Positions 1-64,000 of a stretch of DNA of 64,000 nucleotides are shown here, piece by piece. Numbering within the stretch: position 1 is the stretch's first letter; each line of letters starts with the position of its first letter. The DNA is taken from positions 6,943-70,942 of the forward strand of contig JASLKH010000035.1 in the NCBI GenBank assembly GCA_030747675.1, given 5' to 3'. Origin of the DNA: Candidatus Thalassarchaeaceae archaeon. Lineage in GTDB: Archaea; Thermoplasmatota; Poseidoniia; Poseidoniales; Thalassarchaeaceae. The position numbers and the translations under genes are program-made. The notes under the pieces were generated by a model. That model did no database searches. It was not told where the DNA came from and saw only the letters and a list, made by a program, of their open reading frames with translations.

Positions 1-183
1 TGACGCCAATTTCTAGGTTGGCGGCGTTTCAATACTGCATCCCGGCCCATCCATGTACCCGAGAAAACAATTGCTTCAGCCCCCCTGTGCAACAAAGAAT
101 CTTCAATCCAAGGCCCCACCATACTGCTCCCCTCAGAGGCGCCGAGAGGAGATGACTTCAAAGCGGTTACACCTGACGGCTAA

Positions 184-1272
184 TTGGCGATATCGATGGC
201 AATTGAGCTACCGAACGTTCCTTTGCCATCAAATCAACTTGTATATTCAAACTGGAGTGATGATGAAATCGAGCAAGAAGCTTTGCGCCTTCAATGCGCA
301 ATTCAACAACATCAAAGATGGCCAATTGAAACATGTCGAAATATTGCGCATTTAACCTTGGAAATTAATAGATTAAAGGAAAAAAATGGTGTGTTCTTAA
401 TCGCCCATTCATATCAAACCCCAGATATCATTTACGGAGTAGCAGACGAAGTGGCTGACTCTTATACACTCTCAAAAGCAGCACGCGATGCGCCACAACA
501 AACCATCCTTTTCTCTAGTGTTCGGTTCATGGCTGAAACTGCAAAAATTGTGAGCCCACACAAAACTGTCCTTCATCCCTCACCGGAAGCAGGTTGTAGT
601 CTTTCAGATGGGATCTCAGCACAAGACGTTAGGGATTTACGAGCACGACATCCTGGCGTCCCGGTTGCTTGTTATATCAACACTACAGCTGCAGTTAAAG
701 CCGAATGTGATGTTAGTGTCACAAGTAGTAATTATCTCCGAATTTGTGAACGTTTACCTGGAAATAAACTCATCTTTGTTCCAGATCGATTCATGGGGGC
801 ACACTTGCAAAAATCTCTTTCCGGGAAAAAGGAAGTTATTGTTTTCGATGGTGAGTGCGAAGTCCATGCAGTGTTTACAGGAAGTAAAGTTCGAGAATGG
901 AAAAACAGAATCGGGGATGAACTTACAGTTTTGGCACATCCGGAATGCAGTGCTGAAGTATTGGAGGAAGCAGATTTTGTTGGTTCTTCGGAAAAATTGA
1001 TCCAAGAAGCAATTCGACTCGGGATTGAAAATAAACCCGATGTGATGTTAATCACAGAATGCGGAACTGCTGAACGCGTGTTAGCAGAAACGAAAGTTGA
1101 ACTCAACTTGTATGGTGCCTGTGTCATGTGTCGTCATATGAAAGCAACTCAATTGGAGGACATTCTGCAAACACTTCAAAATCCAAGAGATAATCAAATT
1201 ATTGAAATTGATTGTGATATCATTGAACGAGCACGAAAAAACCTCGATGAAATGTTTCGATTAGCTGAATGA
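184..1272 (+). CDS. nadA: Quinolinate synthase NadA
   Basis: The 362-aa ORF carries NadA-typical motifs (VRFMAETAKIV, HSYQTPDI, CYINTTAAVKAECDVSVTSSN, CVMCRHM) and is about the expected length. Start is M1 (184) or M5 (196). Confidence 0.8.
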   Translation: MAISMAIELPNVPLPSNQLVYSNWSDDEIEQEALRLQCAIQQHQRWPIETCRNIAHLTLEINRLKEKNGVFLIAHSYQTPDIIYGVADEVADSYTLSKAARDAPQQTILFSSVRFMAETAKIVSPHKTVLHPSPEAGCSLSDGISAQDVRDLRARHPGVPVACYINTTAAVKAECDVSVTSSNYLRICERLPGNKLIFVPDRFMGAHLQKSLSGKKEVIVFDGECEVHAVFTGSKVREWKNRIGDELTVLAHPECSAEVLEEADFVGSSEKLIQEAIRLGIENKPDVMLITECGTAERVLAETKVELNLYGACVMCRHMKATQLEDILQTLQNPRDNQIIEIDCDIIERARKNLDEMFRLAE

Positions 1273-3396
1273 TTATTCTTCCTCTGTATGAGAGGATAAT
1301 ATATGGCCTTCATTTTCAGTTAATCGTTGTCCAATCCACATTACAATAAGCAATGGCGCTAAGAGAACAAAGAATTGTAAAACATTGGATGAATATGGTT
1401 CAAGCACTACCTCTATTGTGAAAATACGAATCTCAGAGTTACCATCATCATCTAATTGCCTCCAAGCGATATGGTCTTCCATAACTTGGGGATCTAATTG
1501 ATCGATGCTGTCGGGTGTATGCAAAGGATATGAGCGATTATCAGCAATGATATGGAAATCAACTTCCCAGTCTAAATAATCTGGATTCGGATCATTTGAT
1601 ATTAGGAACTGCTGCTGCTGCCATGCAATGTGGCCATGTCCAATACTTGGAGAGGCAACAGGGAATACAGGATCACCAAGAATCCGCTGATCTCCGGACA
1701 TAAGATCAACTAGAACTAGACGGTCAACAGCAGTCAAATTGACCAAAGCCACGAGATGGTTTCCCTCCAACGCAATTTTGGTGACTTGTGCATTCTCATA
1801 ATCTACAATTGTATCAGTCATAGATTGAACTTGTTGGTCACGTGGAGTATCTATTTTTGCATCTATTTCAACAGACAAGTATCTCTCTATTCCACTAATT
1901 GTTTGCACGTGGACTACATTCGGTTCATTTGTCTCAACATAAGCCACACTATGCGCATCAGTTGCAATTAATGAAACTGGAGCATTCGGTGGATAGGAAA
2001 GAGGCGTCGCATTTCCCATTCCTCGCGCACGCATCTCAATATCTCCGCCATTCAACATAACCATGTGCGGCCAAGCAGCATCACCGTTTGACAACATAGA
2101 AATGTCATCGAATAACGGGCCAGTCACCCATTGACCTTCCCATTGATTATTACTAATGTTGAAGAATTCCAATTGATATCCATGCCAAATCACAATGTGC
2201 GATTCTCCAATTAAAATTTCTACAGGATAGTTGCCCCAAGTTGTAACAAGACCAATGTTGCTTTGATAGGACTCTTCAGCAGAAAGATTCCACATAGTAA
2301 CAGAGATATTACCTTCATCTATGGACTCGTAACTAGCCAACCAACCATCTGCTCCAGTTGCTGCACTCGGTTCAGAAATTCCTTCAGCAGAGAAATGTTG
2401 GTGAGTTGTGTCCCAAAGCAATACACCTGCAGTGCTCGCAGTTAGCAACATAATGGCAACCCCAGTTTGTCGACTCCCTGGTACTTTCAGCCAAGTCCAA
2501 ACACGGCTCAAAATTACTTTGGCTTCAATAAATGGTCTCCGCCAATCTGCCAAAAACCAAGACAATCTATGGGTGAATAAGCGTTCATCTAATCCCCTCC
2601 AAATAGTTGGGGCGATATATTCTGCAACATGAACTGCAGCGGCTCCAACAAGTAAACCTCCAATAATATCGCTAACCCAATGTATTCCAAGATATAAAAT
2701 TGTAAATGCTGTGAGAATGATGTATGACACCAAAAACTGGCGCCATGTTTTCCATCTTCCATCTAAATCATTTCGGGCATAGCAATACCATATTGCAAAA
2801 GGCATCCCAATATGCAAACTAGGCATTCCATTTGTGAATGGGTCGATACGGGTGAACCAAGTCTGAATCTCAGGAGTTAAATTGTAACCTAATGTTTGCA
2901 TACCAGGGATATAATCTCCTGTAACTCTTACATTGAAAAATAAGTAAAATGGTAACGCTAACATGTAAACCATCAATATTGTTAGAGTAAGTCGATCAGC
3001 CATATGGCGATCATCAAAATAACAAGTATACACAAATGCAGAAAACATAATCATCATATATCCTGCAATATAGAAATGAGTTAAGATGAAAGTGAGAATT
3101 TTGTTTTCAAATTCCTTCTGGATTTGTAATACAATGTCGCCTTCGATAGCATAGATGTATGCGGTCATATCTAAACGAGTATTTGCCATAATTATACGAT
3201 CGATACCATCGAAGATATCTTTCCAGATATAGATTGAAAATACAATGATTGCATGCATCCAATAACGACGGAACATATCTAAAAATCCAGATACTGTAAT
3301 TCGAGACCAAGATGGTTTCAGAATATACATTAAAGCTACAGAAGTGACAATTGCTCCAGTCACCCATGTGACGTAAATTCCAGTTCCTCCCGCCAC
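1273..3396 (-). CDS. Membrane protein with a PAP2-like N-terminal TM domain, a large extracytoplasmic domain and a C-terminal TM anchor
   Basis: The 707-aa ORF uses a GTG start with GGTGAT 3 nt upstream. The N-terminal 270 aa are polytopic with PAP2-like motifs (SLHIGMPF, HWVSDIIGG). A hydrophobic helix (LLAPLLIVMWIG) follows, then a short tail ending HTEEE. Confidence 0.5.
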   Translation of the reverse strand: MAGGTGIYVTWVTGAIVTSVALMYILKPSWSRITVSGFLDMFRRYWMHAIIVFSIYIWKDIFDGIDRIIMANTRLDMTAYIYAIEGDIVLQIQKEFENKILTFILTHFYIAGYMMIMFSAFVYTCYFDDRHMADRLTLTILMVYMLALPFYLFFNVRVTGDYIPGMQTLGYNLTPEIQTWFTRIDPFTNGMPSLHIGMPFAIWYCYARNDLDGRWKTWRQFLVSYIILTAFTILYLGIHWVSDIIGGLLVGAAAVHVAEYIAPTIWRGLDERLFTHRLSWFLADWRRPFIEAKVILSRVWTWLKVPGSRQTGVAIMLLTASTAGVLLWDTTHQHFSAEGISEPSAATGADGWLASYESIDEGNISVTMWNLSAEESYQSNIGLVTTWGNYPVEILIGESHIVIWHGYQLEFFNISNNQWEGQWVTGPLFDDISMLSNGDAAWPHMVMLNGGDIEMRARGMGNATPLSYPPNAPVSLIATDAHSVAYVETNEPNVVHVQTISGIERYLSVEIDAKIDTPRDQQVQSMTDTIVDYENAQVTKIALEGNHLVALVNLTAVDRLVLVDLMSGDQRILGDPVFPVASPSIGHGHIAWQQQQFLISNDPNPDYLDWEVDFHIIADNRSYPLHTPDSIDQLDPQVMEDHIAWRQLDDDGNSEIRIFTIEVVLEPYSSNVLQFFVLLAPLLIVMWIGQRLTENEGHILSSHTEEE

Positions 3397-3449
3397 AATA
3401 TCACCGCTTTGTTAGGTTTAACCGCGTTCAGGTCAAGAGCGTTGCCACG

Positions 3450-4538
3450 TCAGAGGATAGTTGGAGCACTATCCTTAGAATTATCAAGTTCAGCCATCAA
3501 ATTCTGAACAACCCTATCAAATGCCAAAGCAACATCACTTTCTGGGTCAGCTACAATCCTATGAACTCCATCATCCCCACCTCGAACAACACCTGGGTCG
3601 AATGGTAATGACCCAAGGAAGGGGACTCCCATCTCTAGAGCCGATGCCTCTCCACCTCCTTTTTTGAAAACTTCAAGGCTGACCGACCAATTTCCATTTT
3701 CATCTGATGTAGTTTCTATTGGAACTCCACGTGGCCCCATTACTGAAATTTCAGAATTAGGTTTCGTCATACCTCTAAGGGTGTATCCAGACATATTCTC
3801 AATGACTCCCAATACTGGAATTTTAACCGTTTTAGAGAAATTAATCGATTTGCGGCTATCTAAAAGTGCGACTTCTTGAGGAGTAGTCACAATTACCATA
3901 CCATCGATATTTGGAAGAGATTGCGCTACAGTCAATGGCTCGTCACTAGTCCCTGGGGGAAAATCAATAATGAGGGCATCCAATTTACCCCATGCAACAT
4001 CTCCGATGAATTGTTGAATTGCACCTAACTTGATTGGACCACGCCAAATTACAGGCTTATCTGGATCTTCCAACAAAAATGCCATCGATATGACTTTGAC
4101 ACCATGAGGTCCTTCAGCAGGGTGTATTTGACTATCTTCAACATGTAAATCAATTTGACCAATGCCAAGCATCTTTGGAATATTGGGTCCTGTGATGTCA
4201 ATATCCAATATCCCTACTTTCTTGCCTTGACGGGCCAAACTCAGTGCCAACCCTGTGGCAACTGTTGATTTCCCTACTCCGCCTTTTCCAGATAAAACCA
4301 TAATTTTGTGACCTATGTCTTCCGCTAATCTTGTCATGCGAAGTTTACGTCGCATTTGCGCATAGGCTTGCTCCATCTGTGCTTTTTGATCTTCTGTAAC
4401 AGGGGCTTCAACGGCATCATTTGGTGATTCTTCATCTGGCTGATGGTGCGATATTGGGCCAGACATCGTGCTCTCTCCGGAATCGCCGTGTAGTATTCCA
4501 TACTTCAAGTCGTGGCTGTGAGATTTATTCTTCTTCAT
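3450..4538 (-). CDS. mrp: Mrp/NBP35/ApbC-family Fe-S cluster carrier P-loop ATPase
   Basis: It has a deviant Walker A (SGKGGVGKST) and ParA/Mrp core motifs (DIDITGPN, DALIIDFPPGTSD, VIVTTPQEV). The ORF track start is 4613. I moved the start to the ATG at 4538 (4469 also possible) to reduce overlap with the upstream gene. The N-terminal extension is His-rich. Confidence 0.75.
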   Translation of the reverse strand: MKKNKSHSHDLKYGILHGDSGESTMSGPISHHQPDEESPNDAVEAPVTEDQKAQMEQAYAQMRRKLRMTRLAEDIGHKIMVLSGKGGVGKSTVATGLALSLARQGKKVGILDIDITGPNIPKMLGIGQIDLHVEDSQIHPAEGPHGVKVISMAFLLEDPDKPVIWRGPIKLGAIQQFIGDVAWGKLDALIIDFPPGTSDEPLTVAQSLPNIDGMVIVTTPQEVALLDSRKSINFSKTVKIPVLGVIENMSGYTLRGMTKPNSEISVMGPRGVPIETTSDENGNWSVSLEVFKKGGGEASALEMGVPFLGSLPFDPGVVRGGDDGVHRIVADPESDVALAFDRVVQNLMAELDNSKDSAPTIL

Positions 4539-4995
4539 GATGGGGATGGTATACTCTTCCTCCCCAAACAATGCTCCTATTGACTGGTTCTGGCAACAAA
4601 ACGGGATAGACAAACATCGAGAAAAGTGGGCTAAACAATGCAGCTATCCACATTGATTGAGTATGAACTTGTCCATTTAATCCCCATAGCCAAGAATATG
4701 TCAACAAATATCCAATTAGACTCGATATATACCATGCACTTATCCCTTGCTTGTCTAAATAACGAATGCCGCCACACCAGGCCACCCAAATCGGGAAAGT
4801 AAATACCATGATTCCTGTGGCATATGAAATTATAATTGCAGACGAATCCCATCCAATCATATGAAGAACAATATGGGCAATAAACCCAATTGAAAATATC
4901 GTTAATGATACGATGAGGCCGCGTGATGCTGAACCCTCTTCCATCAGACCCATTGATTGCGAGTGTACCACTTTGCTCAAGAGTGCAGCGGTCAT
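4525..4995 (-). CDS. Hypothetical integral membrane protein
   Basis: The protein has multiple hydrophobic helices. I trimmed the start from 5169 to the ATG at 4995 so that it does not run through the divergent arsC-like gene. The C-terminus is YHPHHEEE. Confidence 0.4.
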   Translation of the reverse strand: MTAALLSKVVHSQSMGLMEEGSASRGLIVSLTIFSIGFIAHIVLHMIGWDSSAIIISYATGIMVFTFPIWVAWCGGIRYLDKQGISAWYISSLIGYLLTYSWLWGLNGQVHTQSMWIAALFSPLFSMFVYPVLLPEPVNRSIVWGGRVYHPHHEEE

Positions 4996-5045
4996 TATAT
5001 ATTCAATACATAGGTTTTGAAAGTAGTTGATATTGCCGAAAACAT

Positions 5046-5429
5046 ATGCGAATTCTGTTTGTTTGTGTTGGTAATTCTTGCCGAAGTCAAATAGCAGAGG
5101 GATGGGGCCGCCATTTCGGACTTGAGGTTGCAAGTGCTGGCACGAATCCAGCAAAAAAAGTCGCACCAAAAAGTGTAATTGTCATGGAAGAAGTTGGTAT
5201 TGATATTTCACAACAATCTCCTTCGGTGATTGACAATTACAAAGAAAATGAATTTGATTTTATAATCAGTATGGGCTGTGGAGTTTCATGTCCATCAATC
5301 AGGATTGATGTGGACTGGGAATTAGAAGACCCCATTGGACAATCCCTCGATGTTTATCGCACCACTAGAGATATCATTGAACAAAATGTTCGCACCTTAT
5401 TGGAAACGGAGACACGCACCGACGCTTAG
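5046..5429 (+). CDS. Low-molecular-weight phosphotyrosine phosphatase / thioredoxin-type arsenate reductase (ArsC) family protein
   Basis: The N-terminal CX5R P-loop (ILFVCVGNSCRSQIAEGW) is diagnostic of the LMW-PTP/ArsC fold. The protein is 127 aa. Confidence 0.65.
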   Translation: MRILFVCVGNSCRSQIAEGWGRHFGLEVASAGTNPAKKVAPKSVIVMEEVGIDISQQSPSVIDNYKENEFDFIISMGCGVSCPSIRIDVDWELEDPIGQSLDVYRTTRDIIEQNVRTLLETETRTDA

Positions 5430-5458
5430 AAAAAGGGATGGCTAATGGCCGAGATACT

Positions 5459-5530
5459 GCGAGCGTAGTGTAGCGGTTATCACCGGGCGTTGCCAACGCC
5501 TGAACCCGGATTCAAATTCCGGCGCTCGCA
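5459..5530 (+). tRNA. tRNA-Gly (anticodon GCC)
   Basis: I folded the cloverleaf by hand. The acceptor stem is a perfect 7 bp (GCGAGCG/CGCTCGC). The anticodon stem is 5 bp with loop TTGCCAA (U33, GCC, A37). The T-arm is CCGGA-TTCAAAT-TCCGG, the discriminator is A, and CCA is encoded at 5531-5533. Confidence 0.8.
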
Positions 5531-5533
5531 CCA

Positions 5534-8500
5534 TTATTCTCCATTACTCAATTGCTCAGAATATTTCTCTGCATGTGCCCGAGCTACATCTTCTGAGTAT
5601 CCTTGAAGCACCAATTTCTGGACATATGCTTCTTTGGGATCCAAGGTTACTGATCCCATCATTTGTTCCAAGTCACCTTTTCTCATTGCTGTAAAAATAC
5701 CAATTCCTGCTAATACTGTAATCAACAAAATCACTCCCAAAATAAACCACCATTGACTAGCACCTTCAAACAATTTCTCCCCACCACCAGAATTTGTTTC
5801 AGGTGCGTTTATTGTAACTGAAAATGCTCTTTCCTCTACTGGTGTTTGGGCTAATTGAGCATCAATTCCTCTAATCTCAAATGAAACTACACCTGTTGGG
5901 ACTCCAGAACGGACCTCAACTTGTACTGAATAAATACCATCTCCTGCCACCAAATCTACTCCGGCACCATCATCACGCATTGGTTGCCATGATTCACTTT
6001 GACCGGCAGGAGCAATAACTGATAATTTGGCTTGAACTATACTAATAGAATCGCCATCAGTTACCTTCGCTGTAAGAGTGTATACATTTGCACCCTCATT
6101 AGGTGATTCCAAAGAATTGACTACACTTTGGTCGTCCCAGAAAGTGACATTAGAAATCGAAGGGCCCTCATTAAGAAGGTGAACGGGAGGCATTTCTTCG
6201 ATATTATAAGGCCCAGTTGCAGTGTTATCTCCAGATTGAATTAACGTAAGCATCGTCGTAGTACCTTGCCCCCCCAATTCATCTTCAACCCTGACAGGTA
6301 GAATCTGATCACCACTAGGGATATTCAACGGCATTTTTATTTCTCCGGTCCAACTTTCCCCATTTTTTGTTAACAATGTTAAACCACCACCCCATTGTGT
6401 TGTATCAACCCCTACACTAGCTACACCTGATGAATCAATAACTGTCATGGTCACGGTTGTATTTTCACCACGATGCAGCGTGTTTGGCGAATAGGACATT
6501 TCAGTGACCCTTGGAACGCGATTCAAAAGTTGAATCGTTTGTGTTTCTTCAACAGAAGCAAAATCATCGACTGCTAAGACATCTACAGACACAAACCCTT
6601 CAATTACCCCTGGATAAACTATTTCAGTTGTGAATATATCATCATGTATTGCATAATCACCATTCAATCCACGATCATTCAATGTGACAATCCCAAGATT
6701 AATTCCAGACATATCTACTGACACACTACGCACATTCCAATCAGGGTCATCAACCTCAACTTCAAGGTGGCCTATCATGCCATTTTCATTGACCAAACTA
6801 CCTTCTCTAAAAGCCACACTAACAATCTCTGGAGCCGAGTTTTCACCTGATGTGATTATCGACGGAGAAAGCACCCTTTCAAGTGATTGTGATTCAGATA
6901 ATGTTACTGATTCGCCTTCGCCTTCTAGTGGAACTGATACTTGCCGTGATACTTCAGCAATTAATCCAGCGAGAATGCCTTCGCTAACAACTGCTCCTGA
7001 GGCAGTGCCATTCAAATCATAATTTCCCAACCAATGAGTTACTGGAATTGAATGGCCATCCCTATTTACAGTCCCGGTATGTGTAGCAGTAACAGTTAGG
7101 TGCATAAACTCAGAATCAAGCAAAGATACCGTATCGCCTACTTTCATTTGTGATGGGGAAAAACCTGTTTCCCTGGTAATATCTACATCACCAATCGCAC
7201 TATCTGGCTCAGGGACGTCCATCTCATTCATGATTGGGCTTTCCTCAGGGTATTCGTCACCAGTAGAGGTTTCACCACCCTCATTAGAATCCCATCGCAA
7301 GCGAACCGTACGATTATCCCAATGATTTTGAGGGACTTCATATTCCCATGTATTATTGTGAACCGCCTCCATTTCAAATATATTTGAACCACCACCTGTA
7401 AGGTTGACCCAAGACTCCTGGTGGATTACATTTACCTGAAACATTTGACCTGTAGCATTCGATTGGGGACCAGATTGAACAATATCTCGAACTACCCCGA
7501 AATTTCCATCAATATCTCCTGAAAAAGTTCCATCAATATGAAGTTGATCAGCCGTCTTCATTCCATTAATTGATTCTTGGAAAATATTGTGCACCGTTCC
7601 ATTTACCACCATCGAACTATTTTCTTCTGAATCTGAAAAATCAAACGTCCCATCTGCCTTCAGCACATTTTCTGAAGAAGTAAATTGCCCATTGTCCCAG
7701 CGTTCACGCTGAATTAATTGCTGAACATCTAATTCTAAGTGTGCATCGTCGGAATGGATAACCATGTCCGCTGTAGCCTCTATTTCTGTATTGGATAATA
7801 TCCTCTGGCCATCGATATCATGAGTTTCAATCAAAAACAAGGCTAAGTCCCCATCTGCTTCCATGAACTCTCCACCTCCAGATTCCTCCAAAGATAGATT
7901 ACCGCTTGCCTCTATTCGCAATTTTTCTTCAACTACTCCTTCTACCCAATTTCTTACAATATGTGAATTCACAACTTGGCCATATACATCAATATCCATT
8001 CCATCATCCGAAGTGTGCATCTCAAGTGTTCCATTTCCATACATTTCAAACACTTGAGATTGTAATTCTACTCCGACTGTTGATTCATTCAACCAAACTG
8101 TACTCAACCAAAGAACAATACTAATCGTGCCGCCATCAATTGATTCATTAATTTCTAAAGTACCTGTACCTAATTCATTAGATTCTAGACTTTCACCGAC
8201 GCGGCTTTGCCAACCCTGGCCAATGAAGTTTAGAGTATATGACTCCGATGCTGTTGCATTAATTGCTTCATGTGTCATTTGAATTAGAGTAGTTCGAGTG
8301 ATTTCATGATCCGAAAGTGGTTCATTCCAAATTGTAACGACAATCATTCGATTGCCGATTTCCGCATCATCATATAAAACAACAATTTCTACTTCATCTT
8401 TCCAATTAATTTCTGAATTTAACATTATACGTAATTCTGTGTTGTTACCTCCAGTCCAATTGAATTGCCATAACCCAACTAATTCTCCACTAGCATTATG

Positions 8501-8740
8501 ATGGTTCACACTCACATTGAGCTTCTCCAAATTGGCAAAATCAACTGATTCACTCAAAACAATTCGATAAGCATGAGTGGTGTTCCCTGACCCATCATCG
8601 ACCCAATCAGTGAGGATTTCTGCAGTAAGTGATTCAGAGGCAGGATCTGCTAAAATTATTGGGGATAAGGATACAATTGACAAAAGTAATACTCCCGCTA
8701 TGCAACGAAGGTTCGGAGAATTGGATTGCATTGTGTACAC
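5534..8740 (-). CDS. Giant secreted surface protein (1068 aa) with an N-terminal signal peptide and a C-terminal TM anchor
   Basis: The N-terminus is a hydrophobic signal (CIAGVLLLSIVSLSPIILA). The body is long, acidic and Thr/Ser/Asn/Gly-rich, as expected for beta-rich adhesin-like domains. The C-terminal helix (WWFILGVILLITVLAGIGIF) is followed by a cytoplasmic tail. Confidence 0.6.
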   Translation of the reverse strand: MYTMQSNSPNLRCIAGVLLLSIVSLSPIILADPASESLTAEILTDWVDDGSGNTTHAYRIVLSESVDFANLEKLNVSVNHHNASGELVGLWQFNWTGGNNTELRIMLNSEINWKDEVEIVVLYDDAEIGNRMIVVTIWNEPLSDHEITRTTLIQMTHEAINATASESYTLNFIGQGWQSRVGESLESNELGTGTLEINESIDGGTISIVLWLSTVWLNESTVGVELQSQVFEMYGNGTLEMHTSDDGMDIDVYGQVVNSHIVRNWVEGVVEEKLRIEASGNLSLEESGGGEFMEADGDLALFLIETHDIDGQRILSNTEIEATADMVIHSDDAHLELDVQQLIQRERWDNGQFTSSENVLKADGTFDFSDSEENSSMVVNGTVHNIFQESINGMKTADQLHIDGTFSGDIDGNFGVVRDIVQSGPQSNATGQMFQVNVIHQESWVNLTGGGSNIFEMEAVHNNTWEYEVPQNHWDNRTVRLRWDSNEGGETSTGDEYPEESPIMNEMDVPEPDSAIGDVDITRETGFSPSQMKVGDTVSLLDSEFMHLTVTATHTGTVNRDGHSIPVTHWLGNYDLNGTASGAVVSEGILAGLIAEVSRQVSVPLEGEGESVTLSESQSLERVLSPSIITSGENSAPEIVSVAFREGSLVNENGMIGHLEVEVDDPDWNVRSVSVDMSGINLGIVTLNDRGLNGDYAIHDDIFTTEIVYPGVIEGFVSVDVLAVDDFASVEETQTIQLLNRVPRVTEMSYSPNTLHRGENTTVTMTVIDSSGVASVGVDTTQWGGGLTLLTKNGESWTGEIKMPLNIPSGDQILPVRVEDELGGQGTTTMLTLIQSGDNTATGPYNIEEMPPVHLLNEGPSISNVTFWDDQSVVNSLESPNEGANVYTLTAKVTDGDSISIVQAKLSVIAPAGQSESWQPMRDDGAGVDLVAGDGIYSVQVEVRSGVPTGVVSFEIRGIDAQLAQTPVEERAFSVTINAPETNSGGGEKLFEGASQWWFILGVILLITVLAGIGIFTAMRKGDLEQMMGSVTLDPKEAYVQKLVLQGYSEDVARAHAEKYSEQLSNGE

Positions 8741-8842
8741 CTTCCTTCACTAATTGTGCTGAGGACCTAATTGAATCAATTGGATATTTGTTTATTCATT
8801 TCAAGAGTTTTTCTCCAATAATTAGGGCCGATTGAGATATAA

Positions 8843-9064
8843 TTAAGCGTAAAACATCCTTAACGCTTGAATGCTGCCAGCAATAATCAAAACAAAATAC
8901 CAAAATAAAGTGAAATAATAAGATTTAGGATGTTCCTCTTTTGTTACCCAACCTTTACCGCGAAGATGAGTCCCCCCCTGTGACACACAGTACGCTATAT
9001 AGAACAAACAAAAAATCGCAACAAGAGCAGATATTGCCGCTAACAATTCATTGCGCAGAGCCAT
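8843..9064 (-). CDS. Small membrane protein (2 TM)
   Basis: The 73-aa ORF has two hydrophobic segments and no similarity I recognise. Confidence 0.3.
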   Translation of the reverse strand: MALRNELLAAISALVAIFCLFYIAYCVSQGGTHLRGKGWVTKEEHPKSYYFTLFWYFVLIIAGSIQALRMFYA

Positions 9065-9075
9065 GAGAAAAAACC

Positions 9076-9474
9076 TCAGAAGAGTGGTTCTTCATAATCA
9101 TCATCTGAAAGAGTTCGCCATAGTCCATCGGGTACATCATCATAGATACCAGCGTATGGATCATCTTCAACGAGTACCTTCTTTGAAGATTTGATGTTCG
9201 TCAATGCTTCAGGCTTAAACTTCCAATAATGTATTCGCCATTCACGGCCATCCCAAAGGGTGGTTTCCTCGGATTCTGTTGTCAATAAATCGTAATCTTG
9301 GAACATGTAAAACAAGTTTCTGTCCGTAGGTTCAAGCGCATTGTCAATAATGCGATCATAGAATCCAAAAAAGCCGAGAGCATGTTCCGCCATACCTTCT
9401 GCTGTAACCTTGTCCATATCTGGATCAATATGAGTTTGAATTGCTGATGTTAATTGTGCTAAGGACATTCCCAT
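9076..9474 (-). CDS. Hypothetical acidic protein
   Basis: The ORF is about 133 aa and the sequence is protein-like. The track start at 9483 is GTG. I prefer the ATG three codons in (MGMSLAQ...). Confidence 0.35.
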   Translation of the reverse strand: MGMSLAQLTSAIQTHIDPDMDKVTAEGMAEHALGFFGFYDRIIDNALEPTDRNLFYMFQDYDLLTTESEETTLWDGREWRIHYWKFKPEALTNIKSSKKVLVEDDPYAGIYDDVPDGLWRTLSDDDYEEPLF

Positions 9475-9622
9475 ATTTGTCACCCCGGGCGGCCCACATG
9501 CCGCGCGATATGGTACATGTCTGCTACCGGTGCTATATCAACAATTGGCGAGTTCCGCCCCTAAAGGGGCGTCTACTCCTTCATTCGGCACGATTAAACG
9601 AGCGTTTGTTTGCCCCCCTTTT

Positions 9623-10540
9623 GTGTCAGACTTAGCCACGCGAAATTTTCTCGGTTTGCCCGAGATTGAAGGTCACCCTGATGTTACCATTCTCTCCGTT
9701 CCATACGAATTAACAACATCATATGGACAAGGTACAACTTACGGACCTAAAGCAACAATAACTGCTTCTTCTCAAGTTGAACTCTATGACCCATTGCTTC
9801 CAGAAGATCTCCCTTGTGGATTCAAAATAAAAACTGCTGAATCATGGAGTGGTGAAGGTAATACGCTTAGAGAGCAATTGGATGATATTGAAAAATATCT
9901 TAACTCACATCAAAATAATTCATTCCCAATTATCCTTGGTGGAGAACATGGAATGCTTCCCGCAATAGTCAATGTCATAGGAAAGAAAGTTGAATTGAAG
10001 GATTTGACTATCGTGCAAATCGATGCTCATGCCGACCTAAGAAACGAGTTAGATGGCGACTCAGATAGCCATGCATGTGCAGCACGACGTTGCTTAGATT
10101 TGGGTGTAGGAAAAATTCTTCAGATTGGGATTAGATCATTCTCTCGTGAAGAATCAGAATTTACTACAAAGGATAAACGCGTTGAGGCATGGCTCGCTAG
10201 GGATATACTGAACCCATGTGGAGGTGAAATTGCTTGGCGAAAATGGTTGAACACTCTATCGGAGATTAGTGGACCTGTTTGGCTAACCTTAGATGTAGAT
10301 GGATTAGATTCTGTATATGTCCCAACAACGGGAACACCTGTACCAGGAGGACTGGCTTATTGGCAAGTTGTCGAAACAATCGAAACCATAGCCGCTGCTC
10401 CAAATGTAGACTGGTTAGGAGCTGATGTGAATGAAATCGTCCCTGATCAAAATAATCACGTAACTGAATTTACCGCAGCAATGTTAGTGACAAAAATTAT
10501 TGCAGCACATCTTGCAAATAAGTTGGAGGAACAAGCATGA
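9623..10540 (+). CDS. speB: Agmatinase / arginase-family ureohydrolase
   Basis: Ureohydrolase Mn-binding motifs are present (GGEHGM, DAHADL, DVDGLDSVY, GTPVPGGL). There is no in-frame ATG. The track start is the GTG at 9530; the GTG at 9623 gives a family-typical N-terminus (VSDLATRNFLGLPEIEGHPDVTILSVPYELTTSY). A leaderless start is possible. Confidence 0.7.
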   Translation: MSDLATRNFLGLPEIEGHPDVTILSVPYELTTSYGQGTTYGPKATITASSQVELYDPLLPEDLPCGFKIKTAESWSGEGNTLREQLDDIEKYLNSHQNNSFPIILGGEHGMLPAIVNVIGKKVELKDLTIVQIDAHADLRNELDGDSDSHACAARRCLDLGVGKILQIGIRSFSREESEFTTKDKRVEAWLARDILNPCGGEIAWRKWLNTLSEISGPVWLTLDVDGLDSVYVPTTGTPVPGGLAYWQVVETIETIAAAPNVDWLGADVNEIVPDQNNHVTEFTAAMLVTKIIAAHLANKLEEQA

Positions 10541-10899
10541 AGGCAAAAGGGCGTCATATTACTCTAGATTACGCCGGTTTTTCAGGAAATGGGGGTTGGG
10601 TCCTTTCAATTCTAAGAAACGCTGTTTCTAATTCAGAAGCACGGGAAGTACATTCTCATGTTTCAGAATTTGATGGAAGTGAAAGCCCGTTAGGATTTGC
10701 AGCTGTTGTATTAATTGATGAAAGTCATGTGAGTGCACATTGCTATGCAGATGATGAAATCTTGGCTGTTGATTGTTTTACTTGTGGAGAGATTAATCCT
10801 GCTTCTATAATCGATCAAATACATTCACAACTATCCAAGCACATTCCCACCCTGCATTTAGTACAGCGGCAAGAATGGGACCGGTTTATAATTGAATAA
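10537..10899 (+). CDS. speH: Pyruvoyl-dependent S-adenosylmethionine decarboxylase proenzyme (archaeal/bacterial class 1)
   Basis: The 120-aa ORF carries the ESH-S self-cleavage context (VLIDESHVSAHCYAD). It overlaps the agmatinase stop by 4 nt (ATGA), so the two form an operon. Confidence 0.7.
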   Translation: MKAKGRHITLDYAGFSGNGGWVLSILRNAVSNSEAREVHSHVSEFDGSESPLGFAAVVLIDESHVSAHCYADDEILAVDCFTCGEINPASIIDQIHSQLSKHIPTLHLVQRQEWDRFIIE

Positions 10900-10997
10900 T
10901 TCAATTGTAAAATTAAATTTGCAATTGATTTTTTTGCACAATATTCTTGATTCGCCAAACCATATCCTAAAATCAACAAGACCACACCTACGGTGTG

Positions 10998-12371
10998 ATG
11001 CGCACCTTCGCTGTTCTCGCCATGCTCCTTGCCGCCTCCGCGGTTCCAATAGCAAGTGCGCAACAGCCAGACATAGTCCAGGAACATTGGTATCACACCT
11101 ATACAACACTCACAATTGATGTCAATGCATGGGCGGATGATTACCCTGAAATTGTAAATCTACTCGTCGCAGGTCAAACCGAACTTGGAAGAAACCTCTG
11201 GATGTTACAGATTTCTGATTGGAGTGCTGAAACCAAACCAGATGGGGCACAGAAAGAAATTGTTTACATTGATGGTGGGCATCATGGAAATGAGCATCTT
11301 GGGACTGAATTAGCATTCTTGACCGCAGAATATTACATTGAAGGTTGGGCTGCTGGAGAACAAGATGCCCTTGATGTTTTGACGACGACTGAACTGCATA
11401 TCCTCATCATGCTCAATGCAGATGGGAATGATTTTGATACGCGCTGGAATATTAATCAAGTTGACTTAAATCGAAACTACGATCATTACTGGAATACATG
11501 CCCCACGACCCAACCTGGAAGCAGTGCATTCAGTGAATCCGAAACACTTGCAAATTCAATCTACATGAACACAGTTGTACCAGATGCAGATTTGTATGTA
11601 ACCATGCACACTGGTGTTTGGATTATGCTGTATCCATGGGGTAAATGGCCAGAGCAACCTTCGGATTGGGAGTTGTTCCATTTCATCAGAGATGATGTCC
11701 ACGATAGCGTTTCAGACATTCCAATCCAAAATGCAAATCAAGGGCTCTACCCCAATTGTGGAACCAGTAGAGATTATGGATATGGAGTAATGGGGTTCCC
11801 CACTTTTACATTTGAAACCGATGATGAACAATGGGCGCCGGGGACCGTTGAATCATTGTCAAGCAGACTCGGTGAGGAAATGGACGTGATGCGATATCTG
11901 ATCAACAACATTTGGTACTGGAGAGCAAGGTTGTCTGTAACTGCGTTTGATTTTGATGGCGACTCAATCAAATTGAGGGTCGACAATTTGGGTCGGGCGA
12001 CTACTGAAAATGCAACCATCAGATATATCGATGAAGGTGAAGTGTTGTGGACTTCCGAGTTATTTAGCGTCAATGCAACCAATAGTACGCAAGCCAATCT
12101 CGCAGCCTCGAACTTGACCTTGTCAGCCTCGGGTCATTTTGAATTGTATTACCAAAAACGCGTCATTGATTCAAGTCAGTGGGTCAACGAATCAATTCCT
12201 GAAGAACAAATCAATATCTCAGATGGCGAGGATGAGGGTTGGCTCCCCTTTGCTTCACCTGTTTGGGCGATTTTAGCCATCGGCTTAGCTGGTGTAAGAG
12301 TAAATTGGCGTTTTTGCACCGATTTTGAGCAAATCAAATGCAAAAAAATGCCTCAAAATGCGGATTCTTGA
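10998..12371 (+). CDS. Secreted M14 zinc carboxypeptidase with a C-terminal membrane anchor
   Basis: The N-terminal signal peptide ends ASA-QQ. M14 motifs are present (HGNEHLG, DLNRNY). A C-terminal hydrophobic helix is present (WAILAIGLAGV). Confidence 0.75.
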   Translation: MRTFAVLAMLLAASAVPIASAQQPDIVQEHWYHTYTTLTIDVNAWADDYPEIVNLLVAGQTELGRNLWMLQISDWSAETKPDGAQKEIVYIDGGHHGNEHLGTELAFLTAEYYIEGWAAGEQDALDVLTTTELHILIMLNADGNDFDTRWNINQVDLNRNYDHYWNTCPTTQPGSSAFSESETLANSIYMNTVVPDADLYVTMHTGVWIMLYPWGKWPEQPSDWELFHFIRDDVHDSVSDIPIQNANQGLYPNCGTSRDYGYGVMGFPTFTFETDDEQWAPGTVESLSSRLGEEMDVMRYLINNIWYWRARLSVTAFDFDGDSIKLRVDNLGRATTENATIRYIDEGEVLWTSELFSVNATNSTQANLAASNLTLSASGHFELYYQKRVIDSSQWVNESIPEEQINISDGEDEGWLPFASPVWAILAIGLAGVRVNWRFCTDFEQIKCKKMPQNADS

Positions 12372-12419
12372 ACACAATCATTTGTATATCGGTGCTGAAT
12401 CGGTAGATTCAGTGATTAC

Positions 12420-13898
12420 ATGGAAACAGCAGTAAGCGAATTCAACGATGTTGGCGACATTCTGGTTTTACCTTTATTCGAGGGAGTTGTAAAAGCCCCA
12501 AATAACACCTTAGCAGGCCTTTCTAGGACACAGAGAAGCCTAGTAAACGAAGCTCTCGCAAGTGATAGTTTCACCGGCAAGGCTGGAAAACACCTCGACG
12601 TATGGACTGCCGGGTGCCAGGTTGTTTTAGTCGGCATGGGGGAAAATCCAAGTGACAAATCATGCCGAGACGGCGGTGCGAAGACATTGGCAGCATTATC
12701 CAAAGATCATGGTACAAACGTGACCGTGCGATTCACGACTGGCTGGTCAACCTCGAAAATGGCACTTTTCGTAGAAGGTATGATTCTACGAGATTATTCA
12801 TTCGACAAATACCAACATAAGGAAGATGGTGAAATCCAATCTGATTGGAATCTAACATGCCAAGCGAGTCCACGACATCAACCCAAGTTGTCCGCAGCTG
12901 TTTCCAAATCTACAGCGATTGCAACTGGAGTTCATGTTGCCCGCGAACTAGGTAATGAACCTGCTAACGTGATGTATCCTGATGAATACGCTCGGCGTGC
13001 GATGGAATGGGCCAAAGGGAAATCGAATGTCGAAGTTGAAGTGTGGGATTATGACCGATTAAAAAAAGAAGGGATGCACGGCGTCATCGCAGTAGGGAAA
13101 GGTAGTGAGCGCAAGCCCTGCATGGTATACTTCCGCCTAAATCCAAACGTACAGAAAGGTGATCAAGTGCCCTGTATTGTTGGAAAAGGAATCACCTTTG
13201 ACACTGGCGGAATTTCAATAAAACCATCAGCAGGAATGGAGGATATGAAATTCGATATGCATGGGTCAGCAACGGTCTTTGGACTGTTTGTCGCACTCCA
13301 AGCAAGTGGTTATCAAGGCCGCGTAAACGGAATAACTTGTATGGCAGAAAATATGCCAAGTGCTGGTGCATACAGGCCAGGAGACATCATCGATACATAT
13401 TCTGGAAAGACGATTGAAGTCCTCAACACCGATGCAGAAGGGCGTAACGTCCTCTCAGATGGACTATGGAAAGCAAGTGAGCTCGACCCATCCTATATTA
13501 TCGATTTAGCAACACTAACTGGTGCTTGTGTCGTTGCATTAGGGCATGAAGCAAGTGGTCTGTGGTCAAATGATGATGCACTTTCTGCCCGAATCCATGC
13601 AGCAGGAAACGCTGAAGATGAGATTGCTTGGCCAATGCCTTTGCTACCTGCTTTTGAGAAAGAAATGACCGGTTCCAAAGTGGCCGATGTTCAGAATTTA
13701 GGCAAGGGCCGATGGGGAGGAGCCTGTACTGCAGCTGGTTTTCTCAAACAGTTTGTGCAAGATAGAGATGGGGCGCAAATTCCATGGGCACATCTCGATA
13801 TTGCAGGTACCGCATGGGGTGCATCAACAAATGCAATGGTCGCCAATGGTGCAACAGGAATCCATGTACGAACTCTACATCGCCTGATTACCGAGTAA
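12420..13898 (+). CDS. pepA: Leucyl aminopeptidase (M17 family)
   Basis: M17 signatures are present (GKGITFDTGGISIKP, NTDAEGRNVLSD). Confidence 0.8.
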   Translation: METAVSEFNDVGDILVLPLFEGVVKAPNNTLAGLSRTQRSLVNEALASDSFTGKAGKHLDVWTAGCQVVLVGMGENPSDKSCRDGGAKTLAALSKDHGTNVTVRFTTGWSTSKMALFVEGMILRDYSFDKYQHKEDGEIQSDWNLTCQASPRHQPKLSAAVSKSTAIATGVHVARELGNEPANVMYPDEYARRAMEWAKGKSNVEVEVWDYDRLKKEGMHGVIAVGKGSERKPCMVYFRLNPNVQKGDQVPCIVGKGITFDTGGISIKPSAGMEDMKFDMHGSATVFGLFVALQASGYQGRVNGITCMAENMPSAGAYRPGDIIDTYSGKTIEVLNTDAEGRNVLSDGLWKASELDPSYIIDLATLTGACVVALGHEASGLWSNDDALSARIHAAGNAEDEIAWPMPLLPAFEKEMTGSKVADVQNLGKGRWGGACTAAGFLKQFVQDRDGAQIPWAHLDIAGTAWGASTNAMVANGATGIHVRTLHRLITE

Positions 13899-13903
13899 TA
13901 TCC

Positions 13904-15793
13904 TTACGCACTGTCGTCGTCATCAACAACTTCGAAGTCAGCATCGACGACATCTTCTGCACCATCCATTCCAGTATGATCTCCGCCTTGTTCATCTTCC
14001 ATTGATGCTGCTGCTGCCTCATACAACTTTGCAGAGATACCATGCATGGCTTCTTCCAATTCTTGGACTTTTGTTTGAATTGCCTCTTCATCAAGGTCAT
14101 CATCATCAACAGGGCCTTCATCAGTTCGAATTAAAGCCTCAAGTTCAACCAATTTAGCTTCAATCGGTTCTGTATCTGATTCTTCTAACTTATCTCCGGC
14201 TTCCTTCATCGTTCGGCGTGTTTGATAGACAATGCTGTCAGCAGTATTGCGGAGTTCAACCTTCTTTTGACGAGATTCGTCCTCAGCAGCGAATTCCTCG
14301 GCTTCAGATATTTTTTGCTGGATTTCATCTTCTGATAGGCTAGTGGCACTTTCAATACGAATCGATTGTTCCTTACCCGTGCCCATGTCCTTAGCAGATA
14401 CGCTAACGATGCCATTTGCATCAATGTCAAAGGTCACTTCTATCTTTGGAATTCCACGAGCAGCCGCTGGAATTCCTTCAAGGAAAAATTTTCCAAGCGT
14501 TACATTATCCTTGGCGAACTTTCTTTCGCCCTGAAGGACGTGTACTTCTACAGCTGGTTGATTATCAGCGGCAGTACTGAACACTTCTGAACGACGTGTT
14601 GGGATGGTTGTATTGCGTTCAATCATAGGTGTTGTGACACCACCAAGTGTTTCAATGCCAAGAGAAAGAGGTGTTACATCCAGAAGAAGAACATCTGTGA
14701 CTCCTTCGTCACCAACAATGATGCCGGCTTGTAGAGCTGCACCCATCGCTACCGCCTCATCAGGATTAATTCCCTTGAAGGGGGTCTTTCCTGCTTCTTT
14801 CTCTATTGCTTCTTGAACTGCAGGAATACGAGTACTACCTCCAACCAGGAGGATTTTATCGACATCTCCTGCTTTGATTCCCGAATCCTTCATTGCTCGA
14901 CGAGTCGGGCCCATCGTAGCCTCTACAAGATCTGCTGTGAGGTCATCAAATTGAGCGCGTGATAAATTAAGATCAAGGTGCTCTGGATTACCATCTTTCA
15001 TAGTGATGAAAGGTAAATTAATGTGACTTGTTTGAGTACCCGATAGTTCAATCTTAGCTTTTTCAGCGGCTTCCTTCAATCGGCTCATAGCCTGACCATC
15101 TGTTGATAAATCAATTCCGCTACTTTTCTTAAACTCAGAAACACACCAATGGATTACACGCTCGTCAAAGTCGTCTCCACCAAGTTTGTTATTACCCGCA
15201 GTAGCCTTTACTTCAATTTGTGGTTGACCATCTACCTGATATATTTCAAGGACTGATACATCAAATGTACCTCCTCCAAGGTCGTAAACAAGAATTGTTT
15301 GATCATCATCCTTGTCAACGCCATAGGCCAAGGCTGCAGCTGTTGGTTCGTTGATGATACGTAATACTTCTAGTCCTGCAATACGACCAGCATCTTTTGT
15401 TGCCTTTCGCTGAGCATCTGTGAAATAAGCCGGACAAGTGATGACCGCTTGCTTTACTTCTGCCCCCAAATATGCTTCTGCATCAGCCTTTAGTTTCTGT
15501 AAAATGAATGCGCTTACTTCTTGAGGAGTGTAGTGATTATCGTCTACTTTACCTTTCCAATCTGTACCCATTTCTCTTTTAACAGAGAGGAAAGTACGTT
15601 CCGAATTAGTTACAGCTTGTCGCTTTGCTGTCACTCCAACCAATCGCTCTCCATCTTTAGCAAATGCTACTACGCTTGGAGTGGTCCTAGCACCTTCTGC
15701 ATTAGGGATGACTATTGCTTCGCCCCCCTCAATTGTTGCTACACAACTATTTGTCGTCCCTAAATCAATACCTATTACTGCATTTTTAACCAT
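13904..15793 (-). CDS. dnaK: Molecular chaperone DnaK (Hsp70)
   Basis: The 629-aa ORF shows Hsp70 signatures ([34 protein letters not shown]) and an acidic C-terminal tail. GGGAGGA lies upstream, within the end of the preceding gene. Confidence 0.9.
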
Positions 15794-15794
15794 T

Positions 15795-16427
15795 TTAATT
15801 TCCTCCCTTCGGTGAAACCGATTCCTTCGGTTCTCTCAAAGTGAATGTGATATCAAGTATACCGTTATTAATCTCCCAATTATCTACGCTTTCAGCTGCT
15901 TTGGGTAATTCAAAACGTTGAATTGGATGTAATTGAGTTGCACGCATCAAGTGCAAAGTTGATCCTCCTCCTGTGAGGTTCAATTCAACTTCAGAATCAT
16001 CAATACCATCATGACGAGATACATCAATTGTAATATTCATAGAATCACCGTCAACATAAACATCGGCAATTGGAATTGAATTTACAGAATCATCATCATC
16101 TTCGGATTCCTCCTCAATTTCAATTTCAACGAGTTCCGGTTCGGATTTCTTTCCCATCTTGATATCCACGCCCATCTGGTCAAGAATACTGGATATATCT
16201 GGTGCACCTTTGCCAAGGATTTCTCCAATATCTCCAAAATCAGATTGTAAATTTATTTTTACATCGCCTGAACGAATTTTCTCAGGGTCAATACCAAGGT
16301 TATCAAATTGAGATTGGATTTGGTCCATCATACGCATGAGGTCGTCTTCATCAACATCCATGCCCATCTTGCGAAACATTTCGAGCATCTGCTTCAAAAT
16401 TTGGTCTTCCCATTCATCTTTATCCAT
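15795..16427 (-). CDS. Small heat-shock protein (Hsp20/alpha-crystallin family) with an acidic N-terminal extension
   Basis: The C-terminal region resembles an alpha-crystallin domain ([31 protein letters not shown]). Its stop is 1 nt before the dnaK ATG, so the two are co-transcribed. It does not look like GrpE. Confidence 0.55.
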
Positions 16428-16553
16428 GTCTCACCCTCCACTACTTAACCTCGGGTTGTATAGTGGCAGTGTTTAGACATATATCAATCATTGCCTTGAT
16501 ACAAGCCCGGGACCTTTAGCGGCGGATTCAAGATGGGATGATTATTCGGAACC
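16428..16553. promoter_or_regulatory. Bidirectional heat-shock promoter region (hsp20-dnaK divergent from thermosome)
   Basis: Two TATA-like elements are back to back: minus-strand CTATACA at about 16457-16465 and plus-strand ACATATATCA at 16477-16486. They are quasi-symmetric (TTGTATA ... ATATCAA) and about 20 nt apart. Confidence 0.4.
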
Positions 16554-18140
16554 ATGTCCCCCATGGTACAGAAAGATCAGGATCGTGTCCTTTCAGATAC
16601 CGAACAGGTATCCGGAAAAACGGCATTACGAAATAACGTTGAGGCCGCAGTTGCCCTCTCTGGCGCCGTCAGGAGTACATTGGGGCCCAAGGGTTTGGAC
16701 AAATTACTCATCAGTGCCGAGGGAGATACATTGGTTACAAATGATGGTGTCACTGTTCTAGAAACTGCATTAGTGGAACATCCTACTGCTAAAATGCTGA
16801 TTTCTACTTCGCGTGCACAAGATGATGAGGCAAAAGATGGTACAACTTCAACCGTAATCCTCACTGCTGAACTATTGGTAAATGCTGCTGAACTTGTTGA
16901 ACGTGGTGTTCATCCCGCAATTATTTCTCATGGATTTCGACTTTGTGAGCCGATTATAGATGAGGTCCTTAACGAAATTGCGATTGAAGCCGGTGAAAAT
17001 GAACGCCTTTCTGCTGTTTTGACTGCTTTATCGGGCAAAGGTGATGACGGGTTGAGAGAATGCCTTGCGAACCTTGCTCATGAGGCTGCAATATTGATTG
17101 GCACAGGCGATACTGAGCATTGCAGAATAATCACAGAATGTAGTGGGAATATACGAGATAGTGAATTAATCCAAGGTGTTGTTCTCCAAAAATCAAGTGT
17201 GCATCGAGAAATGCCAAATAGGCATTCAGGTGGTAGTATTCTTGTTCTCGATGGAGGGCTAGAAAGGAGAAAACCAGCAATTGAGGCCACTCTTAACATC
17301 ACAAATTTAGGAGCATTGGATTCATTTAATGAAAGGGAACGTGCAGATTTACAGAAACGTGTTGATTCTCTAAGTAATGCTGGTATCGATTTGTTAATTA
17401 CTCGTGATGGCATTGATGATGGAGCGCATATAATGTTAGCGAACGCTGGAATCATTGCATACCGGCGAGTTGAGAGGCCTGATATTGAGCATGTTTGCCG
17501 TGCTACAGGAGCGCGTCCTGTATATTCATTGGAAGATATTAATGGGGCAGATGTTGGGTCCTTTGATGCGCTACGCGAGGAAAAATGGCAAGGCACGAGT
17601 CATATGATCCTCATGGGGGCAAAAAAGCAAGGTGTTACTGTAGTTTTGCGCGGATCCACAGAAATGCGGTTGGAAGAGGCGCGACGTGCCTTCGATGATG
17701 CACTTGGAGTTGCAAGCCAATTGGTCGAAGAAACTCGCTTACTCCCAGGAGGGGGAGCAACACAAATTGCATTAGCGCGTAGACTTCGTAGATTTGCGGA
17801 AACTATTCCAGGAAGAGAACAAATGGCAATCGAGGCTTTTGCTGCTGCTCTTGAAGTAATTCCAAGAGTATTGGCTTCAAATGCTGGACTTGATCCGATT
17901 GACGAATTGCTACGAGCAACAGCAGCACAATCTGACTCAGGCTCTGCTTGGAAAGGACTTGATGTAAGAACGGGGATGATTGTAGACATGTCAGAAGCAG
18001 CTGTTACTGAACCAATTCGGATTACACGTCACTCTATCGTAGGTGCCACTGATGCTGCTATTTCAGTATTGAGAATTGATGACATTTTATGGGCCAAACA
18101 AGATGCTCAAGAACCTAATTGGAAAACTGAAGATGATTAG
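16554..18140 (+). CDS. ths: Thermosome subunit (group II chaperonin)
   Basis: The 528-aa ORF carries group II chaperonin motifs (TLGPKGLDKLL, VTNDGVTVLE, AKDGTTSTVIL). Confidence 0.85.
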   Translation: MSPMVQKDQDRVLSDTEQVSGKTALRNNVEAAVALSGAVRSTLGPKGLDKLLISAEGDTLVTNDGVTVLETALVEHPTAKMLISTSRAQDDEAKDGTTSTVILTAELLVNAAELVERGVHPAIISHGFRLCEPIIDEVLNEIAIEAGENERLSAVLTALSGKGDDGLRECLANLAHEAAILIGTGDTEHCRIITECSGNIRDSELIQGVVLQKSSVHREMPNRHSGGSILVLDGGLERRKPAIEATLNITNLGALDSFNERERADLQKRVDSLSNAGIDLLITRDGIDDGAHIMLANAGIIAYRRVERPDIEHVCRATGARPVYSLEDINGADVGSFDALREEKWQGTSHMILMGAKKQGVTVVLRGSTEMRLEEARRAFDDALGVASQLVEETRLLPGGGATQIALARRLRRFAETIPGREQMAIEAFAAALEVIPRVLASNAGLDPIDELLRATAAQSDSGSAWKGLDVRTGMIVDMSEAAVTEPIRITRHSIVGATDAAISVLRIDDILWAKQDAQEPNWKTEDD

Positions 18141-18218
18141 GATTTGATGTAAATCATGCATCAGAGTGGTTAATCTTAGCTGATGTAAGTCTATATCGAC
18201 GAAGATTGTCGGCAATTT

Positions 18219-19736
18219 ATGGCACGACTGAAATCAATGATGTTGGCACTCTTAATGCTGTCTTCATTAACTGCTGGCTGCCTTAAAGATGATTACTCGC
18301 CACCCCCCTCAGATGAGGAAGTTCATCCCAAAGGTGTTTTTGTAACCGGGCCGGATGGATTACCTGTTGATGTGGCACCATTACCACTAATTTTCAATTT
18401 CAGTGATGTTGGGGAGGATGGTCCAGAGCCAAGTATAGGTGTCACATCTAGTGGCTGTATTTTCTTTATTGCCATGGAGAAAGTTATGCGTTCCTGTGAC
18501 CATGGAGAAACCTGGGAAGAAGTGCAATATGAGCCTGCATGTTCACCGACTACCAGTGACCCCTATGGTTGGGTTGACCCTATCACAGATAGAATTTTCA
18601 ATGTGCAAATGATAGGTTTGGAAACATCGTGGATTTGCTGGAGTGATGATGATGGTGAAACTTGGGTCGGCAATCCACACGATTCAGGCACAACTCCAAT
18701 CAATGATCACATCAAATTGGCAACCGGTCCTTGGACAGGCAGCGGTTATGGTATTCCCGGCTCCATCACGCAAGAAATAATCTACGAAACCGCGGTTTAC
18801 TATTGCTACAACAAACTCGCAGGCATATTCTGTTTCACAAGTTTTGATGGTGGGGCTACATTTGAAGCAGGTGGCCAAATCTTTGGATTAGCCACCACCA
18901 ACGGTGGCCTTCATGGGGCCATCACCTCAGCTCCAGACGGCACTGTTTACGTGACTCCTCGAGTCGAAACACCAACTGTCATCATATCGAAGGACAACGG
19001 TTTGACATGGTTTGAGCGCACGATGGGCACAGATGTAGGTACACCTTATCCACGCAAAAACTCAGAGGTTGCGACAGACACTGAATCCAATGCTTATCAC
19101 GTTTGGACTGGACCCGGTGGGCCTAATGAAAATGGATCATTTAACGGTTACAATGGTGAAGGAATTTACATGTCGAGGAGTACTGATTCTGGAGATTCAT
19201 GGGAATCGGACAGCATTCGCATTAGCCCCATCGACATTGTATCGTACGCATTCCCACAAATTGATGCTGGCGACCCTGGCAGAATTGCAATTACATACCT
19301 AGGGAGTGAGAATTCCGGCGAATTGGGACAACCCAACTTGGACGGTGCCGCTTGGGATGGAAATGCACACTATGCAAATTCAAACGTCAGTTACCACCTG
19401 TATGTTACTTACAGTTTGAACGCACTCGATGCGAACCCAGTGTTCCACACCATGCGAGCTTCTGCAGATCCAGTACAGGTCGGCAGCATTTGTTTGAACA
19501 GTGGTGACTGTCGCGACATCGGCGGTTCGAATCGCAACCTACTCGACTTCAATGATTTGCACATAGATAGTGATGGGAGAGTATACATTGCATTCGCTGA
19601 TGGATGCACAGGTGAATGTGCTACTGGTAACAATTCGCAACCTGAAGATTCTCGAAGTAGGCGTGCTACAATGTGCTATCTTGGAAGTGGGCCTAGTCTG
19701 TATGAATCCGTTGGAATTCTCCCTGAATTTTCATGA
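18219..19736 (+). CDS. Secreted BNR/Asp-box repeat lipoprotein (sialidase-like beta-propeller)
   Basis: The signal peptide carries a lipobox-like LTAGC. Three Asp-box repeats of the S-x-D-x-G-x-T-W type are present (SDDDGETW, SKDNGLTW, STDSGDSW). Confidence 0.6.
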   Translation: MARLKSMMLALLMLSSLTAGCLKDDYSPPPSDEEVHPKGVFVTGPDGLPVDVAPLPLIFNFSDVGEDGPEPSIGVTSSGCIFFIAMEKVMRSCDHGETWEEVQYEPACSPTTSDPYGWVDPITDRIFNVQMIGLETSWICWSDDDGETWVGNPHDSGTTPINDHIKLATGPWTGSGYGIPGSITQEIIYETAVYYCYNKLAGIFCFTSFDGGATFEAGGQIFGLATTNGGLHGAITSAPDGTVYVTPRVETPTVIISKDNGLTWFERTMGTDVGTPYPRKNSEVATDTESNAYHVWTGPGGPNENGSFNGYNGEGIYMSRSTDSGDSWESDSIRISPIDIVSYAFPQIDAGDPGRIAITYLGSENSGELGQPNLDGAAWDGNAHYANSNVSYHLYVTYSLNALDANPVFHTMRASADPVQVGSICLNSGDCRDIGGSNRNLLDFNDLHIDSDGRVYIAFADGCTGECATGNNSQPEDSRSRRATMCYLGSGPSLYESVGILPEFS

Positions 19737-19750
19737 GATTTAAGTTCAGG

Positions 19751-19822
19751 TGCGCACGCCGGAATTTGAATCCGGGTGGCATGGTTGGGAACCATACATC
19801 ATAACCGCTAGATCACGTGCGC
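19751..19822 (-). tRNA. tRNA-Gly (anticodon CCC)
   Basis: On the reverse complement the acceptor stem is a perfect 7 bp (GCGCACG/CGTGCGC). The anticodon loop is TTCCCAA. The T-arm and D-loop are identical to the tRNA-Gly(GCC) at 5459. The 5' end lies 4 nt after the macro-domain gene stop. Confidence 0.75.
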
Positions 19823-19826
19823 TTCA

Positions 19827-20465
19827 TCAGAATCGACGCTTGCGATATTCGCGGGTGCAGTCGATTCCGGGGAATTGATCCTCTGATTCTCGATAAACTG
19901 TTTTCAAATTCTTAACAAAATTGTCATCATTGACGAGGAGAACAAAGTCACCGACCTCAGGGTCTTCTTCTGCATCCAGCCATCCGAGTACAATCTCCAT
20001 TGTCATTCGTGCACCTTCTCGGTGAGGATAAGCGAAAATCCCCATTGAGAGAGGGGGGCAAACCATAGTTTCAACTTTACCAATTTGGTTAACTTGTTCG
20101 AATAATGAAGCATAAGATTGAGCAATTAATTCCCGACGGCCTTCATCTTGGCTGGGCCGCCTACAATCGGGTCCGACCACGTGAATTAGATGCTCACAAG
20201 GTAAATTGAAACCTTTCGTGGTTACTGCGTGCCCAACGGGGCAGGGTTGAAGGTTCTGAGCGCGTTGTTTTTTTGCAATTTCAAGGCAAGCCGCCCTCAA
20301 TTCTTCTCCTGCCACATTATGCATTTTGGCATCTAATCCTTCACGGCCCGCAAGTCGGTTATTTGCACAAGTTACGCTGACTTGTGCCTCGTATTTTGTG
20401 AGGTCTCCTGCAATGACCCGCAATCGAGCATGACGGCAGTTGCGAGCGATGATTACCTCGGACAT
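19827..20465 (-). CDS. Macro-domain protein (ADP-ribose/O-acetyl-ADP-ribose binding, MacroD-like)
   Basis: Macro-fold motifs are present (VTCANNRLAGREGLDAKMHNVAG, CPPLSMGIFAYP). Confidence 0.7.
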   Translation of the reverse strand: MSEVIIARNCRHARLRVIAGDLTKYEAQVSVTCANNRLAGREGLDAKMHNVAGEELRAACLEIAKKQRAQNLQPCPVGHAVTTKGFNLPCEHLIHVVGPDCRRPSQDEGRRELIAQSYASLFEQVNQIGKVETMVCPPLSMGIFAYPHREGARMTMEIVLGWLDAEEDPEVGDFVLLVNDDNFVKNLKTVYRESEDQFPGIDCTREYRKRRF

Positions 20466-20592
20466 ACTTTATGCGAGAGGGGGCGGAGGGATTTATGTCA
20501 ATCGTCGAACCAATCTGGTGATTTAGACTAGACCATAAGTGTAGAGGCATTTCTCCGACATGGTGAAAAGTATGCGACAGGGGCGATAAGGT

Positions 20593-23500
20593 GTGCGTTC
20601 GCGAGTTTCTTACGCCCTCGTTCTGCTTTTCTTGTTGCAGATTTGGACTCCAGTATATTCAATCGAGCTTGATGCCCACTCTAGTGCGAGGCAATTTAAC
20701 GCCAATGATGCTTGGAATGAGACAACATTCCGAGATATTGCTGTGCTTGAACCGTTTTCACACCAATCATTTGCAGATTATAGCGATGTAGCCATAATCA
20801 TCAATAATCAAAGTGTGGAAAGTAAAATCATTGGAACTGCATTTGCACTATCCCGAAACATTCCTCCAGAGAGAATTTTACTATTGACGAATGAAAGCAC
20901 ACCATCGAGCGAAATTATCAATTCAAATCAATTTACAACATTCTTTGCCGATCCAATTTCCCAGATGATTAATACTCGAAACCTCACAAATTTGAACGTC
21001 CTAGTGACGACGAAGGGGGTCCCATTGGGCGTCAATGGTGGTACAAACTCACGGGCATCCTTTGATTCTGAATTGGCACTCATAAACGGACCTTATGCGT
21101 CATCTATCTTCGCTGATTTACATGTAAATTCAAACTATGGGTTGGCAGCTGGAAACGAAATGAAAGCCTTTGATCGAGACGAACAAGGATACTACCTTGT
21201 TAGCCGATTGACAGGATATGACGTAGAGACAGCATTAGGGTTAATTGCCAAAACCAACAACAGTATAGGGCAAAATGGTTTTTCCGTTCTCGATTTAGCC
21301 ACTAACCGAAATGGTTCGGGATATAAATGGTGGAATGATTTGCTATATACAACGAATGAGACTCTAACGAATATGGGATTCCCTGTACATTTCAATCAAA
21401 ATAGTACATTTGTTACCAATATGGAAAATGTCTCGATGTATGCTGCTTGGGGGAGTAACGATGGTTCTTGGGATGGCAATCACTTGGCGAATGCCGGATA
21501 CGATACATCGGATGGTAGTTGGTCTACGGGGTCGCGATATTGGGATGGAGTCGCTCCTTCACTTTCGCCAGGAGAACAATGGTGGTGGGCCCGACAAACT
21601 GATACTAAAAGGAATGGGAATGCGGCAATGGAAGGGCGCCTTGAAGATGCGGCATGTGGTGCCAATGATGCGGCGACAACTCATGGTTTACTTGCAGAAT
21701 ATTTCGACAACAATGGTATCACATACAATATCAGTACGATGGTCAATCTCTCAGGGCGTACCCCTGACTTCGTTCGTCATGAGCCGAATATTGATTGGCC
21801 ATCAACTCAAAATGCTTGGACTGGTTTGGATAGTCGGTTCCTTGAATATTGGAGTGCACGACATTCCGGAATTATCCACGTTCCAGCTGCCGGTAATTGG
21901 ACATTCTACTTGCGCAGTGATGATGGTTCAAAGCTGTGGATAGATGATGTGGAAATTGTTGACAACCAAGGTCACCATTCCATGCGAGAAATATCAGGTT
22001 CCGTTTGGTTAGATTCTGGAGAACATACATTGAGAACAGAATTTTTTGAACACGGAGGGTATGCAGGTTTAGAACTAAAATGGGAAGGCCCAGGGGTTTC
22101 CAAACAAACAGTTCCAACCAATGTATTGACTCGCGGAAGTAGTTTCCCAGTCCGTGAATCTAGTTTGATTCATCATTGGGAATTCGATGAAAGTAGTGGT
22201 GATATTGCAAACGATTCTGTCGGTTCAGCACACCTCAATTTCACAGGGACCAATGGGAATCAATGGCGGACCTGTGTACTGGGAAATTGCGCTTTTTTTG
22301 ATGGTATTGATGATGAAGCGAGAGTTGATGTCGCAGATTCAGTAACAGATTTTACCGTCAGTCTTTGGGTTCAAGCCAATCATTCAGGACAATCGATACA
22401 TGCCTCTGCCATCGCAGTCAACGATGTGGCTGGTGACGATGATTCCTTCCAGATTCAAACTGGAGGAGGTAACCCCGGAGATTGGGAGTTATACCACAAT
22501 AATTCGTACAGCTTCGGGACTGTCGACCCAACAGTATGGCAGCACCTCGTTACAACATTTGAGAATGACAGTGTCACACTCTACCTCGATGGTACAGAAA
22601 TCATCAGTCAAAATGTGCCAAACGGGACTGTAAATAGCATTGAAATTTACAAATTTGGTGTAAACCGCGCAGGAAATACTCATTTTGCAGGAGTCATAGA
22701 TGAGGTTCAAATTTGGGATTCAGCATTGACAAGTCAAGAAGTTGAGGACATACATGATGAAATTGTTTGGATTTGCCCTGGTTTCAATACTACCAACAAT
22801 TCAGTAACCTATGTCGAACAAACTGTCACCATCATGGAGTCTGGAGATTCTCTCGATGCCAATCATGCTTGGATACTAGATGGTTATTCGATGAGAGAAG
22901 GTTGGGTCGAAGGTGACTGGTGGTTGGAAGTTGAAGCGTACGATGTAAATGGTACTTCTCTCTCCATCAATGTGTCCGATCGTCGGTCCTTTTCAGATGA
23001 TTGGCAAAGTAGACAACTTCGCTTCCGCCCCGATATACAGGTGGCCAGTTTTTCTATCCGTCAAGTTGCAGAGTTTTCCGATGGGACTTACAATGGTTCT
23101 ATTTTCTTTGATACTTTGAAACTCTATCCAATTAGACCACATTTCACTTGGTTGAATGGGAGTATTGCTGAAACAGCAGTGAGTACTGGTGGGCGTACAT
23201 TCATGTTTAATTCCAGTTATGGACAAAGTTTGGTCGCCGACTTGCTCGAGGATGGTGTGTCGGGCGTCAAGGGTTATGTCTACGAGCCTTACCTTTCAGG
23301 AGTTTCCAATCCAGAGCAACTTCTCTCATGTTATGGAAATGGATTTACGATGTCAGAATGTTATGCTGCATCAAATGTCATGCTATCTTGGATGGGGACG
23401 GTCGTAGGAGATCCAAAGATGGCGGCATATTCGAACCGATTACATGATGTGAATATTTCAAACATCAGAGCCCCTGAAATTCTAAGCAAAGGTTTCAATG

Positions 23501-25734
23501 GTTCCGTGGAAGTTCTTCTAGAAAATTTAGCCCCAGCAGAAGCGATTGGACAAATTGAAGTTCGTGACAGACAAAACAATATTTTATTGGCCAACATTTC
23601 ATTGACAATACCTGGGGGAAATGAAATCGGTAGCCGGTTAATATTACCAGTAAATATTACCCCAATTCGAACTGGGTTTGTCGAATTACTAGTACGCTGG
23701 ATTCCCTCTGATACATCGTCTCCTGAACGAGTGACTACAAACAATCTAGGTATTTTGAATATTCAAATTAATGCTGTTCCTGAAATCACAGCAAGTAGTT
23801 GTTCTACAACACAAGTAACAAGAGGAGGCGTTGTAACTTGCGAGGTTCAAGTCGAAGACGACTTTGGAGTGATTCGTGGAAGCATGTTTTGGCAAATCAA
23901 TGCTACTACATCTTCAGCAAATTGGACCGAAGTTAATGCAGGGGGTTTGGCATCAGATACACGTTGGATAGCAAGCATAACTATCCCTGCAAATATTACT
24001 CTAGGGTATGTGGATTTACATTGGACTGTTTTTGATGCTCAAAACTTATCTGATGAAATTTGGATTGAGAACGCATTTTCCATTTCAGATGCGCAAGCAA
24101 CTTGGTATGGACCACATGTTCAGAATGTTGATCAATCACCATGGATAGGCATGAATAATCCACCATCCAATGCAATCGGTTGGATACGGGGGCAAACACA
24201 TATATTATCGGCATGCGTTGTCGATTTAGACCACAATATCGAACTTGATTTGCCAATATTTCGCGTCAATGGGGATGAACTCCCACCTTCGTCTATTTCA
24301 GGGGTGTCGGGTAGTCAAACATGTTACCAAACATTGTGGGCACCCCCTGCTGGTGGTTCTTTAGATTCAGTTCACATCACTTTGTATTCAAAAGGGATTG
24401 AATGGAATAACCGAACACTCACTCCAATTGATTTGCCCCCAACAGCTGAAATAATCGATGTCGAATATCTCAATGGAGCAAATGATGAAATCGAAATCAG
24501 AATAATCGATGAAGATGATCCCAGTGCTATCTTTGAATTCGATGCAATGATTACTTGGCCTGGTTTAGAAATTCAACAGGCAATTGATGGACCTGTAACT
24601 GCACCTGCAGGTTTGCAACAAGGAGAGGCAACCATCCATGCTATGATTACCAATGGAGATTGGACTAATCTCTCTTGGGAATGGGCCCGGAGCGTATACC
24701 TTTTACCACCAGTGATTTCCACACCTATCATATGCAAAGAAAGCACGATAGTAAATCACCTAACAAGGGGAGTTGGAGGTTCTTATGTATGGGTTGGTGT
24801 CTCCGATGGGCGGCCAATTGATACCGGCGAAATAGAATTTTCAACCGATTCAAATCAAAACTTGATTGTCTCCTTTCCAATTGTCGAAAAATTGACTCCC
24901 CCTCCAACGTGCACCCCAGGTTCAATTGAAACCACTGAATATTATAGATTGATGATTTCTGAGGAGGCTGTCAAAAGTAATTCTCTCGGCGAATCTGAAA
25001 TGCGTGTCATTTTACATGATATTGATGGGTATACTGGTTACTCTGATTTCAACAATATAGACATTAGGGGAGCTTCGCCGAAACTCAATTTTACACTAAT
25101 TCCATCAAACATTACATCTGGTAAAGAAACTACTCTTGTAGTGAAAGTCAATGATGCAGATGGAAATGAGGGTACCGAATGTTCAGTTCTGTTATCAAAT
25201 TCAGATGGAATTACACTAATTTCTGCTGTATATTATCCTGCTGAAAATGGAGAATGGAACAATACTTGGATTCCACCAGGGCGAGATGCTGGAAATTACA
25301 CATTGCAATTTGCGTGTCTAGATATTTCTGGATTGGATGCAAAGGAAGAAATTATCTTGCAAGTAGCCCAAGGTACTACTGTTCCAACAGGGGAAAATAA
25401 CACAGGTAAGTCAGCCGATTTGGAATCACAATTTTTGAGTACACAAATGATCATTGCGATTGTCATTCTGATTGCATTGTTTCTAATTGTATCAAGCTTA
25501 TTGTTTACAAAAAAGGATGGGGCTGAATTTGAAGATATTGAAGAGGAATTGAGCGAGGATGCTTGGTCACGAAATGCCGGAGAAGTAAGTGATGATATTC
25601 TTCTTGAAATGGCTGGTATTTCAAATGAAAAAAGTGATTTAATGAATGAATCAATTTCCGATTGGTCTGACAATGAACTTCTTGCTGCAGGTTGGACGCG
25701 GAAGCAAATTGATTCGTATCGAGAGGAAGAATAG
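20593..25734 (+). CDS. Giant surface protein (1713 aa) with PA14-like and LamG/ConA-like domains, a signal peptide, a C-terminal TM anchor and an acidic cytoplasmic tail
   Basis: The ORF has a GTG start and a signal peptide. A PA14-like segment is present (GLLAEYFDNNGI...WTFYLRSDDGSKLWIDD). A LamG-like segment is present (DFTVSLWVQANHSG...TLYLDGTEI). The TM helix MIIAIVILIALFLIVSSLLF precedes an acidic tail ending YREEE. Confidence 0.65.
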   Translation: MRSRVSYALVLLFLLQIWTPVYSIELDAHSSARQFNANDAWNETTFRDIAVLEPFSHQSFADYSDVAIIINNQSVESKIIGTAFALSRNIPPERILLLTNESTPSSEIINSNQFTTFFADPISQMINTRNLTNLNVLVTTKGVPLGVNGGTNSRASFDSELALINGPYASSIFADLHVNSNYGLAAGNEMKAFDRDEQGYYLVSRLTGYDVETALGLIAKTNNSIGQNGFSVLDLATNRNGSGYKWWNDLLYTTNETLTNMGFPVHFNQNSTFVTNMENVSMYAAWGSNDGSWDGNHLANAGYDTSDGSWSTGSRYWDGVAPSLSPGEQWWWARQTDTKRNGNAAMEGRLEDAACGANDAATTHGLLAEYFDNNGITYNISTMVNLSGRTPDFVRHEPNIDWPSTQNAWTGLDSRFLEYWSARHSGIIHVPAAGNWTFYLRSDDGSKLWIDDVEIVDNQGHHSMREISGSVWLDSGEHTLRTEFFEHGGYAGLELKWEGPGVSKQTVPTNVLTRGSSFPVRESSLIHHWEFDESSGDIANDSVGSAHLNFTGTNGNQWRTCVLGNCAFFDGIDDEARVDVADSVTDFTVSLWVQANHSGQSIHASAIAVNDVAGDDDSFQIQTGGGNPGDWELYHNNSYSFGTVDPTVWQHLVTTFENDSVTLYLDGTEIISQNVPNGTVNSIEIYKFGVNRAGNTHFAGVIDEVQIWDSALTSQEVEDIHDEIVWICPGFNTTNNSVTYVEQTVTIMESGDSLDANHAWILDGYSMREGWVEGDWWLEVEAYDVNGTSLSINVSDRRSFSDDWQSRQLRFRPDIQVASFSIRQVAEFSDGTYNGSIFFDTLKLYPIRPHFTWLNGSIAETAVSTGGRTFMFNSSYGQSLVADLLEDGVSGVKGYVYEPYLSGVSNPEQLLSCYGNGFTMSECYAASNVMLSWMGTVVGDPKMAAYSNRLHDVNISNIRAPEILSKGFNGSVEVLLENLAPAEAIGQIEVRDRQNNILLANISLTIPGGNEIGSRLILPVNITPIRTGFVELLVRWIPSDTSSPERVTTNNLGILNIQINAVPEITASSCSTTQVTRGGVVTCEVQVEDDFGVIRGSMFWQINATTSSANWTEVNAGGLASDTRWIASITIPANITLGYVDLHWTVFDAQNLSDEIWIENAFSISDAQATWYGPHVQNVDQSPWIGMNNPPSNAIGWIRGQTHILSACVVDLDHNIELDLPIFRVNGDELPPSSISGVSGSQTCYQTLWAPPAGGSLDSVHITLYSKGIEWNNRTLTPIDLPPTAEIIDVEYLNGANDEIEIRIIDEDDPSAIFEFDAMITWPGLEIQQAIDGPVTAPAGLQQGEATIHAMITNGDWTNLSWEWARSVYLLPPVISTPIICKESTIVNHLTRGVGGSYVWVGVSDGRPIDTGEIEFSTDSNQNLIVSFPIVEKLTPPPTCTPGSIETTEYYRLMISEEAVKSNSLGESEMRVILHDIDGYTGYSDFNNIDIRGASPKLNFTLIPSNITSGKETTLVVKVNDADGNEGTECSVLLSNSDGITLISAVYYPAENGEWNNTWIPPGRDAGNYTLQFACLDISGLDAKEEIILQVAQGTTVPTGENNTGKSADLESQFLSTQMIIAIVILIALFLIVSSLLFTKKDGAEFEDIEEELSEDAWSRNAGEVSDDILLEMAGISNEKSDLMNESISDWSDNELLAAGWTRKQIDSYREEE

Positions 25735-25768
25735 CAAATGTTTGAAGAATGATTACATCGTCATAGTG

Positions 25769-26011
25769 ATGATTCAGATGGCAATTGGATATGTTTTGAT
25801 CAATGTCAGCCCCGGAAAAGAGCTTGAAGTATACCAGATTGCAAGTAACATTGATGCAGTGAAAGATGCTACTCTTTTATTTGGTGATTACGACATCATT
25901 CTCAAATTGGAATCTGAAAGCTTAGGGGATATTGCAGGAGTGGTTGTAGAAAAGATTCGACAAATAGAAGGAGTAACTGAAACAAAAACTCTTGCTGGTG
26001 CTGATATTTGA
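25769..26011 (+). CDS. Stand-alone RAM domain (Lrp/AsnC C-terminal ligand-binding domain) protein
   Basis: The sequence (YVLINVSPGKELEVYQIASNIDAVKDATLLFGDYDIILKLESESLGD) has an AsnC C-terminal-like fold and no HTH. I trimmed the start from the track's 25646, which overlaps the giant gene, to the ATG at 25769. Confidence 0.5.
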   Translation: MIQMAIGYVLINVSPGKELEVYQIASNIDAVKDATLLFGDYDIILKLESESLGDIAGVVVEKIRQIEGVTETKTLAGADI

Positions 26012-26076
26012 AATTGTAAAATCGATACAAACCCATTACGAGATAAAGTTATACGGGGTTTGGTATTAGGAATTCC

Positions 26077-26400
26077 ATGGCAACATACTCACAGAGCAGA
26101 TTTTGGGCACTTTTCACATTCAAATGGCTACCAACCCTCATCTTCCCCAGTAAGATGTCTGTATCAACAAATACAGTGGAATTTTTCAAGCGTCGTGGAG
26201 TGATTCTTTTTTGGCTTGTTGACGAAGAGCGAATGTCTGGGAAACAGATTTCTTCCGTTCGCGTAAAGAAAGGTATTTTTTGGGATACTGTTTCTATTGA
26301 TACCACTGGTGGTTCTAATGTTCTTGAACTTAAGGGCATGAAGAAGAGTACATCAAATAAACTTCGGGACGAGATTCAGAACGTCATCATGAATCATTGA
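26077..26400 (+). CDS. Bacterial-PH (bPH_2/YdbS-like) domain membrane protein
   Basis: The N-terminus is hydrophobic. The C-terminal segment (ISSVRVKKGIFWDTVSIDTTGGSNVLELKGMKK) resembles the bPH_2 fold. The stop overlaps the next gene's start (ATGA). Confidence 0.4.
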   Translation: MATYSQSRFWALFTFKWLPTLIFPSKMSVSTNTVEFFKRRGVILFWLVDEERMSGKQISSVRVKKGIFWDTVSIDTTGGSNVLELKGMKKSTSNKLRDEIQNVIMNH

Positions 26401-26783
26401 TTCCCATGCAAGTCCAACCTTCTGGTATTGCGATACAAGATAGTGTCGTTGGAGGGGATCTCCATACAGGTAATGTCGTTCACAACCATTACCATTTAGT
26501 TCAAAAAAATCCTCGTGATGATGATGCCAAAATAATTCAACCAGTGGGCTGTGCATCATCAGGCCAATTAGAAGAAAGGCAATTATCGGATGCATATTTG
26601 CTTTGGTTTTTGTTCGGTTTGTTAGGTGGGCACAGATTTTATCTTAGAGATTTTACAGGTGGTTTTCTTTATTTCTTTACAATTGGATTTTTTGGAATAG
26701 GCTGGTTCGTAGATGCTTTTCGATTACCAAGCCTAGTCCAATCCTCTAACAATGATCTCAGTATCCAGTCCCATCACCCTTGA
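26397..26783 (+). CDS. TM2-domain protein
   Basis: A TM2-type double-helix segment is present (AYLLWFLFGLLGGHRFYLRDFTGGFLYFFTIGFFGIGWFVDAFRL). Confidence 0.6.
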   Translation: MIPMQVQPSGIAIQDSVVGGDLHTGNVVHNHYHLVQKNPRDDDAKIIQPVGCASSGQLEERQLSDAYLLWFLFGLLGGHRFYLRDFTGGFLYFFTIGFFGIGWFVDAFRLPSLVQSSNNDLSIQSHHP

Positions 26784-26795
26784 GTGAAAATGCGC

Positions 26796-26817
26796 TAGTT
26801 TTTCTTATTCCGTTTCC
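26796..26817 (+). terminator. T-rich archaeal-type terminator after the bPH-TM2 pair
   Basis: An oligo-T tract (TAGTTTTTCTTATTCCGTTTCC) lies immediately after the TM2 stop, followed by a short CCTCT/AGAGG hairpin. Confidence 0.3.
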
Positions 26818-26965
26818 AAAAAAACCTCTAAAAGAGGGGTTGCTCAGAAGTCAATGTACAGCAGTGGTAACCGAAAAAAACTACCAATTGGGGCGCAGTG
26901 ATGCGTTTTTTAGACGGAAACATTAAGACCCGTTGTAAAATCGTGCTAAGCAGAGGTGTAACCTC

Positions 26966-27235
26966 ATGGGAGAAAAGAAATACTTCGTCCTGATGAAGGG
27001 CGGTAAGGACACAAGCCAGGTCTTCGCAAGCCGACAACCACGTGGTGCGGCATTGAAGGCGGCCACTCGTGGCACAACAGACATACATCTGCGTGAGCGC
27101 GGTACAAAGCGCGTACACGTGTTTAACGGATGGACTGAAATGGTTGACCCTCCGGCATCTGCGCCGGCATGGCTCAAAGGCAAGGGTAAAATCAAGAAGG
27201 CTAACGTGAAGAAACTTCGCGTTGACCATCTCTGA
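26966..27235 (+). CDS. Chromosomal protein MC1 (archaeal non-histone chromatin protein)
   Basis: The 89-aa ORF resembles Methanosarcina-type MC1 (FVLMKGGKD..VFASRQPRGAALKAATRG...IHLRERGTKRVHVFNGWTEMVDPP). It is GC-rich and uses C/G-ending codons relative to its neighbours. GAGGTG lies before the ATG. Confidence 0.7.
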   Translation: MGEKKYFVLMKGGKDTSQVFASRQPRGAALKAATRGTTDIHLRERGTKRVHVFNGWTEMVDPPASAPAWLKGKGKIKKANVKKLRVDHL

Positions 27236-27287
27236 TCAATTAATGCGAACCTGACTTAATCAAACACAAGATGACACACGGGCTCGG

Positions 27288-27325
27288 ATGAGGCGTTAAT
27301 GCGCCTCATTCGAGTCTTTTTTTGT
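27288..27325 (+). terminator. Hairpin plus T-tract terminator downstream of MC1
   Basis: The stem ATGAGGCG/CGCCTCAT with loop TTAAT is followed by TCGAGTCTTTTTTTGTTT. Confidence 0.45.
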
Positions 27326-27343
27326 TTCAAATAGCCGATTTGA

Positions 27344-28114
27344 TTACTTCCGTAGCCCGAGTTTCTTTGCAATTATGGCAACTGGGTCGTAATATTCAGT
27401 GACTACGCGTTCCTTGAGGGGAATTATTGCATTGTCAGTGATGTTGATTCCAGCTGGACAAACTTCAGTACAGCAACGTGTAATATTGCAATATCCCAAA
27501 CCATAGTCATCCTTAATCATACTAATTCTGTCATCTTCATCCATTGGATGCATCTCAAGATTCGCAAGTCGGACGAAGAATCTAGGGCCTGCAAATTCAT
27601 CGAATAATTGGTGCTCTCGCATTACGTGGCATGTGTTGACACAAAGCATGCATTCGATACATGCTCTGAATTCCTGCACTCGATCCGCTTCATTTTGATT
27701 GAATGCCCAATCCATTTCTTCTGGCCCCTTCAATGGAGGGATTGTTTTGTTGAGGTCGTACGCCCATCCAATATCAGTCACCAAATCCTTCGTTAGAGGG
27801 AATGCCTGCATTGGTTTGACAACAACAGGTTGACCTTCAGGAGTTTCCTCCATGATATCTTCCATCCTTGTCATACACATTAGACGGGGTTTTCCGTTGA
27901 CTTCAGCACCACAAGAACCACACTTTCCAGCCTTACAATTCCATCTACAAGACATATCAGGAGCATGTTCAGCTTGGATGCTATGAATGACATCTAGTAC
28001 GACCATCCCTTCATCCATGTCAACAGTGTAGTCTACCATCTGCCCCGTTGGAACACCATCTTCGTTTGGCTCACCTCGGAAGACTCGGAAAGTAACATCT
28101 TCAGTCATTTTCAC
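27344..28114 (-). CDS. sdhB: Succinate dehydrogenase/fumarate reductase iron-sulfur subunit
   Basis: All three cluster motifs are present: 2Fe-2S (CRWNCKAGKCGSCG), 4Fe-4S (CIECMLCVNTC) and 3Fe-4S (CTEVCP). Confidence 0.85.
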   Translation of the reverse strand: MKMTEDVTFRVFRGEPNEDGVPTGQMVDYTVDMDEGMVVLDVIHSIQAEHAPDMSCRWNCKAGKCGSCGAEVNGKPRLMCMTRMEDIMEETPEGQPVVVKPMQAFPLTKDLVTDIGWAYDLNKTIPPLKGPEEMDWAFNQNEADRVQEFRACIECMLCVNTCHVMREHQLFDEFAGPRFFVRLANLEMHPMDEDDRISMIKDDYGLGYCNITRCCTEVCPAGINITDNAIIPLKERVVTEYYDPVAIIAKKLGLRK

Positions 28115-29943
28115 TCCTCCTCATGCAAGTCTGCCGCATCAAGCAATTTCTTTAGTCGTTCAGGAATTGGTGGATACGAGACGTGTGATAGATTCATCTC
28201 ACCGTTATCATCCATCACAATCACACTGTTGATATTACCCCACTTTCCATGGTCTGGAACTGGGAAATCAAGTCGTGTGTGCCCCCCCCTACTTTCTTCA
28301 CGAGACAGTGCTGCCATAGCACACATCTTGCTGATGTCAATCATTGCTCCAATTTCTAATGCCTGATGCCAGCCAGGGTTGTAAATTCTAGTGCCGCCTG
28401 GAGATGTACTGATTTCTCGATCTCTAAAACTCTCCAACTCTACAAGTGCTTCCTGAAGTTGCCCACCATCGCGAATAATTCCCACCTTCAATTGCATCAA
28501 TTCGCGCAGATCTTGGACTACCTTTGCTGGGTTTTCTCCACCTTTTCTTTTCAGTGGGGCAAGAGTTTGTTCAATTGCCTCATTAATTTCCTTAGAATCT
28601 ATGTCTAGATACTCTTTGATTTCAACAGCAGCAGCAGCAGCATATTCACCAGCTCGCTTTCCAAATGTTATGAGATCTGACAATGAATTTCCACCAAGTC
28701 GATTTGCACCATGCAAACCTGTGGCAGCTTCACCTGCGGCATAAAGACCCGGGATTGTAGACTCCTGTGTTTCAGGATTTACTTTGACTCCCCCCATCAC
28801 ATAATGTGCAGTCGGACCCACTTCCATTGGTTCCTTGGTAATATCCACTGCTGCAAGTTCCATGAATTGATGATACATTCCTGGTAATTTCTTCTTAACC
28901 TGTTCTTCAGGTCTCCAAGAAATGTTGAGATATGCACCTCCATGAATGGATGCTCGTCCTGCTTCTCTTTCAGAATTAATCGCTTTTGCCACCACGTCGC
29001 GAGTTAACAATTCAGGGGGGCGGCGGGCTGTTGGAGTTTCATCCGCAACAATAGACTGTACCCAATCCATCGCTTCTGCTTCTGTATCTGCAAACTCCTC
29101 GCGATACATTTCAGGGACATAATCAAACATGAAACGCTTGCCTTCAGAATTAGTCAGCATTCCACCTTCTCCCCGTACACCCTCAGTAACCAGAATTCCT
29201 TTCACCGATGGTGGCCATATCATTCCAGTTGGATGAAATTGAACAAATTCCATATCGCCCATCTCTGCTCCAGCCCAATATGCTAGAGCATGCCCTTCTC
29301 CGGTATATTCCCACGAACCAGAGCAGACTGCCCAGCACCGAGTAATTCCACCTGTTGCAAGAATTGTTGTTTTTGCCTTGAATACATGGAGGGAGCCATC
29401 AACGCGATTATAGGCAAAACAACCTGACAAACGGCCGTTTGTTTTGAATAAGTGACGTACAGTATATTCCATAAAAACCTCCATCCCAGTATGGATTCCA
29501 CGTTCTTGTAATGTTCGAATCAACTCGAGACCAGTTGCATCTCCAATATGTGCTAATCTTGGATAAGTATGCCCTCCAAAATTTCGTTGATTGGTTAGTC
29601 CACTGGGTGTTCGATCAAATATAGCACCCCATTGCTCAAGTTCTCTAATCCGATCTGGTGATTCCTTGGCATGGTATTCAGCCATCCTCCAGTCTCCAAG
29701 ATATTTCCCTCCCTTCATCGTATCTCGGAAATGAGTTTCCCATGAATCTCGCGGATCTTTGTTCCCTAAGGCTGCCGCAGCCCCTCCTTCTGCCATTACT
29801 GTGTGTGCCTTCCCCAGCATGGATTTACAAATCACTGCCACAGATGCGCCTTTTTTTGTAGCTTCAATCGCAGCACGTAGACCTGCTCCTCCAGCACCTA
29901 TGACAACAACATCGTACTCATGGGTTGTATACTTCTCACTCAT
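28111..29943 (-). CDS. sdhA: Succinate dehydrogenase/fumarate reductase flavoprotein subunit
   Basis: The ORF starts with an FAD-binding Rossmann motif (VVVIGAGGAGLRAA) and is 610 aa. It overlaps sdhB by 4 nt. Its C-terminus is the unusual DLHEEE. Confidence 0.9.
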   Translation of the reverse strand: MSEKYTTHEYDVVVIGAGGAGLRAAIEATKKGASVAVICKSMLGKAHTVMAEGGAAAALGNKDPRDSWETHFRDTMKGGKYLGDWRMAEYHAKESPDRIRELEQWGAIFDRTPSGLTNQRNFGGHTYPRLAHIGDATGLELIRTLQERGIHTGMEVFMEYTVRHLFKTNGRLSGCFAYNRVDGSLHVFKAKTTILATGGITRCWAVCSGSWEYTGEGHALAYWAGAEMGDMEFVQFHPTGMIWPPSVKGILVTEGVRGEGGMLTNSEGKRFMFDYVPEMYREEFADTEAEAMDWVQSIVADETPTARRPPELLTRDVVAKAINSEREAGRASIHGGAYLNISWRPEEQVKKKLPGMYHQFMELAAVDITKEPMEVGPTAHYVMGGVKVNPETQESTIPGLYAAGEAATGLHGANRLGGNSLSDLITFGKRAGEYAAAAAVEIKEYLDIDSKEINEAIEQTLAPLKRKGGENPAKVVQDLRELMQLKVGIIRDGGQLQEALVELESFRDREISTSPGGTRIYNPGWHQALEIGAMIDISKMCAMAALSREESRGGHTRLDFPVPDHGKWGNINSVIVMDDNGEMNLSHVSYPPIPERLKKLLDAADLHEEE

Positions 29944-29944
29944 T

Positions 29945-30862
29945 TCAGGCCCCTCCTAAAAGGACCGCATCGGTCCACCAACCCATGGTACATGCATAGA
30001 TGTAAAAATCTGCAAACATTACCCAAAATAAGGAGTATAAAGCCCAATCTTTGTGATGCTCATTCAATTTCGTGCTAAAGTTCCACAATTTGTATTTCAA
30101 TCTAGCTATGGGTGTTGAAGTCCAATCATTTGAGCCCCCACCTATGATATGACGAAATGCATGGCAGCCAAGAGTATACCCTGTCAACATTAGGACATTT
30201 AATGCTAAAACAAGAGTACCCACAGAAATAACCCATGTCCCACCATCATGGCGTGCTGCAAGATAAACATCCCAAGAAAGAAGTGGTAAATAGGCTAAAG
30301 CGGCATACATGAAATATCGATGTAAATTTTGGACTACTAATAACCCAGTTTCACCCTTGTAAGCATTCCATGGTTTGCTAACTGCACATGCAGTAGGGTG
30401 TTGGAAAAAAACACGATAGTATGCTTTACGATAGTAATAGCAAGTTCCACGAAATCCGGCTGGGAAAATCAGAATAAACATTGCAGGAGACATCCACCAC
30501 ATCCATTCAGGTATGGGTCCACCCAAAGTTCCCTCACCTGGAAGAATGAGCGGACTAAAAAGTGGAGAAAGAATGTGGCTGCCCTCTTCTATCGCCATTG
30601 TCCCTGCCGAACCACCTTGATTTCCCGACAAACCAAATTCAGAGAATATCCAAAAATCGGCTTCCATAAATCCACGCCAAGTAGCATAGATAATCATTAT
30701 TCCAAGATAAAATACCATTGCAGTAGGGCCCTTCCACCAAGCATCAATGCGATCTGTTTTCCCAAAACCTTTCTTCATCGGAAGAGGAATATTCTCGGCC
30801 ACAAGTACCACTGTTGACCAAGGCCCCTCGCCCACCATCCATATATGTTCGCTGAACCCCAT
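29945..30862 (-). CDS. Putative Sdh membrane anchor / cytochrome b subunit (single polytopic subunit)
   Basis: The 305-aa polytopic protein lies immediately upstream of sdhA in the same operon and has several conserved-looking His in its TM helices. The assignment rests on gene context. Confidence 0.45.
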   Translation of the reverse strand: MGFSEHIWMVGEGPWSTVVLVAENIPLPMKKGFGKTDRIDAWWKGPTAMVFYLGIMIIYATWRGFMEADFWIFSEFGLSGNQGGSAGTMAIEEGSHILSPLFSPLILPGEGTLGGPIPEWMWWMSPAMFILIFPAGFRGTCYYYRKAYYRVFFQHPTACAVSKPWNAYKGETGLLVVQNLHRYFMYAALAYLPLLSWDVYLAARHDGGTWVISVGTLVLALNVLMLTGYTLGCHAFRHIIGGGSNDWTSTPIARLKYKLWNFSTKLNEHHKDWALYSLFWVMFADFYIYACTMGWWTDAVLLGGA

Positions 30863-30881
30863 AGGGGTTCATATCACATCA

Positions 30882-30887
30882 CTTATA
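30882..30887 (-). promoter_or_regulatory. TATA box (TATAAG) of the sdh operon, probably a leaderless transcript
   Basis: On the minus strand, GCGCGTATAAGTGATGTGATATGAACCCCT precedes the ATG. The TATA begins about 25 nt upstream of the start codon. Confidence 0.3.
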
Positions 30888-31041
30888 CGCGCCTCTATGG
30901 ATTTCATTGATGATGTACTGAGCATCTGCCTCGCTTGTGGCTATATGCCGGGAGCCTTCATTCCAGGAATGGAATGCCCACAATGTGGAGAGACCATCTT
31001 GTAACAGAGTATTTGATAACCGGGGCCGTTGCGGTAAGGAC

Positions 31042-33054
31042 ATGGATGATGTACGGAAGAAGACACTAGCTTTTTGTTTAGTTCTGGCAATTCTAATGCC
31101 GGGTTGCTTGAATAATTCAGATGATAATGCAGTTGAAGAAGATAATCAATTGTTAGATAATGGCATCGTTGAAACACCTGTTGCAGTACCACAAACCGAT
31201 GGTTGCGACAACCTAAACCCAACCCATTGTATGCTGCCCTTCCCATCAGATGCATTTCTAGATGCTGACAACACAACTGAAACTGGAATGAGGGTTAACT
31301 ATGCAACAAATACTCTTCCAACATCAGGATTTGGCCATATTCCAGATATCCCTTCACTGAATCTGCTAGACGGGATGAGTCCATCAACTCAAATAATGAC
31401 CGCTTTTTCTTCAAAAGCAAATCTAACGGGAGTTGCAGACCAACACACAGTCTCTCTATCTCTTGAAGATGGACATGCTACAATTCTTCTGAACCTTGAC
31501 ACCAATCAAAGGGTTGCACACTGGGTCGAAAATGATGCAAGGCAAACAGATAATACGAAAACAATACTATTTATTCGAACCATGGAACCACTAGAACCCA
31601 ACACGAAATATGGTGTAGGAATCTCAAATTTGAATGTCGAATCATCATTGGCCTTTCAGGCTGTTCTAGATAATTTATCTACTGATGCTCCAGACATAGA
31701 ATCTAGAAAAGAGTCGATGACTACATTACTCACTGCTTTAGATTCAAATGGTCATAATCGAAGCGGATTGAAAGCAGCATGGGCATTCCATACGGCATCG
31801 ATTAATTCAATTTTGGGCGGAATGTTGCATATGCGCTCAGATGCATTAACAAGATTAGGAGATGATGGAATTGCCTGTAATGTAACAACTGTAGAAGATG
31901 ATTGGCACGATAATGGGAAAGGATTCAGGCTCATCGGTGGAACTTACACAGTTCCTAGTTATCGAACACCAGCAAACAACGCAGTGTCCATGATTGACCG
32001 TGATGAAAATGGGATGCCACAATTTGTAGGATATGAGGAGATACCATTTACAATGGCCATACCTCAAACTCTCGCTAACCAAAGTAAATCAGGGCCGCTT
32101 GTGGTTTTCGGTCACGGTTTCCTTGGATGGGGGGAGATTTACATCAGAGAACTTGTTGTTGATTGGGCAGATGAATACGAAGTTGTCTTCGTCGGCACTG
32201 ATATCACAGGGTGGGCAAATCAGGATGTCGACACCATTGGTTTAGGCCTTTTCAATGCAAGTTATTTCCAGCATCAGTCTGATCAGTTACAACAAATGCT
32301 GGTTAATCAAATGGCATTGGCTAGAACCTTCAAAGGAGTCTGCTCTGACCTACAAGAAATGTATCATAATAATACAAACCTAGTTGATAGTTCTGACATC
32401 AATTACATGGGTTATTCGTTAGGAGGGGTTTACGGTTCGAGTATCGCTGCATTCTCTCCCGACATCGACAGAGCAGCTCTTTGGGTGGGAGCCACCGGTT
32501 TCTCATCAATGATTGAGCGCTCTACAAATTATGCTAGCTTTGGGGATAGTTTTGCCGTTGAAAATGCTTACCCTGAGAGGAATGATCGCGCTCTATTAAT
32601 TGCACTATGCCAGCATATTTGGGATCCTTCCGATGGTGACGTGTGGCTTCGGTTTACGGATGAAGGGTATGGAAATACTATCGATCCATATCGTATTTTC
32701 TCAATAATTTCAGTAAATGATGCCCAAGTACCTGGTCTTTCATCGGACCGTGCTGCCAGAGTAGCAAATGCATCTGTACTCGATTCTTCTGCAAGATTAC
32801 CATGGGGAATTCCAACTGCAGCAGGCCCTATTGAAAGTGGTTCTATCATTGTATATTGGGATGGTAATTATCCAGCAATGCCTGAAGATAATTCCCCGCC
32901 ACCTACGAGTGATTCAGGATTAGCACATAACAAAATTGCACCAATTATTGGTGTCAATGTAATGGTTGAGGCTTTCTTGAATGAAGGAATCGTCCCAGAC
33001 ACGTGTGATGGTGTTTGCACTTTCGATGAAGAAACTGATTCTGCCGATATTTGA
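31042..33054 (+). CDS. Secreted alpha/beta-hydrolase (esterase/lipase-like) lipoprotein
   Basis: I trimmed the start to the ATG at 31042 (MDDVRKKTLAFCLVLAILMPGC, a signal peptide plus lipobox). A GxSxG nucleophile elbow is present (GYSLGG). Confidence 0.55.
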   Translation: MDDVRKKTLAFCLVLAILMPGCLNNSDDNAVEEDNQLLDNGIVETPVAVPQTDGCDNLNPTHCMLPFPSDAFLDADNTTETGMRVNYATNTLPTSGFGHIPDIPSLNLLDGMSPSTQIMTAFSSKANLTGVADQHTVSLSLEDGHATILLNLDTNQRVAHWVENDARQTDNTKTILFIRTMEPLEPNTKYGVGISNLNVESSLAFQAVLDNLSTDAPDIESRKESMTTLLTALDSNGHNRSGLKAAWAFHTASINSILGGMLHMRSDALTRLGDDGIACNVTTVEDDWHDNGKGFRLIGGTYTVPSYRTPANNAVSMIDRDENGMPQFVGYEEIPFTMAIPQTLANQSKSGPLVVFGHGFLGWGEIYIRELVVDWADEYEVVFVGTDITGWANQDVDTIGLGLFNASYFQHQSDQLQQMLVNQMALARTFKGVCSDLQEMYHNNTNLVDSSDINYMGYSLGGVYGSSIAAFSPDIDRAALWVGATGFSSMIERSTNYASFGDSFAVENAYPERNDRALLIALCQHIWDPSDGDVWLRFTDEGYGNTIDPYRIFSIISVNDAQVPGLSSDRAARVANASVLDSSARLPWGIPTAAGPIESGSIIVYWDGNYPAMPEDNSPPPTSDSGLAHNKIAPIIGVNVMVEAFLNEGIVPDTCDGVCTFDEETDSADI

Positions 33055-33057
33055 TTA

Positions 33058-34605
33058 TTACTTGAACTTCGGTTTACGTATTTCATCAAACCATGTCTCC
33101 ATCCCGTTCCAATCGGGATTGATGCCCATATCTGCACAAATCAATTTACTACTTATTCGTCCACTTTCCAGAATCGTTGGAAGGCCGCTTCCAGGATGTG
33201 TGCCTCCACCAACCAAGTAAAGGCCTTCAAATTCTTCAAAGCGATTTTGAGGACGTTTCCACAACATTTGATCTAAACCATGAGCCAAATTGAACACTGC
33301 GCCTTTGTAGACATCTCGATTCCCCCAATCATCTGGTGTCACAATTGTTTCAGAAACAATGTGCTCTTTTACATCTTCAAACCCTAGCTTAGGCAACTGT
33401 GAAATGATTAAATCTCTAAACTTAACTTTTATTTCATCCCAATCTACAGATTCGTGCATATGTGTTACTGGGACCAATATATACAATGTTGAGCAACCTT
33501 TTGGGGCCAGTTCTGGATCCGTAATGCATGCATTTTGGACATAGAAAGATGGGTCGTCCCATGTAACTCTATGTTTCACAATATCTTCTAAATTATTCTG
33601 ATATTCTGACGATGCATAAATTTGGTGATGAGGGGTGTCATATTTATTATCAAGACCCAAATATAACATAAAAGTAGAACAGGAATAAGATTTCTTTTCC
33701 AACTTTTTGTTAGACCACTTTTTCCTCATTTTATCTGGTACCAATGCTTTCATTCCCGATGCGAAATCAGCATTCATAACAACACAGTCCGACTTATAAT
33801 TTCCTTTGGGTGTTCTAACCCCCACTACTTTTTTATTTTCAAAAAGAAGTTCTTCAACTGCTTCAGATAATCTAATTTCAACCCCCATTTCTAAAGCGAT
33901 TTCTGCCATCTTTTCAGTAATTTTTCCTAATCCTCCCTTCGGATGAAAAATACCATACTCATATTCAAGATATGCCAAAATTGTGAACAAGCTAGGGGCA
34001 TGGAATGGACTCATTCCCAGATATTTGGTCTGAAATGACATTGCCAATTGCATCCGTTCATCTTTGAATGATTTGGATAAGTCACTTGCAACTGATCGCC
34101 ATGGACGTAAAACCCGTGATACTCTAAATGCACGTTTACTAAAAATATCCCAAACACTTTTCCAAGGAGTATTGAGGCATTTTTTTGACATCTCTAACTT
34201 ACGACGATTATCTCTGATATATCGGCGGAATCCTTCCGCGTCTTTTTCCCCGCATAATTCACGTATCTGTTCAACCATATGTTCAACGTCGGTGGTCGCA
34301 TCAATACATCCACCTTGCCCAAATATCAATCGATAATTTGGATCAAGTCTAATCAAATCCAATTCATTATGGGCATCAAGCCCGATTGCTTGAAATATTT
34401 CTTCCACAACTTCAGGGTAATGAAAAAATGTAGGCCCTGTGTCGAATGTATATCCATCTTTAGTGAAAAGTTTAGTTCGACCTCCCACTTTGTTGGACTT
34501 CTCAATAATCTGAACATTTAATCCTGCTTTAGCGAGAAGAAGTGCACTGGCCAAACCTCCTGGTCCGGCTCCAACAATCAGTACATTTGTCTCTGAATCA
34601 CTCAT
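33058..34605 (-). CDS. FAD-dependent phytoene desaturase-family oxidoreductase (CrtI/CrtD-like)
   Basis: An N-terminal dinucleotide-binding motif (VLIVGAGPGGLASALLLAKAG) plus the 515-aa length fit the amine-oxidase/CrtI fold. Confidence 0.6.
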   Translation of the reverse strand: MSDSETNVLIVGAGPGGLASALLLAKAGLNVQIIEKSNKVGGRTKLFTKDGYTFDTGPTFFHYPEVVEEIFQAIGLDAHNELDLIRLDPNYRLIFGQGGCIDATTDVEHMVEQIRELCGEKDAEGFRRYIRDNRRKLEMSKKCLNTPWKSVWDIFSKRAFRVSRVLRPWRSVASDLSKSFKDERMQLAMSFQTKYLGMSPFHAPSLFTILAYLEYEYGIFHPKGGLGKITEKMAEIALEMGVEIRLSEAVEELLFENKKVVGVRTPKGNYKSDCVVMNADFASGMKALVPDKMRKKWSNKKLEKKSYSCSTFMLYLGLDNKYDTPHHQIYASSEYQNNLEDIVKHRVTWDDPSFYVQNACITDPELAPKGCSTLYILVPVTHMHESVDWDEIKVKFRDLIISQLPKLGFEDVKEHIVSETIVTPDDWGNRDVYKGAVFNLAHGLDQMLWKRPQNRFEEFEGLYLVGGGTHPGSGLPTILESGRISSKLICADMGINPDWNGMETWFDEIRKPKFK

Positions 34606-34694
34606 TCAATTCACTCCCACGGTCCGTATGTTCTTCTCGAAGTACAATACATACTTCAATATGACCAAGTCGCGTCAAGAACAATCAAACCTAA

Positions 34695-36116
34695 GTGCTG
34701 TACATTTGGCGACAAAATGAGGACACAGGTGTTTTGATGCGTCAATTCAAATGGCAAACTGAAACAACTTGTCCCAAAGATGTGACATTTGCATGGTTTG
34801 AACATCGTGGCTCATTTCGAAGACTTATGCCTCCTTGGGAGGTCGCTGAAGAAATAAAAGCAGACAATACTCTGGAAGTTGGGTCACAGAGGGTTTTCCG
34901 ATTTCCAATGGGTCCAATCAAGATGACTTGGGTTGCTGAGCATACCTCTTATGACCCCCCACACCACTTTACAGACAAAATGGTGAAAGGACCATTTCGT
35001 TACTGGTGTCATAATCATACTCTTACTGAAGCCAATGGTGTTACTACTGTGACAGATGAAGTCACCTATCAAGTTCCATTTCGCAGTTTAGGGCATCTTA
35101 TTGCAGGTAGAAGTATTCGAAAACGATTAGCACGCATGTTTCATGCTAGAGAATTACGGTTACGAAGAGATCTCAAAAGACATATGGAATTTTCAGATTT
35201 TTCTAGGAAACGCATCCTCATTGCAGGGTCTTCGGGCCTAATTGGAACTCAACTTTCTGCTTTTTTGGACACTGGAGGACATGATGTTTGGAAATTGGTG
35301 AGGAGAGACCCACTTTTTGAAAATAAGGAAATATTCTGGAACCCGAATCAGGGCGAAATTAATTCATCAGATATCGAAGGATTTGATGTGATTATCCATT
35401 TAGGTGGGGAAGGTATTGGTGACAAAAGGTGGAGTCAAAAAAGAAAACAGGCTATCTTGGATAGTAGAGTCAATAGTACCATCCTTTTGGCAAAAACAAT
35501 GTCTAGAATAGACAAAAAACCTGATTTATTCATTATCGCTAACGCCATAGGTTGGTATGGGGATAGAAAAGATGAGATATTGGATGAAAGTAGTGAAAAC
35601 GGTGAGGGTTTTTTACCTGAAATTTGTAAAAAATGGGAAGAAAGTTCGAAACATGTTGAAGGTACAGGGATTCGAAAAATTCATCTCCGCACAGGAATTG
35701 TTCTTGATGCCACGGGTGGGGCTTTAGCGAAAATGCTACTACCAGCCAAACTAGGAATTGGAGGTCCAATTGGAAGGGGGAAACAATGGATGTCTTGGAT
35801 TTCAATGGATGATCAAATATATGCAATAAACCATCTTTTGATGATGTCGAATACTGAAGGTGTGTACAACCTTGTTTCACCAAATCCTATCCAGCAGAAA
35901 TTTTTCGCTAGAACTCTTGGCAATGTATTACGGCGACCTGCATTCATCCCAACCCCACCACTTGCTATTCGGGTACTGTATGGACAAATGGGGGTATCTC
36001 TGACGACAGAAAGTCAAAGGGTATTACCAAAACGCTTGATTGAAAGCGGATATAACTTTGAACATGATGACCTTAAAATTGCACTTCAAGACAGTTTAGG
36101 GAAATGGAAACTGTAA
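34695..36116 (+). CDS. SRPBCC ligand-binding domain fused to a TIGR01777/YfcH-like NAD-dependent epimerase (DUF1731)
   Basis: The N-terminal 160 aa are START/SRPBCC-like. A Rossmann motif (ILIAGSSGLIGTQL) follows, with a DUF1731-like C-terminus. An alternative start lies at 34737. Confidence 0.55.
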   Translation: MLYIWRQNEDTGVLMRQFKWQTETTCPKDVTFAWFEHRGSFRRLMPPWEVAEEIKADNTLEVGSQRVFRFPMGPIKMTWVAEHTSYDPPHHFTDKMVKGPFRYWCHNHTLTEANGVTTVTDEVTYQVPFRSLGHLIAGRSIRKRLARMFHARELRLRRDLKRHMEFSDFSRKRILIAGSSGLIGTQLSAFLDTGGHDVWKLVRRDPLFENKEIFWNPNQGEINSSDIEGFDVIIHLGGEGIGDKRWSQKRKQAILDSRVNSTILLAKTMSRIDKKPDLFIIANAIGWYGDRKDEILDESSENGEGFLPEICKKWEESSKHVEGTGIRKIHLRTGIVLDATGGALAKMLLPAKLGIGGPIGRGKQWMSWISMDDQIYAINHLLMMSNTEGVYNLVSPNPIQQKFFARTLGNVLRRPAFIPTPPLAIRVLYGQMGVSLTTESQRVLPKRLIESGYNFEHDDLKIALQDSLGKWKL

Positions 36117-36118
36117 AT

Positions 36119-36676
36119 TTACCATGGGTACTTAGCTACCCAAATAATACCATCATTTCCAATAACTTGTATTGATAGCATTGCAGCACCCATGACTGGC
36201 CAGATAGCATCTTTTTCCAAACCTTGTTGATGGGCATTCCATGCAAGTAAACCAAGTAATATATTTCCTAGACAGACTAACCATAGGGTACCAATCACTA
36301 CCCATTTTGACCAATCAGCATCCGTACGTATGTGCAATGATGTTGACTCAAGCCATAGCATTGAAGGAATAAGCACGAGTGAAAATGCAATCAAAAGACG
36401 ACCGTGGCCTCCTGAATCTCTATTTGACCCCCATGGCCATTGGATTTGATCTACTGTTGCTGTATCCCAGCGATAAAGAAAGAACCACCACATCACAAGG
36501 AAACCTGCCGCAGATACAAACATGCAAGTGACATTCAACGGTCTCCAAGATTCTGGAATACCACCCCACAATTGATTCGGATCATTCATTCGATATATTC
36601 CAACAACATACGAAACTAGGACTAATGGACCTAATATGTACACTGCAAGTCGAACTGTTTCTCGAGATATTTCCAA
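36119..36676 (-). CDS. Hypothetical integral membrane protein
   Basis: The 185-aa ORF has 4-5 hydrophobic helices and lies 10 nt downstream of the aldehyde dehydrogenase gene, so the two are probably an operon. Confidence 0.4.
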   Translation of the reverse strand: MEISRETVRLAVYILGPLVLVSYVVGIYRMNDPNQLWGGIPESWRPLNVTCMFVSAAGFLVMWWFFLYRWDTATVDQIQWPWGSNRDSGGHGRLLIAFSLVLIPSMLWLESTSLHIRTDADWSKWVVIGTLWLVCLGNILLGLLAWNAHQQGLEKDAIWPVMGAAMLSIQVIGNDGIIWVAKYPW

Positions 36677-36685
36677 AATATCGCC

Positions 36686-38314
36686 TCAGGCTAACGTGGT
36701 ATAATCTACTTCAGCCTCTTCGATTTCAATTTCATCTACATCCATTTGAGCTAATTGTAATTTACCAGATAATTCATCATTAACTGCATGCCAATACGAA
36801 TATGCTTCAATCACCCAAATTCCTGATTCTCGGGTGCCATTTCCTGAGCCTTTAACTCCTCCAAAGGGTAGATGTGCTTCTGCACCAGTAGTTGAGTTGT
36901 TTATTCCAGTCATTCCAGCCTTAATGCCACTCTTGAATTGGTATGCTTCTAATCGATCATTTGTATAACAAGCACTTGAGAGACCGTAGGGGCTAGCATT
37001 TGCTAAATGTAGCCCATGTTCAAATGATTCAGTACGCACAATTGTCACCACTGGACCAAAGATTTCCTCGTGGAAGCATTCCATGTCTTCAGTGACATCA
37101 ACATATACATGAGGCCACATGTAAACTCCTTCAGATGCATCTCCCAAGAATCCCGACGGTTTGTTTTCATTGGTGATTCTACCATTTCCGAATATTTTAC
37201 GGGCACCGCTTGATTCACACATTTCTAAACCATTCAAGAAATCGGACGCATATTTCTCCGATAACATTGGTCCGTAAAGAACGTCGTCATTACGCATAGA
37301 ATCACCAATTGAGGTGGATTCTACCTTAGCCATGAACTTCGTCATAAATTCATCATAAACATCATTGTGAATAATCAAATTTCCTAAACTAGTACAACGT
37401 TGACCTGCTGTTCCAAATGCAGCCCAATATGCACCTTCAACTGCATTCTCAATATTTGCGGAAGGCATGACTACAAGTGGGTTTTTACCTCCAAGTTCAA
37501 GAGAACATGAAACCAAGTTTCTGCCACATGTTTCACCAATCATTTTGCCCACAGCAGTTGATCCTGTGAATGAAATTTTGTTTACCATCCCCTTGTCTAC
37601 TGCATTCACCAAGTGTTGTCCAGCCCCACTTCCTTTACCATGGATTAAGTTGACTACTCCATCTGGTAAACCAGATTCATGCATAATTCGAGCTAAAATA
37701 AATGATAACAGAGGTGCATCTTGTGGTGATTTCCAAACACACGTGTTTCCACACATAATTGCTGGAATCATTTTCCAAAAAGGTACTGCTGCTGGGAAAT
37801 TGCATGCATTAATAATGCCACAAACACCCAGTGGTCTTCGATAAGTGAATAATTCTTTATTTGGTAATTCAGAATTGACAGTTTGCCCATAAAGACGACG
37901 GCCTTCCGACTGGAAAAACAAACATGTGTCAATCGCTTCTTGAACTGAACCTGCGCTTTCTTTCAGAGTTTTACCAATTTCACGAGTTTCGATTGCAACA
38001 ATAGCATCTTTGTGCTCCATTAGTAGCCGCCCCATATTTCCAATAATCTGACCTCGAGTTGGAGCTGGGGTATTCGACCAATTGCTGAATGCATCACGTG
38101 CGGCCCTAAGTGCATCGTGTACGTCATCCTCAGTAGAAAGAGGGAATTCGCCAACACAGTCTTGTAACCAAGCAGGATTAATTGATTTGAAGGTTGAACC
38201 ATCACTGGCTTGCTTCAATTGTCCATTAATGATATTCCATCCCCGAACGGACGGACTACCATTCGGATTTACGATGTTGAGATGCTCAATGCCTGCTTCA
38301 AGGACGTGTGTCAT
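36686..38314 (-). CDS. NAD(P)-dependent aldehyde dehydrogenase
   Basis: An ALDH Glu active-site region (LELGGKNPLVV) and a Cys region (FGTAGQRCTS) are present. I trimmed the track's GTG start (38329) to the ATG at 38314. Confidence 0.8.
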   Translation of the reverse strand: MTHVLEAGIEHLNIVNPNGSPSVRGWNIINGQLKQASDGSTFKSINPAWLQDCVGEFPLSTEDDVHDALRAARDAFSNWSNTPAPTRGQIIGNMGRLLMEHKDAIVAIETREIGKTLKESAGSVQEAIDTCLFFQSEGRRLYGQTVNSELPNKELFTYRRPLGVCGIINACNFPAAVPFWKMIPAIMCGNTCVWKSPQDAPLLSFILARIMHESGLPDGVVNLIHGKGSGAGQHLVNAVDKGMVNKISFTGSTAVGKMIGETCGRNLVSCSLELGGKNPLVVMPSANIENAVEGAYWAAFGTAGQRCTSLGNLIIHNDVYDEFMTKFMAKVESTSIGDSMRNDDVLYGPMLSEKYASDFLNGLEMCESSGARKIFGNGRITNENKPSGFLGDASEGVYMWPHVYVDVTEDMECFHEEIFGPVVTIVRTESFEHGLHLANASPYGLSSACYTNDRLEAYQFKSGIKAGMTGINNSTTGAEAHLPFGGVKGSGNGTRESGIWVIEAYSYWHAVNDELSGKLQLAQMDVDEIEIEEAEVDYTTLA

Positions 38315-38457
38315 GGTACTTCGACTCACTTCCCCACCATCAAACCTCGCTTTTCGGCGCCAGAAAAGTACCTCTGGGATTGGACTCCAACAGAGAATTC
38401 CAACTGGTGGGGTTTTAGATGGTCAAGTGAATCGGCGTTTTGTCTGGAGACTTGAAT

Positions 38458-40683
38458 ATGGCAGATGATGACGACAAAACACTTCCACTAAGAGTGGCAA
38501 AAGCAATACCAAGCGATGTGGGTCATGGGCGTGCACGTGTGCCTTTTGACAACGATTTAAACCTGAAACCTGGAGATGTTATCGAAATTAATGGTGAACA
38601 AAGTACTGCGGCAATTGTCTGGAGGTGTCGGCCGGAAGATGCGAATTTAGGTGTAATAAGAATTGATGGCATTATTAGAAAGAATGCTGGGGTTAGTTTA
38701 GGGGACAAAGTTACTGTTAGAAAAGTCGAAACAAAACCTTGTACTAGATTAATCCTATCTCCTGTAATGGCAAAGAAGCAGACCGTTCGTTTTGGGCCTG
38801 GAATTGAAGGATTTGCTCGCAGAGGCCTCAACAAAAGACCTGTGGTTGCTGGTGATCGAATCTTTATCCCTGGTATGACTCTCTTTGCTGAGGCATTGCC
38901 ATTTGCCATTGTTTCTACGGTGCCTAAGGGCATTGTGCAAGTATTACCTGATACTGAAATAGTCATCAAAGAGGAAGTTTTTGATGAAGAAGATGGAGGG
39001 GATGTTTCTTCGATAATGTACGAAGATATAGGTGGCCTAGGTAATCAATTACAGAAAGTACGAGAAATGATAGAATTACCACTAAAGCACCCAATTCTGT
39101 TCCGCCGGTTAGGAATAGACCCTCCAAAGGGAGTCTTACTCCACGGCCCCCCTGGGACTGGAAAAACAATGATTGCAAAAGCGGTCGCAAATGAAACGAA
39201 TGCCCATTTCACAAGTATTAATGGGCCCGAAATTATATCCAAATATTATGGTGAATCAGAGAAACAATTACGTGAAATTTTTGATAATGCTTCCAACAAT
39301 GCACCTGCAGTTATTTTCATTGATGAGCTTGATAGTATCGCACCAAAACGAGAAGATGTTTCAGGGGAAGTTGAACGACGTGTTGTCGCTCAATTACTCA
39401 CTCTAATGGATGGAATGCAAGGTCGAGATAATGTCGTTGTTATTGGAGCAACAAATCGACCTGATGCTATCGACCAAGCTCTACGTAGACCTGGTCGATT
39501 TGATCGCGAACTGGAAATTGGAGTTCCCGATAAAAATGGACGCAGAGAAATTGTCAACATTCACACTAGAGGTATGCCTATTGCTGATGATTTTGATATG
39601 GAATGGATTCTAGAAAACTCATATGGTTTTGTTGGTGCTGATGTTTCTGCACTTACTAGAGAAGCTGCAATGAAAGCATTGCGACGATATTTACCTGATA
39701 TAGACTTAGATCAAGATGAAATTCCTCCTGAAGTTCTTGAGAAAATGGAAGTTCAAATGGATGATTTCAAACTTGCAATACGCGAAATTGAACCAAGCGC
39801 ATTGCGTGAAATTTATGTTGAAGTTCCGGAAGTTTCTTGGGCAGATGTTGGTGGCTTAGAAGAAGTTAAAGAACGCTTGAAGGAGTCTGTTGAATGGCCA
39901 CTCACAATGCCAGATAGATTCGAACATTTCGGAATAAAACCACCCCGTGGAATTGTTCTATTCGGTGCACCTGGTACTGGAAAAACGTTGATTGCGAAAG
40001 CAATTGCAAATGAAGCAAAAGCCAATTTCATTACCATAAAAGGGCCTGAATTAATTTCCAAATGGGTTGGTGAGTCCGAACGAGCCGTTCGAGAAGTCTT
40101 CAAGAAAGCGAAGCAAGCAAGTCCCTCTATCATATTCCTAGACGAATTTGAATCAATAGCAGGAGTTAGGTCACAAAGCAGTGGAGAAGGGTCTGATGTT
40201 TCAAATCGTGTTGTAAATCAAATGCTATCCAGTATGGATGGTGTCGAATCAATGGAAGGAGTGATTGTTATTGCTGCTACTAACCGTCCTGAAATGATTG
40301 ACCCCGCGCTGCTCCGAAGTGGCCGCTTTGAACGAGTATTGCACATTCCACCCCCTGACCACTCCAGTTTGAAAGAAATTCTAAAAATACATTCAAAGGA
40401 CATGCCACTCGGGAAATTTGAACTCGATAATTTGACTGATAAAATGACTAATTTCACAGGCGCCGATGTTGAAGCTGTTTGCAGGGAAGCCGCTTTAATT
40501 GCAATGCGGGCAGAAAGAAAGACTGTTTCAAAGAAACATTTCGAAGAAGCAATTGGACGTGTACGTCCAACTATAACCCCTGAAATGCTCGAGTATTATG
40601 GCAAATTAGAATCTAGACTTACAAGTGGACTAGATAGTATTCGTAGAAAAACAGATACTCTAGCCGGAATAGAAAGTGTGTGA
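38458..40683 (+). CDS. cdc48: Cdc48/VCP-like AAA+ ATPase (two AAA domains)
   Basis: Two Walker A motifs (GPPGTGKT) are present, in D1 and D2, plus second-region-of-homology Arg fingers and a Cdc48 N-domain. I trimmed the start to the ATG at 38458 (GGAGA 8 nt upstream); the track start is a TTG at 38440. Confidence 0.9.
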
Positions 40684-40693
40684 GGTGAACAAG

Positions 40694-40936
40694 ATGCCTG
40701 CGGCTTTTAGTACTGAATTATCTGGCCGTAGAGTACTAGATCGACGTGGTGATTTGATTGGAAAAATCGTCGATTTAGTTGTTGACGAAGCAACTGGGAA
40801 TATATTGGGAATGCTGTTAAATCTTGATACTGGTTTGGATTCAAACCTGTTGCCATGGCCTAAACATGGAGACTATCTTCTCATTCCGACAGAAGAAATT
40901 GAGAGTGTAGATGAAGATATTCATATCGCTCGTTAA
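40694..40936 (+). CDS. PRC-barrel domain protein
   Basis: The 80-aa ORF is PRC-barrel-like (LSGRRVLDRRGDLIGKIVDLVVDEATGNILGMLL...LLIPTEEIESV). GAGGTGA lies 5 nt upstream of its ATG, which is 10 nt after the cdc48 stop. Confidence 0.6.
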   Translation: MPAAFSTELSGRRVLDRRGDLIGKIVDLVVDEATGNILGMLLNLDTGLDSNLLPWPKHGDYLLIPTEEIESVDEDIHIAR

Positions 40937-41047
40937 CCCGCCCGTAGGGCGGGATGCAATAGCCACCCATCACCACGCAACGGTCTTAAGGCTCGGTTCG
41001 GCGTCTTCCCCGTGCACATCGGACTCGATGTGGAGAGGTATCTGTAA
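40937..41047 (+). other. GC-rich structured intergenic element with two perfect 7-bp hairpins
   Basis: The first hairpin is CCCGCCC-GTA-GGGCGGG (40937-40953), immediately after the PRC stop. The second is CACATCG-GACT-CGATGTG (41015-41032), immediately before GGAGAGG and the next ATG. The spacer is GC-rich, unlike the other intergenic regions. Confidence 0.3.
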
Positions 41048-42715
41048 ATGAATCTCCCTAATATCGACCTCAAAACCGTATTGCGGTCAAAGAAAGTGAG
41101 GCGCAGTGGCCTGACTTTGGCATTTTACTTAGTTCTGGCTTTGCTCTTGTATAGTATTGTCAGTTCGTACCTAGTCGATGGTGAACCACACCTTTCCGCA
41201 TACGATGATGACTGGGACGACTTGTCCACTTTCAGAAATGATTTGATAGATATGGGAGTTGAAACTGGAAGTCTTGTTTCTTCTGCTGTTTTACTTGAAG
41301 AAATTGATAATCCGGAGGATACTGTATTTGTCATAACCGGAGTTGAACAGGATACAATTTCACTTCCGAGGTTTACAGGAGATACTGATGTGGTTCAATG
41401 GCAAGAATCTGAAGGATATACAACAACTGAAATTGAATCTATCTTTTCCTTTGTAGCAAAAGGTGGAACAATTATTGTCATGGATGATTTTGGTTGGTCT
41501 GGTGCACTTGCCGAAGCCTTTGGTCTACAATACAGTGGACACAGATTGTACGATGCTGAATCTTGGGCACGAGAACTGGATCACAATTATATTTGGATGA
41601 ATGTGACTGACCCTTACACATACACAACAATGGATATGTCGTCACAACACCCTTGTTTCTCAGACTCCGATGGTGATGGAATTATAGATAGATTAGATAA
41701 TCTCCCCAATAATCCCACAAACCCACAACAAATCACAGAAAGTGATGCCGGACTATGTGCACACCATTTAGAACAAAATGGAGATTGGAATTTTTCAACA
41801 AATTATAATGTTCTTCTCAACAGTCCATCTGCATTTGACAAGGATGCTGCAGAATTACAAACACAACGTCGATATGCAATAGGAACTTCTAGTCAAGATT
41901 CCTATCTTGATTCAAATAATGACGGTAACCTAACTGTAGGATTTGAAGGCGGTGGAGTGGAGAGTGATGAACAAGGACCTTTCACAATGGCTGTCAAAGT
42001 TTGTCAAAATGTGGATTGTGAGGAAAATGGGGGCATGCCAATGGGTCGAGCAATTTTCGTCACAGATGGTTCCGCTCTAATCAATGTCATTTATGATCAC
42101 GATGATGCAAATGAGGGCGACTATGGCAGTCTTGATGGAAAAGAAATTCCACTGAATGACAACCGGAAATGGATGCTAGACATGATTGCTGAATCGTTGT
42201 TATCACATGACAATTCGACTGATTCTAATGGAGAGCCCACTGGAGCTTCTGGCTCAGGAAAACAAGTTATTTTTGATGAAAGTCGTCATCAACAACCCAG
42301 TGCTATGGGAGATACATACAATCTAATTTACTACATATTGGTATACTTCACAAATGATTGGATGGCAATGCTATTCCTCTTTCTGGCTTTATTCATTACA
42401 TTTGAAGCAATTATCATTAAGAAAATTGACCCTGAACCATGGCGACATGTATTCAGTATTATTTACTATGGATTTGGAGACGCTAGGCGCTATGGCTATT
42501 ATGGGCGTGCAAACAAAGTAAAGCAAGTTTTACTTTCCAGAGTAAGGAATCTAAATTCTCTTACGAGAGATGAATTTGATGCTCTTCCCGCCAGAGAATT
42601 ACAAAGAATGATTGGTGATCCTGTACTAGTTAAATTCGTATTTGAGGATAGGAACTACAGTCTAGAACAATTAGTTGCAGTCGTAAAACGAGTCAAAATG
42701 TGGGGCCGAAAGTAA
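41048..42715 (+). CDS. Membrane protein with N- and C-terminal TM helices flanking a large acidic extracytoplasmic domain (DUF4350-like topology)
   Basis: The 555-aa ORF has an N-terminal TM (LTLAFYLVLALLLYSIVSSYL) and a C-terminal TM (WMAMLFLFLALFITFEAIII). The segments GGTIIVMDDFGWSG and KQVIFDESRH resemble DUF4350-family features. Its position upstream of DUF58 supports the call. Confidence 0.4.
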   Translation: MNLPNIDLKTVLRSKKVRRSGLTLAFYLVLALLLYSIVSSYLVDGEPHLSAYDDDWDDLSTFRNDLIDMGVETGSLVSSAVLLEEIDNPEDTVFVITGVEQDTISLPRFTGDTDVVQWQESEGYTTTEIESIFSFVAKGGTIIVMDDFGWSGALAEAFGLQYSGHRLYDAESWARELDHNYIWMNVTDPYTYTTMDMSSQHPCFSDSDGDGIIDRLDNLPNNPTNPQQITESDAGLCAHHLEQNGDWNFSTNYNVLLNSPSAFDKDAAELQTQRRYAIGTSSQDSYLDSNNDGNLTVGFEGGGVESDEQGPFTMAVKVCQNVDCEENGGMPMGRAIFVTDGSALINVIYDHDDANEGDYGSLDGKEIPLNDNRKWMLDMIAESLLSHDNSTDSNGEPTGASGSGKQVIFDESRHQQPSAMGDTYNLIYYILVYFTNDWMAMLFLFLALFITFEAIIIKKIDPEPWRHVFSIIYYGFGDARRYGYYGRANKVKQVLLSRVRNLNSLTRDEFDALPARELQRMIGDPVLVKFVFEDRNYSLEQLVAVVKRVKMWGRK

Positions 42716-42729
42716 CGAGGTGAGCAAAG

Positions 42730-43980
42730 ATGTGGACACGGAAAGCAGCGTTGATGCTAGCATCAGGTATTTCTCTTGTTCTAATTGGAATGATGATTGC
42801 AAACTTCGCATTAATGATTCTAGGGCTGATGTTTTGCTCATTCCTTGCTATCAATGGATGGGTCTCAGGACATGGGGATTTAGAAATCGTGCGTACTCTC
42901 TCTGCGGATAACCTCTACAAAGGAGACGATTTGTATGTTGAACTTGCAATCACCAATAACTCATTTCGAAGGACTCAACAAATTGAAGTCTTTGACAACG
43001 TCCCTCATGAAATGAAATTGCGTAGTGGATTAAATTACATGCGTGTTAATCTCGGACCTAACGAAACCACACGTATTCGTTATGTCCTACGGTGTCCTTT
43101 ACGAGGACACTATTCATTTGGCCCTGTATCCATCAGATATCGAAATACATTCAATTTGTTTAGCCAGGAGATGTATGTCGACCATCGCTCTGGGCTAATC
43201 GTCTTCCCTCAAGTTCGAGAAATTGAAGAAGCAATGATTCGTTCTCGTACCCCAAAAATGTACACTGGTGCAGCCACACTACGGACCCCTGGCCCTGGTA
43301 CCGAATTTTATTCATTGAGAGAATATGTACCTGGTGATCCATTCAAGATCATCAATTGGAAAGCATTTGCAAGAACTGGTGTAATGATGGTCAATGAAAA
43401 ATGTCGAGATGCTGTAACAGATGTTTTCATATTGCTAGATTCACGTGATGTTTCAAGAATCGGAACTGTTCTAAAAAACCCATTAGAAATGGGAACTATT
43501 GCTGCAGCCAGTTTGGCATCATATTTCATCAAAAGGCGTGATTCAATTGCACTGGCTGTATTTGATGATAAGCTATCTTACCTTCCTGCCGATGGAGGAG
43601 ATAAACAATATTTCAAAATTCTAAGTAGCCTGGCAGGTGTTGCTCCTCGTGGCAATATGCCTTTACAGGCAGTTACCAATGCATTAGCACCAAGGTTCAG
43701 TCGTGGAAGCCCTGTTTTCATTATCAGTAGTTTAGAGGGCGATGGAACGGTACCTCATGCAATCCGGGATCTTGCTGGAAGAGGGCATGAAGTAGTCATA
43801 TTATCGCCAAGTAGTATTGACTACGAGAGGTTAGTTAGTCGGATACCCCGGATGTCATATGAAGTCATGAAACTTGAGCGCCAGAATCGTCTTTCTGCTG
43901 TTGCAGGTTATGGAGCACGTGTAATTGATTGGATGCCTGATGTAGAACTATCTCAGGCACTCCTTCAGGTGAAAATGTGA
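42730..43980 (+). CDS. DUF58-family protein (MoxR/VWA-system associated)
   Basis: The diagnostic DUF58 motif REYVPGDPFKIINWKAFARTG is present, followed by a VWA-like region (VFILLDSRD). Two TM helices are N-terminal. GAGGTGA lies before the ATG. Confidence 0.7.
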   Translation: MWTRKAALMLASGISLVLIGMMIANFALMILGLMFCSFLAINGWVSGHGDLEIVRTLSADNLYKGDDLYVELAITNNSFRRTQQIEVFDNVPHEMKLRSGLNYMRVNLGPNETTRIRYVLRCPLRGHYSFGPVSIRYRNTFNLFSQEMYVDHRSGLIVFPQVREIEEAMIRSRTPKMYTGAATLRTPGPGTEFYSLREYVPGDPFKIINWKAFARTGVMMVNEKCRDAVTDVFILLDSRDVSRIGTVLKNPLEMGTIAAASLASYFIKRRDSIALAVFDDKLSYLPADGGDKQYFKILSSLAGVAPRGNMPLQAVTNALAPRFSRGSPVFIISSLEGDGTVPHAIRDLAGRGHEVVILSPSSIDYERLVSRIPRMSYEVMKLERQNRLSAVAGYGARVIDWMPDVELSQALLQVKM

Positions 43981-43993
43981 GAGGTGAAACTAT

Positions 43994-45245
43994 GGCAGAT
44001 GATGTTCAACCTCAAGCAGAAGGGATGACTACACTACATCTTCGTGCTTTACGTAAAGATTGGCGCGTCGTTGGTTTGCAAATGGTCGCAAGTCTTGCTT
44101 TAATTTGGCTATTCCTTACGATGACTCAAGTTTTTGGAAGTTGTCATCCTTCTTATGAAGACCAAGGAGCATGGTGTCCAGCACTAGATCATACTCTCAC
44201 TCTGGATACGATGGATGAATATCTTGAAGACGCTGGTGGTGATTTCTCTGAATTACCAATACCTGACTGGATGACTGGACAAGGCAACGATGGTGATGGC
44301 CGTTACCTTATGCCAATTTTCATCATGCTAACTATCGCAGCAGGATGGGTTTTACTAAATTTTCAAGCTCCAAAATTACGTCGTAAAATTACCTTAGGTG
44401 TACTTGGGGGTTTAATTTTCTTCTTAGCGGGAATGTTTCTATTAACTTGGACATTTGGAATGTTAACTAGTTTTGATCTCTATTTACCATTTGGCCATAG
44501 CGATGAATCGATGAATCACGCCAATAGATTAGTGTGGCCGTTAGCAGTGTATATTGAATCACTTATTGTGGTTCTAATATTATCACCTGTCCTCTTTGGA
44601 TTGATGGGGATTTGGGGTTTATCAAAACGAATGATAAATTGGTCTGTCGCTGTGATGCTAATTTATCTCGCTCTATACGCTCTTCTCTCTTATGAAGGAG
44701 TAGTCAATCAATTGGCAGATAGTTCAGACCCGTACAAACCGGGGCTAAATCCCTTACCAACTCAAATTGGAGAAGCAGATACCCTTGGAGGCTTAATCTC
44801 CGGAGAAATTTGGAGTCTTCTTCTCATCGCAATTCTATTGATGGTTTATTCAGAGACTGCACATGCAATAATTCGATTCTTGGAGTATGCATTCCGTCTA
44901 CCTGAATCGTGCAAAAAAGACCCAGAATACGTAGGGCAATTCAAAAATTTGTTAAACAGTCACATGCAACACACTGTGGTGATTATGTTTGCGATGGCTT
45001 TTGTCACAATGCTTGCACTAAAATTTGATGATTTAATAATTGAAGTTGTCTCTTGGGTGGGTTCAGGTCAGTGGAGTGGGCAAGTAAAAGATTCGCTTGA
45101 ACTCAGATTGGTATATGGGAAAGTAATCTCAGCAATGCTTTTCCTGACTTTCGTTGCAGGTATGCGCTATGTGGTTCCATGGCAACGTGTTGCTGGAATG
45201 GTTGAAGCGGCTATTCGTAAAACTAAAGGTAATTCCAATCCCTAA
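43994..45245 (+). CDS. Polytopic integral membrane protein (about 8 TM), third gene of the DUF58 cluster
   Basis: The 417-aa ORF has many hydrophobic helices. I trimmed the start from 43977 to the ATG at 43994 (GAGGTGA 5 nt upstream). Confidence 0.45.
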
Positions 45246-45529
45246 TTGCGCCTAATATGAATTGCATTGATTAGGCGCCCAAACGCTTCAGAAATAATCA
45301 GTATCGCAATTGGTAAGCCACAAATTGTGGTTGTCCAAATCAGGTAGTTAGCCCAATTACTATCATTCCATAACCAAATTCCTGCATAAACAGCAGAACA
45401 GAAAGTGAGGACAAAGGCTAATTTTTCCACTACATGTGGGTAGGCGCGACCACGGTATTCAGTTCGACCAATTAAAGTCCCTGCTCCTTGAGCCGCGTCC
45501 ATTGGAGACTGAGGCGTCTCATCCATCAT
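45242..45529 (-). CDS. Small membrane protein (2 TM)
   Basis: The ORF is 95 aa after trimming the start to the ATG at 45529. It lies 8 nt downstream of the giant coiled-coil gene on the same strand. Confidence 0.35.
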   Translation of the reverse strand: MMDETPQSPMDAAQGAGTLIGRTEYRGRAYPHVVEKLAFVLTFCSAVYAGIWLWNDSNWANYLIWTTTICGLPIAILIISEAFGRLINAIHIRRN

Positions 45530-45536
45530 TTTCACC

Positions 45537-48500
45537 TCAGAAATCAAGATCCGAAAGTTCTCTTTCCAAGTCATCAAGCGCATCTCTATGTTCAGGATTT
45601 GCTGGAGGTGGTACACCATTTTCTGTTGATTCTCTTAAATCAGCAGAGGCATCGACTTTAGATAACTCAACATCAATTTGTGCCATTAATTCAACTTCTG
45701 AAGGAATTCCAGGGGCATCTACAGGTACAAGGCCTGCAGAAATCCGAGTTGAGATATCAATGCCATCGTTTTCAGCAGCTTCCTCAATTGGTTCCCACGT
45801 TGAATTTGATGCAGGTGCTTGCTTAACATCTGAATTAGGAACTGCCGTAGAGGCACTTGAGGTGACCATATCTGGAACAATTACTACAGGTGTATCTTTC
45901 TCAATTGGATTCATTTGAATCACAGCATCATTGTTAATCTCTGGTGTTTCATGACGGGCCAAACCATCCGCCTCAAACGGAAGGCTTCCCGTACGTTGGA
46001 ACGACCAAATTGCCCCCACTGGTTCATCACCAGATAGTCCTGCAACATCCAGCCTTCGTAGTAACTGTTCCAACACCTCAACAGTTTCTGCTAAACCAAC
46101 AGCATCTCCTGCATTCCTGCGATCAGCATCAAGATATATTTCATCTAATGAACGTTGAATCATTCTGCGTACTTCAACTGAAAGGTGAGGTAATGCTTCA
46201 GGCATATGACTAAATCGTTCCAATGGCTTAATCTCCTCTGCTGGTAAACCAAGATCAACTAGGCCTCGAAGTACCTCTTCTAATTGGGTTAACATTGTTA
46301 CTGAAGTCTCATATTCATCAAGGAGACCTTCAAGATCAATAACAACATGCTGCACAGTTTCTGCCAATTGATGCTCGAGTCGAGATTGCACACTCCACCG
46401 TGTCAACCCACGCACCGTATTTGCTGTTTCGGGGGCCTGACGTTCAAGTAAATCCATGACCTCAGTTGAAAGAAGATAACGCGGTGTTCTTGCTACTTCG
46501 TCGACACTGTGTTGAATTATGCTAAGTGCGCGCTCAACTGCTCTGTCCAATAATACAATGCTGTATCCTCGACTCCTTGCATTTGCCATACGATTCAATA
46601 CTGGTTCAAGACCTGAAAGGCCACGGTCATCACCAAGTAATGCTTGAGCGAGGGGTTCTTCCGAGAGGCGAGCTCGAATTTTATCTGCTTCCTGTAAATC
46701 AACTAAGGCCAATTCATGCGCTTCTTCCAAATCTTCAGCTTGTTCTAACAACATTCTTAATTCAGTTTCAGATTGAGCTTTACGTGCATCTAAATCCCCT
46801 AATTCACGTAATAGTAAGCGTCTTTCTTCCATCATTTCTCGCAATTCTGATTGCATTATCGTTGATTTTCTCTCTGAATCAGATAAGCGCCCTCTTTCCT
46901 CTTCCATTAATCGACGATGAGCATGAGATTCAGCCTCCAAATCTCCAAGTTCGGCTCGTTGTGATTCTATGCGACGTTCAGTTTCATCCAATTCTGCTTG
47001 TCCTAAACGATGCCTATCTCTTTGGGCACCGACCTGTTCTGTGAGAACTCTTTGCAAGCGTTCATCATGATCTAATGATTTTCGCACCTCGTCCAAACGT
47101 GTATCTGCAGCAGAAAGTTCCGATTTCACGCGTGCTTCTTCTTCGGATAACTCTCGTAAATCTTGAAGCAAGGATTCTCGTGAATCAAATTCACCGAGGG
47201 CACTGGCTAACTCTTCAGCCCTTTTTCCAACCATATGCTCTAATTCAGCAACTCGTTTCGATAGCCTATCGGATAATGATGTCGCTTCATCTGATGAACC
47301 CTCAGCTGAGCGAATTCTTGCAGTCAAATCATCAATATCTCTATGCAAAGAACTTCGCTCGTCTCTTGATTCTGATAAAGAATTCTCCAAGTCATGCATC
47401 GTTTCTCTAGCATCATCTCTAGACGAGCGTGCATCTGATAATTCCCTTTCCAAACGTGCCTTCTCACGCTCTAAGGATATTCTCGAATGCTCAAGTTGTT
47501 CTAACCGCTGCTTGAATTCACCAGATGCTGGAGTCAATACTTTCCCTTTTGGACCTGGCATTAATTTGGCAGTTCCTGAACCAGCTTCAATCATTTTCCA
47601 GGACGTACGGCCTACTTCCATCGCTTCAACTCCGAGTGCAAAGCCAAAGAGTGCATCTAGACGATTTGAAAGTAATTTCTTACGATCTTCAGATCGAGTA
47701 CGTGAGTTTGTAATTGCATCAACAAGGTGGGCTAAAGACCAGTCCTCAACAGTGGATCCAGCTAGTCCGAGACGTGAGCCTCTATCTAATCGATGAAGTC
47801 GTAACCTTCGAGTAGATGCAGTCATGGAATGTACTGAGTCTGACAATGTCGCCCCTAATGATTCACGTATTCCTGATGGGACTCCATCAATCAAAACTAT
47901 TGATATTGAATCATCTGAATCACTCATTGATTCTAAATGCCCAGTGATTTTGTCTTCATCAGAAATTCGAAGCATGGATATTAATTGATCAATTCCACTT
48001 TTACTTTCCTTTACAATGAAACCTTCGGAAAGTTCACCACCTTCTGTAATTACGTCATCTGGTTCACCAACGACTAAACTAGCAGCATTGGACAATACTG
48101 CATATCCATCCGCTGAATGGCGACACCATAGACCTACGATTGCTTGACCTGTCTCAGAAAAAATTAGTTGCCCTTTATCTAGGCGTATGCTTGCAGATAA
48201 TGGATCTGATTGTCCGAACTCTGAAGCCATACTGCGAAGTGCATTCATTCTCTCTTGACCTGTTTCAGCTAATCCCTGTGGGGTGCTAGGCAAATTGCCT
48301 GAATTATGAATCAAAACACCGTCTTCAAATGCAAGTGCACCCATGATTTCATCTGATTCTGTCAGTTTATCGACGAGTAAAGCAATGTCCTTTGTATCTA
48401 CAGGTAAGGCCGCTGCCCCTTGAGCAAGTAAAGAGGCCACATCTGTTGGATCAGGGAATGCCTCAGGGATTCTCTGAGCCACTTCAGTAAATTGCATTAT

Positions 48501-48773
48501 CGACCAAATGGCTCCCCGTGCACGTAAATCATGACCGTCTGATATTTCCAACAACCTCGCTTTAGCAGCCATCCCAGCAACAAAAGTTTGCTTTGCTTCT
48601 GCTTCCGCTAACCACCCTACAACTCGTCCACCGTGAACTAGGCAATGGGCTGATGCTGTTTTTGCTCTGGATTTATAGTGTGAGACGACGCCTGTTTCAA
48701 ATGGCATTTGTGTCTGAATAACACTCAAATCAGCTTCTGGATCGACTGGGTCACCTGGTGGTAAATTAAACAT
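45537..48773 (-). CDS. Giant protein (1078 aa): N-terminal Roadblock/LC7-like repeats, a long central coiled coil and an acidic low-complexity C-terminus
   Basis: Three or four repeats in the N-terminal ~400 aa match the Roadblock pattern (hydrophobic-G-x-hydrophobic ... DG, LGxG...L.V; for example MGALAFEDGVLIHNSG...LSASIRLDKGQLIFSETGQAIVGLWCR). Residues ~420-700 are heptad-like and E/R/L/D/S-rich (LERELSDARSSRDDARETMHDLENSL...). No Walker A or GTPase G1 motif was found. Confidence 0.5.
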   Translation of the reverse strand: MFNLPPGDPVDPEADLSVIQTQMPFETGVVSHYKSRAKTASAHCLVHGGRVVGWLAEAEAKQTFVAGMAAKARLLEISDGHDLRARGAIWSIMQFTEVAQRIPEAFPDPTDVASLLAQGAAALPVDTKDIALLVDKLTESDEIMGALAFEDGVLIHNSGNLPSTPQGLAETGQERMNALRSMASEFGQSDPLSASIRLDKGQLIFSETGQAIVGLWCRHSADGYAVLSNAASLVVGEPDDVITEGGELSEGFIVKESKSGIDQLISMLRISDEDKITGHLESMSDSDDSISIVLIDGVPSGIRESLGATLSDSVHSMTASTRRLRLHRLDRGSRLGLAGSTVEDWSLAHLVDAITNSRTRSEDRKKLLSNRLDALFGFALGVEAMEVGRTSWKMIEAGSGTAKLMPGPKGKVLTPASGEFKQRLEQLEHSRISLEREKARLERELSDARSSRDDARETMHDLENSLSESRDERSSLHRDIDDLTARIRSAEGSSDEATSLSDRLSKRVAELEHMVGKRAEELASALGEFDSRESLLQDLRELSEEEARVKSELSAADTRLDEVRKSLDHDERLQRVLTEQVGAQRDRHRLGQAELDETERRIESQRAELGDLEAESHAHRRLMEEERGRLSDSERKSTIMQSELREMMEERRLLLRELGDLDARKAQSETELRMLLEQAEDLEEAHELALVDLQEADKIRARLSEEPLAQALLGDDRGLSGLEPVLNRMANARSRGYSIVLLDRAVERALSIIQHSVDEVARTPRYLLSTEVMDLLERQAPETANTVRGLTRWSVQSRLEHQLAETVQHVVIDLEGLLDEYETSVTMLTQLEEVLRGLVDLGLPAEEIKPLERFSHMPEALPHLSVEVRRMIQRSLDEIYLDADRRNAGDAVGLAETVEVLEQLLRRLDVAGLSGDEPVGAIWSFQRTGSLPFEADGLARHETPEINNDAVIQMNPIEKDTPVVIVPDMVTSSASTAVPNSDVKQAPASNSTWEPIEEAAENDGIDISTRISAGLVPVDAPGIPSEVELMAQIDVELSKVDASADLRESTENGVPPPANPEHRDALDDLERELSDLDF

Positions 48774-48775
48774 GT

Positions 48776-49117
48776 TTATGCCTCGATTAAATCTTCAATT
48801 ATGGGGTTCAGTGCTTGTGCTTCATGGCGAAGTCTGCCGATGGGAGTAGTTACTGAAGATGCAATCCATATACTGCCACCTCCACGTAGTGTACTTACAA
48901 CTCGTCGTTTGTTTTCAGATTCAAGCCAAAGTTGATCAATTACTCCTAAATTCAGAACTGATGCCATGCGTGCTGCATCGTGCAATAATTCAGCGTATAG
49001 CGCACCAACTGGTGGCTTTTCTCCTGTCGTAACTACTGGTGTGCCATCTGCATTCAAAATAGAAGCACCATTCACACCCTCGATTTCATCAAGAGTTGAT
49101 AACAATCTATTGAGCAT
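48776..49117 (-). CDS. Roadblock/LC7 (MglB-like) domain protein
   Basis: The 113-aa ORF fits the Roadblock pattern (LLSTLDEIEGVNGASILNADGTPVVTTGE...GVIDQLWLESENKRRVVSTLRGGGSIWIAS). I trimmed the start to the ATG at 49117 (GAGGGG 4 nt upstream). It is 3 nt upstream of the giant coiled-coil gene. Confidence 0.6.
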   Translation of the reverse strand: MLNRLLSTLDEIEGVNGASILNADGTPVVTTGEKPPVGALYAELLHDAARMASVLNLGVIDQLWLESENKRRVVSTLRGGGSIWIASSVTTPIGRLRHEAQALNPIIEDLIEA

Positions 49118-49407
49118 TGGACCCCTCAAAATCATTTGAGGATGAAATTGAGTTCAAGAACTTGTCCCAATTCGGCCCCTAAGGGGGCCGTTTCTAGAGG
49201 GGTTTCAAATCGCCAACTGAAATGCGGGTTTTTTCGAATTAAAGTCGTTTATTGATCCTTCAATATTAGGCTATCGAAGTTTTTAGACTGGCTCATATCG
49301 AGATTTTCGACTTTGATAAATTTCTAATTGTAAATTTAAAAAGTCAATTGGTAAATTATTCTCAAAACCATAGTTGATTTGAAGAATAGAACCACTTCGC
49401 AGGATTT

Positions 49408-50421
49408 GTGACCACCGGACTAGATGTACAATCGTGTAGTCGATGTGACAATCCTGCAACAATTCATCAAATCTACAGTGGGCAGCATCTTTGTGGAATG
49501 CATCTTTCACAATCAATTCGAAAACGTGTTTCAAAAGCACTACGAACTCAATTGGTATTGCCAAGTAATGCTCGTGACGAAGAAGGGAATCCTTCTGTAA
49601 TATTGGTTTGTATATCGGGTGGCAAGGATTCCGCGGTTCTATTAGACATGTTAGTACGAATTGTGGGCGATCGAAGAGATATTGAGTTAGTCTGTGGTTG
49701 TGTCGATGAAGGAATTGATGGCTACCGTTCACCATCAATGGAGTGTGCTAGAGAATTGGCTGGAAAGCATGGTCTGAGATTCGAAACAATTGCGTATCCA
49801 GAGTTGGGATTCGAACGAATGGATGAAGTGGTGAAATGGATGCCACTAATTGGGGAGAATCATCGAGAGGCTCGAGGAATGAAGTCTTGCTCATATTGTG
49901 GTGTTTTTCGCCGTCAAGGATTGAATGCTTTAGCAGAACGAATTGGGGCGAAATGGATGGCATTGGGACATAATCTCGATGATATGGCTCAATCTGTATT
50001 GATGAATCTGCAAAAAGGGGAAATGGAACGTATCATTCGTTTAGCACCACATACTGATTTTCCATTAGAAGGCCTTGCTCCGAGAATTGTTCCTTTACGT
50101 TGGATTCCTGAAAGAGAAATCCATGCTTATGCGATGGGGGCCAAATTACCATTCCATCACGAAGATTGCCCGCATGCACCAGGAGCGTTGCGTCAAAAAC
50201 ATCGGGCTCATATTGCTGAAATGGAAGCTCAAAACCCTGGGACAATGCATGGATTATTGCATTCAATGGATGCGATTAGAGCATTGTGGGCTTCAACAGA
50301 AAATCCCCCTGAATCTTGGAAACAGGGGCAAGCGAGACCCTGTACTAACTGCGGAGAACCTACTAGCCAACCAATTTGTCAAGCATGCCTATTCAAAGAA
50401 TGGTTGAAAGAAGCCATGTAA
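49408..50421 (+). CDS. ncsA: tRNA 2-thiolation PP-loop ATPase (NcsA/Ncs6/TtuA family) with N- and C-terminal zinc ribbons
   Basis: The PP-loop SGGKDS is present. N-terminal CxxC...CxxH and C-terminal CTNCGEP...CQAC zinc ribbons are present. The start is GTG. Confidence 0.75.
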   Translation: MTTGLDVQSCSRCDNPATIHQIYSGQHLCGMHLSQSIRKRVSKALRTQLVLPSNARDEEGNPSVILVCISGGKDSAVLLDMLVRIVGDRRDIELVCGCVDEGIDGYRSPSMECARELAGKHGLRFETIAYPELGFERMDEVVKWMPLIGENHREARGMKSCSYCGVFRRQGLNALAERIGAKWMALGHNLDDMAQSVLMNLQKGEMERIIRLAPHTDFPLEGLAPRIVPLRWIPEREIHAYAMGAKLPFHHEDCPHAPGALRQKHRAHIAEMEAQNPGTMHGLLHSMDAIRALWASTENPPESWKQGQARPCTNCGEPTSQPICQACLFKEWLKEAM

Positions 50422-50892
50422 TCAAATAAGATTGTTAGCCAAATCACTCATTTCTTGAGGTCGGCCGCAATACCTACACCTAACTTCAAGTGGGTCTGAT
50501 TTGACAACCTTGAGCCTGTGGTCAAGAGGCTCTCGAGAATTTTGTGTTATGCAGTTGGTAAATGTACAGCGTGCGATATTGACAAGTTCTTTGCCCAAAT
50601 CAACCGTCCTCTTCTCTGCAACAGCATATGAGCGTATAATGGCAACATTGGCATGTGGGGCTATTAAGGCCAAGCGATCTAATTCATCTTGCGTTAATTC
50701 TCGGTCCTCAACTTTGATGATGTCTTTTCGACCATGTTTAGAAGAGGGGACATTCATTACCAAACTGATTGGGCTTGAACGGCCTCCATCTAATCCAAGC
50801 ATTCGCAATACACCCATAGCAGAACCAGATGGAATATGATCAATTACCGTGCCATTATTAATTGCAGTTACACGACGCATTTCAGACATCAA
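50422..50892 (-). CDS. pyrI: Aspartate carbamoyltransferase regulatory subunit
   Basis: The C-terminal zinc domain (C..C...CRYCG) and its length and position after pyrB (4-nt overlap) fit PyrI. Confidence 0.85.
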   Translation of the reverse strand: MMSEMRRVTAINNGTVIDHIPSGSAMGVLRMLGLDGGRSSPISLVMNVPSSKHGRKDIIKVEDRELTQDELDRLALIAPHANVAIIRSYAVAEKRTVDLGKELVNIARCTFTNCITQNSREPLDHRLKVVKSDPLEVRCRYCGRPQEMSDLANNLI

Positions 50893-51836
50893 ACATCACC
50901 ACCCGGGATTGTTACGCCCAACAACTTACACATCAGTGACATGCGAGCCACTACGCCATTGAACGCTTGTTCAAAGTAGCGGGCATGCCGGGTGGAATCG
51001 ATATCTGGATTGATTTCATTTACACGAGGAAGTGGGTGCATGATAATCATCTCACCTTTAGCTCCAGCAAGATCCGAGGCCTCAAGACAGTAAATTCCTG
51101 CAACCTTAGCATATTCATCTTCATCTGGGAATCGTTCTTTCTGTATCCGGGTCATGTAAATGACATCTACCTCTGGAATGGCTCCATAAAGGTCTTCTGT
51201 AATCATAATATTTGCACCGTGAGATGTCAAGTCTTCAACAATTTCATCCGGCATCGATAATTGAGCAGGGGAAATAAAAATTAATTCACAATTAAATCTT
51301 GAAAGTGCGTGAGACAAACTGTGAACTGTACGGCCATATCGTAAATCGCCAACTAATGCAACCTTCAACCCATCCAATTTTCCAAATTCTTGCTGTATTG
51401 TGAATAGATCAAGAAGTGTCTGAGTAGGATGATGTCCAGCCCCATCGCCACCATTCATGATTGAGATAGAACAAGCATCTCCTGCATACTGTGCTGCACC
51501 TTGTCTTGGATGGCGAAGTGCCGCAATGTCGCAATATCCATCCACCATTCTCATCGTATCATACAGAGTTTCTCCCTTTACAGCGCTACTTGATTTCACA
51601 TCACCTAGATTGACAACATCACCACCTAAGCGCTTCATTGCTGTCTCAAATGACATTCTAGTACGAGTGCTTGGTTCAAAAAACATGTTCGCCAAAAGTT
51701 TGCCCTGTAGCAGAGGAAGATATTTTTCGCCCCGTGCAACTGGTAAGAGTCGTTCAGCATCATTGAGGAGAGACAATATCTCCTCGTTCGTCAGGTCGTC
51801 CATTGTGATGAGGTCCTTATTCATCCGTCCCGCCAA
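50889..51836 (-). CDS. pyrB: Aspartate carbamoyltransferase catalytic subunit
   Basis: ATCase motifs are present (STRTR, HPLPR). The ORF is 315 aa. Confidence 0.9.
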   Translation of the reverse strand: MAGRMNKDLITMDDLTNEEILSLLNDAERLLPVARGEKYLPLLQGKLLANMFFEPSTRTRMSFETAMKRLGGDVVNLGDVKSSSAVKGETLYDTMRMVDGYCDIAALRHPRQGAAQYAGDACSISIMNGGDGAGHHPTQTLLDLFTIQQEFGKLDGLKVALVGDLRYGRTVHSLSHALSRFNCELIFISPAQLSMPDEIVEDLTSHGANIMITEDLYGAIPEVDVIYMTRIQKERFPDEDEYAKVAGIYCLEASDLAGAKGEMIIMHPLPRVNEINPDIDSTRHARYFEQAFNGVVARMSLMCKLLGVTIPGGDV

Positions 51837-51946
51837 TTTAGTCCGTTAGACCCCCGGACTTATTCATTGGGGTCGGAGCAAGAGGCGATTCCTATGGAAT
51901 CGGAAGCCGAAGGACTTGAAGAGTAAGCGCTAGGTCGGAGGACTCG

Positions 51947-52939
51947 ATGATAATCAGTCGGACACCCGTTCGTGTCTCATTTTGCGGAGGAGGAACCGAC
52001 CTCCCTGCATATTATTTGAACAGTGAAAACGGTGGACTGGTGACTTCTTTCGCATTATCAAAACATATTCATGTTACAGTAAACAAGCGATTTGATGATA
52101 GCGTACGAGTCAGTTATTCTCGCACAGAAATTGTCGACGACTTTGAAAATATTGAACATGAGTTAGTTCGTGAGGCGATGAGAATGACTGGAGTAACCTC
52201 TGGAATCGAAATTACCACCATTGCAGATATCCCCTCCCGAGGCACAGGATTAGGATCTTCATCTACATTGACTGTTGGATTATTGAACGCTTTGCATACC
52301 TTTGCTGGAAGGAATCCGGATGCAACGCAACTAGCTGATGAGGCTTGCCAAATAGAAATGGAAATTCTCGGTCAGCCTATTGGACGCCAAGATCAGTATG
52401 CCGCCGCTTTCGGTGGAGCGAATCAAATTTCATTCATGCAAGATGATTCAGTAATTGTCACACCGCTAAATATGAAGCGTGAAGCAATAAAGGAGCTTTC
52501 AGAGGCATATTTCCTAGTATATACTGGGCTAACGCGAAAGGCCTCAGATATTCTAACAAAGCAATCAGCATCGAGTGAAGAGAGAAGGGGGGAATTAAAT
52601 TCACTAAGACAACAAGCTGTTGATGTTAGAACTGCTCTAGAACAGGGAAAGCACCACACTGTTGGAGAACTTCTTGATGCATCTTGGAAAATCAAGAGAG
52701 AATTAGTCACAGGAATAACGGGGCAAGAATTAGATACATTATACGAGAAAATAATCGAAATGGGTGCGACTGGGGGGAAATTACTTGGCGCAGGCGGTGG
52801 TGGATTTTTCTTATTCCATGCACCGTCTGGTGTGCGCGAAAAGGTTGCAGAGATGCTCGAGTCAAAACACCGTATTCTACCACTAACAGTAGATACTATT
52901 GGTTCAACAATTATCTTCGATGATGGGGCTCGATTGTAG
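51947..52939 (+). CDS. GHMP-family sugar kinase (HddA/heptose-7-phosphate kinase-like)
   Basis: A GHMP N-terminal motif (RTPVRVSFCGGGTDLPAYY) and the ATP-binding P-loop (PSRGTGLGSSSTLTVGLL) are present. GGAGGA lies 5 nt upstream. Confidence 0.65.
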   Translation: MIISRTPVRVSFCGGGTDLPAYYLNSENGGLVTSFALSKHIHVTVNKRFDDSVRVSYSRTEIVDDFENIEHELVREAMRMTGVTSGIEITTIADIPSRGTGLGSSSTLTVGLLNALHTFAGRNPDATQLADEACQIEMEILGQPIGRQDQYAAAFGGANQISFMQDDSVIVTPLNMKREAIKELSEAYFLVYTGLTRKASDILTKQSASSEERRGELNSLRQQAVDVRTALEQGKHHTVGELLDASWKIKRELVTGITGQELDTLYEKIIEMGATGGKLLGAGGGGFFLFHAPSGVREKVAEMLESKHRILPLTVDTIGSTIIFDDGARL

Positions 52940-52948
52940 GGTGAAAAT

Positions 52949-55210
52949 ATGCGTAAGGCAATGATTTTTGTACTTATTATGTTGGTTTCAATAATTCCAA
53001 TACAAGCCAAAGTATATGCCGAATCATACTCAACAGCAAAAGATCATGAATTTATCCATTTATCATCGCAGTTCGCACCTGGTGCGGTCCTATTGTTTGA
53101 TGAAAATGGGACAATTTTTTCTGTTAATGCACACATCCCAATTGATTTACAATTGGAACCAAAAAATTGGACCCTTGTGCGGATGTTTGATGGTGTACCC
53201 CAAGTGGAACGTATGCATTTTAATAGCGATAAAAACGTTACGAGTTTTCTAAACATCACTATCGAAAATCCCCTAGAAATTGATGGATTAGCACATATTA
53301 ACATACTTGGACCAATTGCTGAAATCACCCCTTCCGATGCAATTTGGAATTCATCTACTTCTATTCCCAACACACTCGGGCATCCAGGTTTACCAAACGC
53401 ACATTTAGGCATAACAAGTCAAATTGAAATTGAATTTGAAAATAATTTCACTGCCTTTGAATCATGGGTCGTTACAAATACAAGTGTCGGTTGTTGCTCT
53501 TATGATCGCACAGAAATGACCGTTCAGGATTTGGAAATTACAGTCAATGCCCCCACTCTAGGGCTGAATGGATCATGGGGGTGGTCAACAATTGCAAACC
53601 TTACAGGTCAAGGCGATGGCCGAAGTACTCGATTGCTGTGGGTCCCAATTACTGGCGAATTAATTGACTCAACTGATTTGAGAATTACATTACCTACGCC
53701 TCATGAAATTAGATTCTCTCCTCAGGAACAGTATATTTCAGGACTACCATATGACTTTACAATACACAGAGGTGAAATTCCAGTTACTGGTAACGTAACT
53801 ATCGCTTTGGGCCATAATTCACCTCCAACTTCCTATTTCAGTTCCCAAAATCGGCAAATTCCTTTTTTACCAATTGCAGGAGTATCCTACATTGATGCTC
53901 AATGTGATGATAATTCCATTACCAAACCAAGTTCTCGTTTTGTGCTTCGAAATGGGAATCAGACAATGCTGGATGAGTCTGTTGAAGTGTTGCCTATTGA
54001 CCCTATTTATCACGGAATAACACCTGGATCCACACTCAATTTGACATTAGAATGTACCGACCCACAAGGGCTAATGTCGAATTTTTCAGTTGATTTGTAC
54101 TTTGATGGCATACCTCCATCTAGAATGTTGAATATGCAATATCTACACCCTGAAGATGGGGTGCCTGTTGATATCTCTCACGGGCAAACCGAATTCAGTA
54201 TTCCATCAGGTTCAGTAATTAGTGGATCAGTACAGTCAACAGATGAATCAACCTCTGCGGTCGATATTATTTGGACCTCCAACAAAACATCAGGATGGAA
54301 ACATGAAGCAATGAATAATATGGCTTGGAATGATCTCTTTGTTCAAGGACCTCAAATCAATGGTCAGCATCTTTCTGTGGAAGAAAGACATCAAGAGAAA
54401 CCACTTACAGTATATCATTTACAACTCAACCTTAGTGATGCTGCTGGTAATTCATTGATTCAATCATGGGATGTTACTGTTACAGACCGGACGCCCCCCC
54501 ATCCACGACCTGCTCTCAGCATTGATGCTCAATACTATGGTGAATTAAATCACCCTATTGAAGGCGGTTCGAATGTAGATGTAGATTTATCTCAATCATG
54601 GGATGACATCAGTGCAATCACCGCATTGTCGTGGGAAGTCTCACTGAATGGTGAACCACTAGACATCGGTACAACTTGGGAAGATGTTGAAACCTTTGCA
54701 TTACCAACATTACCCTCTGGCCGTCATGTTTTGGTTGTCAATGCAACCGATGCTGCAGGAAATATTGGAACTCATTCGTCCTTAATCGAAGTTGAGCCGC
54801 CTGTTGGTCCATTCTTTTCAATTGTCGATGTAGTCGTGATTGGGAATGATGAGCCAGGAGAACCTGGTGTATTGGATATCACAATTGAAAATTCGGGGCA
54901 GGGAGAATATGAATTGAGAATCTGTTATTTGGAAACATGTACTGTTAATCTAACTGCAGTTCAAGCAACAGTCAATGGACCTGCAAATATGACCCATAGG
55001 ATCGCATTTGAAGAATGGAATTCAGGTGAGGTTACTATTCGTTTAGAAATTGAAGATGGCACTGTAATTGAACATGATACTGGGATAAGAATTGAAGCGA
55101 AATTGTCCCCATTGCACTGGCTTTTACTACTTGCTCCTTTACTATGTGGTTTGTGCGTACTTTGGTATGTTGGTTCTAAAGATCGAGGAGATTCAAATAA
55201 ATCGGATTAA
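52949..55210 (+). CDS. Large secreted surface protein (753 aa) with Ig/PKD-like repeats and a C-terminal TM anchor
   Basis: A signal peptide is present (MIFVLIMLVSIIPIQA). The body is beta-rich and Thr/Asn/Gly-rich. The C-terminal helix LLLAPLLCGLCVLWYVG is followed by a short tail. Confidence 0.5.
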   Translation: MRKAMIFVLIMLVSIIPIQAKVYAESYSTAKDHEFIHLSSQFAPGAVLLFDENGTIFSVNAHIPIDLQLEPKNWTLVRMFDGVPQVERMHFNSDKNVTSFLNITIENPLEIDGLAHINILGPIAEITPSDAIWNSSTSIPNTLGHPGLPNAHLGITSQIEIEFENNFTAFESWVVTNTSVGCCSYDRTEMTVQDLEITVNAPTLGLNGSWGWSTIANLTGQGDGRSTRLLWVPITGELIDSTDLRITLPTPHEIRFSPQEQYISGLPYDFTIHRGEIPVTGNVTIALGHNSPPTSYFSSQNRQIPFLPIAGVSYIDAQCDDNSITKPSSRFVLRNGNQTMLDESVEVLPIDPIYHGITPGSTLNLTLECTDPQGLMSNFSVDLYFDGIPPSRMLNMQYLHPEDGVPVDISHGQTEFSIPSGSVISGSVQSTDESTSAVDIIWTSNKTSGWKHEAMNNMAWNDLFVQGPQINGQHLSVEERHQEKPLTVYHLQLNLSDAAGNSLIQSWDVTVTDRTPPHPRPALSIDAQYYGELNHPIEGGSNVDVDLSQSWDDISAITALSWEVSLNGEPLDIGTTWEDVETFALPTLPSGRHVLVVNATDAAGNIGTHSSLIEVEPPVGPFFSIVDVVVIGNDEPGEPGVLDITIENSGQGEYELRICYLETCTVNLTAVQATVNGPANMTHRIAFEEWNSGEVTIRLEIEDGTVIEHDTGIRIEAKLSPLHWLLLLAPLLCGLCVLWYVGSKDRGDSNKSD

Positions 55211-55258
55211 GGCATATAATACACTCATCATGGCGTACTTCTCTTAGGCATTCAGGGT

Positions 55259-57010
55259 TTGGGTGGGGTAATGGCGGCACTGGATTCACTACCTTCGCAA
55301 ATTGATGCGGAGATAGGTAAGCAGCATGAACGCATTACATCTTTAGCCTTATTTTGTGCACTTGCTACAATTTCATCGGCTGCATGGTACATATGGCCAG
55401 CAATCGATGGAGATGCGCAACTGTTTGATCGATTAGGTGCAGTTAGTCTACTCCTTATCGCAGCTTTACTTTTGCAAGACTTAGCTGAACCTGATGCCCG
55501 AGCACGAGGGCGATTAGGTGCCTCCAGTTCTTTAGCCTGGCCTGCCTTGATGATTTTAGGTATTGATGTTGTATCAACTAATGGTTCAACTCAATTAGGT
55601 CATGGGTTCATGTTTGTAGTAGCCGGATCCTGTTTGTATGGGTCAAGATATCTGCTACAGGGTAGCCTTGAAGCACAACGATTTCGGGGCATCATGACAA
55701 TTGGAGGATTTACAATTGGGACTGCTATTCTAATGTCTAACTTACCAAATGGATCTACACTTTACTTGGGGATTTTATTACTTTCAATCACAATTACTTC
55801 AGCAATTATTGATTTATTTAGTGGCGATGACAATCGAAAAGAGAGAAAGAGATTTAGTCAAACTCTAGATAAATTAGAAATGAGAATTTTAGAATTACAA
55901 GCACAAGGTGTTGGCTTGGATCAAGCCGCATCTCTATGCAGGAATGCTGCTGATGTTGGATACAAAGATCCATCTCATGGATTCAGCATTTTGGAAGAGG
56001 CTGAAGAAAATATTGAACGGACTCTGGCACTAGCAGAAGATATCAGTGAAATTCGTGATGTATGTGCTGCCACTGTCAATGAGGCTTCCAAAATTGCCCC
56101 ATTGGCTAAAAAACCTCAGCGGTCAATGGATGCTGGAGCAAGAGAACAAGATTTAGGGAGTCTGCGTGAGGCTGAGCAATTATTCCGTCGGGCAAAGAAA
56201 TTAGCACTCAACATCATCAAGCATTGGGAAAATGCTGACAATCAAATTATAGAATCAAGCAAATTGATTTCTGGACTTGGAGGAAGTCAACATGAACAAT
56301 TACACGAACTATTACGACAAGCAAAAGAGGCTATGGCAAACGAAGATTGTCTATTAGCCTTGGAAATTGCGGAAACTATACCAGAACATGTAGCCAACCT
56401 TGGCCAAGCATCTGATGGGGCAAAGGTAGCCTATGATGAAGCCATAAAAATAATGGAAGAATCAGAAGGACTCGATCTAACACTATGGGATGAGCGACTA
56501 GAACAAGCAAAAGCGCATTTGGATTCAGGAGACTTTAGTCTCACTCGGGGAATAGCTGATGGCATCATTCGTGAAGTTCGAAAAGAGCGTGGAGCAATGG
56601 GTGATGTTCAACGTGCACTGCGTCAGAAGAAAACAATCAGAGGCCGCTGGAAAGGAAGAGATGATGCTGATACATGGGGTTCCCGTCTGAAAAATATTGA
56701 AGATGCTACCAAACGTAAATCTTGGTCACATGCCGCAACACTTCTAGAACGATTAACTTCTGACCTCGATGCGTTAGATGCTGCCAGTGGGGATGCCAAT
56801 GAACTATTGACTTACGTTCAAAATGAATGGACTGAACTTCGAAAGAAATTAGAAAGTCGTGGCATCAAAGCAATTGATGGTGAACGGGCAGCTTGTGAAA
56901 AAGCAGTTGGAGCCGCCCATGAAGGATACAAAACTGGTAATCTTGAAGAATGTCTATCAGCTTTAGGTCAAGCAGATGAATTAATGGAAAAATTGCGACG
57001 ACGTGCCTAA
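55259..57010 (+). CDS. Membrane protein with an N-terminal polytopic domain and a C-terminal alpha-helical repeat/coiled-coil domain
   Basis: The 583-aa ORF has about 6 hydrophobic helices in its first ~200 aa, followed by a long charged helical region. Confidence 0.45.
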   Translation: MGGVMAALDSLPSQIDAEIGKQHERITSLALFCALATISSAAWYIWPAIDGDAQLFDRLGAVSLLLIAALLLQDLAEPDARARGRLGASSSLAWPALMILGIDVVSTNGSTQLGHGFMFVVAGSCLYGSRYLLQGSLEAQRFRGIMTIGGFTIGTAILMSNLPNGSTLYLGILLLSITITSAIIDLFSGDDNRKERKRFSQTLDKLEMRILELQAQGVGLDQAASLCRNAADVGYKDPSHGFSILEEAEENIERTLALAEDISEIRDVCAATVNEASKIAPLAKKPQRSMDAGAREQDLGSLREAEQLFRRAKKLALNIIKHWENADNQIIESSKLISGLGGSQHEQLHELLRQAKEAMANEDCLLALEIAETIPEHVANLGQASDGAKVAYDEAIKIMEESEGLDLTLWDERLEQAKAHLDSGDFSLTRGIADGIIREVRKERGAMGDVQRALRQKKTIRGRWKGRDDADTWGSRLKNIEDATKRKSWSHAATLLERLTSDLDALDAASGDANELLTYVQNEWTELRKKLESRGIKAIDGERAACEKAVGAAHEGYKTGNLEECLSALGQADELMEKLRRRA

Positions 57011-57053
57011 ATGAAGCACTGCATATTGTGATATTTCTACAAGAGTTCTTGAT

Positions 57054-57815
57054 TCAATAACTCATTCTCTCGAGTTGTCGACCAATTGCTTCTTCCATTG
57101 ATATTCTACCCACAGCAACTGAACGAGCAAGTCTCTGTGAAACCGTAACTCGCCCCCCTGATTGGATCCTACTCAATCGTTGAATCTCTTTTACTTCCCC
57201 ATGTGTGGGTTTAACTGGTTGTTTAGAAACTATTGGTTGACCTTCGATGCTTGCAATTCTTACTGCGGAAGCGTGATGCTGGTTGCGATGGAGTCCTTCT
57301 GACGTCCGCCTTTCATCCACACGCTCAACAGGAATGCCTCGTGCGAGACAAATATTGGCTAGTCGATTTGAAATTGTAGGTGAACCATCGCCTATGCGAA
57401 CCGTCATATCCACGTGTTCAATATCAGATGTTAAAAAGCAAATTTGATCGATAGTTGAATCTACTGACTCAAACTGATTCGTACCTAATACTCGACCATC
57501 TCCCATCCAAGCCAGTCCGGGGCGAGGGCCAGGGTCAATGCCAAATGTTAGTTGACGAACTTTACCACCTTGTGATACTAATCTCAATGCACGATCTATC
57601 GCAGATTCAACAGATTCAAGGGTAGCGCCAATTCCAAGTGGATCTGCTGCTGCTTCTACTTCAGCGTGAGATGCAATCCAAACTCTAGTCGATGGTGGTA
57701 AAGGAGTGTCTCTTTCGAGATGTGCACAACGTACTTTCCTACGCTTCAAACCTGCTAACAATCGGTATGCCAGACGGAAGTCTGCCGTGCGAACGACTAC
57801 TTCACCCACACGCAC
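57054..57815 (-). CDS. Hypothetical protein, possibly a DUF99/UPF0215-like or RNase-H-like-fold nuclease
   Basis: The 253-aa GC-rich ORF has a GTG start with GAGGT upstream. The motifs FGIDPGPRPG, VDSTIDQI and GIPVERV weakly resemble UPF0215/DUF99 proteins. This assignment rests on memory, not a search. Confidence 0.3.
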   Translation of the reverse strand: MRVGEVVVRTADFRLAYRLLAGLKRRKVRCAHLERDTPLPPSTRVWIASHAEVEAAADPLGIGATLESVESAIDRALRLVSQGGKVRQLTFGIDPGPRPGLAWMGDGRVLGTNQFESVDSTIDQICFLTSDIEHVDMTVRIGDGSPTISNRLANICLARGIPVERVDERRTSEGLHRNQHHASAVRIASIEGQPIVSKQPVKPTHGEVKEIQRLSRIQSGGRVTVSQRLARSVAVGRISMEEAIGRQLERMSY

Positions 57816-57943
57816 CCGTACCTCTGAAGATAGTCAAACCTTCGCATTAATTCTGGCCGAAAATTGAACTTTACAAAAAAATCAAGCGGTATCACGGGGT
57901 TTTAGCGAACACTGTAATAGCCGCGGATGTGCCGGATACTCTG

Positions 57944-58579
57944 ATGGCCTCGTCCTATGAACGAGAATTGCGAGCAGTTCTAGCCGGTTCTGCTGATGGA
58001 GTTCGGGCTGTAACAAGATCGTGTACCGAACTACAACGTGCTAGAGCGATGCAAGTAATTGAAAGGCCATTCCTCGTTGTAAGGGCTGCTGGAAGCGGCA
58101 TGGATGGAAGTGGAGATCTCTTGGCTTTACGCGGAGACATTTGCTTCCCAATTGAAGTGAAAACTAGAGCCGACAAAAAAGTGTATCTTTCCGGACAAAT
58201 GTGGGACCAATATGAATCAATGCGTAAAATTGGAGAACGCTGTGCTCTCATGCCGTTGTATGCACACAGATTGAAAGGTGTTCGAGGAGATTCTTGGCGA
58301 ATTTTTAGGATTGATACTGATAATCTGTCGGGACCTCTAGCTGCTCTATCAAGAAGAATTCCCACACTTCCATTGACTCGAACTGGAAAACCCCATTTGG
58401 ATTGGGATGAAGGGCTCCCCTTACACCAGTTCCTTGGAGTCGTTTGTCGAACTACTGAAAATAATGGATTGTCAAGATTAGTACAAGATGCGCTATCAAT
58501 CAAGATAGAAGTAGATGCCAAATCCAAAGAAATTGAAAATCTTCCTCTACCTTCATGGATGGAAAGATTTCATTCGTAA
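57944..58579 (+). CDS. hjc: Holliday junction resolvase Hjc (archaeal PD-(D/E)xK) with a C-terminal extension of about 70 aa
   Basis: An Hjc core is present (YERELRAVLAG...RAAGSG...DLLALRGDICFPIEVKTRADKKVYLS). I trimmed the start from the GTG at 57929 to the ATG at 57944 (MASSYERE). Confidence 0.7.
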   Translation: MASSYERELRAVLAGSADGVRAVTRSCTELQRARAMQVIERPFLVVRAAGSGMDGSGDLLALRGDICFPIEVKTRADKKVYLSGQMWDQYESMRKIGERCALMPLYAHRLKGVRGDSWRIFRIDTDNLSGPLAALSRRIPTLPLTRTGKPHLDWDEGLPLHQFLGVVCRTTENNGLSRLVQDALSIKIEVDAKSKEIENLPLPSWMERFHS

Positions 58580-58583
58580 TTAG

Positions 58584-58756
58584 TCACTTTCCAGCAAGTT
58601 CATTTTCAAGCCTTTCAATAATGACCGCTTGCTGGCCAATATCGCGGGCAACTCGTTTGAAATTGGCCTGTTCCAACATACGACGAATAGCATCTCGGTC
58701 ACGAAGAAGGGTATTGACTCGTCGCTGTGTTCTTCGGTTATCATCGGACTCCGTCA
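58584..58756 (-). CDS. Possible small protein (57 aa) not in the ORF track
   Basis: I translated the minus strand by hand: MTESDDNRRTQRRVNTLLRDRDAIRRMLEQANFKRVARDIGQQAVIIERLENELAGK. It is charged and helical and lies between hjc and the site-2 protease gene. Confidence 0.2.
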
Positions 58757-58830
58757 TATTAGTCGGATTGGGGCCTAATTCTTCAGCACTCCCCCCGACC
58801 CTTCAAGAATAACCCCCTTGAGCCAAGGGT

Positions 58831-60333
58831 GTGAGTGACGCGAGGAGAGAGAGAGATCGACGGGCACTAATCCTGCTTTTCATTAGTGGATTTCTCGCTA
58901 TACAAATTCATTGGGCATTTGCAGTGTTAGGTTTATGGATAGTAATTCTTGGACAACTTGAAAATCGAGGATTTTTAGATCGTTGGAATGCAACCCGTGT
59001 ATTGGGTGGGATTCTGATGATTCGTACAAAACGGGGTCAAAGAGCTTTAGAAAAAATTGCGCAACCTCGTAAAGCATGGAGGGTTTTTGGCGAGATATCT
59101 CTGTGGACTTGCTATGGTGCAATGTTCCTGATTATTGGATTACTATTACTTTCAATTATTTCTGCAATTATGTATGGAGTTCCCAAAAGTGAGGCGCCCC
59201 CCAGTCAAATGATCCTAATTCCAGGAGTAAATCCAATAATTCCATTCTGGTGGCCGGCTCTTGCAATAATTGGAGCATTAGTCATTCATGAATATGGACA
59301 CGCTCTGCAAGCACGCGCACATGGAATGCGAGTACGCTCATTCGGATTGCTGATGTTGGGGCCTCTCCCCTTAGGTGCCTTCGCCGAACCGGAAGCTGAA
59401 GAATTATTCAAAGCACCAAGGAGGGAACGTGTGAGAATGTTTGCTGCTGGACCTGCTATCAACCTCTATGCTGCTTTGTTTACTTGGCTTCTAATCGGGG
59501 CATTGGCAACTCAATTTGCCGCAGCAGATCCGGGGGTACATGCATCAGGTATCATTGAAGATGCACCCGCCGATTTAGCGGAAATTCAGCCATGGGAAAT
59601 TATCACTCATTTTGATGGAATTGAAGTTTCAACCGCTCAAGGATTAAGCAATGAAATTGGAAAATTCAAAGCCGGTGATGAGGTTACTGTTCGTGTTCTA
59701 AGTCATGAAAATCAGGGAATCCGTACAGAACGGATTGTCAATGTTACTTTAGCCGATCGTCATGAATATTATCTTACTCAAGAAAATTTATCTGCGGCTG
59801 AACGTGATTGGGTTGAAGGAAATGTCAATCCAGGTGATGCATTCCTTGGCGTCTCTGGGATGGCTGGAGGAACTGTTGGGATGGACCGCATAGCGGGGCC
59901 ATTATCTGAAAATCAGGACAGTTCTCTGATATTCAAAGGACTTGGTGCTGCTTTACAACCAATTATAATCATCAGTACTCCGATTGAACATGGTGGTCAA
60001 ATTATGGATCCAAATGAAATGGAATATCTGGAAGCAGATGGTTGGCTAGGCGATTTACTAGGCAAACAAATCATGATGTTATTGATTACGGGATTGTTCT
60101 GGTTTGTATGGATGAACCTTGGACTTGGATTTGCAAATTTAATCCCAATCATCCCATTTGACGGTGGTCATCTAATGAAAGATATGTTACATTGGATCGC
60201 TGAAACCGTAAATCGTTTTACTAAAAACCCGCATCCAATGAAAGTTGAGCCGTTTGTGAATAGAATATCTTCTCTCAGTAGTTTGATTTTGTTCTTTGTA
60301 CTCTTATTACTAATGTTTGCACAATATCTCTAA
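58831..60333 (+). CDS. Site-2 protease (M50 family, RseP-like) with an embedded PDZ domain
   Basis: HEXXH (HEYGHAL) is in a TM helix. A PDZ-like segment is present (GIIEDAPADLAEIQPWEIITHFDGIEV...GDEVTVRV). The second zinc ligand motif NLIPIIPFDGG is present. The start is GTG. Confidence 0.8.
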   Translation: MSDARRERDRRALILLFISGFLAIQIHWAFAVLGLWIVILGQLENRGFLDRWNATRVLGGILMIRTKRGQRALEKIAQPRKAWRVFGEISLWTCYGAMFLIIGLLLLSIISAIMYGVPKSEAPPSQMILIPGVNPIIPFWWPALAIIGALVIHEYGHALQARAHGMRVRSFGLLMLGPLPLGAFAEPEAEELFKAPRRERVRMFAAGPAINLYAALFTWLLIGALATQFAAADPGVHASGIIEDAPADLAEIQPWEIITHFDGIEVSTAQGLSNEIGKFKAGDEVTVRVLSHENQGIRTERIVNVTLADRHEYYLTQENLSAAERDWVEGNVNPGDAFLGVSGMAGGTVGMDRIAGPLSENQDSSLIFKGLGAALQPIIIISTPIEHGGQIMDPNEMEYLEADGWLGDLLGKQIMMLLITGLFWFVWMNLGLGFANLIPIIPFDGGHLMKDMLHWIAETVNRFTKNPHPMKVEPFVNRISSLSSLILFFVLLLLMFAQYL

Positions 60334-61269
60334 TCATTCCTCTTCTTCAAATTGAAGTGTTTTCTCTTCTATTTCCGCTTGAATTACTTCTGGAGTTAAT
60401 TCCAGTGACTTATTCGCAATTCGTTCCCAAACTGCAGGGATGGCTAACAGCACGATTGCTGAAAATATCAATTTAGTCCATGATGCACTGGGAACTTGTT
60501 CACTATTATCGGATAATGCAAGTTTTACAGAACCTACCCAGGGAATTTCCGCTCCTGCAACACCAATAATCCAATCGTCTCGAACCGGTAATACACGTTG
60601 TCCATTCTCATCCAACAAACCACCTGAATGAGCACCTTTTTGATCATAACTACATCCATTTGTGATAGAATTATCACCTGTTGTCAAATATCCTGCATGA
60701 ACAGGATTCCAATCTTCGATTGTTAGATTCCCATAGTGAAAACAAGGGTAATCAATTTCTACAGTAATTGTTTCAACATTACTCACATTAGTCCCTGGAA
60801 TTGACCAAGTAAGAACACATGTTCCTTCTTCACCATCTAAATCAACTGTGATTGGATCCCAAGAGCCATTTTCACATTCACCAATATCTCGATTCACCGG
60901 TGTTTCTGTAGTGTGTGCATCTACACGTAATATTGCACGATGAATGACAGGAGTATCACTTCCTCCATTTTTTGAAAATATAATGACATCACCTGGCATT
61001 CCGTGGCTCTCATATCCATTCCCTGATTCAATCGATTCAACATATGTAATAATTTGTTTCTTTTCAGGAGACATTACCAAAACTAAATCTCCAGGGTCGA
61101 TAGCACCAATATTCCCCTCATTTTCATGCATCATTGAACCTGATTCAATAACAACCATTGGTGGCCAAGAACCAGTCATAAGTACTAATGCAGCGACAAG
61201 GGCTGTGATTAAACCCCCAGCAAGAAGGGCTTCGCGTGTCCAACTCCACGCTTCGCCCATGGCGGTCAC
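60334..61269 (-). CDS. Signal peptidase I (archaeal/eukaryotic S26B type) with a C-terminal extension and TM anchor
   Basis: An N-terminal TM helix is followed by a catalytic Ser context (VIESGSMMHE), then GDLVLV, GDVIIF and HRAIL. The C-terminus ends FEEEE. Confidence 0.6.
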   Translation of the reverse strand: MTAMGEAWSWTREALLAGGLITALVAALVLMTGSWPPMVVIESGSMMHENEGNIGAIDPGDLVLVMSPEKKQIITYVESIESGNGYESHGMPGDVIIFSKNGGSDTPVIHRAILRVDAHTTETPVNRDIGECENGSWDPITVDLDGEEGTCVLTWSIPGTNVSNVETITVEIDYPCFHYGNLTIEDWNPVHAGYLTTGDNSITNGCSYDQKGAHSGGLLDENGQRVLPVRDDWIIGVAGAEIPWVGSVKLALSDNSEQVPSASWTKLIFSAIVLLAIPAVWERIANKSLELTPEVIQAEIEEKTLQFEEEE

Positions 61270-62135
61270 TCCTCTTCTTCTATTGATTCAGGTCGGTCGC
61301 CTGAAGCAGGGAATGTTGACCAAAACACTAGAATTGAAAGCAATAAGAACACCCACCCAGAAAGGTCATCAAAATATGGAGCCGCATAAGAATCAATACG
61401 CTCACCATTCAACCATTCCCAAACATGAATTGTATTAACGCGCTCATCAAGTTCATTTCGAGCAAGACCAAAGATCATATTGTAAAGTTGTAAAGTCATT
61501 GCAATCAAACCAATACTTCCGATTGTTCTATTCACCAATGGAATACGAAATCCATCAAATGGAACCCATCGCGATAATCTAGAATCATCAGTACGCCACC
61601 AATCAATTAGCAAATCTTCTGCCACTTTGGTCTCCGCTTCACTAGGTGCGATTCTTGCTCGAAGAATTCCTTGTTCGATAAAATGGGCTTTCAAACGTGC
61701 CGACCACACGCTTCCAAGAAGGGTTGCTGCTTCTTCTGCATCTTTGCGCTGACGAGTCAAATCTGGTCGTGATGTTGTGTTCAATGTCTGTGTTAGGATT
61801 GACCATTGTCCATGATAATGAATGAATTCAGGAGCTGCAAAAATCATCAGTGTAACACCGATTAGTAGTCCCACCCATGTCCAACTAACCACATCTACTA
61901 ACTCAGGATCTGCCGCCCCGTCCATGAAAAAGAAGAATATTACAGACCACATCACTAAGCAAAAGCCCAGAGTTGAAAGTGTACCTAAAATAACCAAATG
62001 GCGATCGCGTTGTTTTTCCCACCAAGAAGTGAATGGCTTAAACATTGAATTTTTAATTTGACCAATCGTTCGTCCCAATGACATCGCAATCCCGGCTCGC
62101 CGAGGTGCTCTTGGATGTTGAGTGTTCGCCTTCAT
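61266..62135 (-). CDS. Hypothetical integral membrane protein
   Basis: I trimmed the start from 62333 to the ATG at 62135 (AGGGGGA 3 nt upstream), which removes overlap with the divergent gene at 62222. The protein is polytopic and its C-terminus is PESIEEEE. It overlaps the signal peptidase start by 4 nt. Confidence 0.4.
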   Translation of the reverse strand: MKANTQHPRAPRRAGIAMSLGRTIGQIKNSMFKPFTSWWEKQRDRHLVILGTLSTLGFCLVMWSVIFFFFMDGAADPELVDVVSWTWVGLLIGVTLMIFAAPEFIHYHGQWSILTQTLNTTSRPDLTRQRKDAEEAATLLGSVWSARLKAHFIEQGILRARIAPSEAETKVAEDLLIDWWRTDDSRLSRWVPFDGFRIPLVNRTIGSIGLIAMTLQLYNMIFGLARNELDERVNTIHVWEWLNGERIDSYAAPYFDDLSGWVFLLLSILVFWSTFPASGDRPESIEEEE

Positions 62136-62221
62136 TGTCCCCCTAACGCAGCCGGAATAGGTTGATATCCTAATGGCCGGAGTGTCGGCATAGCCGACAA
62201 GGCGAGAGGGGATGAAAAGAA

Positions 62222-64000
62222 ATGCGTCGAGTAGCGATAATGATTCTATCCGTACTGCTTTTTTCCTACACACTTCCGTTTGCATCTGCAGTAACTGAAA
62301 CGCAATATTCAGATGGTTCTTCGACTTTTTCAAATGTTTTCACTGCCGCTGGTGCTGCTGCAACACAAGGAGTAACTTTGCCCTATGGGGCAAGTGTAAG
62401 CGATGTGGAATTTGAACTTGAAGGTAAAGCATCACAGCAAACTTGGATTAATTTATCTTCTAATTCAGATTTTAATGGACCTGGTTCAACTAATACCAAT
62501 TTTTATCCAACGTGGTTTGCAGGGGCGTATCGACAAAACCTCGATGTTGATAACAATCAAGTTTCATTGAAACCGGTTGAAACAACCACATATTGGTCTC
62601 TTAGAAATTCTGCTGATGTTGCTAGCAGTAGTGGAGGTGTACACAATATTACTGGCGGACATTTCTCCGCAACTGACAACGGTCTTGTTGGTATGAAAAC
62701 TGAACGAACAGAAACACTGGGCACCTCTACGTGGAGTTATGTTGGCCCAGTAGTCAAACAACATGATGAACTTCACATCGCAAAGTGGTCTTCAACCAGT
62801 TTATCGAATGCACCACAAATATATCGATACAATGCAACCACAAATACATACATTGGTGCAACCACTTTGAATATCGGTTCTTGTACAAGTTCTGCAAACC
62901 GATATCTCTACGACATGACAAGTGATGGAGATGGAACTGTTTGGATGGTATCTTACAGTTATCGATACATTTCAAAATGGAGTGTTTCCAGTACAGGTTC
63001 TTACACTTGTCAACAAAGTTGGAGTGTAACATCATCAAGTGGTGCTACTCGCTACCCATATGGTATTGCCATTGATCCAACTGACAACGAAATGTACTTG
63101 CTAAGTGGAACTTATCAAAGTCCAAATTACGTCGTTGAATTATGGCAAGTCAATCGAACTTCACCAACATCTGTAGCTAATGGTGGACAAATGTTGACTC
63201 TTGGTTCTATTCAAAGTGGAAAAGGGACTCCATCTGGAGTAGATGTGCAAATGCCAAGAATCACTTACAATGTATTCTGCACTTATAGTTCAAGCACGAA
63301 TTGTCCAGCAAGTTCATGGCACAGTGTCTACATGGATTCAGGGGGTTTGTGGCCCGAGCACCAAGGAGATATTATGTTCGACGAAGCCCATTATGGAATA
63401 GAACGTATTGACGATGAAATTGCATATGTTTGTTTTTATTATTCCAACTACTGCGGAACAAATCAACGGTACAAGGTCAACTACCTTGGAGCCAGTGCAC
63501 CTTCTTGGGAAGGGACTCATGCTGCAAATTCTGCGGCTACAGTCACTTCCAATGTCAAGACATTGTCCAGTATGGTTACAAATGTAAAATTGGATGTTGC
63601 TATTGCATGGATCCCCACTGGAACCTCAATTGAATACATGATTACAAACGATGGTGGGACAACGTGGAAAAGAGCAACTTTAGGAAATACTGTCAGCTTT
63701 GCAAATGCTGGTAGTCAATTGGCTTGGAAGGCTTGGCTTAATGGTTCGGCAACTGATACGCCCATCCTTGACAGTGTTGGATTGGCGTATACTGCTTCCT
63801 TTGCTCGAGATGGGCAAATTCGAATGTATCGTTATTCACACACCGGAACAATGCCTGTCGCTGCAACGGTTTGGTGGAATGCTTCGACACCAGGTGGAAG
63901 TTCATTAGACGTTTATTGGTATACATCATCTACCGCTTGCAATGGGAAAACTCACAACTTGCCAACATCAGGTACCACAACAACATTCACCGGCACTCCA
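62222..64000 (+). CDS. Large secreted surface protein, 5' portion only (the ORF is open to the window end and absent from the ORF track)
   Basis: I translated frame 2 by hand. It starts MRRVAIMILSVLLFSYTLPFASA (a signal peptide), then about 590 aa of Thr/Ser/Gly/Asn-rich beta-type sequence with no stop through 64000. Confidence 0.5.
   Translation, partial: MRRVAIMILSVLLFSYTLPFASAVTETQYSDGSSTFSNVFTAAGAAATQGVTLPYGASVSDVEFELEGKASQQTWINLSSNSDFNGPGSTNTNFYPTWFAGAYRQNLDVDNNQVSLKPVETTTYWSLRNSADVASSSGGVHNITGGHFSATDNGLVGMKTERTETLGTSTWSYVGPVVKQHDELHIAKWSSTSLSNAPQIYRYNATTNTYIGATTLNIGSCTSSANRYLYDMTSDGDGTVWMVSYSYRYISKWSVSSTGSYTCQQSWSVTSSSGATRYPYGIAIDPTDNEMYLLSGTYQSPNYVVELWQVNRTSPTSVANGGQMLTLGSIQSGKGTPSGVDVQMPRITYNVFCTYSSSTNCPASSWHSVYMDSGGLWPEHQGDIMFDEAHYGIERIDDEIAYVCFYYSNYCGTNQRYKVNYLGASAPSWEGTHAANSAATVTSNVKTLSSMVTNVKLDVAIAWIPTGTSIEYMITNDGGTTWKRATLGNTVSFANAGSQLAWKAWLNGSATDTPILDSVGLAYTASFARDGQIRMYRYSHTGTMPVAATVWWNASTPGGSSLDVYWYTSSTACNGKTHNLPTSGTTTTFTGTP

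Follow-up and report, generated by a model that had tools for sequence, protein, structure and literature searches.

A conserved tri-glutamate C-terminus that recurs in unrelated protein families of Poseidoniales looks like an undescribed C-terminal tag

A C-terminus of three glutamates (xEEE-COOH) is carried by unrelated proteins of the archaeal order Poseidoniales, across which it is kept while the preceding residues vary, and roughly a tenth of the families in the sampled regions end in it. The tail is conserved, sits at the exact terminus, is specific for Glu, is restricted to this lineage and, in most families, is independent of the downstream gene. A literature search yielded no prior description of an EEE-COOH tail, in line with the initial annotation, which had not recognised it as a described archaeal motif, and the tail has the appearance of a C-terminal tag not yet described. 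The reading that we favour, and to which we give about an even chance, is that of a protein-level motif at the extreme C-terminus, acquired by a definite set of families in both MGIIa and MGIIb, maintained in them by purifying selection, facing the cytoplasm and probably read by a dedicated factor.

The stretch of DNA analysed (64,000 nucleotides, hereafter the window) stems from a Thalassarchaeaceae (MGIIb) genome. Six of its about 48 ORFs end in EEE or EEEE, and the coordinates of all six, as first annotated, were confirmed from the DNA (Table 1); no EEE end was seen among the remaining ~45 ORFs (minimum length 60 aa), again as had been claimed. The window proteome is acidic overall (D+E 13%, K+R 9%), with Glu accounting for 6.9% of the residues. 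Based on the frequency of internal EEE tripeptides in related loci (4.7e-4), about 0.02 such tails would be expected by chance among ~50 proteins, so that the Poisson probability of at least six is ~3e-13, and that of at least four is ~1e-8 when two tails coupled to a Shine-Dalgarno site are left out. Both window strands together hold 17 GARGARGAR sites, eight of which (at six loci) adjoin an in-frame stop. The excess beyond chance reported at the outset is thus borne out. An origin of the tails in chance or amino-acid composition has nothing further in its favour than the mildly acidic proteome, and is refuted to the point of being practically impossible by the Poisson value for the window, by the corresponding value at the family level (~2e-19) and by the retention of the tails in orthologues.

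Table 1. Window proteins with a tri- or tetra-glutamate C-terminus and their terminal codons
Feature	Position	Strand	C-terminus or sequence	Remarks
PAP2-superfamily fusion membrane protein	1273-3396	-	...SSHTEEE	707 aa; PF14378/PF01569
PAP2 fusion, EEE codons and stop	1273-1284	-	GAGGAAGAATAA	
Small membrane protein	4525-4995	-	...HPHHEEE	3-4 TM
Small membrane protein, EEE codons and stop	4525-4536	-	GAAGAAGAATAA	
Surface protein	20593-25734	+	...DSYREEE	1713 aa; signal peptide, PA14 and LamG domains
Surface protein, EEE codons and stop	25723-25734	+	GAGGAAGAATAG	
SdhA flavoprotein	28111-29943	-	...DLHEEE	Codons and stop GAGGAGGAGTGA
SdhA, EEE codons and stop	28111-28122	-	GAGGAGGAG then TGA	
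sdhB Shine-Dalgarno site and ATG	28106-28122	-		GGAGG inside the SdhA EEE codons; sdhB ATG 28108-28106
S26 (Sec11-type) signal peptidase	60334-61260	-	...LQFEEEE	308 aa; N- and C-terminal TM helices, cytoplasmic tail
S26 peptidase, EEEE codons and stop	60334-60348	-		
Uncharacterised 4-TM protein	61266-62135	-	...ESIEEEE	289 aa
4-TM protein, EEEE codons and stop	61266-61280	-		

Two gene starts were corrected. The S26 peptidase (P0001), earlier modelled as 60334-61269, begins at the ATG at 61260, and other gene callers place the start of the small membrane protein at 4953, which is its probable start and yields a protein of 142 aa (P0426).

The initial annotation had proposed two findings that would count against a shared tag, namely lack of conservation in orthologues or a frequency expected from composition. 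In a regional rather than whole-genome sample, the tails were kept in orthologues of all six families and were found in ~10% of families locally. EEE ends 20 of the 21 orthologues of the PAP2 fusion (metagenome loci L081-L104), in which the preceding residues are hypervariable. For the small membrane protein, EEE is the terminus of all seven database homologues (68-100% identity), in which HPRS, RPQI, FPVV or RTRP precedes it, and of all three orthologues in the sampled loci. The surface protein has a single C-terminal TM helix (approximately residues 1620-1638) followed by a ~75-aa acidic cytoplasmic tail, and EEE is found in 11 of its 22 orthologues, these being the 11 closest and forming one clade; the tails of these proteins differ in length by ~17 aa, and still the terminus is EEE.

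The S26 peptidase gave the most detailed view of the constraint. Of 120 homologues, with identities as low as 46%, 101 end in EEE, and the exceptions are one-nucleotide neighbours of EEE (EQE, DDE, SEE and similar). The entropy of the tail is 0.16-0.58 bits at positions -1 to -3, where Glu makes up 90-98% of the residues and Asp 1-4%, compared to 3.1-3.6 bits at -4 to -12, where Glu accounts for 3-29%. Among the 21 non-Glu residues at -1 to -3, only four were Lys or Gly, which have all-purine codons, and none was Arg. The rarity of Asp together with that of Lys, Gly and Arg indicates a constraint on Glu itself, and neither on acidity nor on a purine tract. The encoded run is tightly three Glu, sometimes four. 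In an AlphaFold2 model, the peptidase tail is a confident helix and not a free disordered end. Position -4 is hypervariable, at odds with the suggestion that a His ahead of the Glu run is a general feature. The low entropy at the last three positions, where Glu is favoured and Asp is not, fits the recognised C-terminal tag that had been proposed. A compositional acidic tail as in halophiles, with Asp and Glu interchangeable and acidity spread along the tail, does not match these fixed positions and residue frequencies.

A possible explanation that needs no reader is a generic physicochemical cap, in which four terminal negative charges shield exposed cytoplasmic C-termini against carboxypeptidases or against being recognised as C-degrons by Lon, Cdc48 or the proteasome, or else keep the tails in solution and away from the anionic membrane. 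The carriers have no obvious common function, comprising a signal peptidase, lipid phosphatase-like and adhesin-like proteins, SdhA, FKBP, an ABC ATPase and a GG-reductase-like protein, and owing to this heterogeneity a generic protective role fits as well as a specific pathway. The variable linker ahead of EEE in most carriers and the acidic proteome are likewise consistent with a cap, and three codons are easily acquired in evolution, in keeping with tails that arose repeatedly and independently and with the turnover of families between MGIIa and MGIIb. MGII cells are moreover peptidase-rich, and the window encodes M14 and M17 peptidases; the M14 carboxypeptidase is, however, secreted, TM-anchored and CPT-like, and hence no cytoplasmic threat. 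Charge alone leaves unexplained both the near-exclusion of Asp and the occurrence of exactly three Glu at the very end of the chain, next to a position -4 of ordinary composition, and EEE-type tails are not known from other lineages with acidic proteomes, which also counts against a cap. We therefore regard this explanation as rather unlikely.

Since GGAGG can be read within GAGGAGGAR, the EEE codons could instead be nothing but the following gene's Shine-Dalgarno site, read in the upstream frame. A GGAGG-like sequence 5-10 nt before a same-strand start was found at two of the six window tails. The sdhB ATG lies two nucleotides past the sdhA stop, and GGAG or GAGG is present at 78 of 79 sdhA-sdhB junctions; EEE ends 63 of the 81 SdhA orthologues (78%), and those lacking it keep GGAGG in other frames. 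In the 4-TM protein, GAGGAG (61269-61274) sits 8 nt ahead of the ATG of the S26 peptidase gene, from which it follows that the tail doubles as the peptidase's Shine-Dalgarno site. Here 11 of 20 orthologues (55%) end in EEE, the remainder terminating in KEI, KED or KGN, encoded by AAGGAG-type sites. The same holds for the ABC ATPase and its downstream permease in related loci. In the three coupled pairs the distance from GGAGG to the following ATG is 5-8 nt, 77% of the Glu codons are GAG, and the conservation of EEE is at its lowest (55-78%). Given the overlap, the GAG-rich codons and the lower conservation, the SdhA and 4-TM tails are probably in part a Shine-Dalgarno by-product, and it may be chiefly for this role that these two proteins have a tail. 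Of the six cases first counted as independent, four thus stand as such, and SdhA and 61266-62135 double as the next gene's Shine-Dalgarno site.

As a general explanation the by-product reading was refuted and is very improbable; it holds partially, for the coupled genes. In the other four window genes and in six of nine families a convergent gene or intergenic DNA lies downstream. The PAP2 fusion and S26 peptidase stops adjoin, with 0 nt between, the stop of the convergent nadA (184-1272) and the convergent M50/PDZ peptidase gene (58831-60333), respectively, the surface protein gene is followed by AT-rich intergenic DNA and no coupled gene, and the small membrane protein has a tail composed entirely of GAA, with neither GGAG nor GAGG from 18 nt ahead of the stop to 8 nt past it. 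The uncoupled tails are 73% GAA, compared to a genome average of 58% GAA (42% GAG), their synonymous Glu codons vary freely among orthologues, and the bias towards GAG expected of pairing with the anti-Shine-Dalgarno sequence, with which GAA does not pair, is absent. Furthermore, other coupled pairs place the Shine-Dalgarno site in other frames (WGGI, LEDES, KGGN, KEI), and GGAGG needs only GAG-GAG-G, making the third Glu superfluous.

The signal might also reside in the RNA or in translation, with Glu codons or tRNA-Glu before the stop tuning termination, recycling or the fate of the mRNA 3' end, and the protein tail being incidental. The conserved unit is GAR-GAR-GAR-stop, always directly at the stop; such a signal predicts the same codons and would account for Glu over Asp with no protein reader, and many carriers lie in convergent pairs separated by 0 nt, whose 3' ends must overlap. 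Such tight pairs are, however, equally common among genes lacking EEE, and the partners of the carriers have no EEE. Stop codon usage does not differ between EEE genes and other genes, the +4 base is likewise unbiased, and highly expressed window genes have no such tail, the thermosome ending in KTEDD and DnaK (13904-15793) in ...VVDDDDSA. A-to-G transitions giving Lys or Gly codons, which would preserve the purine tract, are almost never seen. On the antisense strand the sequence is TTCTTCTTC, which is poor as an archaeal oligo-T terminator; KKK would presumably serve better. We consider an RNA-level signal quite improbable.

The wider distribution was assessed in syntenic regions of about 1.7 Mb from about 120 loci, comprising 73 families. 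EEE was the majority tail in nine of the 73, against a chance expectation of 0.03 families, no other tripeptide was the majority tail in more than one, and most other families had no EEE tail at all (0%). Overlap with a Shine-Dalgarno site was seen in three of the nine. The initial annotation had regarded all carriers as membrane-embedded or membrane-peripheral, which does not hold, since soluble proteins, namely the FKBP isomerase (119 of 120), the ABC ATPase and a GG-reductase-like flavoprotein, also end in EEE; the enrichment of membrane proteins among carriers is marginal (Fisher p ~ 0.05). A scan of related MGII/Poseidoniales loci did recover the motif, which is lineage-specific to Poseidoniales. 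In an MGIIa (Poseidoniaceae) locus, two of 11 genes have the tail, one of them from a family that lacks it in MGIIb. For the S26 peptidase, seven of the eight closest 50%-identity cluster representatives, including one Poseidoniaceae cluster, end in EEE, and among more distant archaeal homologues only one of ~140 does so, the others having K/R-rich ends or ending in ..DDEDL. With its fixed terminal position, variable flanks and recurrence in unrelated families, the tail has the generic features of a conserved C-terminal short linear motif.

According to the favoured reading of a protein-level motif, the tail would be placed on cytoplasm-facing termini, after the last TM helix or at the ends of membrane-peripheral and soluble proteins, where the three Glu and the free alpha-carboxylate may be read by a dedicated lineage-specific cytoplasmic factor. 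Candidate readers are a binding domain of the carboxylate-clamp type or, alternatively, an enzyme or protease adaptor acting on C-terminal Glu. The tail would then act as other C-terminal tri- and tetrapeptide tags do (PTS1, EEVD, HbYX, ssrA-LAA), with docking, quality control and turnover, or modification as candidate outcomes; the degron, docking motif and membrane-microdomain signal of the initial annotation are likewise candidates. Where a same-strand gene follows, the Glu codons are biased towards GAG and double as its Shine-Dalgarno site.

A special case of such a specific reader is that the tail serves as primer or substrate for C-terminal modification, being extended by a RimK- or TTL-like ATP-grasp ligase or trimmed by a deglutamylase, as for ribosomal protein S6 and tubulin. 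Such a cycle would account for the strict requirement for Glu and a free terminus, and RimK is described as acting on a protein ending in Glu-Glu (PMC10375531). No RimK/TTL-like ligase, deglutamylase or other ATP-grasp gene was found in the 64,000-nt window, the encoded run is not variable in length, and RimK has one known substrate; we deem such a cycle improbable. RimK/S6 does resemble the present case in that a prokaryotic enzyme specifically recognises a genome-encoded C-terminal Glu run, but it is bacterial, with a single substrate and Glu added post-translationally, in contrast to the many carriers and fully encoded tails seen here.

Other known signals share some of these features. The eukaryotic Hsp70/Hsp90 EEVD-COOH, bound with its free carboxylate by the TPR carboxylate clamp, is similarly an acidic extreme C-terminus on a variable flexible linker, but it is found on two chaperone families only, whereas EEE is on ~10% of unrelated families in one archaeal order. 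That system was rejected as the source, the window DnaK ending in DDDDSA and EEE lying on other proteins; no TPR match was found among the window proteins. PTS1 (SKL-COOH) and KDEL are likewise short exact-terminus motifs on many unrelated proteins with little upstream constraint, but they address eukaryotic organelles via Pex5 and the KDEL receptor, and EEE carriers include integral membrane proteins. Archaeosortase/exosortase signals (PGF-CTERM, PEF-CTERM, PEP-CTERM) are also lineage-restricted, shared by many proteins and discovered by comparative genomics, but combine a signature motif with a TM helix and a cluster of basic residues and are removed from secreted proteins on the outer membrane face. 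The EEE tail, which is acidic and cytoplasmic and follows any TM helix present, lacks a PGF/PEF-like signature and is also found on soluble FKBP, SdhA and the ABC ATPase, and no CTERM-type domain (NCBIfam) was found in the carriers; a signal of this type was therefore rejected. Degradation tags are short free-C-terminus motifs as well, recruiting proteolysis, among them ssrA (...LAA/ClpXP) and the eukaryotic -EE C-degron read by DCAF12. The ssrA tag is hydrophobic and added by tmRNA, of which archaea have none, and DCAF12/CRL4 is eukaryotic, unlike the genome-encoded EEE of housekeeping proteins. Likeness to an embedded Shine-Dalgarno site, with GAGGAGG 5-8 nt before the next start codon, is confined to sdhA and 61266-62135; in the four remaining window genes, as in six of the nine families, the tail is GAA-rich and no same-strand gene lies downstream.

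Magroviruses infect Poseidoniales cells. Tentatively, and with somewhat less than even confidence, we propose that EEE-COOH is the address label of a Poseidoniales-specific system, in which a receptor or enzyme would read ~10% of the proteome, including membrane, peripheral, soluble and possibly magrovirus proteins, for localisation, turnover or C-terminal modification. If true, PTS1/EEVD-type signalling would have a counterpart in prokaryotes, one without a described homologue.

Translation of the DNA placed three or four Glu codons immediately 5′ of the stop codon in all six ORFs that the initial annotation had described as ending in EEE or EEEE, and no further such tail was present among the 51 non-overlapping window ORFs of at least 60 aa (about 48 plausible genes). 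Glu makes up 6.9% of residues in this ORF set, and the internal EEE tripeptide frequency in related loci (4.7e-4) predicts about 0.02 tails among ~50 proteins. The corresponding Poisson probabilities are ~3e-13 for six or more tails and ~1e-8 for four or more, and the excess over chance that had been claimed was thereby borne out, with amino-acid composition ruled out as the source. GARGARGAR occurs at 17 sites in the 64 kb (both strands), eight of which, at the six loci, abut an in-frame stop. Nor do the six genes end in a common DNA element or repeat, no similarity being found outside the 9–12 bases of the Glu codons.

The window belongs to Marine Group II (MGIIb), since its SdhA is 76–90% identical to that of MAGs and SAGs named Thalassarchaeaceae, Poseidoniales or MG-II MED-G33, and Pfam annotation describes an ordinary chromosomal region. 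Two tRNAs also lie on it. The tailed genes, among them a PA14/LamG surface protein and the sdhA of sdhCBA, are accompanied by nadA, an Mrp/NUBPL ATPase, an LMW phosphatase, an arginase-family protein, AdoMet decarboxylase, M14 and M17 peptidases, DnaK, the thermosome, a macro-domain protein, Cdc48, ATCase, Hjc and an M50/PDZ protease.

Positions of the features discussed and frequency of EEE ends in the carrier families
Feature	Position	Strand	EEE at sampled loci	EEE in database homologues
PAP2 fusion	1273-3396	-	20/21	
Small membrane protein	4525-4995	-	3/3	7/7
Surface protein	20593-25734	+	11/22 (closest clade)	
SdhA	28111-29943	-	63/81	
S26 signal peptidase	60334-61260	-	18/22	101/120
4-TM protein	61266-62135	-	11/20	
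FKBP-type isomerase, absent from window			11/11	119/120
Geranylgeranyl-reductase-like flavoprotein, absent from window			5/6	
ABC-2 type ATPase, absent from window			5/5	
Large proteins (each ~1070 aa)	5534-8740, 45537-48773			
M14 carboxypeptidase	10995-12371			
In-frame Q-M-F-E-E-stop past surface-protein stop	25735-25749			
Overlapping 121-aa ORF	25646-26011			
MGIIb counterpart of the 207-aa protein, no EEE	57054-57815			
S26 peptidase of MGIIa locus L141 (...AAEELEEE)	L141:10001-10957			
207-aa protein of L141 (...NRSSEEE)	L141:13989-14612			
Convergent gene overlap of 57 nt	L114:10913-10969			
EEE genes on magrovirus-like contigs	L122:2065-3186, L126:5102-6361, L126:3902-4987, L122:7803-8189, L135:4067-4351			
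S26 proteins ending [DE]3-4-x-L	P0185, P0189, P0195, P0197, P0198, P0208-P0210, P0244, P0250, P0251, P0265			

To assess conservation, ORFs from the neighbourhood of sdhA (80 genome loci, 1.35 Mb) and of the PAP2 gene (33 metagenome loci) were clustered into families. EEE was the majority tail in 9 of the 73 families with at least three members, where 0.03 would be expected (P ~2e-19), and any other tripeptide reached a majority in no more than one of the 73. The tail is thus a trait of particular families, most others having none at all (e.g. 0/79, 0/73 and 0/59), and its conservation in orthologues, which the initial annotation had left to be checked, is evident from the table. The counts agree with independent database gene calls for the S26 peptidase and the small membrane protein, the S26 homologues extending down to 46% identity. 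The residues preceding the tripeptide vary, the PAP2 fusions ending in, among others, RQSDEEE, AEIGEEE, RHSKEEE, IRGNEEE, PIFNEEE and GKDQEEE. In the closest clade of the surface protein, tail lengths vary by ~17 aa, with EEE at the end regardless.

Past the stop codon of the window's surface-protein gene the same frame reads Q-M-F-E-E-stop, and L-R-T-F-E-E follows position 13481 in the related locus L010; relatives with 17-aa longer tails end in ...IFEEE. The in-frame stretch may have been left over from an older C-terminus, in which case EEE would have formed anew following truncation; alternatively, the overlapping 121-aa ORF may encode an actual small membrane protein. In loci L001, L004, L006, L009, L011 and L021 an AT-rich intergenic motif, ATTAATTATTGATTATTG, is conserved right after the surface-protein stop; it is missing at the corresponding place in the window. 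One contig labelled Planctomycetaceae bacterium (L078, PBOU01000193.1) carries an MGII-type sdhA, 77% identical to that of the window, ending in DLQEEE and with a coupled sdhB start; this contig is probably mis-binned.

The anatomy of the motif was resolved by positional entropy on 104 distinct S26 peptidase tails. Entropy was 0.16 bits at position -1 and 0.58 bits at both -2 and -3, with Glu at 98%, 90% and 91%, respectively, and Asp at 1–4%, and rose to 3.1–3.6 bits at -4 to -12; the PAP2 family and the surface-protein clade display a similar step. Since entropy falls sharply only at the last three positions, the motif is x-E-E-E-COOH at the exact terminus, at times with four Glu. Position -4 has an ordinary composition, so the His noted before the Glu run in the initial annotation is not a general feature. 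A constraint on the three GAR codons in the mRNA, or on tRNA-Glu at termination, is disfavoured because Lys and Gly codons are nearly absent at the tail positions: Lys and Gly, which could replace Glu with the purine tract left intact, together account for 4 of the 21 non-Glu residues at -1 to -3, and Arg for none.

A further explanation is that the Glu codons serve as the Shine-Dalgarno site of the next gene, GGAGG and TGAGGTGA being clearly in use in Poseidoniales. In tails with a same-strand gene within 40 nt (the coupled class), 77% of the Glu codons are GAG, while the other tails use 73% GAA and the genome average is 58% GAA. In the window, the sdhA–sdhB junction reads GAGGAGGAG-TGA-AA-ATG, and the junction of the 4-TM and S26 peptidase genes GAGGAG-TGA-CCGCC-ATG. 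The start of sdhB is most likely ATG 28108, which lies 2 nt past the stop of sdhA and 7 nt downstream of a GGAGG (28106-28114), the mechanically listed GTG 28114 being less likely. Other coupled pairs have the site in different frames, yielding the tails WGGI, LEDES, KGGN and KEI. All SdhA orthologues without EEE retain the site (KEGKA from AAGGAGGGT, HEEDE, HEGE), and where EEE is missing from a 4-TM orthologue, the tail is KEI or KED, encoded by AAGGAG. As these two coupled window families also have the lowest EEE conservation (78% and 55%, respectively) and GAG-rich codons, their tails arise at least in part from translational coupling. GGAGG does not require the third Glu codon, so both constraints may act jointly.

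The remaining four window tails cannot be Shine-Dalgarno sites, because the stops at 1273 and 60334 abut those of convergent genes with 0 nt between, the tail at 25734 is followed by intergenic DNA, and that at 4525 consists of GAA codons throughout. Coupling as the sole cause was thus ruled out for 4/6 window cases and 6/9 families, and is a partial cause for sdhA and the 4-TM gene. Of the six cases initially regarded as independent, these four stand, with SdhA and the 4-TM protein confounded by the overlap. The GAG versus GAA split illustrates that one set of nine bases can hold both a protein motif and a Shine-Dalgarno site.

Readings based on termination fared no better. EEE genes resembled the others in stop-codon and +4 usage, which rules out this context as the cause, and no such tail occurs on the highly expressed chaperones of the window. 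In four of the five EEE families that are uncoupled, a convergent gene lies directly alongside (median gap 0–7 nt), as would suit an antisense oligo-pyrimidine terminator. This role was rejected, because tight convergent packing is just as frequent in non-EEE families, EEE is missing from the partner genes, a spacer of about 280 nt follows the surface-protein gene, and the antisense of the Glu codons, TTCTTCTTC, is a poor oligo-T terminator, KKK presumably giving a better T-tract. Convergent stop codons are often 0 nt apart, as for nadA/PAP2 (1272|1273) and M50/S26 (60333|60334), and convergent genes may even overlap by up to 57 nt, leaving no room for intergenic terminators.

In the surface protein, the signal peptide is followed by a large ectodomain, a single TM helix and a ~75-aa acidic tail. 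In the S26 peptidase, the catalytic domain lies between N- and C-terminal TM helices and, as for type I signal peptidases in general, should be on the outer face. From these layouts, based on crude hydropathy and family knowledge, both EEE ends should face the cytoplasm. By family assignment, SdhA, the ABC ATPase, the FKBP and the geranylgeranyl-reductase-like protein should be cytoplasmic, and the tail is therefore not confined to membrane proteins, as had first been proposed; TM enrichment was marginal (6/9 EEE families versus 18/64 others, p ~0.05, one of the six likely being a false TM call). A predicted structure of the S26 peptidase models the tail as a helix, with no bearing on function.

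Candidate readers, i.e. cytoplasmic factors binding EEE-COOH, were sought among the window proteins. The M50 protease encoded next to the S26 peptidase contains a PDZ domain, which was set aside since the PDZ domain of characterised site-2 proteases such as RseP lies outside the cytoplasm, and by analogy would not meet cytoplasmic tails. The two large window proteins gave no Pfam match and no match in a PDB sequence search. The M14 carboxypeptidase resembles carboxypeptidase T, and its signal peptide and C-terminal TM anchor predict an extracellular membrane-tethered peptidase, consistent with the protein-degrading lifestyle of MGII; being secreted rather than cytoplasmic, it was ruled out as linked to the tails. 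Cytoplasmic tails do not universally end in EEE, those of the M14 and M50 peptidases lacking it.

The range of the motif was surveyed in 150 proteins related to the S26 peptidase, each representing a cluster at 50% identity. EEE was found in 7/8 of the closest representatives (E < 1e-40) and in 1 of about 140 more distant ones, which have K/R-rich tails, as the positive-inside rule predicts, or another acidic motif, ..DDEDL. One EEE cluster includes a protein named Poseidoniaceae (MGIIa), and EEE ends 2/11 genes of the Poseidoniaceae locus L141, one of them a 207-aa protein whose MGIIb counterpart lacks it. By these sequences the motif is order-wide, with some turnover of carrier families. About 12 of the 150 archaeal representatives, one cluster of which is named Thermoplasmata archaeon, end in [DE]3-4-x-L-COOH (DDEDL, DENDL, SDDEL, DEDDSL), a possible second C-terminal motif, again lineage-specific, on the S26 cytoplasmic tail.

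IMG/VR contigs with a thermosome gene adjoining an AEP primase and a RecB/Cas4-like nuclease have a gene content that fits the published magroviruses of MG-II (PMC5434244). EEE ends 11/282 ORFs on these contigs, in four families (the primase, the nuclease and two small proteins), with none among 85 ORFs of the GC-0.58 contigs L130–L133 and L137. These tails are suggestive only, because they are weakly conserved among viral orthologues and mostly have the next gene directly after them, i.e. are Shine-Dalgarno-coupled.

The results show that EEE-COOH is a lineage-specific, exactly terminal and Glu-specific tripeptide, conserved in a defined tenth of the protein families sampled and, in most carrier families, independent of downstream genes. 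The shared conserved tag proposed in the initial annotation thus holds and extends across the order, without its membrane-only and His details. We infer that the tripeptide would be read as a peptide, along with its free carboxylate, by a specific cytoplasmic factor. The main rival is a generic protective cap, which the heterogeneity of the carriers would suit; the near exclusion of Asp and the length fixed at three favour stereospecific recognition over an effect of charge alone. The closest analogues in mode of working are EEVD/TPR, PTS1/Pex5, HbYX and C-terminal degrons. EEE-COOH lacks the defining features of the EEVD system, archaeosortase signals and compositional acidic tails. No description of it was found in the literature searched, and the motif is apparently so far undescribed.

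It was through C-terminal signals of this kind that sortases, archaeosortases and peroxisomal import were discovered. A flag for the motif could be built into annotation pipelines. Poseidoniales rank with the most abundant archaea of the surface ocean; to our knowledge they have never been cultivated and their cell biology is almost wholly unexplored. A three-residue motif nearly invariant in its carrier families throughout the order, and scarce in distant S26 peptidases as the sole outgroup family checked, offers a strong handle on their biology.

Follow-up and report, generated by a model that had tools for sequence, protein, structure and literature searches.

Within the window, the 64-kb stretch of DNA analyzed here, a run of genes on the plus strand begins with cdc48 (38458..40683), encoding a Cdc48/VAT-type double-ring AAA+ ATPase of 741 aa with Pfam matches to CDC48_N (1.4e-25), CDC48_2, two AAA domains, and AAA_lid_3. 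A gene for a standalone PRC-barrel protein of 80 aa follows (40694..40936; PF05239, 1.6e-9), and directly 3' of its stop codon a GC-rich hairpin can be read from the sequence (CCCGCCC-GTA-GGGCGGG, 40937..40953). A 111-nt spacer separates the PRC gene from three further plus-strand genes, hereafter the triad: a DUF4350-family bitopic membrane protein of 555 aa (41048..42715), a DUF58 protein of 416 aa (42730..43980; PF01882, 8.4e-20), and a membrane protein of 417 aa with eight hydropathy segments (8-TM protein; 43992..45245, alternative GTG start at 43977). GAGGTGA Shine-Dalgarno sites lie 5' of the PRC, DUF58, and membrane protein genes, where the gaps are 10, 14, and 11 nt, respectively. Gene order, strand, and coordinates agree with those given in an earlier note on this DNA, and the DUF58 motif it cited, LREYVPGDPFKIINWKAFAR, is present in 42730..43980. 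The absence of MoxR that it claimed for the locus was also confirmed: Pfam searches of window ORFs of at least 150 aa found no MoxR within the 64 kb, tblastn with a real MoxR query gave zero matches in the window, and a MoxR HMM gave zero matches there at E <= 10, its positive control having passed.

We read 41048-45245 as a three-gene operon, a unit separate from cdc48-PRC. Across loci, the gap between the PRC and DUF4350-like genes is always at least 51 nt (median 89); median gaps within the triad are 10 and 9 nt, and the cdc48-PRC gap, 10 nt here, is bimodal over the order (either 3-13 nt or roughly 40-110 nt). The spacer holds a promoter-like (BRE/TATA-like) element, AACGGTCTTAAGG (40979..40991, plus strand), that is conserved order-wide. 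Its variants AACCGTCTTAAGG, AACCTTCTAAACC, and AAGCGTATTAAGG recur across 101 unique spacers at a fixed distance from the start codon, in most cases some 50-70 nt 5' of it, and eight spacers missed by the regular expression hold one-base variants of the motif. No other gene start of the window has this exact string; TCTAAA/TTTAGA boxes occur at the window's other divergent promoters. Judging from conservation and resemblance, this spacer probably provides the triad with a promoter of its own. Farther downstream, a predicted 5'-UTR stem-loop (CACATCG-GACT-CGATGTG, 41015..41032, plus strand) lies just 5' of the Shine-Dalgarno sequence GAGAGGT (41033-41039). Its stem varies by lineage while its position is constant (CACATCC/GGATGTG, GAACC/GGTTC, TAGACC/GGTCTA, CTCCA/TGGAG, AGCGC/GCGCT); the mean folding energy is -8.05 kcal/mol, compared with -5.94 kcal/mol for shuffles, and a number of MGIIa groups have only a weak stem-loop or none. 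The post-PRC hairpin, a position at which relatives also have hairpins or oligo-T runs, is possibly a terminator or a 3'-end stabilizer. The candidate PRC terminator here consists of this hairpin only, and read-through from cdc48-PRC into the triad may occur. In field metatranscriptomes, the triad reached 0-0.11 CPM and cdc48 0.22-0.41 CPM, although such level differences are weak evidence owing to the very low coverage.

The DUF4350 relationship proposed for 41048..42715 was borne out by a match to PF14258 under the 30.4-bit cutoff (25.5 bits, E 1.8e-5), together with a full-length blastp alignment to the true DUF4350 protein of locus L087 (E 4e-31). The protein has transmembrane segments at residues 20-38 and 430-448, giving a layout of an N-terminal TM segment, a large acidic extracytoplasmic domain with insertions, a second TM segment, and a cytoplasmic tail some 100 aa long. 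Its gene lies directly 5' of DUF58 in 117/117 Poseidoniales loci, and the 8-TM gene lies directly 3' in 124/124. The 8-TM protein matched no family in the Pfam search. Profile alignment with the membrane proteins of canonical, MoxR-bearing clusters (HHalign probability 95.1%, E 3e-8, 177 columns) nevertheless identifies it as a homolog, and probably an ortholog, of the polytopic protein encoded 3' of DUF58 there; residues G203, G206, W208, E288, S368, E370, L371, Y375, and G376 are invariant across cluster types. Of the DUF4350, DUF4129, and transglutaminase signatures that the earlier note proposed to look for in the two flanking genes, the DUF4350 relationship thus holds for the first; the 8-TM protein is neither a DUF4129 nor a transglutaminase-like protein.

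The AlphaFold2 model of the DUF58 protein (pLDDT 89.8, pTM 0.80) predicts a TM hairpin (helices 4-45), a cytoplasmic beta-sandwich (51-159), and a VWA domain (193-412), whose MIDAS is degenerate in sequence. Foldseek matched the model to TRAP-beta and complement MG domains as well as to Rpn10, CMG2, and CLCA1 VWA domains. The triad copy shares only 36-42% identity with any MoxR-linked DUF58, and in a neighbor-joining tree the Poseidoniales triad sequences are set apart by a long stem branch and are strongly conserved thereafter. They are full-length in 149 loci of both families (142 unique sequences), are 64-96% identical across the order, and keep all family-wide invariant residues; dN is 0.04-0.09, similar to that of Cdc48, with dS saturated. 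The triad DUF58 is thus an old, divergent paralog that is fixed throughout Poseidoniales and under strong purifying selection.

The full Thermoplasmatota module runs from a giant DUF4129/transglutaminase surface protein through DUF4350, MoxR, and DUF58 to a polytopic membrane protein. MoxR lies directly 5' of DUF58 in 27/27 canonical loci, which were drawn from Thermoplasmata MAGs, marine contigs, and the Thalassarchaeaceae themselves, and DUF4350 precedes MoxR wherever the flank was covered. The giant 5' protein of these clusters has DUF4129, with an additional Transglut_core domain in L174-L177. The MoxR-less form was found in all 149 Poseidoniales triad loci, which (2.29 Mb with the window) yielded zero MoxR and zero DUF4129-tail matches in searches whose positive controls worked. 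The triad corresponds to the membrane core of the Thermoplasmatota module minus moxR and the giant partner, which supports the "stripped-down variant" that the earlier note offered as one possibility. Other Thermoplasmatota encode DUF4350::DUF58 fusion proteins (L093, L181, L182), which tie the two partners together. In these clusters moxR is likewise missing at the DUF4350/DUF58 junction, indicating that the junction can lose its ATPase gene. The moxR of L182 lies about 8 kb off in divergent orientation and thus shows that this gene can occupy a transcription unit separate from its partners; in L093, none was found within 10 kb upstream.

Beyond the locus, the statement that MoxR is absent no longer applies, since related Poseidoniales genomes have it elsewhere. 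In the annotation of SIMO Bin 19-2, a MAG of the MGIIb genus O1, contig 4 bears the cdc48-triad locus, contig 40 a complete paralogous cluster (DUF4350-like, MoxR, COG1721, and a 313-aa gene), and contig 58 an orphan moxR that is flanked by infB/ndk and a YitT-like gene and lacks nearby partners; the annotation totals two MoxR rows, two COG1721 rows, and one Cdc48 row. A second MAG (prefix CMB13) has both DUF58 paralogs (CMB13_03270 and CMB13_04690), and at the sequence level loci L178-L180 place a canonical cluster with MoxR in Thalassarchaeaceae. Extrapolation from a single MGIIb MAG, the MG2_ identifiers of best hits, and a MAG with an 83%-identical DUF58 suggests that the genome of the window may also carry moxR. 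We therefore consider it somewhat probable that the triad is a cut-down paralogous operon, separate from cdc48-PRC, whose VWA protein is serviced by MoxR in trans. We favor this mechanism as the most likely one, given the MoxR genes that related genomes have away from the triad, one within a complete paralogous cluster and the other an orphan. A core of the DUF4350-family surface protein, the TM-hairpin-anchored DUF58 protein, and the 8-TM protein would still be served by a MoxR AAA+ ring made from another locus, and the system might act as an ATP-driven assembly or remodeling device for a cell-envelope complex. On that view, the triad would lie beside cdc48 through inherited gene order.

The other possibility in the earlier note was that Cdc48 may functionally replace MoxR; in that case Cdc48, possibly with the PRC protein as adaptor, would have taken over the role, and cdc48, PRC, and the triad would form one functional unit. 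The linkage itself is consistent: strand and order are kept in 91/91 Poseidoniales loci of both families, while the block 3' of the triad is variable (79/93 loci; gained, lost, or inverted), a pattern compatible with selection for linkage. No MoxR lies beside the triad in close relatives, and exactly the cdc48-linked copy is without moxR. The DUF58 body is predicted to be cytoplasmic, within reach of Cdc48, and the presence of Rpn10, a partner of the proteasomal AAA+ machinery, among the best VWA fold matches is suggestive at most. However, adjacency to an unrelated aldehyde dehydrogenase is equally tight (77/77), and the promoter-like element and wide gap between PRC and the triad count against a single unit. 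The 27 canonical and three fusion loci outside the Poseidoniales triad lineage have no Cdc48 or PRC nearby, and this includes L093 with no moxR close upstream. SIMO Bin 19-2 offers two moxR genes in the same genome, and its single Cdc48 implies a general role; Cdc48 is not known to use a DUF58/VWA partner. Cdc48-PRC pairs also recur in archaea (Zhao et al., bioRxiv 10.1101/2023.03.28.534520), seemingly widespread without DUF58. The replacement idea, which gained no positive support, is weakened rather than disproved, and we regard it as improbable. Since related genomes have the missing ATPase gene at other loci, cdc48 is probably just a neighbor and not part of the DUF58 system; it seems to encode the sole Cdc48 of the cell, a general-purpose one, and lies beside its usual PRC-barrel companion.

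Alternatively, once moxR and the DUF4129 giant were lost, the triad may have taken up a new function that needs no ATPase, such as that of a passive membrane scaffold, a receptor, or a channel-like complex. The loss of two of five ancestral components, the long stem branch followed by strong conservation, consistent with a functional shift, the degenerate MIDAS, and transcript levels far below those of the MoxR-bearing paralog all point this way. The degenerate MIDAS with its invariant R239 is nevertheless not specific to the triad copy, because the aligned MoxR-linked relatives have it too; the family-wide invariants of both DUF58 and the membrane protein are retained, and the partnerless moxR of SIMO Bin 19-2 also argues against independence, which we consider rather unlikely while still to be taken seriously. 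The same gene losses and very low transcript coverage might suggest a functionless, decaying remnant of a MoxR operon. This reading is effectively refuted by the conservation of full-length DUF58 in both families at a dN like that of Cdc48, and the gene spacing of the operon, its Shine-Dalgarno sites, and the element upstream have likewise been preserved; the probability of this reading is negligible.

Among known systems, the cdc48 side of the locus resembles the archaeal Cdc48-PRC pair of Zhao et al. in having an 80-aa standalone PRC gene directly 3' of cdc48; the portion of that account drawn on here mentions no DUF58 link. CdpB-type PRC-barrel division proteins are grouped with this pair, and the nearest solved relatives of the PRC protein are the standalone PRC-barrel proteins 8qzo and 8onw. 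Unlike these systems, Cdc48 here lacks the HbYX motif and ends in a conserved G(I/M)E(S/T)(V/M). The fusion clusters differ from the triad in their fused proteins, their retained DUF4129 giant, and the absence of cdc48 nearby. MoxR-proper (AAA_3)/DUF58 operons of Thermoplasmatota and many bacteria are alike in their DUF58, DUF4350, and polytopic homologs, gene order, and tight coupling, whereas the triad has a divergent DUF58 and lacks moxR and the DUF4129/transglutaminase giant in 149/149 loci. A further comparison is the canonical paralogous cluster of Poseidoniales (MG2_0574/0575-like; L178-L180; SIMO Bin 19-2 genes 973-977), which keeps MoxR and adjoins cutSLM/xdhC and aro genes; its MoxR is transcribed several-fold above the triad (1.69/3.03 versus 0-0.11 CPM, at very low coverage). 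Both belong to the same DUF58 group (COG1721/arCOG02742), share the order of DUF4350-like, DUF58, and membrane protein genes, and occur within the same genomes.

The DUF58 locus of this window is best read as a MoxR-less paralogue, ancient and divergent, of the Thermoplasmatota DUF4129/DUF4350/MoxR/DUF58 module. To our knowledge, this module is distributed widely among bacteria and archaea and has no established function in any organism. On the plus strand, cdc48 (38458-40683) encodes a protein with CDC48_N, CDC48_2 and two AAA domains (Pfam), which places it in the Cdc48/VAT family. It is followed by an 80-aa PRC-barrel gene (40694-40936) and, after a spacer of 111 nt, by the three genes here called the triad: a DUF4350-like protein (41048-42715) with two TM segments, DUF58 (42730-43980) with a TM hairpin region, and a membrane protein without a Pfam family (43992-45245) with eight TM segments, all by hydropathy. 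GAGGTGA Shine-Dalgarno sites lie 5' of the PRC, DUF58 and membrane-protein genes, with gaps of 10, 14 and 11 nt. No MoxR was detected in the window by Pfam on ORFs of at least 150 aa, by tblastn with a real MoxR as probe, or by a MoxR HMM whose positive control passed. Because the gene calls agree and these searches are empty, the earlier note's observation of a DUF58 triad without MoxR behind cdc48 and a PRC gene is confirmed, and its claim that MoxR is missing here extends to 149 related loci, where Pfam, tblastn and HMM searches likewise returned none.

The central protein belongs to the DUF58 family by its PF01882 match (E 8.4e-20; 71.3 bits against a cutoff of 23.4 bits), and its ortholog in SIMO Bin 19-2, an MGIIb metagenome-assembled genome (MAG), is annotated COG1721/arCOG02742. 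The closest homologues (83-96% identity) are named Poseidoniales or Thalassarchaeaceae, which assigns the window to a Marine Group II archaeon of the order Poseidoniales, most likely of the family Thalassarchaeaceae, and in an exhaustive search the named members of its subfamily were exclusively Thermoplasmatota. An AlphaFold2 model from an input alignment of 47 sequences (pLDDT 89.8, pTM 0.80) comprises a TM hairpin (residues 4-45), a beta-sandwich (51-159), a disordered linker and an alpha/beta domain (193-412). In Foldseek searches, the sandwich resembles TRAP-beta and complement MG domains, and the second domain resembles the VWA domains of Rpn10, CMG2, CLCA1 and Ku80. The DUF58 motif noticed from the sequence alone thus stands, since the residues of the R-x-Y-xxGD-xxxx-I-NWK signature (R197, Y199, G202, D203, N209, W210 and K211) are present and all invariant or nearly so, and the model has a VWA-like fold. 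The MIDAS position reads LDSRDVS, and R239 is invariant in the 47-sequence family alignment, so the degeneracy of the metal site extends to the MoxR-linked relatives. The positive-inside rule would place the DUF58 body in the cytoplasm and the large DUF4350 domain on the extracellular side. A DUF58 profile found no match among PDB sequences, and a profile search with the 47-sequence alignment (A1) was dominated by Poseidoniales and useful only for returning the entry P0122.

Kinship with the module was assessed protein by protein against loci outside the cdc48-linked type, for 27 of which context was obtained. MoxR (AAA_3) lies directly upstream of DUF58 in 27 of 27 canonical loci; where flanks are present, the order is large surface protein, DUF4350, MoxR, DUF58, polytopic membrane protein. 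The surface protein contains Ig-like, CarboxypepD_reg and macroglobulin-like repeats, with a TM helix and DUF4129 at its C-terminal end; in marine low-GC loci it additionally has a transglutaminase core. The triad DUF58 is 36-42% identical to its canonical-cluster counterparts. Although the window's DUF4350-like protein scores below the PF14258 gathering score (25.5 bits, E 1.8e-5, against 30.4 bits), it aligns over its full length by blastp (E 4e-31) with the protein in the same operon position of the related locus L087, which bears an unmarked PF14258 hit; its orthologue in locus L098 reaches 44.8 bits, and DUF4350::DUF58 fusion proteins reach 36-48 bits. The DUF4350 relationship proposed earlier is thus upheld through homology to threshold-passing operon counterparts. 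The eight-TM protein matches the canonical downstream membrane protein in HHalign (probability 95.1%, E 3e-8; weakly, at E 0.012, when compared with L087-type membrane proteins alone), and the two share the invariants GxxGxW, E288 and S368-x-E370-L...YG. A single-sequence structure model of the window protein (pLDDT 47.6) was too low in confidence for a fold search.

Since all three proteins have canonical counterparts, the triad represents the membrane core of a five-gene module, and sequence comparison indicates that the window copy is this core without moxR and without the DUF4129 giant. The earlier suggestion of a stripped-down variant agrees with these homologies and losses. The DUF4129 or transglutaminase signatures for which it proposed a search were not found: a DUF4129-tail HMM, with a passed positive control, had no match in the window or in the Poseidoniales loci (2.29 Mb), and neither the eight-TM protein nor a nearby 1078-aa ORF carries a DUF4129 or Transglut_core signature. 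From the extracytoplasmic DUF4350 domain, the giant surface partners and the cytoplasmic VWA protein with MoxR, we infer that the module assembles or remodels a cell-envelope complex. The 1078-aa ORF (45537-48773, minus strand), considered as the missing DUF4129 partner, was rejected: its product is soluble, coiled-coil and unrelated to the giants, and it is absent from 14 of 93 loci. It sits in a convergent minus-strand block (45242-49135) together with a 125-aa ORF bearing two TM segments and a 119-aa ORF with a weak, below-cutoff Roadblock/LC7 match (E 0.0015). This block, found in 79 of 93 Poseidoniales loci and missing from one sublineage in which TtuA adjoins the triad, is unrelated to the DUF58 module.

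A separate observation concerns an abundant marine low-GC lineage (loci L094-L105 and L174-L177; 36-37% GC in the loci measured, on contigs of at most 1.37 Mb), in which the complete textbook cluster begins with a ~3000-aa protein that has a transglutaminase core and TSP3 repeats. A protein search with the MoxR of one member (L098) matched only marine sequences, at 86-93% identity. This lineage may represent a sister group (MGIII, for instance), or its cluster may be a third paralogue.

Gene order around the triad was counted across 149 Poseidoniales loci (142 with unique DUF58 DNA), each count covering the loci with enough flank. DUF4350 lies directly upstream of DUF58 in 117 of 117 loci and the membrane protein directly downstream in 124 of 124, while TtuA follows in 73 of 75. 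PRC was detected by tblastn in 110 of 114, and of the four misses, no fewer than two (L004 and L005) have a Pfam-called PRC gene. The linkage of cdc48 to the triad, which the earlier note had proposed to check, is consistent (upstream on the same strand in 91 of 91), yet no better than background synteny; an unrelated aldehyde dehydrogenase, divergent from cdc48, is present in 77 of 77, so the cdc48 adjacency has no weight as functional evidence. A contig scan kept only Poseidoniales loci of at least 78% identity and was uninformative on deep synteny. One Poseidoniales cdc48-PRC-DUF4350-DUF58 locus (L078, NZFX01000057.1; DUF58 79% identical) is labelled 'Phycisphaerae bacterium isolate MED703', and its contig is probably mis-binned in the public MAG. 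Against close relatives, dN was 0.04-0.09 for DUF58, the same as for Cdc48, 0.11-0.22 for DUF4350, 0.15-0.25 for the membrane protein and 0.16-0.36 for PRC; dN alone was used, as dS was saturated even against the closest relatives and dN/dS was essentially uncomputable (3 of 35 pairs gave a value). The triad is clearly functional and not a remnant.

The spacer upstream of the triad suggests a separate transcription unit. The PRC-DUF4350 gap is never shorter than 51 nt (median 89, n=119), compared with medians of 10 and 9 nt for the two gaps between triad genes. An element conserved across the order, which reads AACCGTCTTAAGG, AACCTTCTAAACC or AAGCGTATTAAGG by lineage (L001-L173; region 40979-41047 in the window), lies at a roughly fixed distance from the start codon, typically 50-70 nt, and resembles TCTAAA/TTTAGA boxes between other divergent genes in the window. 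It is a putative BRE/TATA promoter of the triad. As a general promoter string the motif was rejected, its exact pattern not being repeated at other gene starts in the window. On its 3' side, abutting the Shine-Dalgarno site, is a stem-loop whose sequence differs by lineage (CACATCC/GGATGTG, GAACC/GGTTC, TAGACC/GGTCTA, CTCCA/TGGAG and AGCGC/GCGCT) while pairing is kept; it may stabilise the 5' end or control translation. The PRC stop codon is followed by a GC hairpin in the window and by oligo-T runs in many relatives. An Rfam search of 38000-45600 gave no credible match. In the two informative metatranscriptomes, coverage (CPM) was 0.22/0.41 for cdc48 versus 0-0.11 for the triad genes, with 1.69/3.03 for the canonical MoxR and 0.19/0.18 for an orphan MoxR. 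These samples are weak evidence because coverage is low, and they do not suggest one cdc48-to-triad transcript at a single level. Taken together, the gap of at least 51 nt, the conserved promoter-like motif and the unequal coverage argue indirectly against a single operon from cdc48 to the membrane gene, and the triad would be transcribed from its own promoter. Elsewhere in the window (13904-18140), DnaK, a GrpE-like ORF and a thermosome subunit are clustered and share a divergent promoter region with palindromic GTCTAAAC/GTTTAGAC boxes.

The search for MoxR in the window's own genome spans these 64 kb, and moxR elsewhere was read from related genomes, chiefly from the annotation table of SIMO Bin 19-2 (GenBank VMDE00000000), placed in MGIIb genus O1 (Damashek et al. 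2021; PMC9723583, supplementary file 4). Contig 4 of this MAG bears Cdc48, a small ORF, a 547-aa ORF, a COG1721/arCOG02742 gene, a 403-aa ORF and TtuA, which is the cdc48-triad locus as in the window. Contig 40 bears xdhC, cutS/L/M, a 313-aa ORF, a 534-aa ABC_transp_aux-like ORF, MoxR (gene 975; K03924, AAA_3; MG2_0574), a 439-aa COG1721 gene, a 313-aa ORF and aro genes. Gene 1168 on contig 58 is an orphan moxR (K03924, best hit MG2_1709) flanked by infB/ndk and a YitT-like membrane gene, with no adjoining DUF58/VWA gene. The table thus holds two rows each for MoxR and COG1721 and a single one for Cdc48; its best-hit ids MG2_1601/1604, MG2_0574/0575 and MG2_1709 belong to one reference record (taxid 274854, uncultured Poseidoniales archaeon). 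The canonical MoxR cluster is confirmed in Thalassarchaeaceae/Poseidoniales at sequence level by loci L178-L180, which run XdhC, CutSLM, a ~310-aa protein, DUF4350-like, MoxR, DUF58, a ~315-aa protein and aro genes. The DUF58 proteins of these loci belong to a cluster with P0123 as representative (430-438 aa; identity to the window protein 43%), which is named Thalassarchaeaceae/Poseidoniales in the sources, and a second same-MAG pair consists of locus tags CMB13_03270 (triad type) and CMB13_04690 (canonical type). The supplements of Rinke et al. 2019 contain no MoxR or DUF58 terms. The earlier question of whether a MoxR exists elsewhere in related genomes is answered affirmatively by the two moxR genes of SIMO Bin 19-2 and the canonical cluster on Thalassarchaeaceae contigs; judged from these relatives, the organism is presumably not MoxR-less.

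A MoxR encoded elsewhere in the genome probably services the triad in trans, and the orphan moxR would be the obvious candidate partner. The main alternative, that the triad works independently of any ATPase, we regard as unlikely. Far less probable is that Cdc48, perhaps with the PRC-barrel protein as an adaptor, was recruited in Poseidoniales to drive the DUF58/DUF4350 membrane complex. The earlier note had raised such a replacement of MoxR, and nothing was found in its support: the cdc48 adjacency is background synteny, and neither Cdc48 nor PRC occurs near the 27 canonical and three fusion loci. Zhao et al. (bioRxiv 10.1101/2023.03.28.534520) reported many archaeal PRC-barrel genes beside Cdc48, among recurrent neighbourhoods, and the nearest solved structures to the window PRC protein are standalone PRC-barrel proteins. 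The position of the triad behind cdc48-PRC would be inherited gene order. The Cdc48 C-terminus lacks the HbYX motif for 20S proteasome docking (window 40663-40683 ends ...AGIESV), and G(I/M)E(S/T)(V/M) is kept in its place across Poseidoniales. This protein seems to be the sole Cdc48 in the genome.

If Cdc48 was indeed recruited, one AAA+ clade would have been exchanged for an unrelated one, acting on a VWA-type partner, in a complex that uses MoxR everywhere else. The locus also offers a methodological caution, as in a lineage with near-perfect gene order an adjacency of 100% says nothing about function. In SIMO Bin 19-2, the one annotated MAG, a complete version of the module coexists with an orphan moxR and with a version that lacks the ATPase and the giant but whose DUF58 is no less conserved than Cdc48. 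This MAG lends itself to asking whether VWA partners can be served by MoxR rings in trans, and what task the minimal membrane core performs. In other Thermoplasmatota, DUF4350 and DUF58 are joined in one protein of ~750 aa, which independently points to a joint function. At the fusion loci with complete upstream flanks (L093 and L182), the fusion is preceded by a DUF4129 giant of 2100-2200 aa, and at L093, L181 and L182 it is followed by a ~200-aa protein and then by large Ig-like surface proteins. The idea that this fusion lineage lacks moxR was rejected, as L182 has a divergently oriented moxR ~8 kb upstream at the edge of the locus; moxR can therefore be uncoupled from the DUF4350/DUF58 junction and yet stay in the system.

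Follow-up and report, generated by a model that had tools for sequence, protein, structure and literature searches.

A three-gene operon on the minus strand of a Candidatus Thalassarchaeaceae contig may encode one membrane-associated complex specific to the archaeal order Poseidoniales, a reading to which we assign a probability of roughly 40%. In the window, that is, the whole 64,000-nucleotide stretch of DNA that was analysed, the three open reading frames (ORFs) lie at positions 48776-49135, 45537-48773 and 45242-45529, and they correspond in this order to a small Roadblock/LC7 protein, a giant protein of 1078 amino acids (aa) and a small protein with two transmembrane (TM) segments. We infer that the module is a membrane-anchored scaffold in which a Roadblock dimer is combined with a coiled coil. 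This architecture appears to be undescribed and to match no described system, as the preliminary description had already supposed: the database names of the trio are all 'hypothetical', the one exception being the COG-type label that JGI gives to the small protein, and a literature search found no paper connecting Roadblock with Poseidoniales.

The genes are separated by gaps of 2 nt and 7 nt, with a GAGG or GGTGA Shine–Dalgarno (SD)-like motif at each, and the SD motifs of the downstream genes sit within the preceding gene. Judged by these small gaps and SD motifs, the trio are real genes of a translationally coupled operon; the tight packing on the minus strand thus stands as first described, while the gap sizes given there (3–8 nt) are corrected to the measured values. 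The giant gene (45537..48773, minus strand as for all features below, stop codon counted) was found at 61 loci in Poseidoniales genomes. Where a locus reaches far enough to show it, the small gene occurs without exception (54/54), as does the membrane gene (60/60), and the module spans both families of the order in the sampled loci. Taken alone, such co-occurrence is weak evidence, since flanking synteny is conserved too. The trio adjoins a TtuA-like gene and pyrBI in conserved core synteny, and the flanking TtuA-like, pyrI/pyrB and GHMP kinase genes are syntenic in distant relatives as well; gene order is therefore conservative across Poseidoniales generally. From this it could be argued that the three genes form no complex and merely share a block of conserved synteny. 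Such an explanation is highly improbable, given the spacing of 2–7 nt with internal SD motifs, the complete co-occurrence and a downstream flank that differs between clades (locus L001 versus L002) while the trio remains unbroken. An anti-phage defence or mobile system was also considered and rejected, in view of the core synteny and of a comparison with PADLOC defence models, in which the sole match of the module was PycTM on the TM protein (E=0.0035, marginal), read as TM-composition noise.

The first gene most likely starts at the ATG at 49117, which is preceded by a GAGG SD motif and is the start used in orthologues and by NCBI, giving a protein of 113 aa (48776..49117). An alternative ATG lies upstream, at 49135, and would make the protein 119 aa long. 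By its sequence profile, the 113-aa protein is a divergent member of the Roadblock/LC7 superfamily. Profile A3, built from 20 sequences, matched the Thorarchaeota Roadblock protein 7f8m in the PDB with E=1.8e-10 over positions 4–104, with further matches to 7ct3 (the Roadblock structure of MglC), Rv3364c, 9hef, 7yh1 and cvnB5 (3leq). Pfam Robl_LC7 (PF03259) stayed below threshold (E=0.0013, 18.6–18.8 bits, under the gathering cutoff of 23) and matched at E<0.1 in just 4/20 orthologues, which were taken from the giant-gene loci. The Roadblock/LC7 assignment made at first sight is therefore upheld by the profile comparison, although Pfam is sub-threshold, and the JGI label of the protein reads 'predicted regulator of Ras-like GTPase activity (Roadblock/LC7/MglB family)'. 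Several orthologues lack a portion of the b2-a2 region, so that the dimer interface need not be canonical.

Upstream of the operon lies a conserved non-coding leader or promoter region (49118..49225). It contains an invariant AAGTTCTTGAA block at 49153–49164, a GC hairpin at 49173–49190 and a CCTCAAA/TTTGAGG hairpin at 49124–49141 that would occlude the SD sequence. The fold z-score of the leader was -2.1, its consensus fold across clades was empty, covariation was not above that of shuffles, and no Rfam family was found for it.

The giant protein has 30 full-length homologues with identities of 42–100%, and there is no whole-protein Pfam family for it. That the ORF could be an assembly or fusion artefact has a negligible probability: nothing was found in favour of this explanation, and the same ORF of 1020–1110 aa, with the same full-length architecture, recurs in more than 50 independent assemblies from many studies, which agrees with its earlier treatment as a genuine gene.

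The N-terminal part of the giant had been described as three or four tandem Roadblock-like domains, but a single Roadblock/LC7 domain was detected, within aa 126–238 (about 128–237; 48060..48398). Its AF2 model has an a-b-b-a-b-b-b-a topology (pLDDT 80–88), and in a Foldseek search against the PDB the top 50 matches were all Roadblock proteins, including 7yh1 (E=2e-6), MglB and MP1/p14, with a probability of 1.00 and target TM-scores of 0.66–0.76 for 7yh1, 3kye, 1veu and 6hjm. The profile of this domain matched cvnB5 in the PDB over aa 137–237 (E=7e-5) and the small-protein profile in hhalign (E=3e-5), and Pfam Robl_LC7 matched the giant in 5/13 orthologues. Every PDB profile match of the N-terminal region maps to aa 128–237, and hhalign comparisons of segments S1, S3 and S4 with both Roadblock profiles gave E values of 0.2–0.7, the lone exception being an 11-column S1/S2 match (E=0.009).

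The conserved N-terminal region, aa 1–125 (48399..48773; alignments A1 and A4), contains the invariant residues M1, F2, L4, P5, G7, D11 and D15; it showed no Roadblock-profile similarity in hhalign and no PDB or Pfam match, and its AF2 model is poor (pLDDT <50). On the other side of the Roadblock domain, aa 246–395 (47589..48038) are modelled as an alpha/beta domain (b-a-b-b-b-a-b) followed by helices; the model of aa 240–395 is confident (pLDDT 83), and a fold search with it against the PDB returned no match, including no Roadblock or longin fold. The b-a-b-b-b-a-b pattern of aa 246–345 suggested a DUF4388/PATAN-like domain (PF14332), a candidate that was rejected, as hmmscan gave no match in the corresponding segments of 10 orthologues (E<=10) and no PF14332 match at E<=1 in the N-terminal regions of 13 orthologues. 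The profile and Foldseek comparisons thus bear out the Roadblock fold for aa ~128–237 and contradict the repeats, so that a tandem Roadblock array is rejected.

A charged helical rod or coiled coil follows at aa 416–706 (46656..47528), as composition and periodicity indicate. It contains zero proline and 39–48% charged residues, and a 3.5-residue periodicity is strong at aa 421–590 and weaker at aa 560–700, where a single charged helix could be an alternative to a coiled coil; with this nuance, the long coiled-coil rod proposed earlier is confirmed. Fully extended, the rod would measure about 43 nm. Weak NCBIfam matches to SMC/Rad50 coiled-coil arms (E=3e-10 to 5e-5; 20–38 bits versus cutoffs of 300–1087) involve the rod only and reflect its composition; the giant has no P-loop, Walker A/B head or hinge, and it was rejected as an SMC/Rad50 protein.

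The best-conserved part of the giant is the region of aa 707–955 (45909..46655), which is family-specific and looks helical by sequence pattern, with a mean pairwise identity of 0.64. Its sequence profile had no match in Pfam or the PDB; the best one was FliS, with E=0.011 and an alignment that follows a generic helical pattern, which makes it a lead rather than a finding. When 1.84 billion representative proteins were searched exhaustively with HMMER, this region came up solely in full-length orthologues or fragments, and no remote homologue with another architecture was found among them. The sequence P0149 was rejected as a distant homologue, being frameshifted and from a low-coverage contig. 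The tail, aa 956–1078 (45540..45908, defined by composition), is acidic and rich in proline and includes two short helices that are conserved; it has 27 D+E, 7 K+R and 13 Pro in 123 aa, in keeping with the acidic character first ascribed to it. Its last 16 residues (45540–45587) bear the motif ALxxLExxLxD[LIM][DE][FLIM]-COOH, kept from MGIIa to MGIIb.

The long proline-free rod and the absence of an enzymatic domain from the giant in Pfam and NCBIfam would also suit a structural or cytoskeletal rod, intermediate-filament-like or acting as a polar organiser, in which Roadblock serves for oligomerisation only and no NTPase takes part. The bacterial scaffolds FrzS and AglZ, in which a long coiled coil is joined to a small signalling-type domain at the N-terminus, can be counted in its favour. 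We regard this explanation as unlikely, however, because the globular, most strongly conserved C-terminal domain, the invariant terminal peptide and, likewise, a dedicated membrane partner point to specific partner binding and away from a purely structural function.

That partner is the 95-aa two-TM protein (45242..45529), delimited by hydropathy and conservation. The longest ORF at this gene is 125 aa and overlaps the giant gene; the 95-aa reading was taken. A GGTGA SD motif lies 3–7 nt 5' of its ATG. Two hydrophobic segments occur in 41/48 orthologues, which supports the small two-TM partner of the preliminary description. The protein has a conserved N-terminal motif, TLxGRxExxGxxxP, predicted to be cytosolic, and a basic C-terminus; no Pfam family was found for it.

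In the proposed membrane-associated complex, the 113-aa protein would pair with the single Roadblock domain of the giant, in the manner of LAMTOR2/3 or MglB/MglC, a pairing to be expected because Roadblock domains function in dimeric form. Dimerisation of the giant through its rod would yield an elongated molecule of about 40 nm, which the two-TM protein, by way of conserved basic segments in the cytosol, would keep at the cytoplasmic side of the membrane. A client would be recruited by the C-terminal domain together with the flexible, acidic peptide of the tail. The Roadblock platform may serve to dock or regulate an NTPase whose gene lies elsewhere, or it may be an adaptor that needs no GTPase, with polarity, division-site positioning and surface-machine positioning as candidate processes. 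Pairwise divergence of the small protein tracks that of the giant Roadblock domain best (r=0.941 versus 0.89–0.92 for other segments), in correlations that are dominated by shared phylogeny, the co-variation resting on few evolutionary events. One clade has deletions in both, with a small protein of 88–101 aa and a giant Roadblock domain of 110 instead of 113 aa.

Regulation of GTPases is what Roadblock proteins are best known for, and the pair could instead be a classical MglB-type module, namely a GAP or GEF platform, localised by the giant, for a small Ras-like GTPase of the MglA, Arf or Rag kind whose gene sits elsewhere in Poseidoniales genomes. PDB neighbours that include MglB, LAMTOR and Asgard Roadblock proteins (PMC10933270) are in line with this, as is the frequency of orphan mglB genes (PMC4316618). 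It nevertheless seems a doubtful account, since neither an ORF with GTPase motifs (G1+G4 or G1+G3+G4) nor one with a GTPase-type P-loop turned up in the window or, at distances of up to about 10 kb, in 64 related loci that add up to 1.13 Mb. The missing neighbour, already recorded in the preliminary description, is thus real, though it is not an unusual trait, because 328/749 MglB homologues (44%) are uncoupled to MglA (PMC4316618). Membership in MglB is defined by the presence, no more than a few genes away, of a GTPase gene of the MglA family that co-evolves with it (PMC4316618). As this partner was sought in the window and the 64 loci and not found, the label 'MglB-like' given earlier to the small protein is unjustified.

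Among known systems, MglB, MglC and RomY of Myxococcus, together with Thermus MglB, share the Roadblock fold (PDB matches 6hjm, 6h5b, 3t1s and 7ct3), and small Roadblock proteins act there in complexes, with scaffolding given by coiled-coil proteins of the polarity pathway. As Roadblock-domain proteins at work in a polarity complex, MglB and RomY of Myxococcus are a precedent for the proposed assembly (PMC9481161). The present module differs in that no MglA-like GTPase gene is nearby, Roadblock is fused into a 1078-aa protein and a two-TM partner is added; sequence identity to proteins of this type is just 14–21%.

Ragulator offers a further parallel, as its Roadblock heterodimers (MP1-p14 and LAMTOR4/5) are held at the membrane by a separate small anchor, LAMTOR1, and the giant Roadblock domain matches MP1/p14 and LAMTOR4, among others, by structure or profile. 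Here an anchor is suggested by gene adjacency and TM prediction, and it would be a two-pass TM protein rather than a lipidated wrap-around peptide. Unlike in Ragulator, the window and the 64 loci yielded no Rag-type GTPase that ends in a Roadblock domain, and LAMTOR has neither a coiled-coil rod nor a C-terminal domain of the giant's kind.

For both Roadblock units, the best neighbours in structure and in sequence are the Asgard Roadblock proteins 7yh1, 9jue and 7f8m, which are archaeal too. Each of them stands alone, with a length of about 120 aa, and they are discussed alongside small GTPases (PMC10933270), whereas the present module belongs to Thermoplasmatota and its Roadblock is fused to a rod. 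The best profile match of the giant Roadblock domain was actinobacterial CvnB (3leq; E=7e-5), and both CvnB and Rv3364c are matched by the small-protein profile. Conservons also include the sensor kinase-like CvnA and the DUF742 protein CvnC. They carry a Group 2 MglA-family GTPase as well (PMC4316618), and all three components are absent from the present module.

A more specific version of the proposed complex, which is at present distinctly unlikely, would be a Roadblock-heterodimer platform that occurs throughout the order, anchored in the membrane and mounted on a rod of about 40 nm, as a Ragulator-like or polarity-hub-like organiser outside Asgard archaea and eukaryotes. It would work without a Ras-like GTPase or with a distal one, and would comprise a C-terminal docking peptide and two domains lacking a PDB match (aa 240–395 by fold and 707–955 by profile).

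Marine Group II, whose sampled members carry the operon, is among the most abundant planktonic archaea. To our knowledge, it has no cultured representative, and almost nothing is known of its cell biology for this reason. In this operon a known domain has become part of a new architecture, kept across the whole order in the sampled loci. With an ancient NTPase-regulator fold, a long rod, a dedicated membrane anchor and two conserved, unassigned domains brought together, the operon is a concrete candidate for a machine of spatial organisation. Orphans make up nearly half of the MglB-like genes of prokaryotes, and Wuichet and Søgaard-Andersen pointed out in 2014 that experiments had so far characterised no orphan MglB (PMC4316618); the operon is a well-defined orphan example with obvious candidate partners. 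It also bears on the use of Roadblock platforms by archaea before, and apart from, the eukaryote-like systems of Asgard.

The module lies on the minus strand in a Marine Group II b MAG (Candidatus Thalassarchaeaceae, order Poseidoniales), where its three open reading frames occupy positions 48776-49135 (small Roadblock gene), 45537-48773 (the 1078-aa giant) and 45242-45619 (the longest form of the two-TM protein). The giant is 100% identical to MDP6906292.1, a 'hypothetical protein' at NCBI. ATG 49117 is the most likely start of the small gene, for a product of 113 aa with the N-terminus MLNRLL, since GAGGGG stands just before this codon and both the orthologues and the NCBI model begin at the same point. 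The membrane-protein gene, in turn, must be read from ATG 45529, which yields 95 aa and is located 7 nt beyond the giant's stop and 3 nt beyond a GGTGA motif. The giant's own ATG is found 2 nt past the TAA of the Roadblock gene, with GAGG immediately upstream. With 2-nt and 7-nt spacing and GAGG and GGTGA before the starts, the trio forms a translationally coupled operon.

A conserved non-coding region precedes the operon (49118-49225, minus strand), as revealed by alignments of 37 and 20 loci (A8 and A9, respectively). Over about 130 nt, its conservation across Poseidoniales exceeds that of the small gene's protein sequence. Within it are two sequence blocks, AAGTTCTTGAA (49153-49164), which is invariant, and TTCAGTTGGCGA. 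The GC hairpin CGGCCCC-N4-GGGGCCG (49173-49190) has a variable loop, and other clades have different GC hairpins at this position. The window's clade also has a CCTCAAA/TTTGAGG hairpin (49124-49141) that is predicted to occlude the Shine–Dalgarno sequence. The fold of the window's leader has a z-score of -2.1, covariation in the alignments was not above that of shuffles, and no Rfam family was matched. The region may be an operator or, as part of a 5' UTR, a regulatory structure.

As a single sequence, the small protein matches Pfam Robl_LC7 at E=0.0015 and 18.6 bits, under the cutoff of 23. The profile of alignment A3, composed of 20 orthologues collected from related loci, matches solved Roadblock proteins in the PDB over its full length, including the Thorarchaeota Roadblock 7f8m (E=1.8e-10), Rv3364c (E=1.9e-5), MglC 7ct3 (E=2.9e-5), the Prometheoarchaeum Roadblock 7yh1 (E=3.3e-5), cvnB5 3leq (E=2.2e-4) and, weakly, MglB. 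These profile matches mark the small protein as a genuine, though divergent, Roadblock protein.

The N-terminal part of the giant had been described as looking like three or four tandem Roadblock-like domains. An AlphaFold2 model of residues 1-420, built on an 18-sequence alignment (mean pLDDT 63.5), was confident only at about 127-233 and 250-390. In residues 127-233, the elements follow the order a-b-b-a-b-b-b-a, as in Roadblock, and the top 50 Foldseek matches in the PDB were without exception Roadblock proteins, each aligned over about 110 columns with a target TM-score of 0.55-0.76. The best was 7yh1 (E=2.2e-6), followed by 3kye, MP1/p14, MglB and Ragulator. Likewise, a 13-sequence N-terminal profile matched PDB Roadblock chains only via positions 128-237 (cvnB5 at E=6.9e-5; DYNLRB and LAMTOR4 weakly), and Robl_LC7 was matched by 5/13 giant orthologues (best E=7.4e-5). 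In hhalign, residues 126-238 matched the small-protein profile at E=3.3e-5, whereas residues 1-125, 246-345 and 346-420 reached just E=0.2-0.7 against either Roadblock profile; the exception was an 11-column match of residues 1-125 to the giant's own Roadblock segment (E=0.009, probability 4%). The structural, profile, Pfam and hhalign results thus point to one Roadblock domain in the giant, not three or four. Upstream of this domain lies a conserved region of 125 residues with no assignment, and downstream, a domain confidently folded by AlphaFold2 to which no type was assigned. A possible DUF4388/PATAN-like identity for residues 246-345 found no support in hmmscan.

The remainder of the giant consists of a rod, a C-terminal domain and a tail. 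The rod (aa 416-706) has zero proline and 39-48% charged residues, with a 3.5-residue hydrophobic periodicity that is strong at 421-590 (8-15 times background) and weaker at 560-700. NCBIfam SMC/Rad50 matches are confined to the rod and fall far under their cutoffs, and a motif search found no P-loop in the giant. Residues 707-955 are its most conserved part (mean pairwise identity 0.64 versus 0.43 for the Roadblock domain) and gave no Pfam match. Their sole PDB match, at residues 812-911 (window ~46041-46340), is a weak one to the four-helix bundle of the flagellin chaperone FliS (1orj, E=0.011), with an unconvincing alignment that resembles a generic helical pattern. The tail comprises 123 aa, of which 27 are acidic, 7 basic and 13 prolines, and contains two short conserved helices. 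The last of these forms the C-terminal motif ALxxLExxLxD[LIM][DE][FLIM]-COOH, retained from MGIIa to MGIIb.

The membrane protein has hydrophobic segments at about residues 33-55 and 60-92 (two segments in 41 of 48 orthologues), a conserved, putatively cytosolic N-terminal motif, TLxGRxExxGxxxP, and a basic C-terminus. By the positive-inside rule, both termini would be cytoplasmic. Speculatively, its basic cytosolic segments might be complementary in charge to the giant's acidic terminal helix.

When each GTDB species was represented by a single genome, a pattern scan for the giant recovered 61 loci. They come from Poseidoniales (Thalassarchaeaceae and Poseidoniaceae) or unclassified 'Methanobacteriota/Thermoplasmatota' MAGs, along with one contig, L062 (CAXRAI010000014.1), that has a full Poseidoniales-type module but is assigned to a Salinimicrobium sp. 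(Bacteroidota) MAG, probably through a binning error. A filter-only HMMER search with the profile of giant residues 659-1078 against 1.84 billion cluster representatives yielded 75 proteins. All ten of at least 1000 aa were matched at about 650-1060, which is the giant's architecture, and nearly all others were short fragments or frameshifted calls. The C-terminal domain, and with it the family in the sense used here, therefore appears to be restricted to Poseidoniales. Many family entries among P0035-P0148 begin at internal methionines equivalent to giant residues 659, 773, 795 or 803; such entries stem from genes called incompletely or in pieces, and they inflate the apparent count of 'small' members. 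Five short proteins (P0195, P0200, P0202, P0206 and P0214) combine an unrelated N-terminus, SAP-like in P0195 ('MSDYENMTVAELKQLLKEAGLPVSGKKADLISRLEE'), with the giant's C-terminal tail motif. They may result from fragmentary or chimeric gene calling, or else be small proteins with the same docking peptide.

Profile searches of all loci placed the small Roadblock gene upstream in 54/54 loci and the membrane-protein gene downstream in 60/60 loci whose contigs were long enough; two seeming absences were ORF-calling artefacts. The trio is strictly co-inherited. Synteny is also kept in the upstream flank (TtuA-like, pyrI/pyrB and GHMP kinase genes), and the downstream flank varies by clade. In the window, a convergent row at 38440-45245 (plus strand) encodes Cdc48 with two AAA domains, an 86-aa PRC-barrel-like protein (whose L002/L003 orthologue matches PF05239), DUF4350, DUF58 and a 422-aa multi-TM protein. 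In the MGIIb loci L002 and L003, this whole row lies beyond the module, and genes for a large CARDB protein and a cold-shock protein intervene. The row resembles MoxR/DUF58-type envelope gene sets, but without the MoxR ATPase here.

The preliminary description had noted no GTPase partner nearby, and this held: neither the window nor the 64 loci, together 1.13 Mb, had an ORF combining G1+G3+G4 or G1+G4 motifs, and the P-loops that did occur are those of Cdc48, a helicase-like protein and a Mrp/ParA-like protein. Elsewhere in the window, no second Roadblock gene was present. The local absence of a GTPase is less surprising because 328 of 749 MglB homologues lack MglA within four genes, and none of these orphans had been characterised as of 2014 (PMC4316618).

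The Roadblock fold and GTPase-orphan Roadblock genes are already well known; in the literature searched, no description was found of the module's architecture, its two unassigned conserved domains, its two-TM partner or its order-wide conservation. The module contains two Roadblock units, one free-standing and one inside the giant. Divergence of the small protein follows that of the giant's Roadblock segment most closely (r=0.941 versus 0.89-0.92 for other segments). Furthermore, in each of the 14 loci where the giant's Roadblock domain lacks 3 residues (110 versus 113 aa), the small protein is shortened as well. The deletion belongs to one MGIIb clade (loci L006-L022, L045 and L017), in which giant residues 160-195 (window ~48189-48296) are reduced from 36 to 33 and the small protein is 12-25 residues shorter (88-101 aa), with deletions in the b2-a2 region. 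These paired deletions, a single lineage event, may reflect coupled remodelling of a shared interface. Resting on one or few evolutionary events, the correlation and the deletions weakly favour a heterodimer. In the proposed complex, the free Roadblock protein would heterodimerise with the giant's Roadblock domain, the rod would dimerise the giant, the TM protein would anchor the assembly, and the giant's C-terminal parts would recruit clients.
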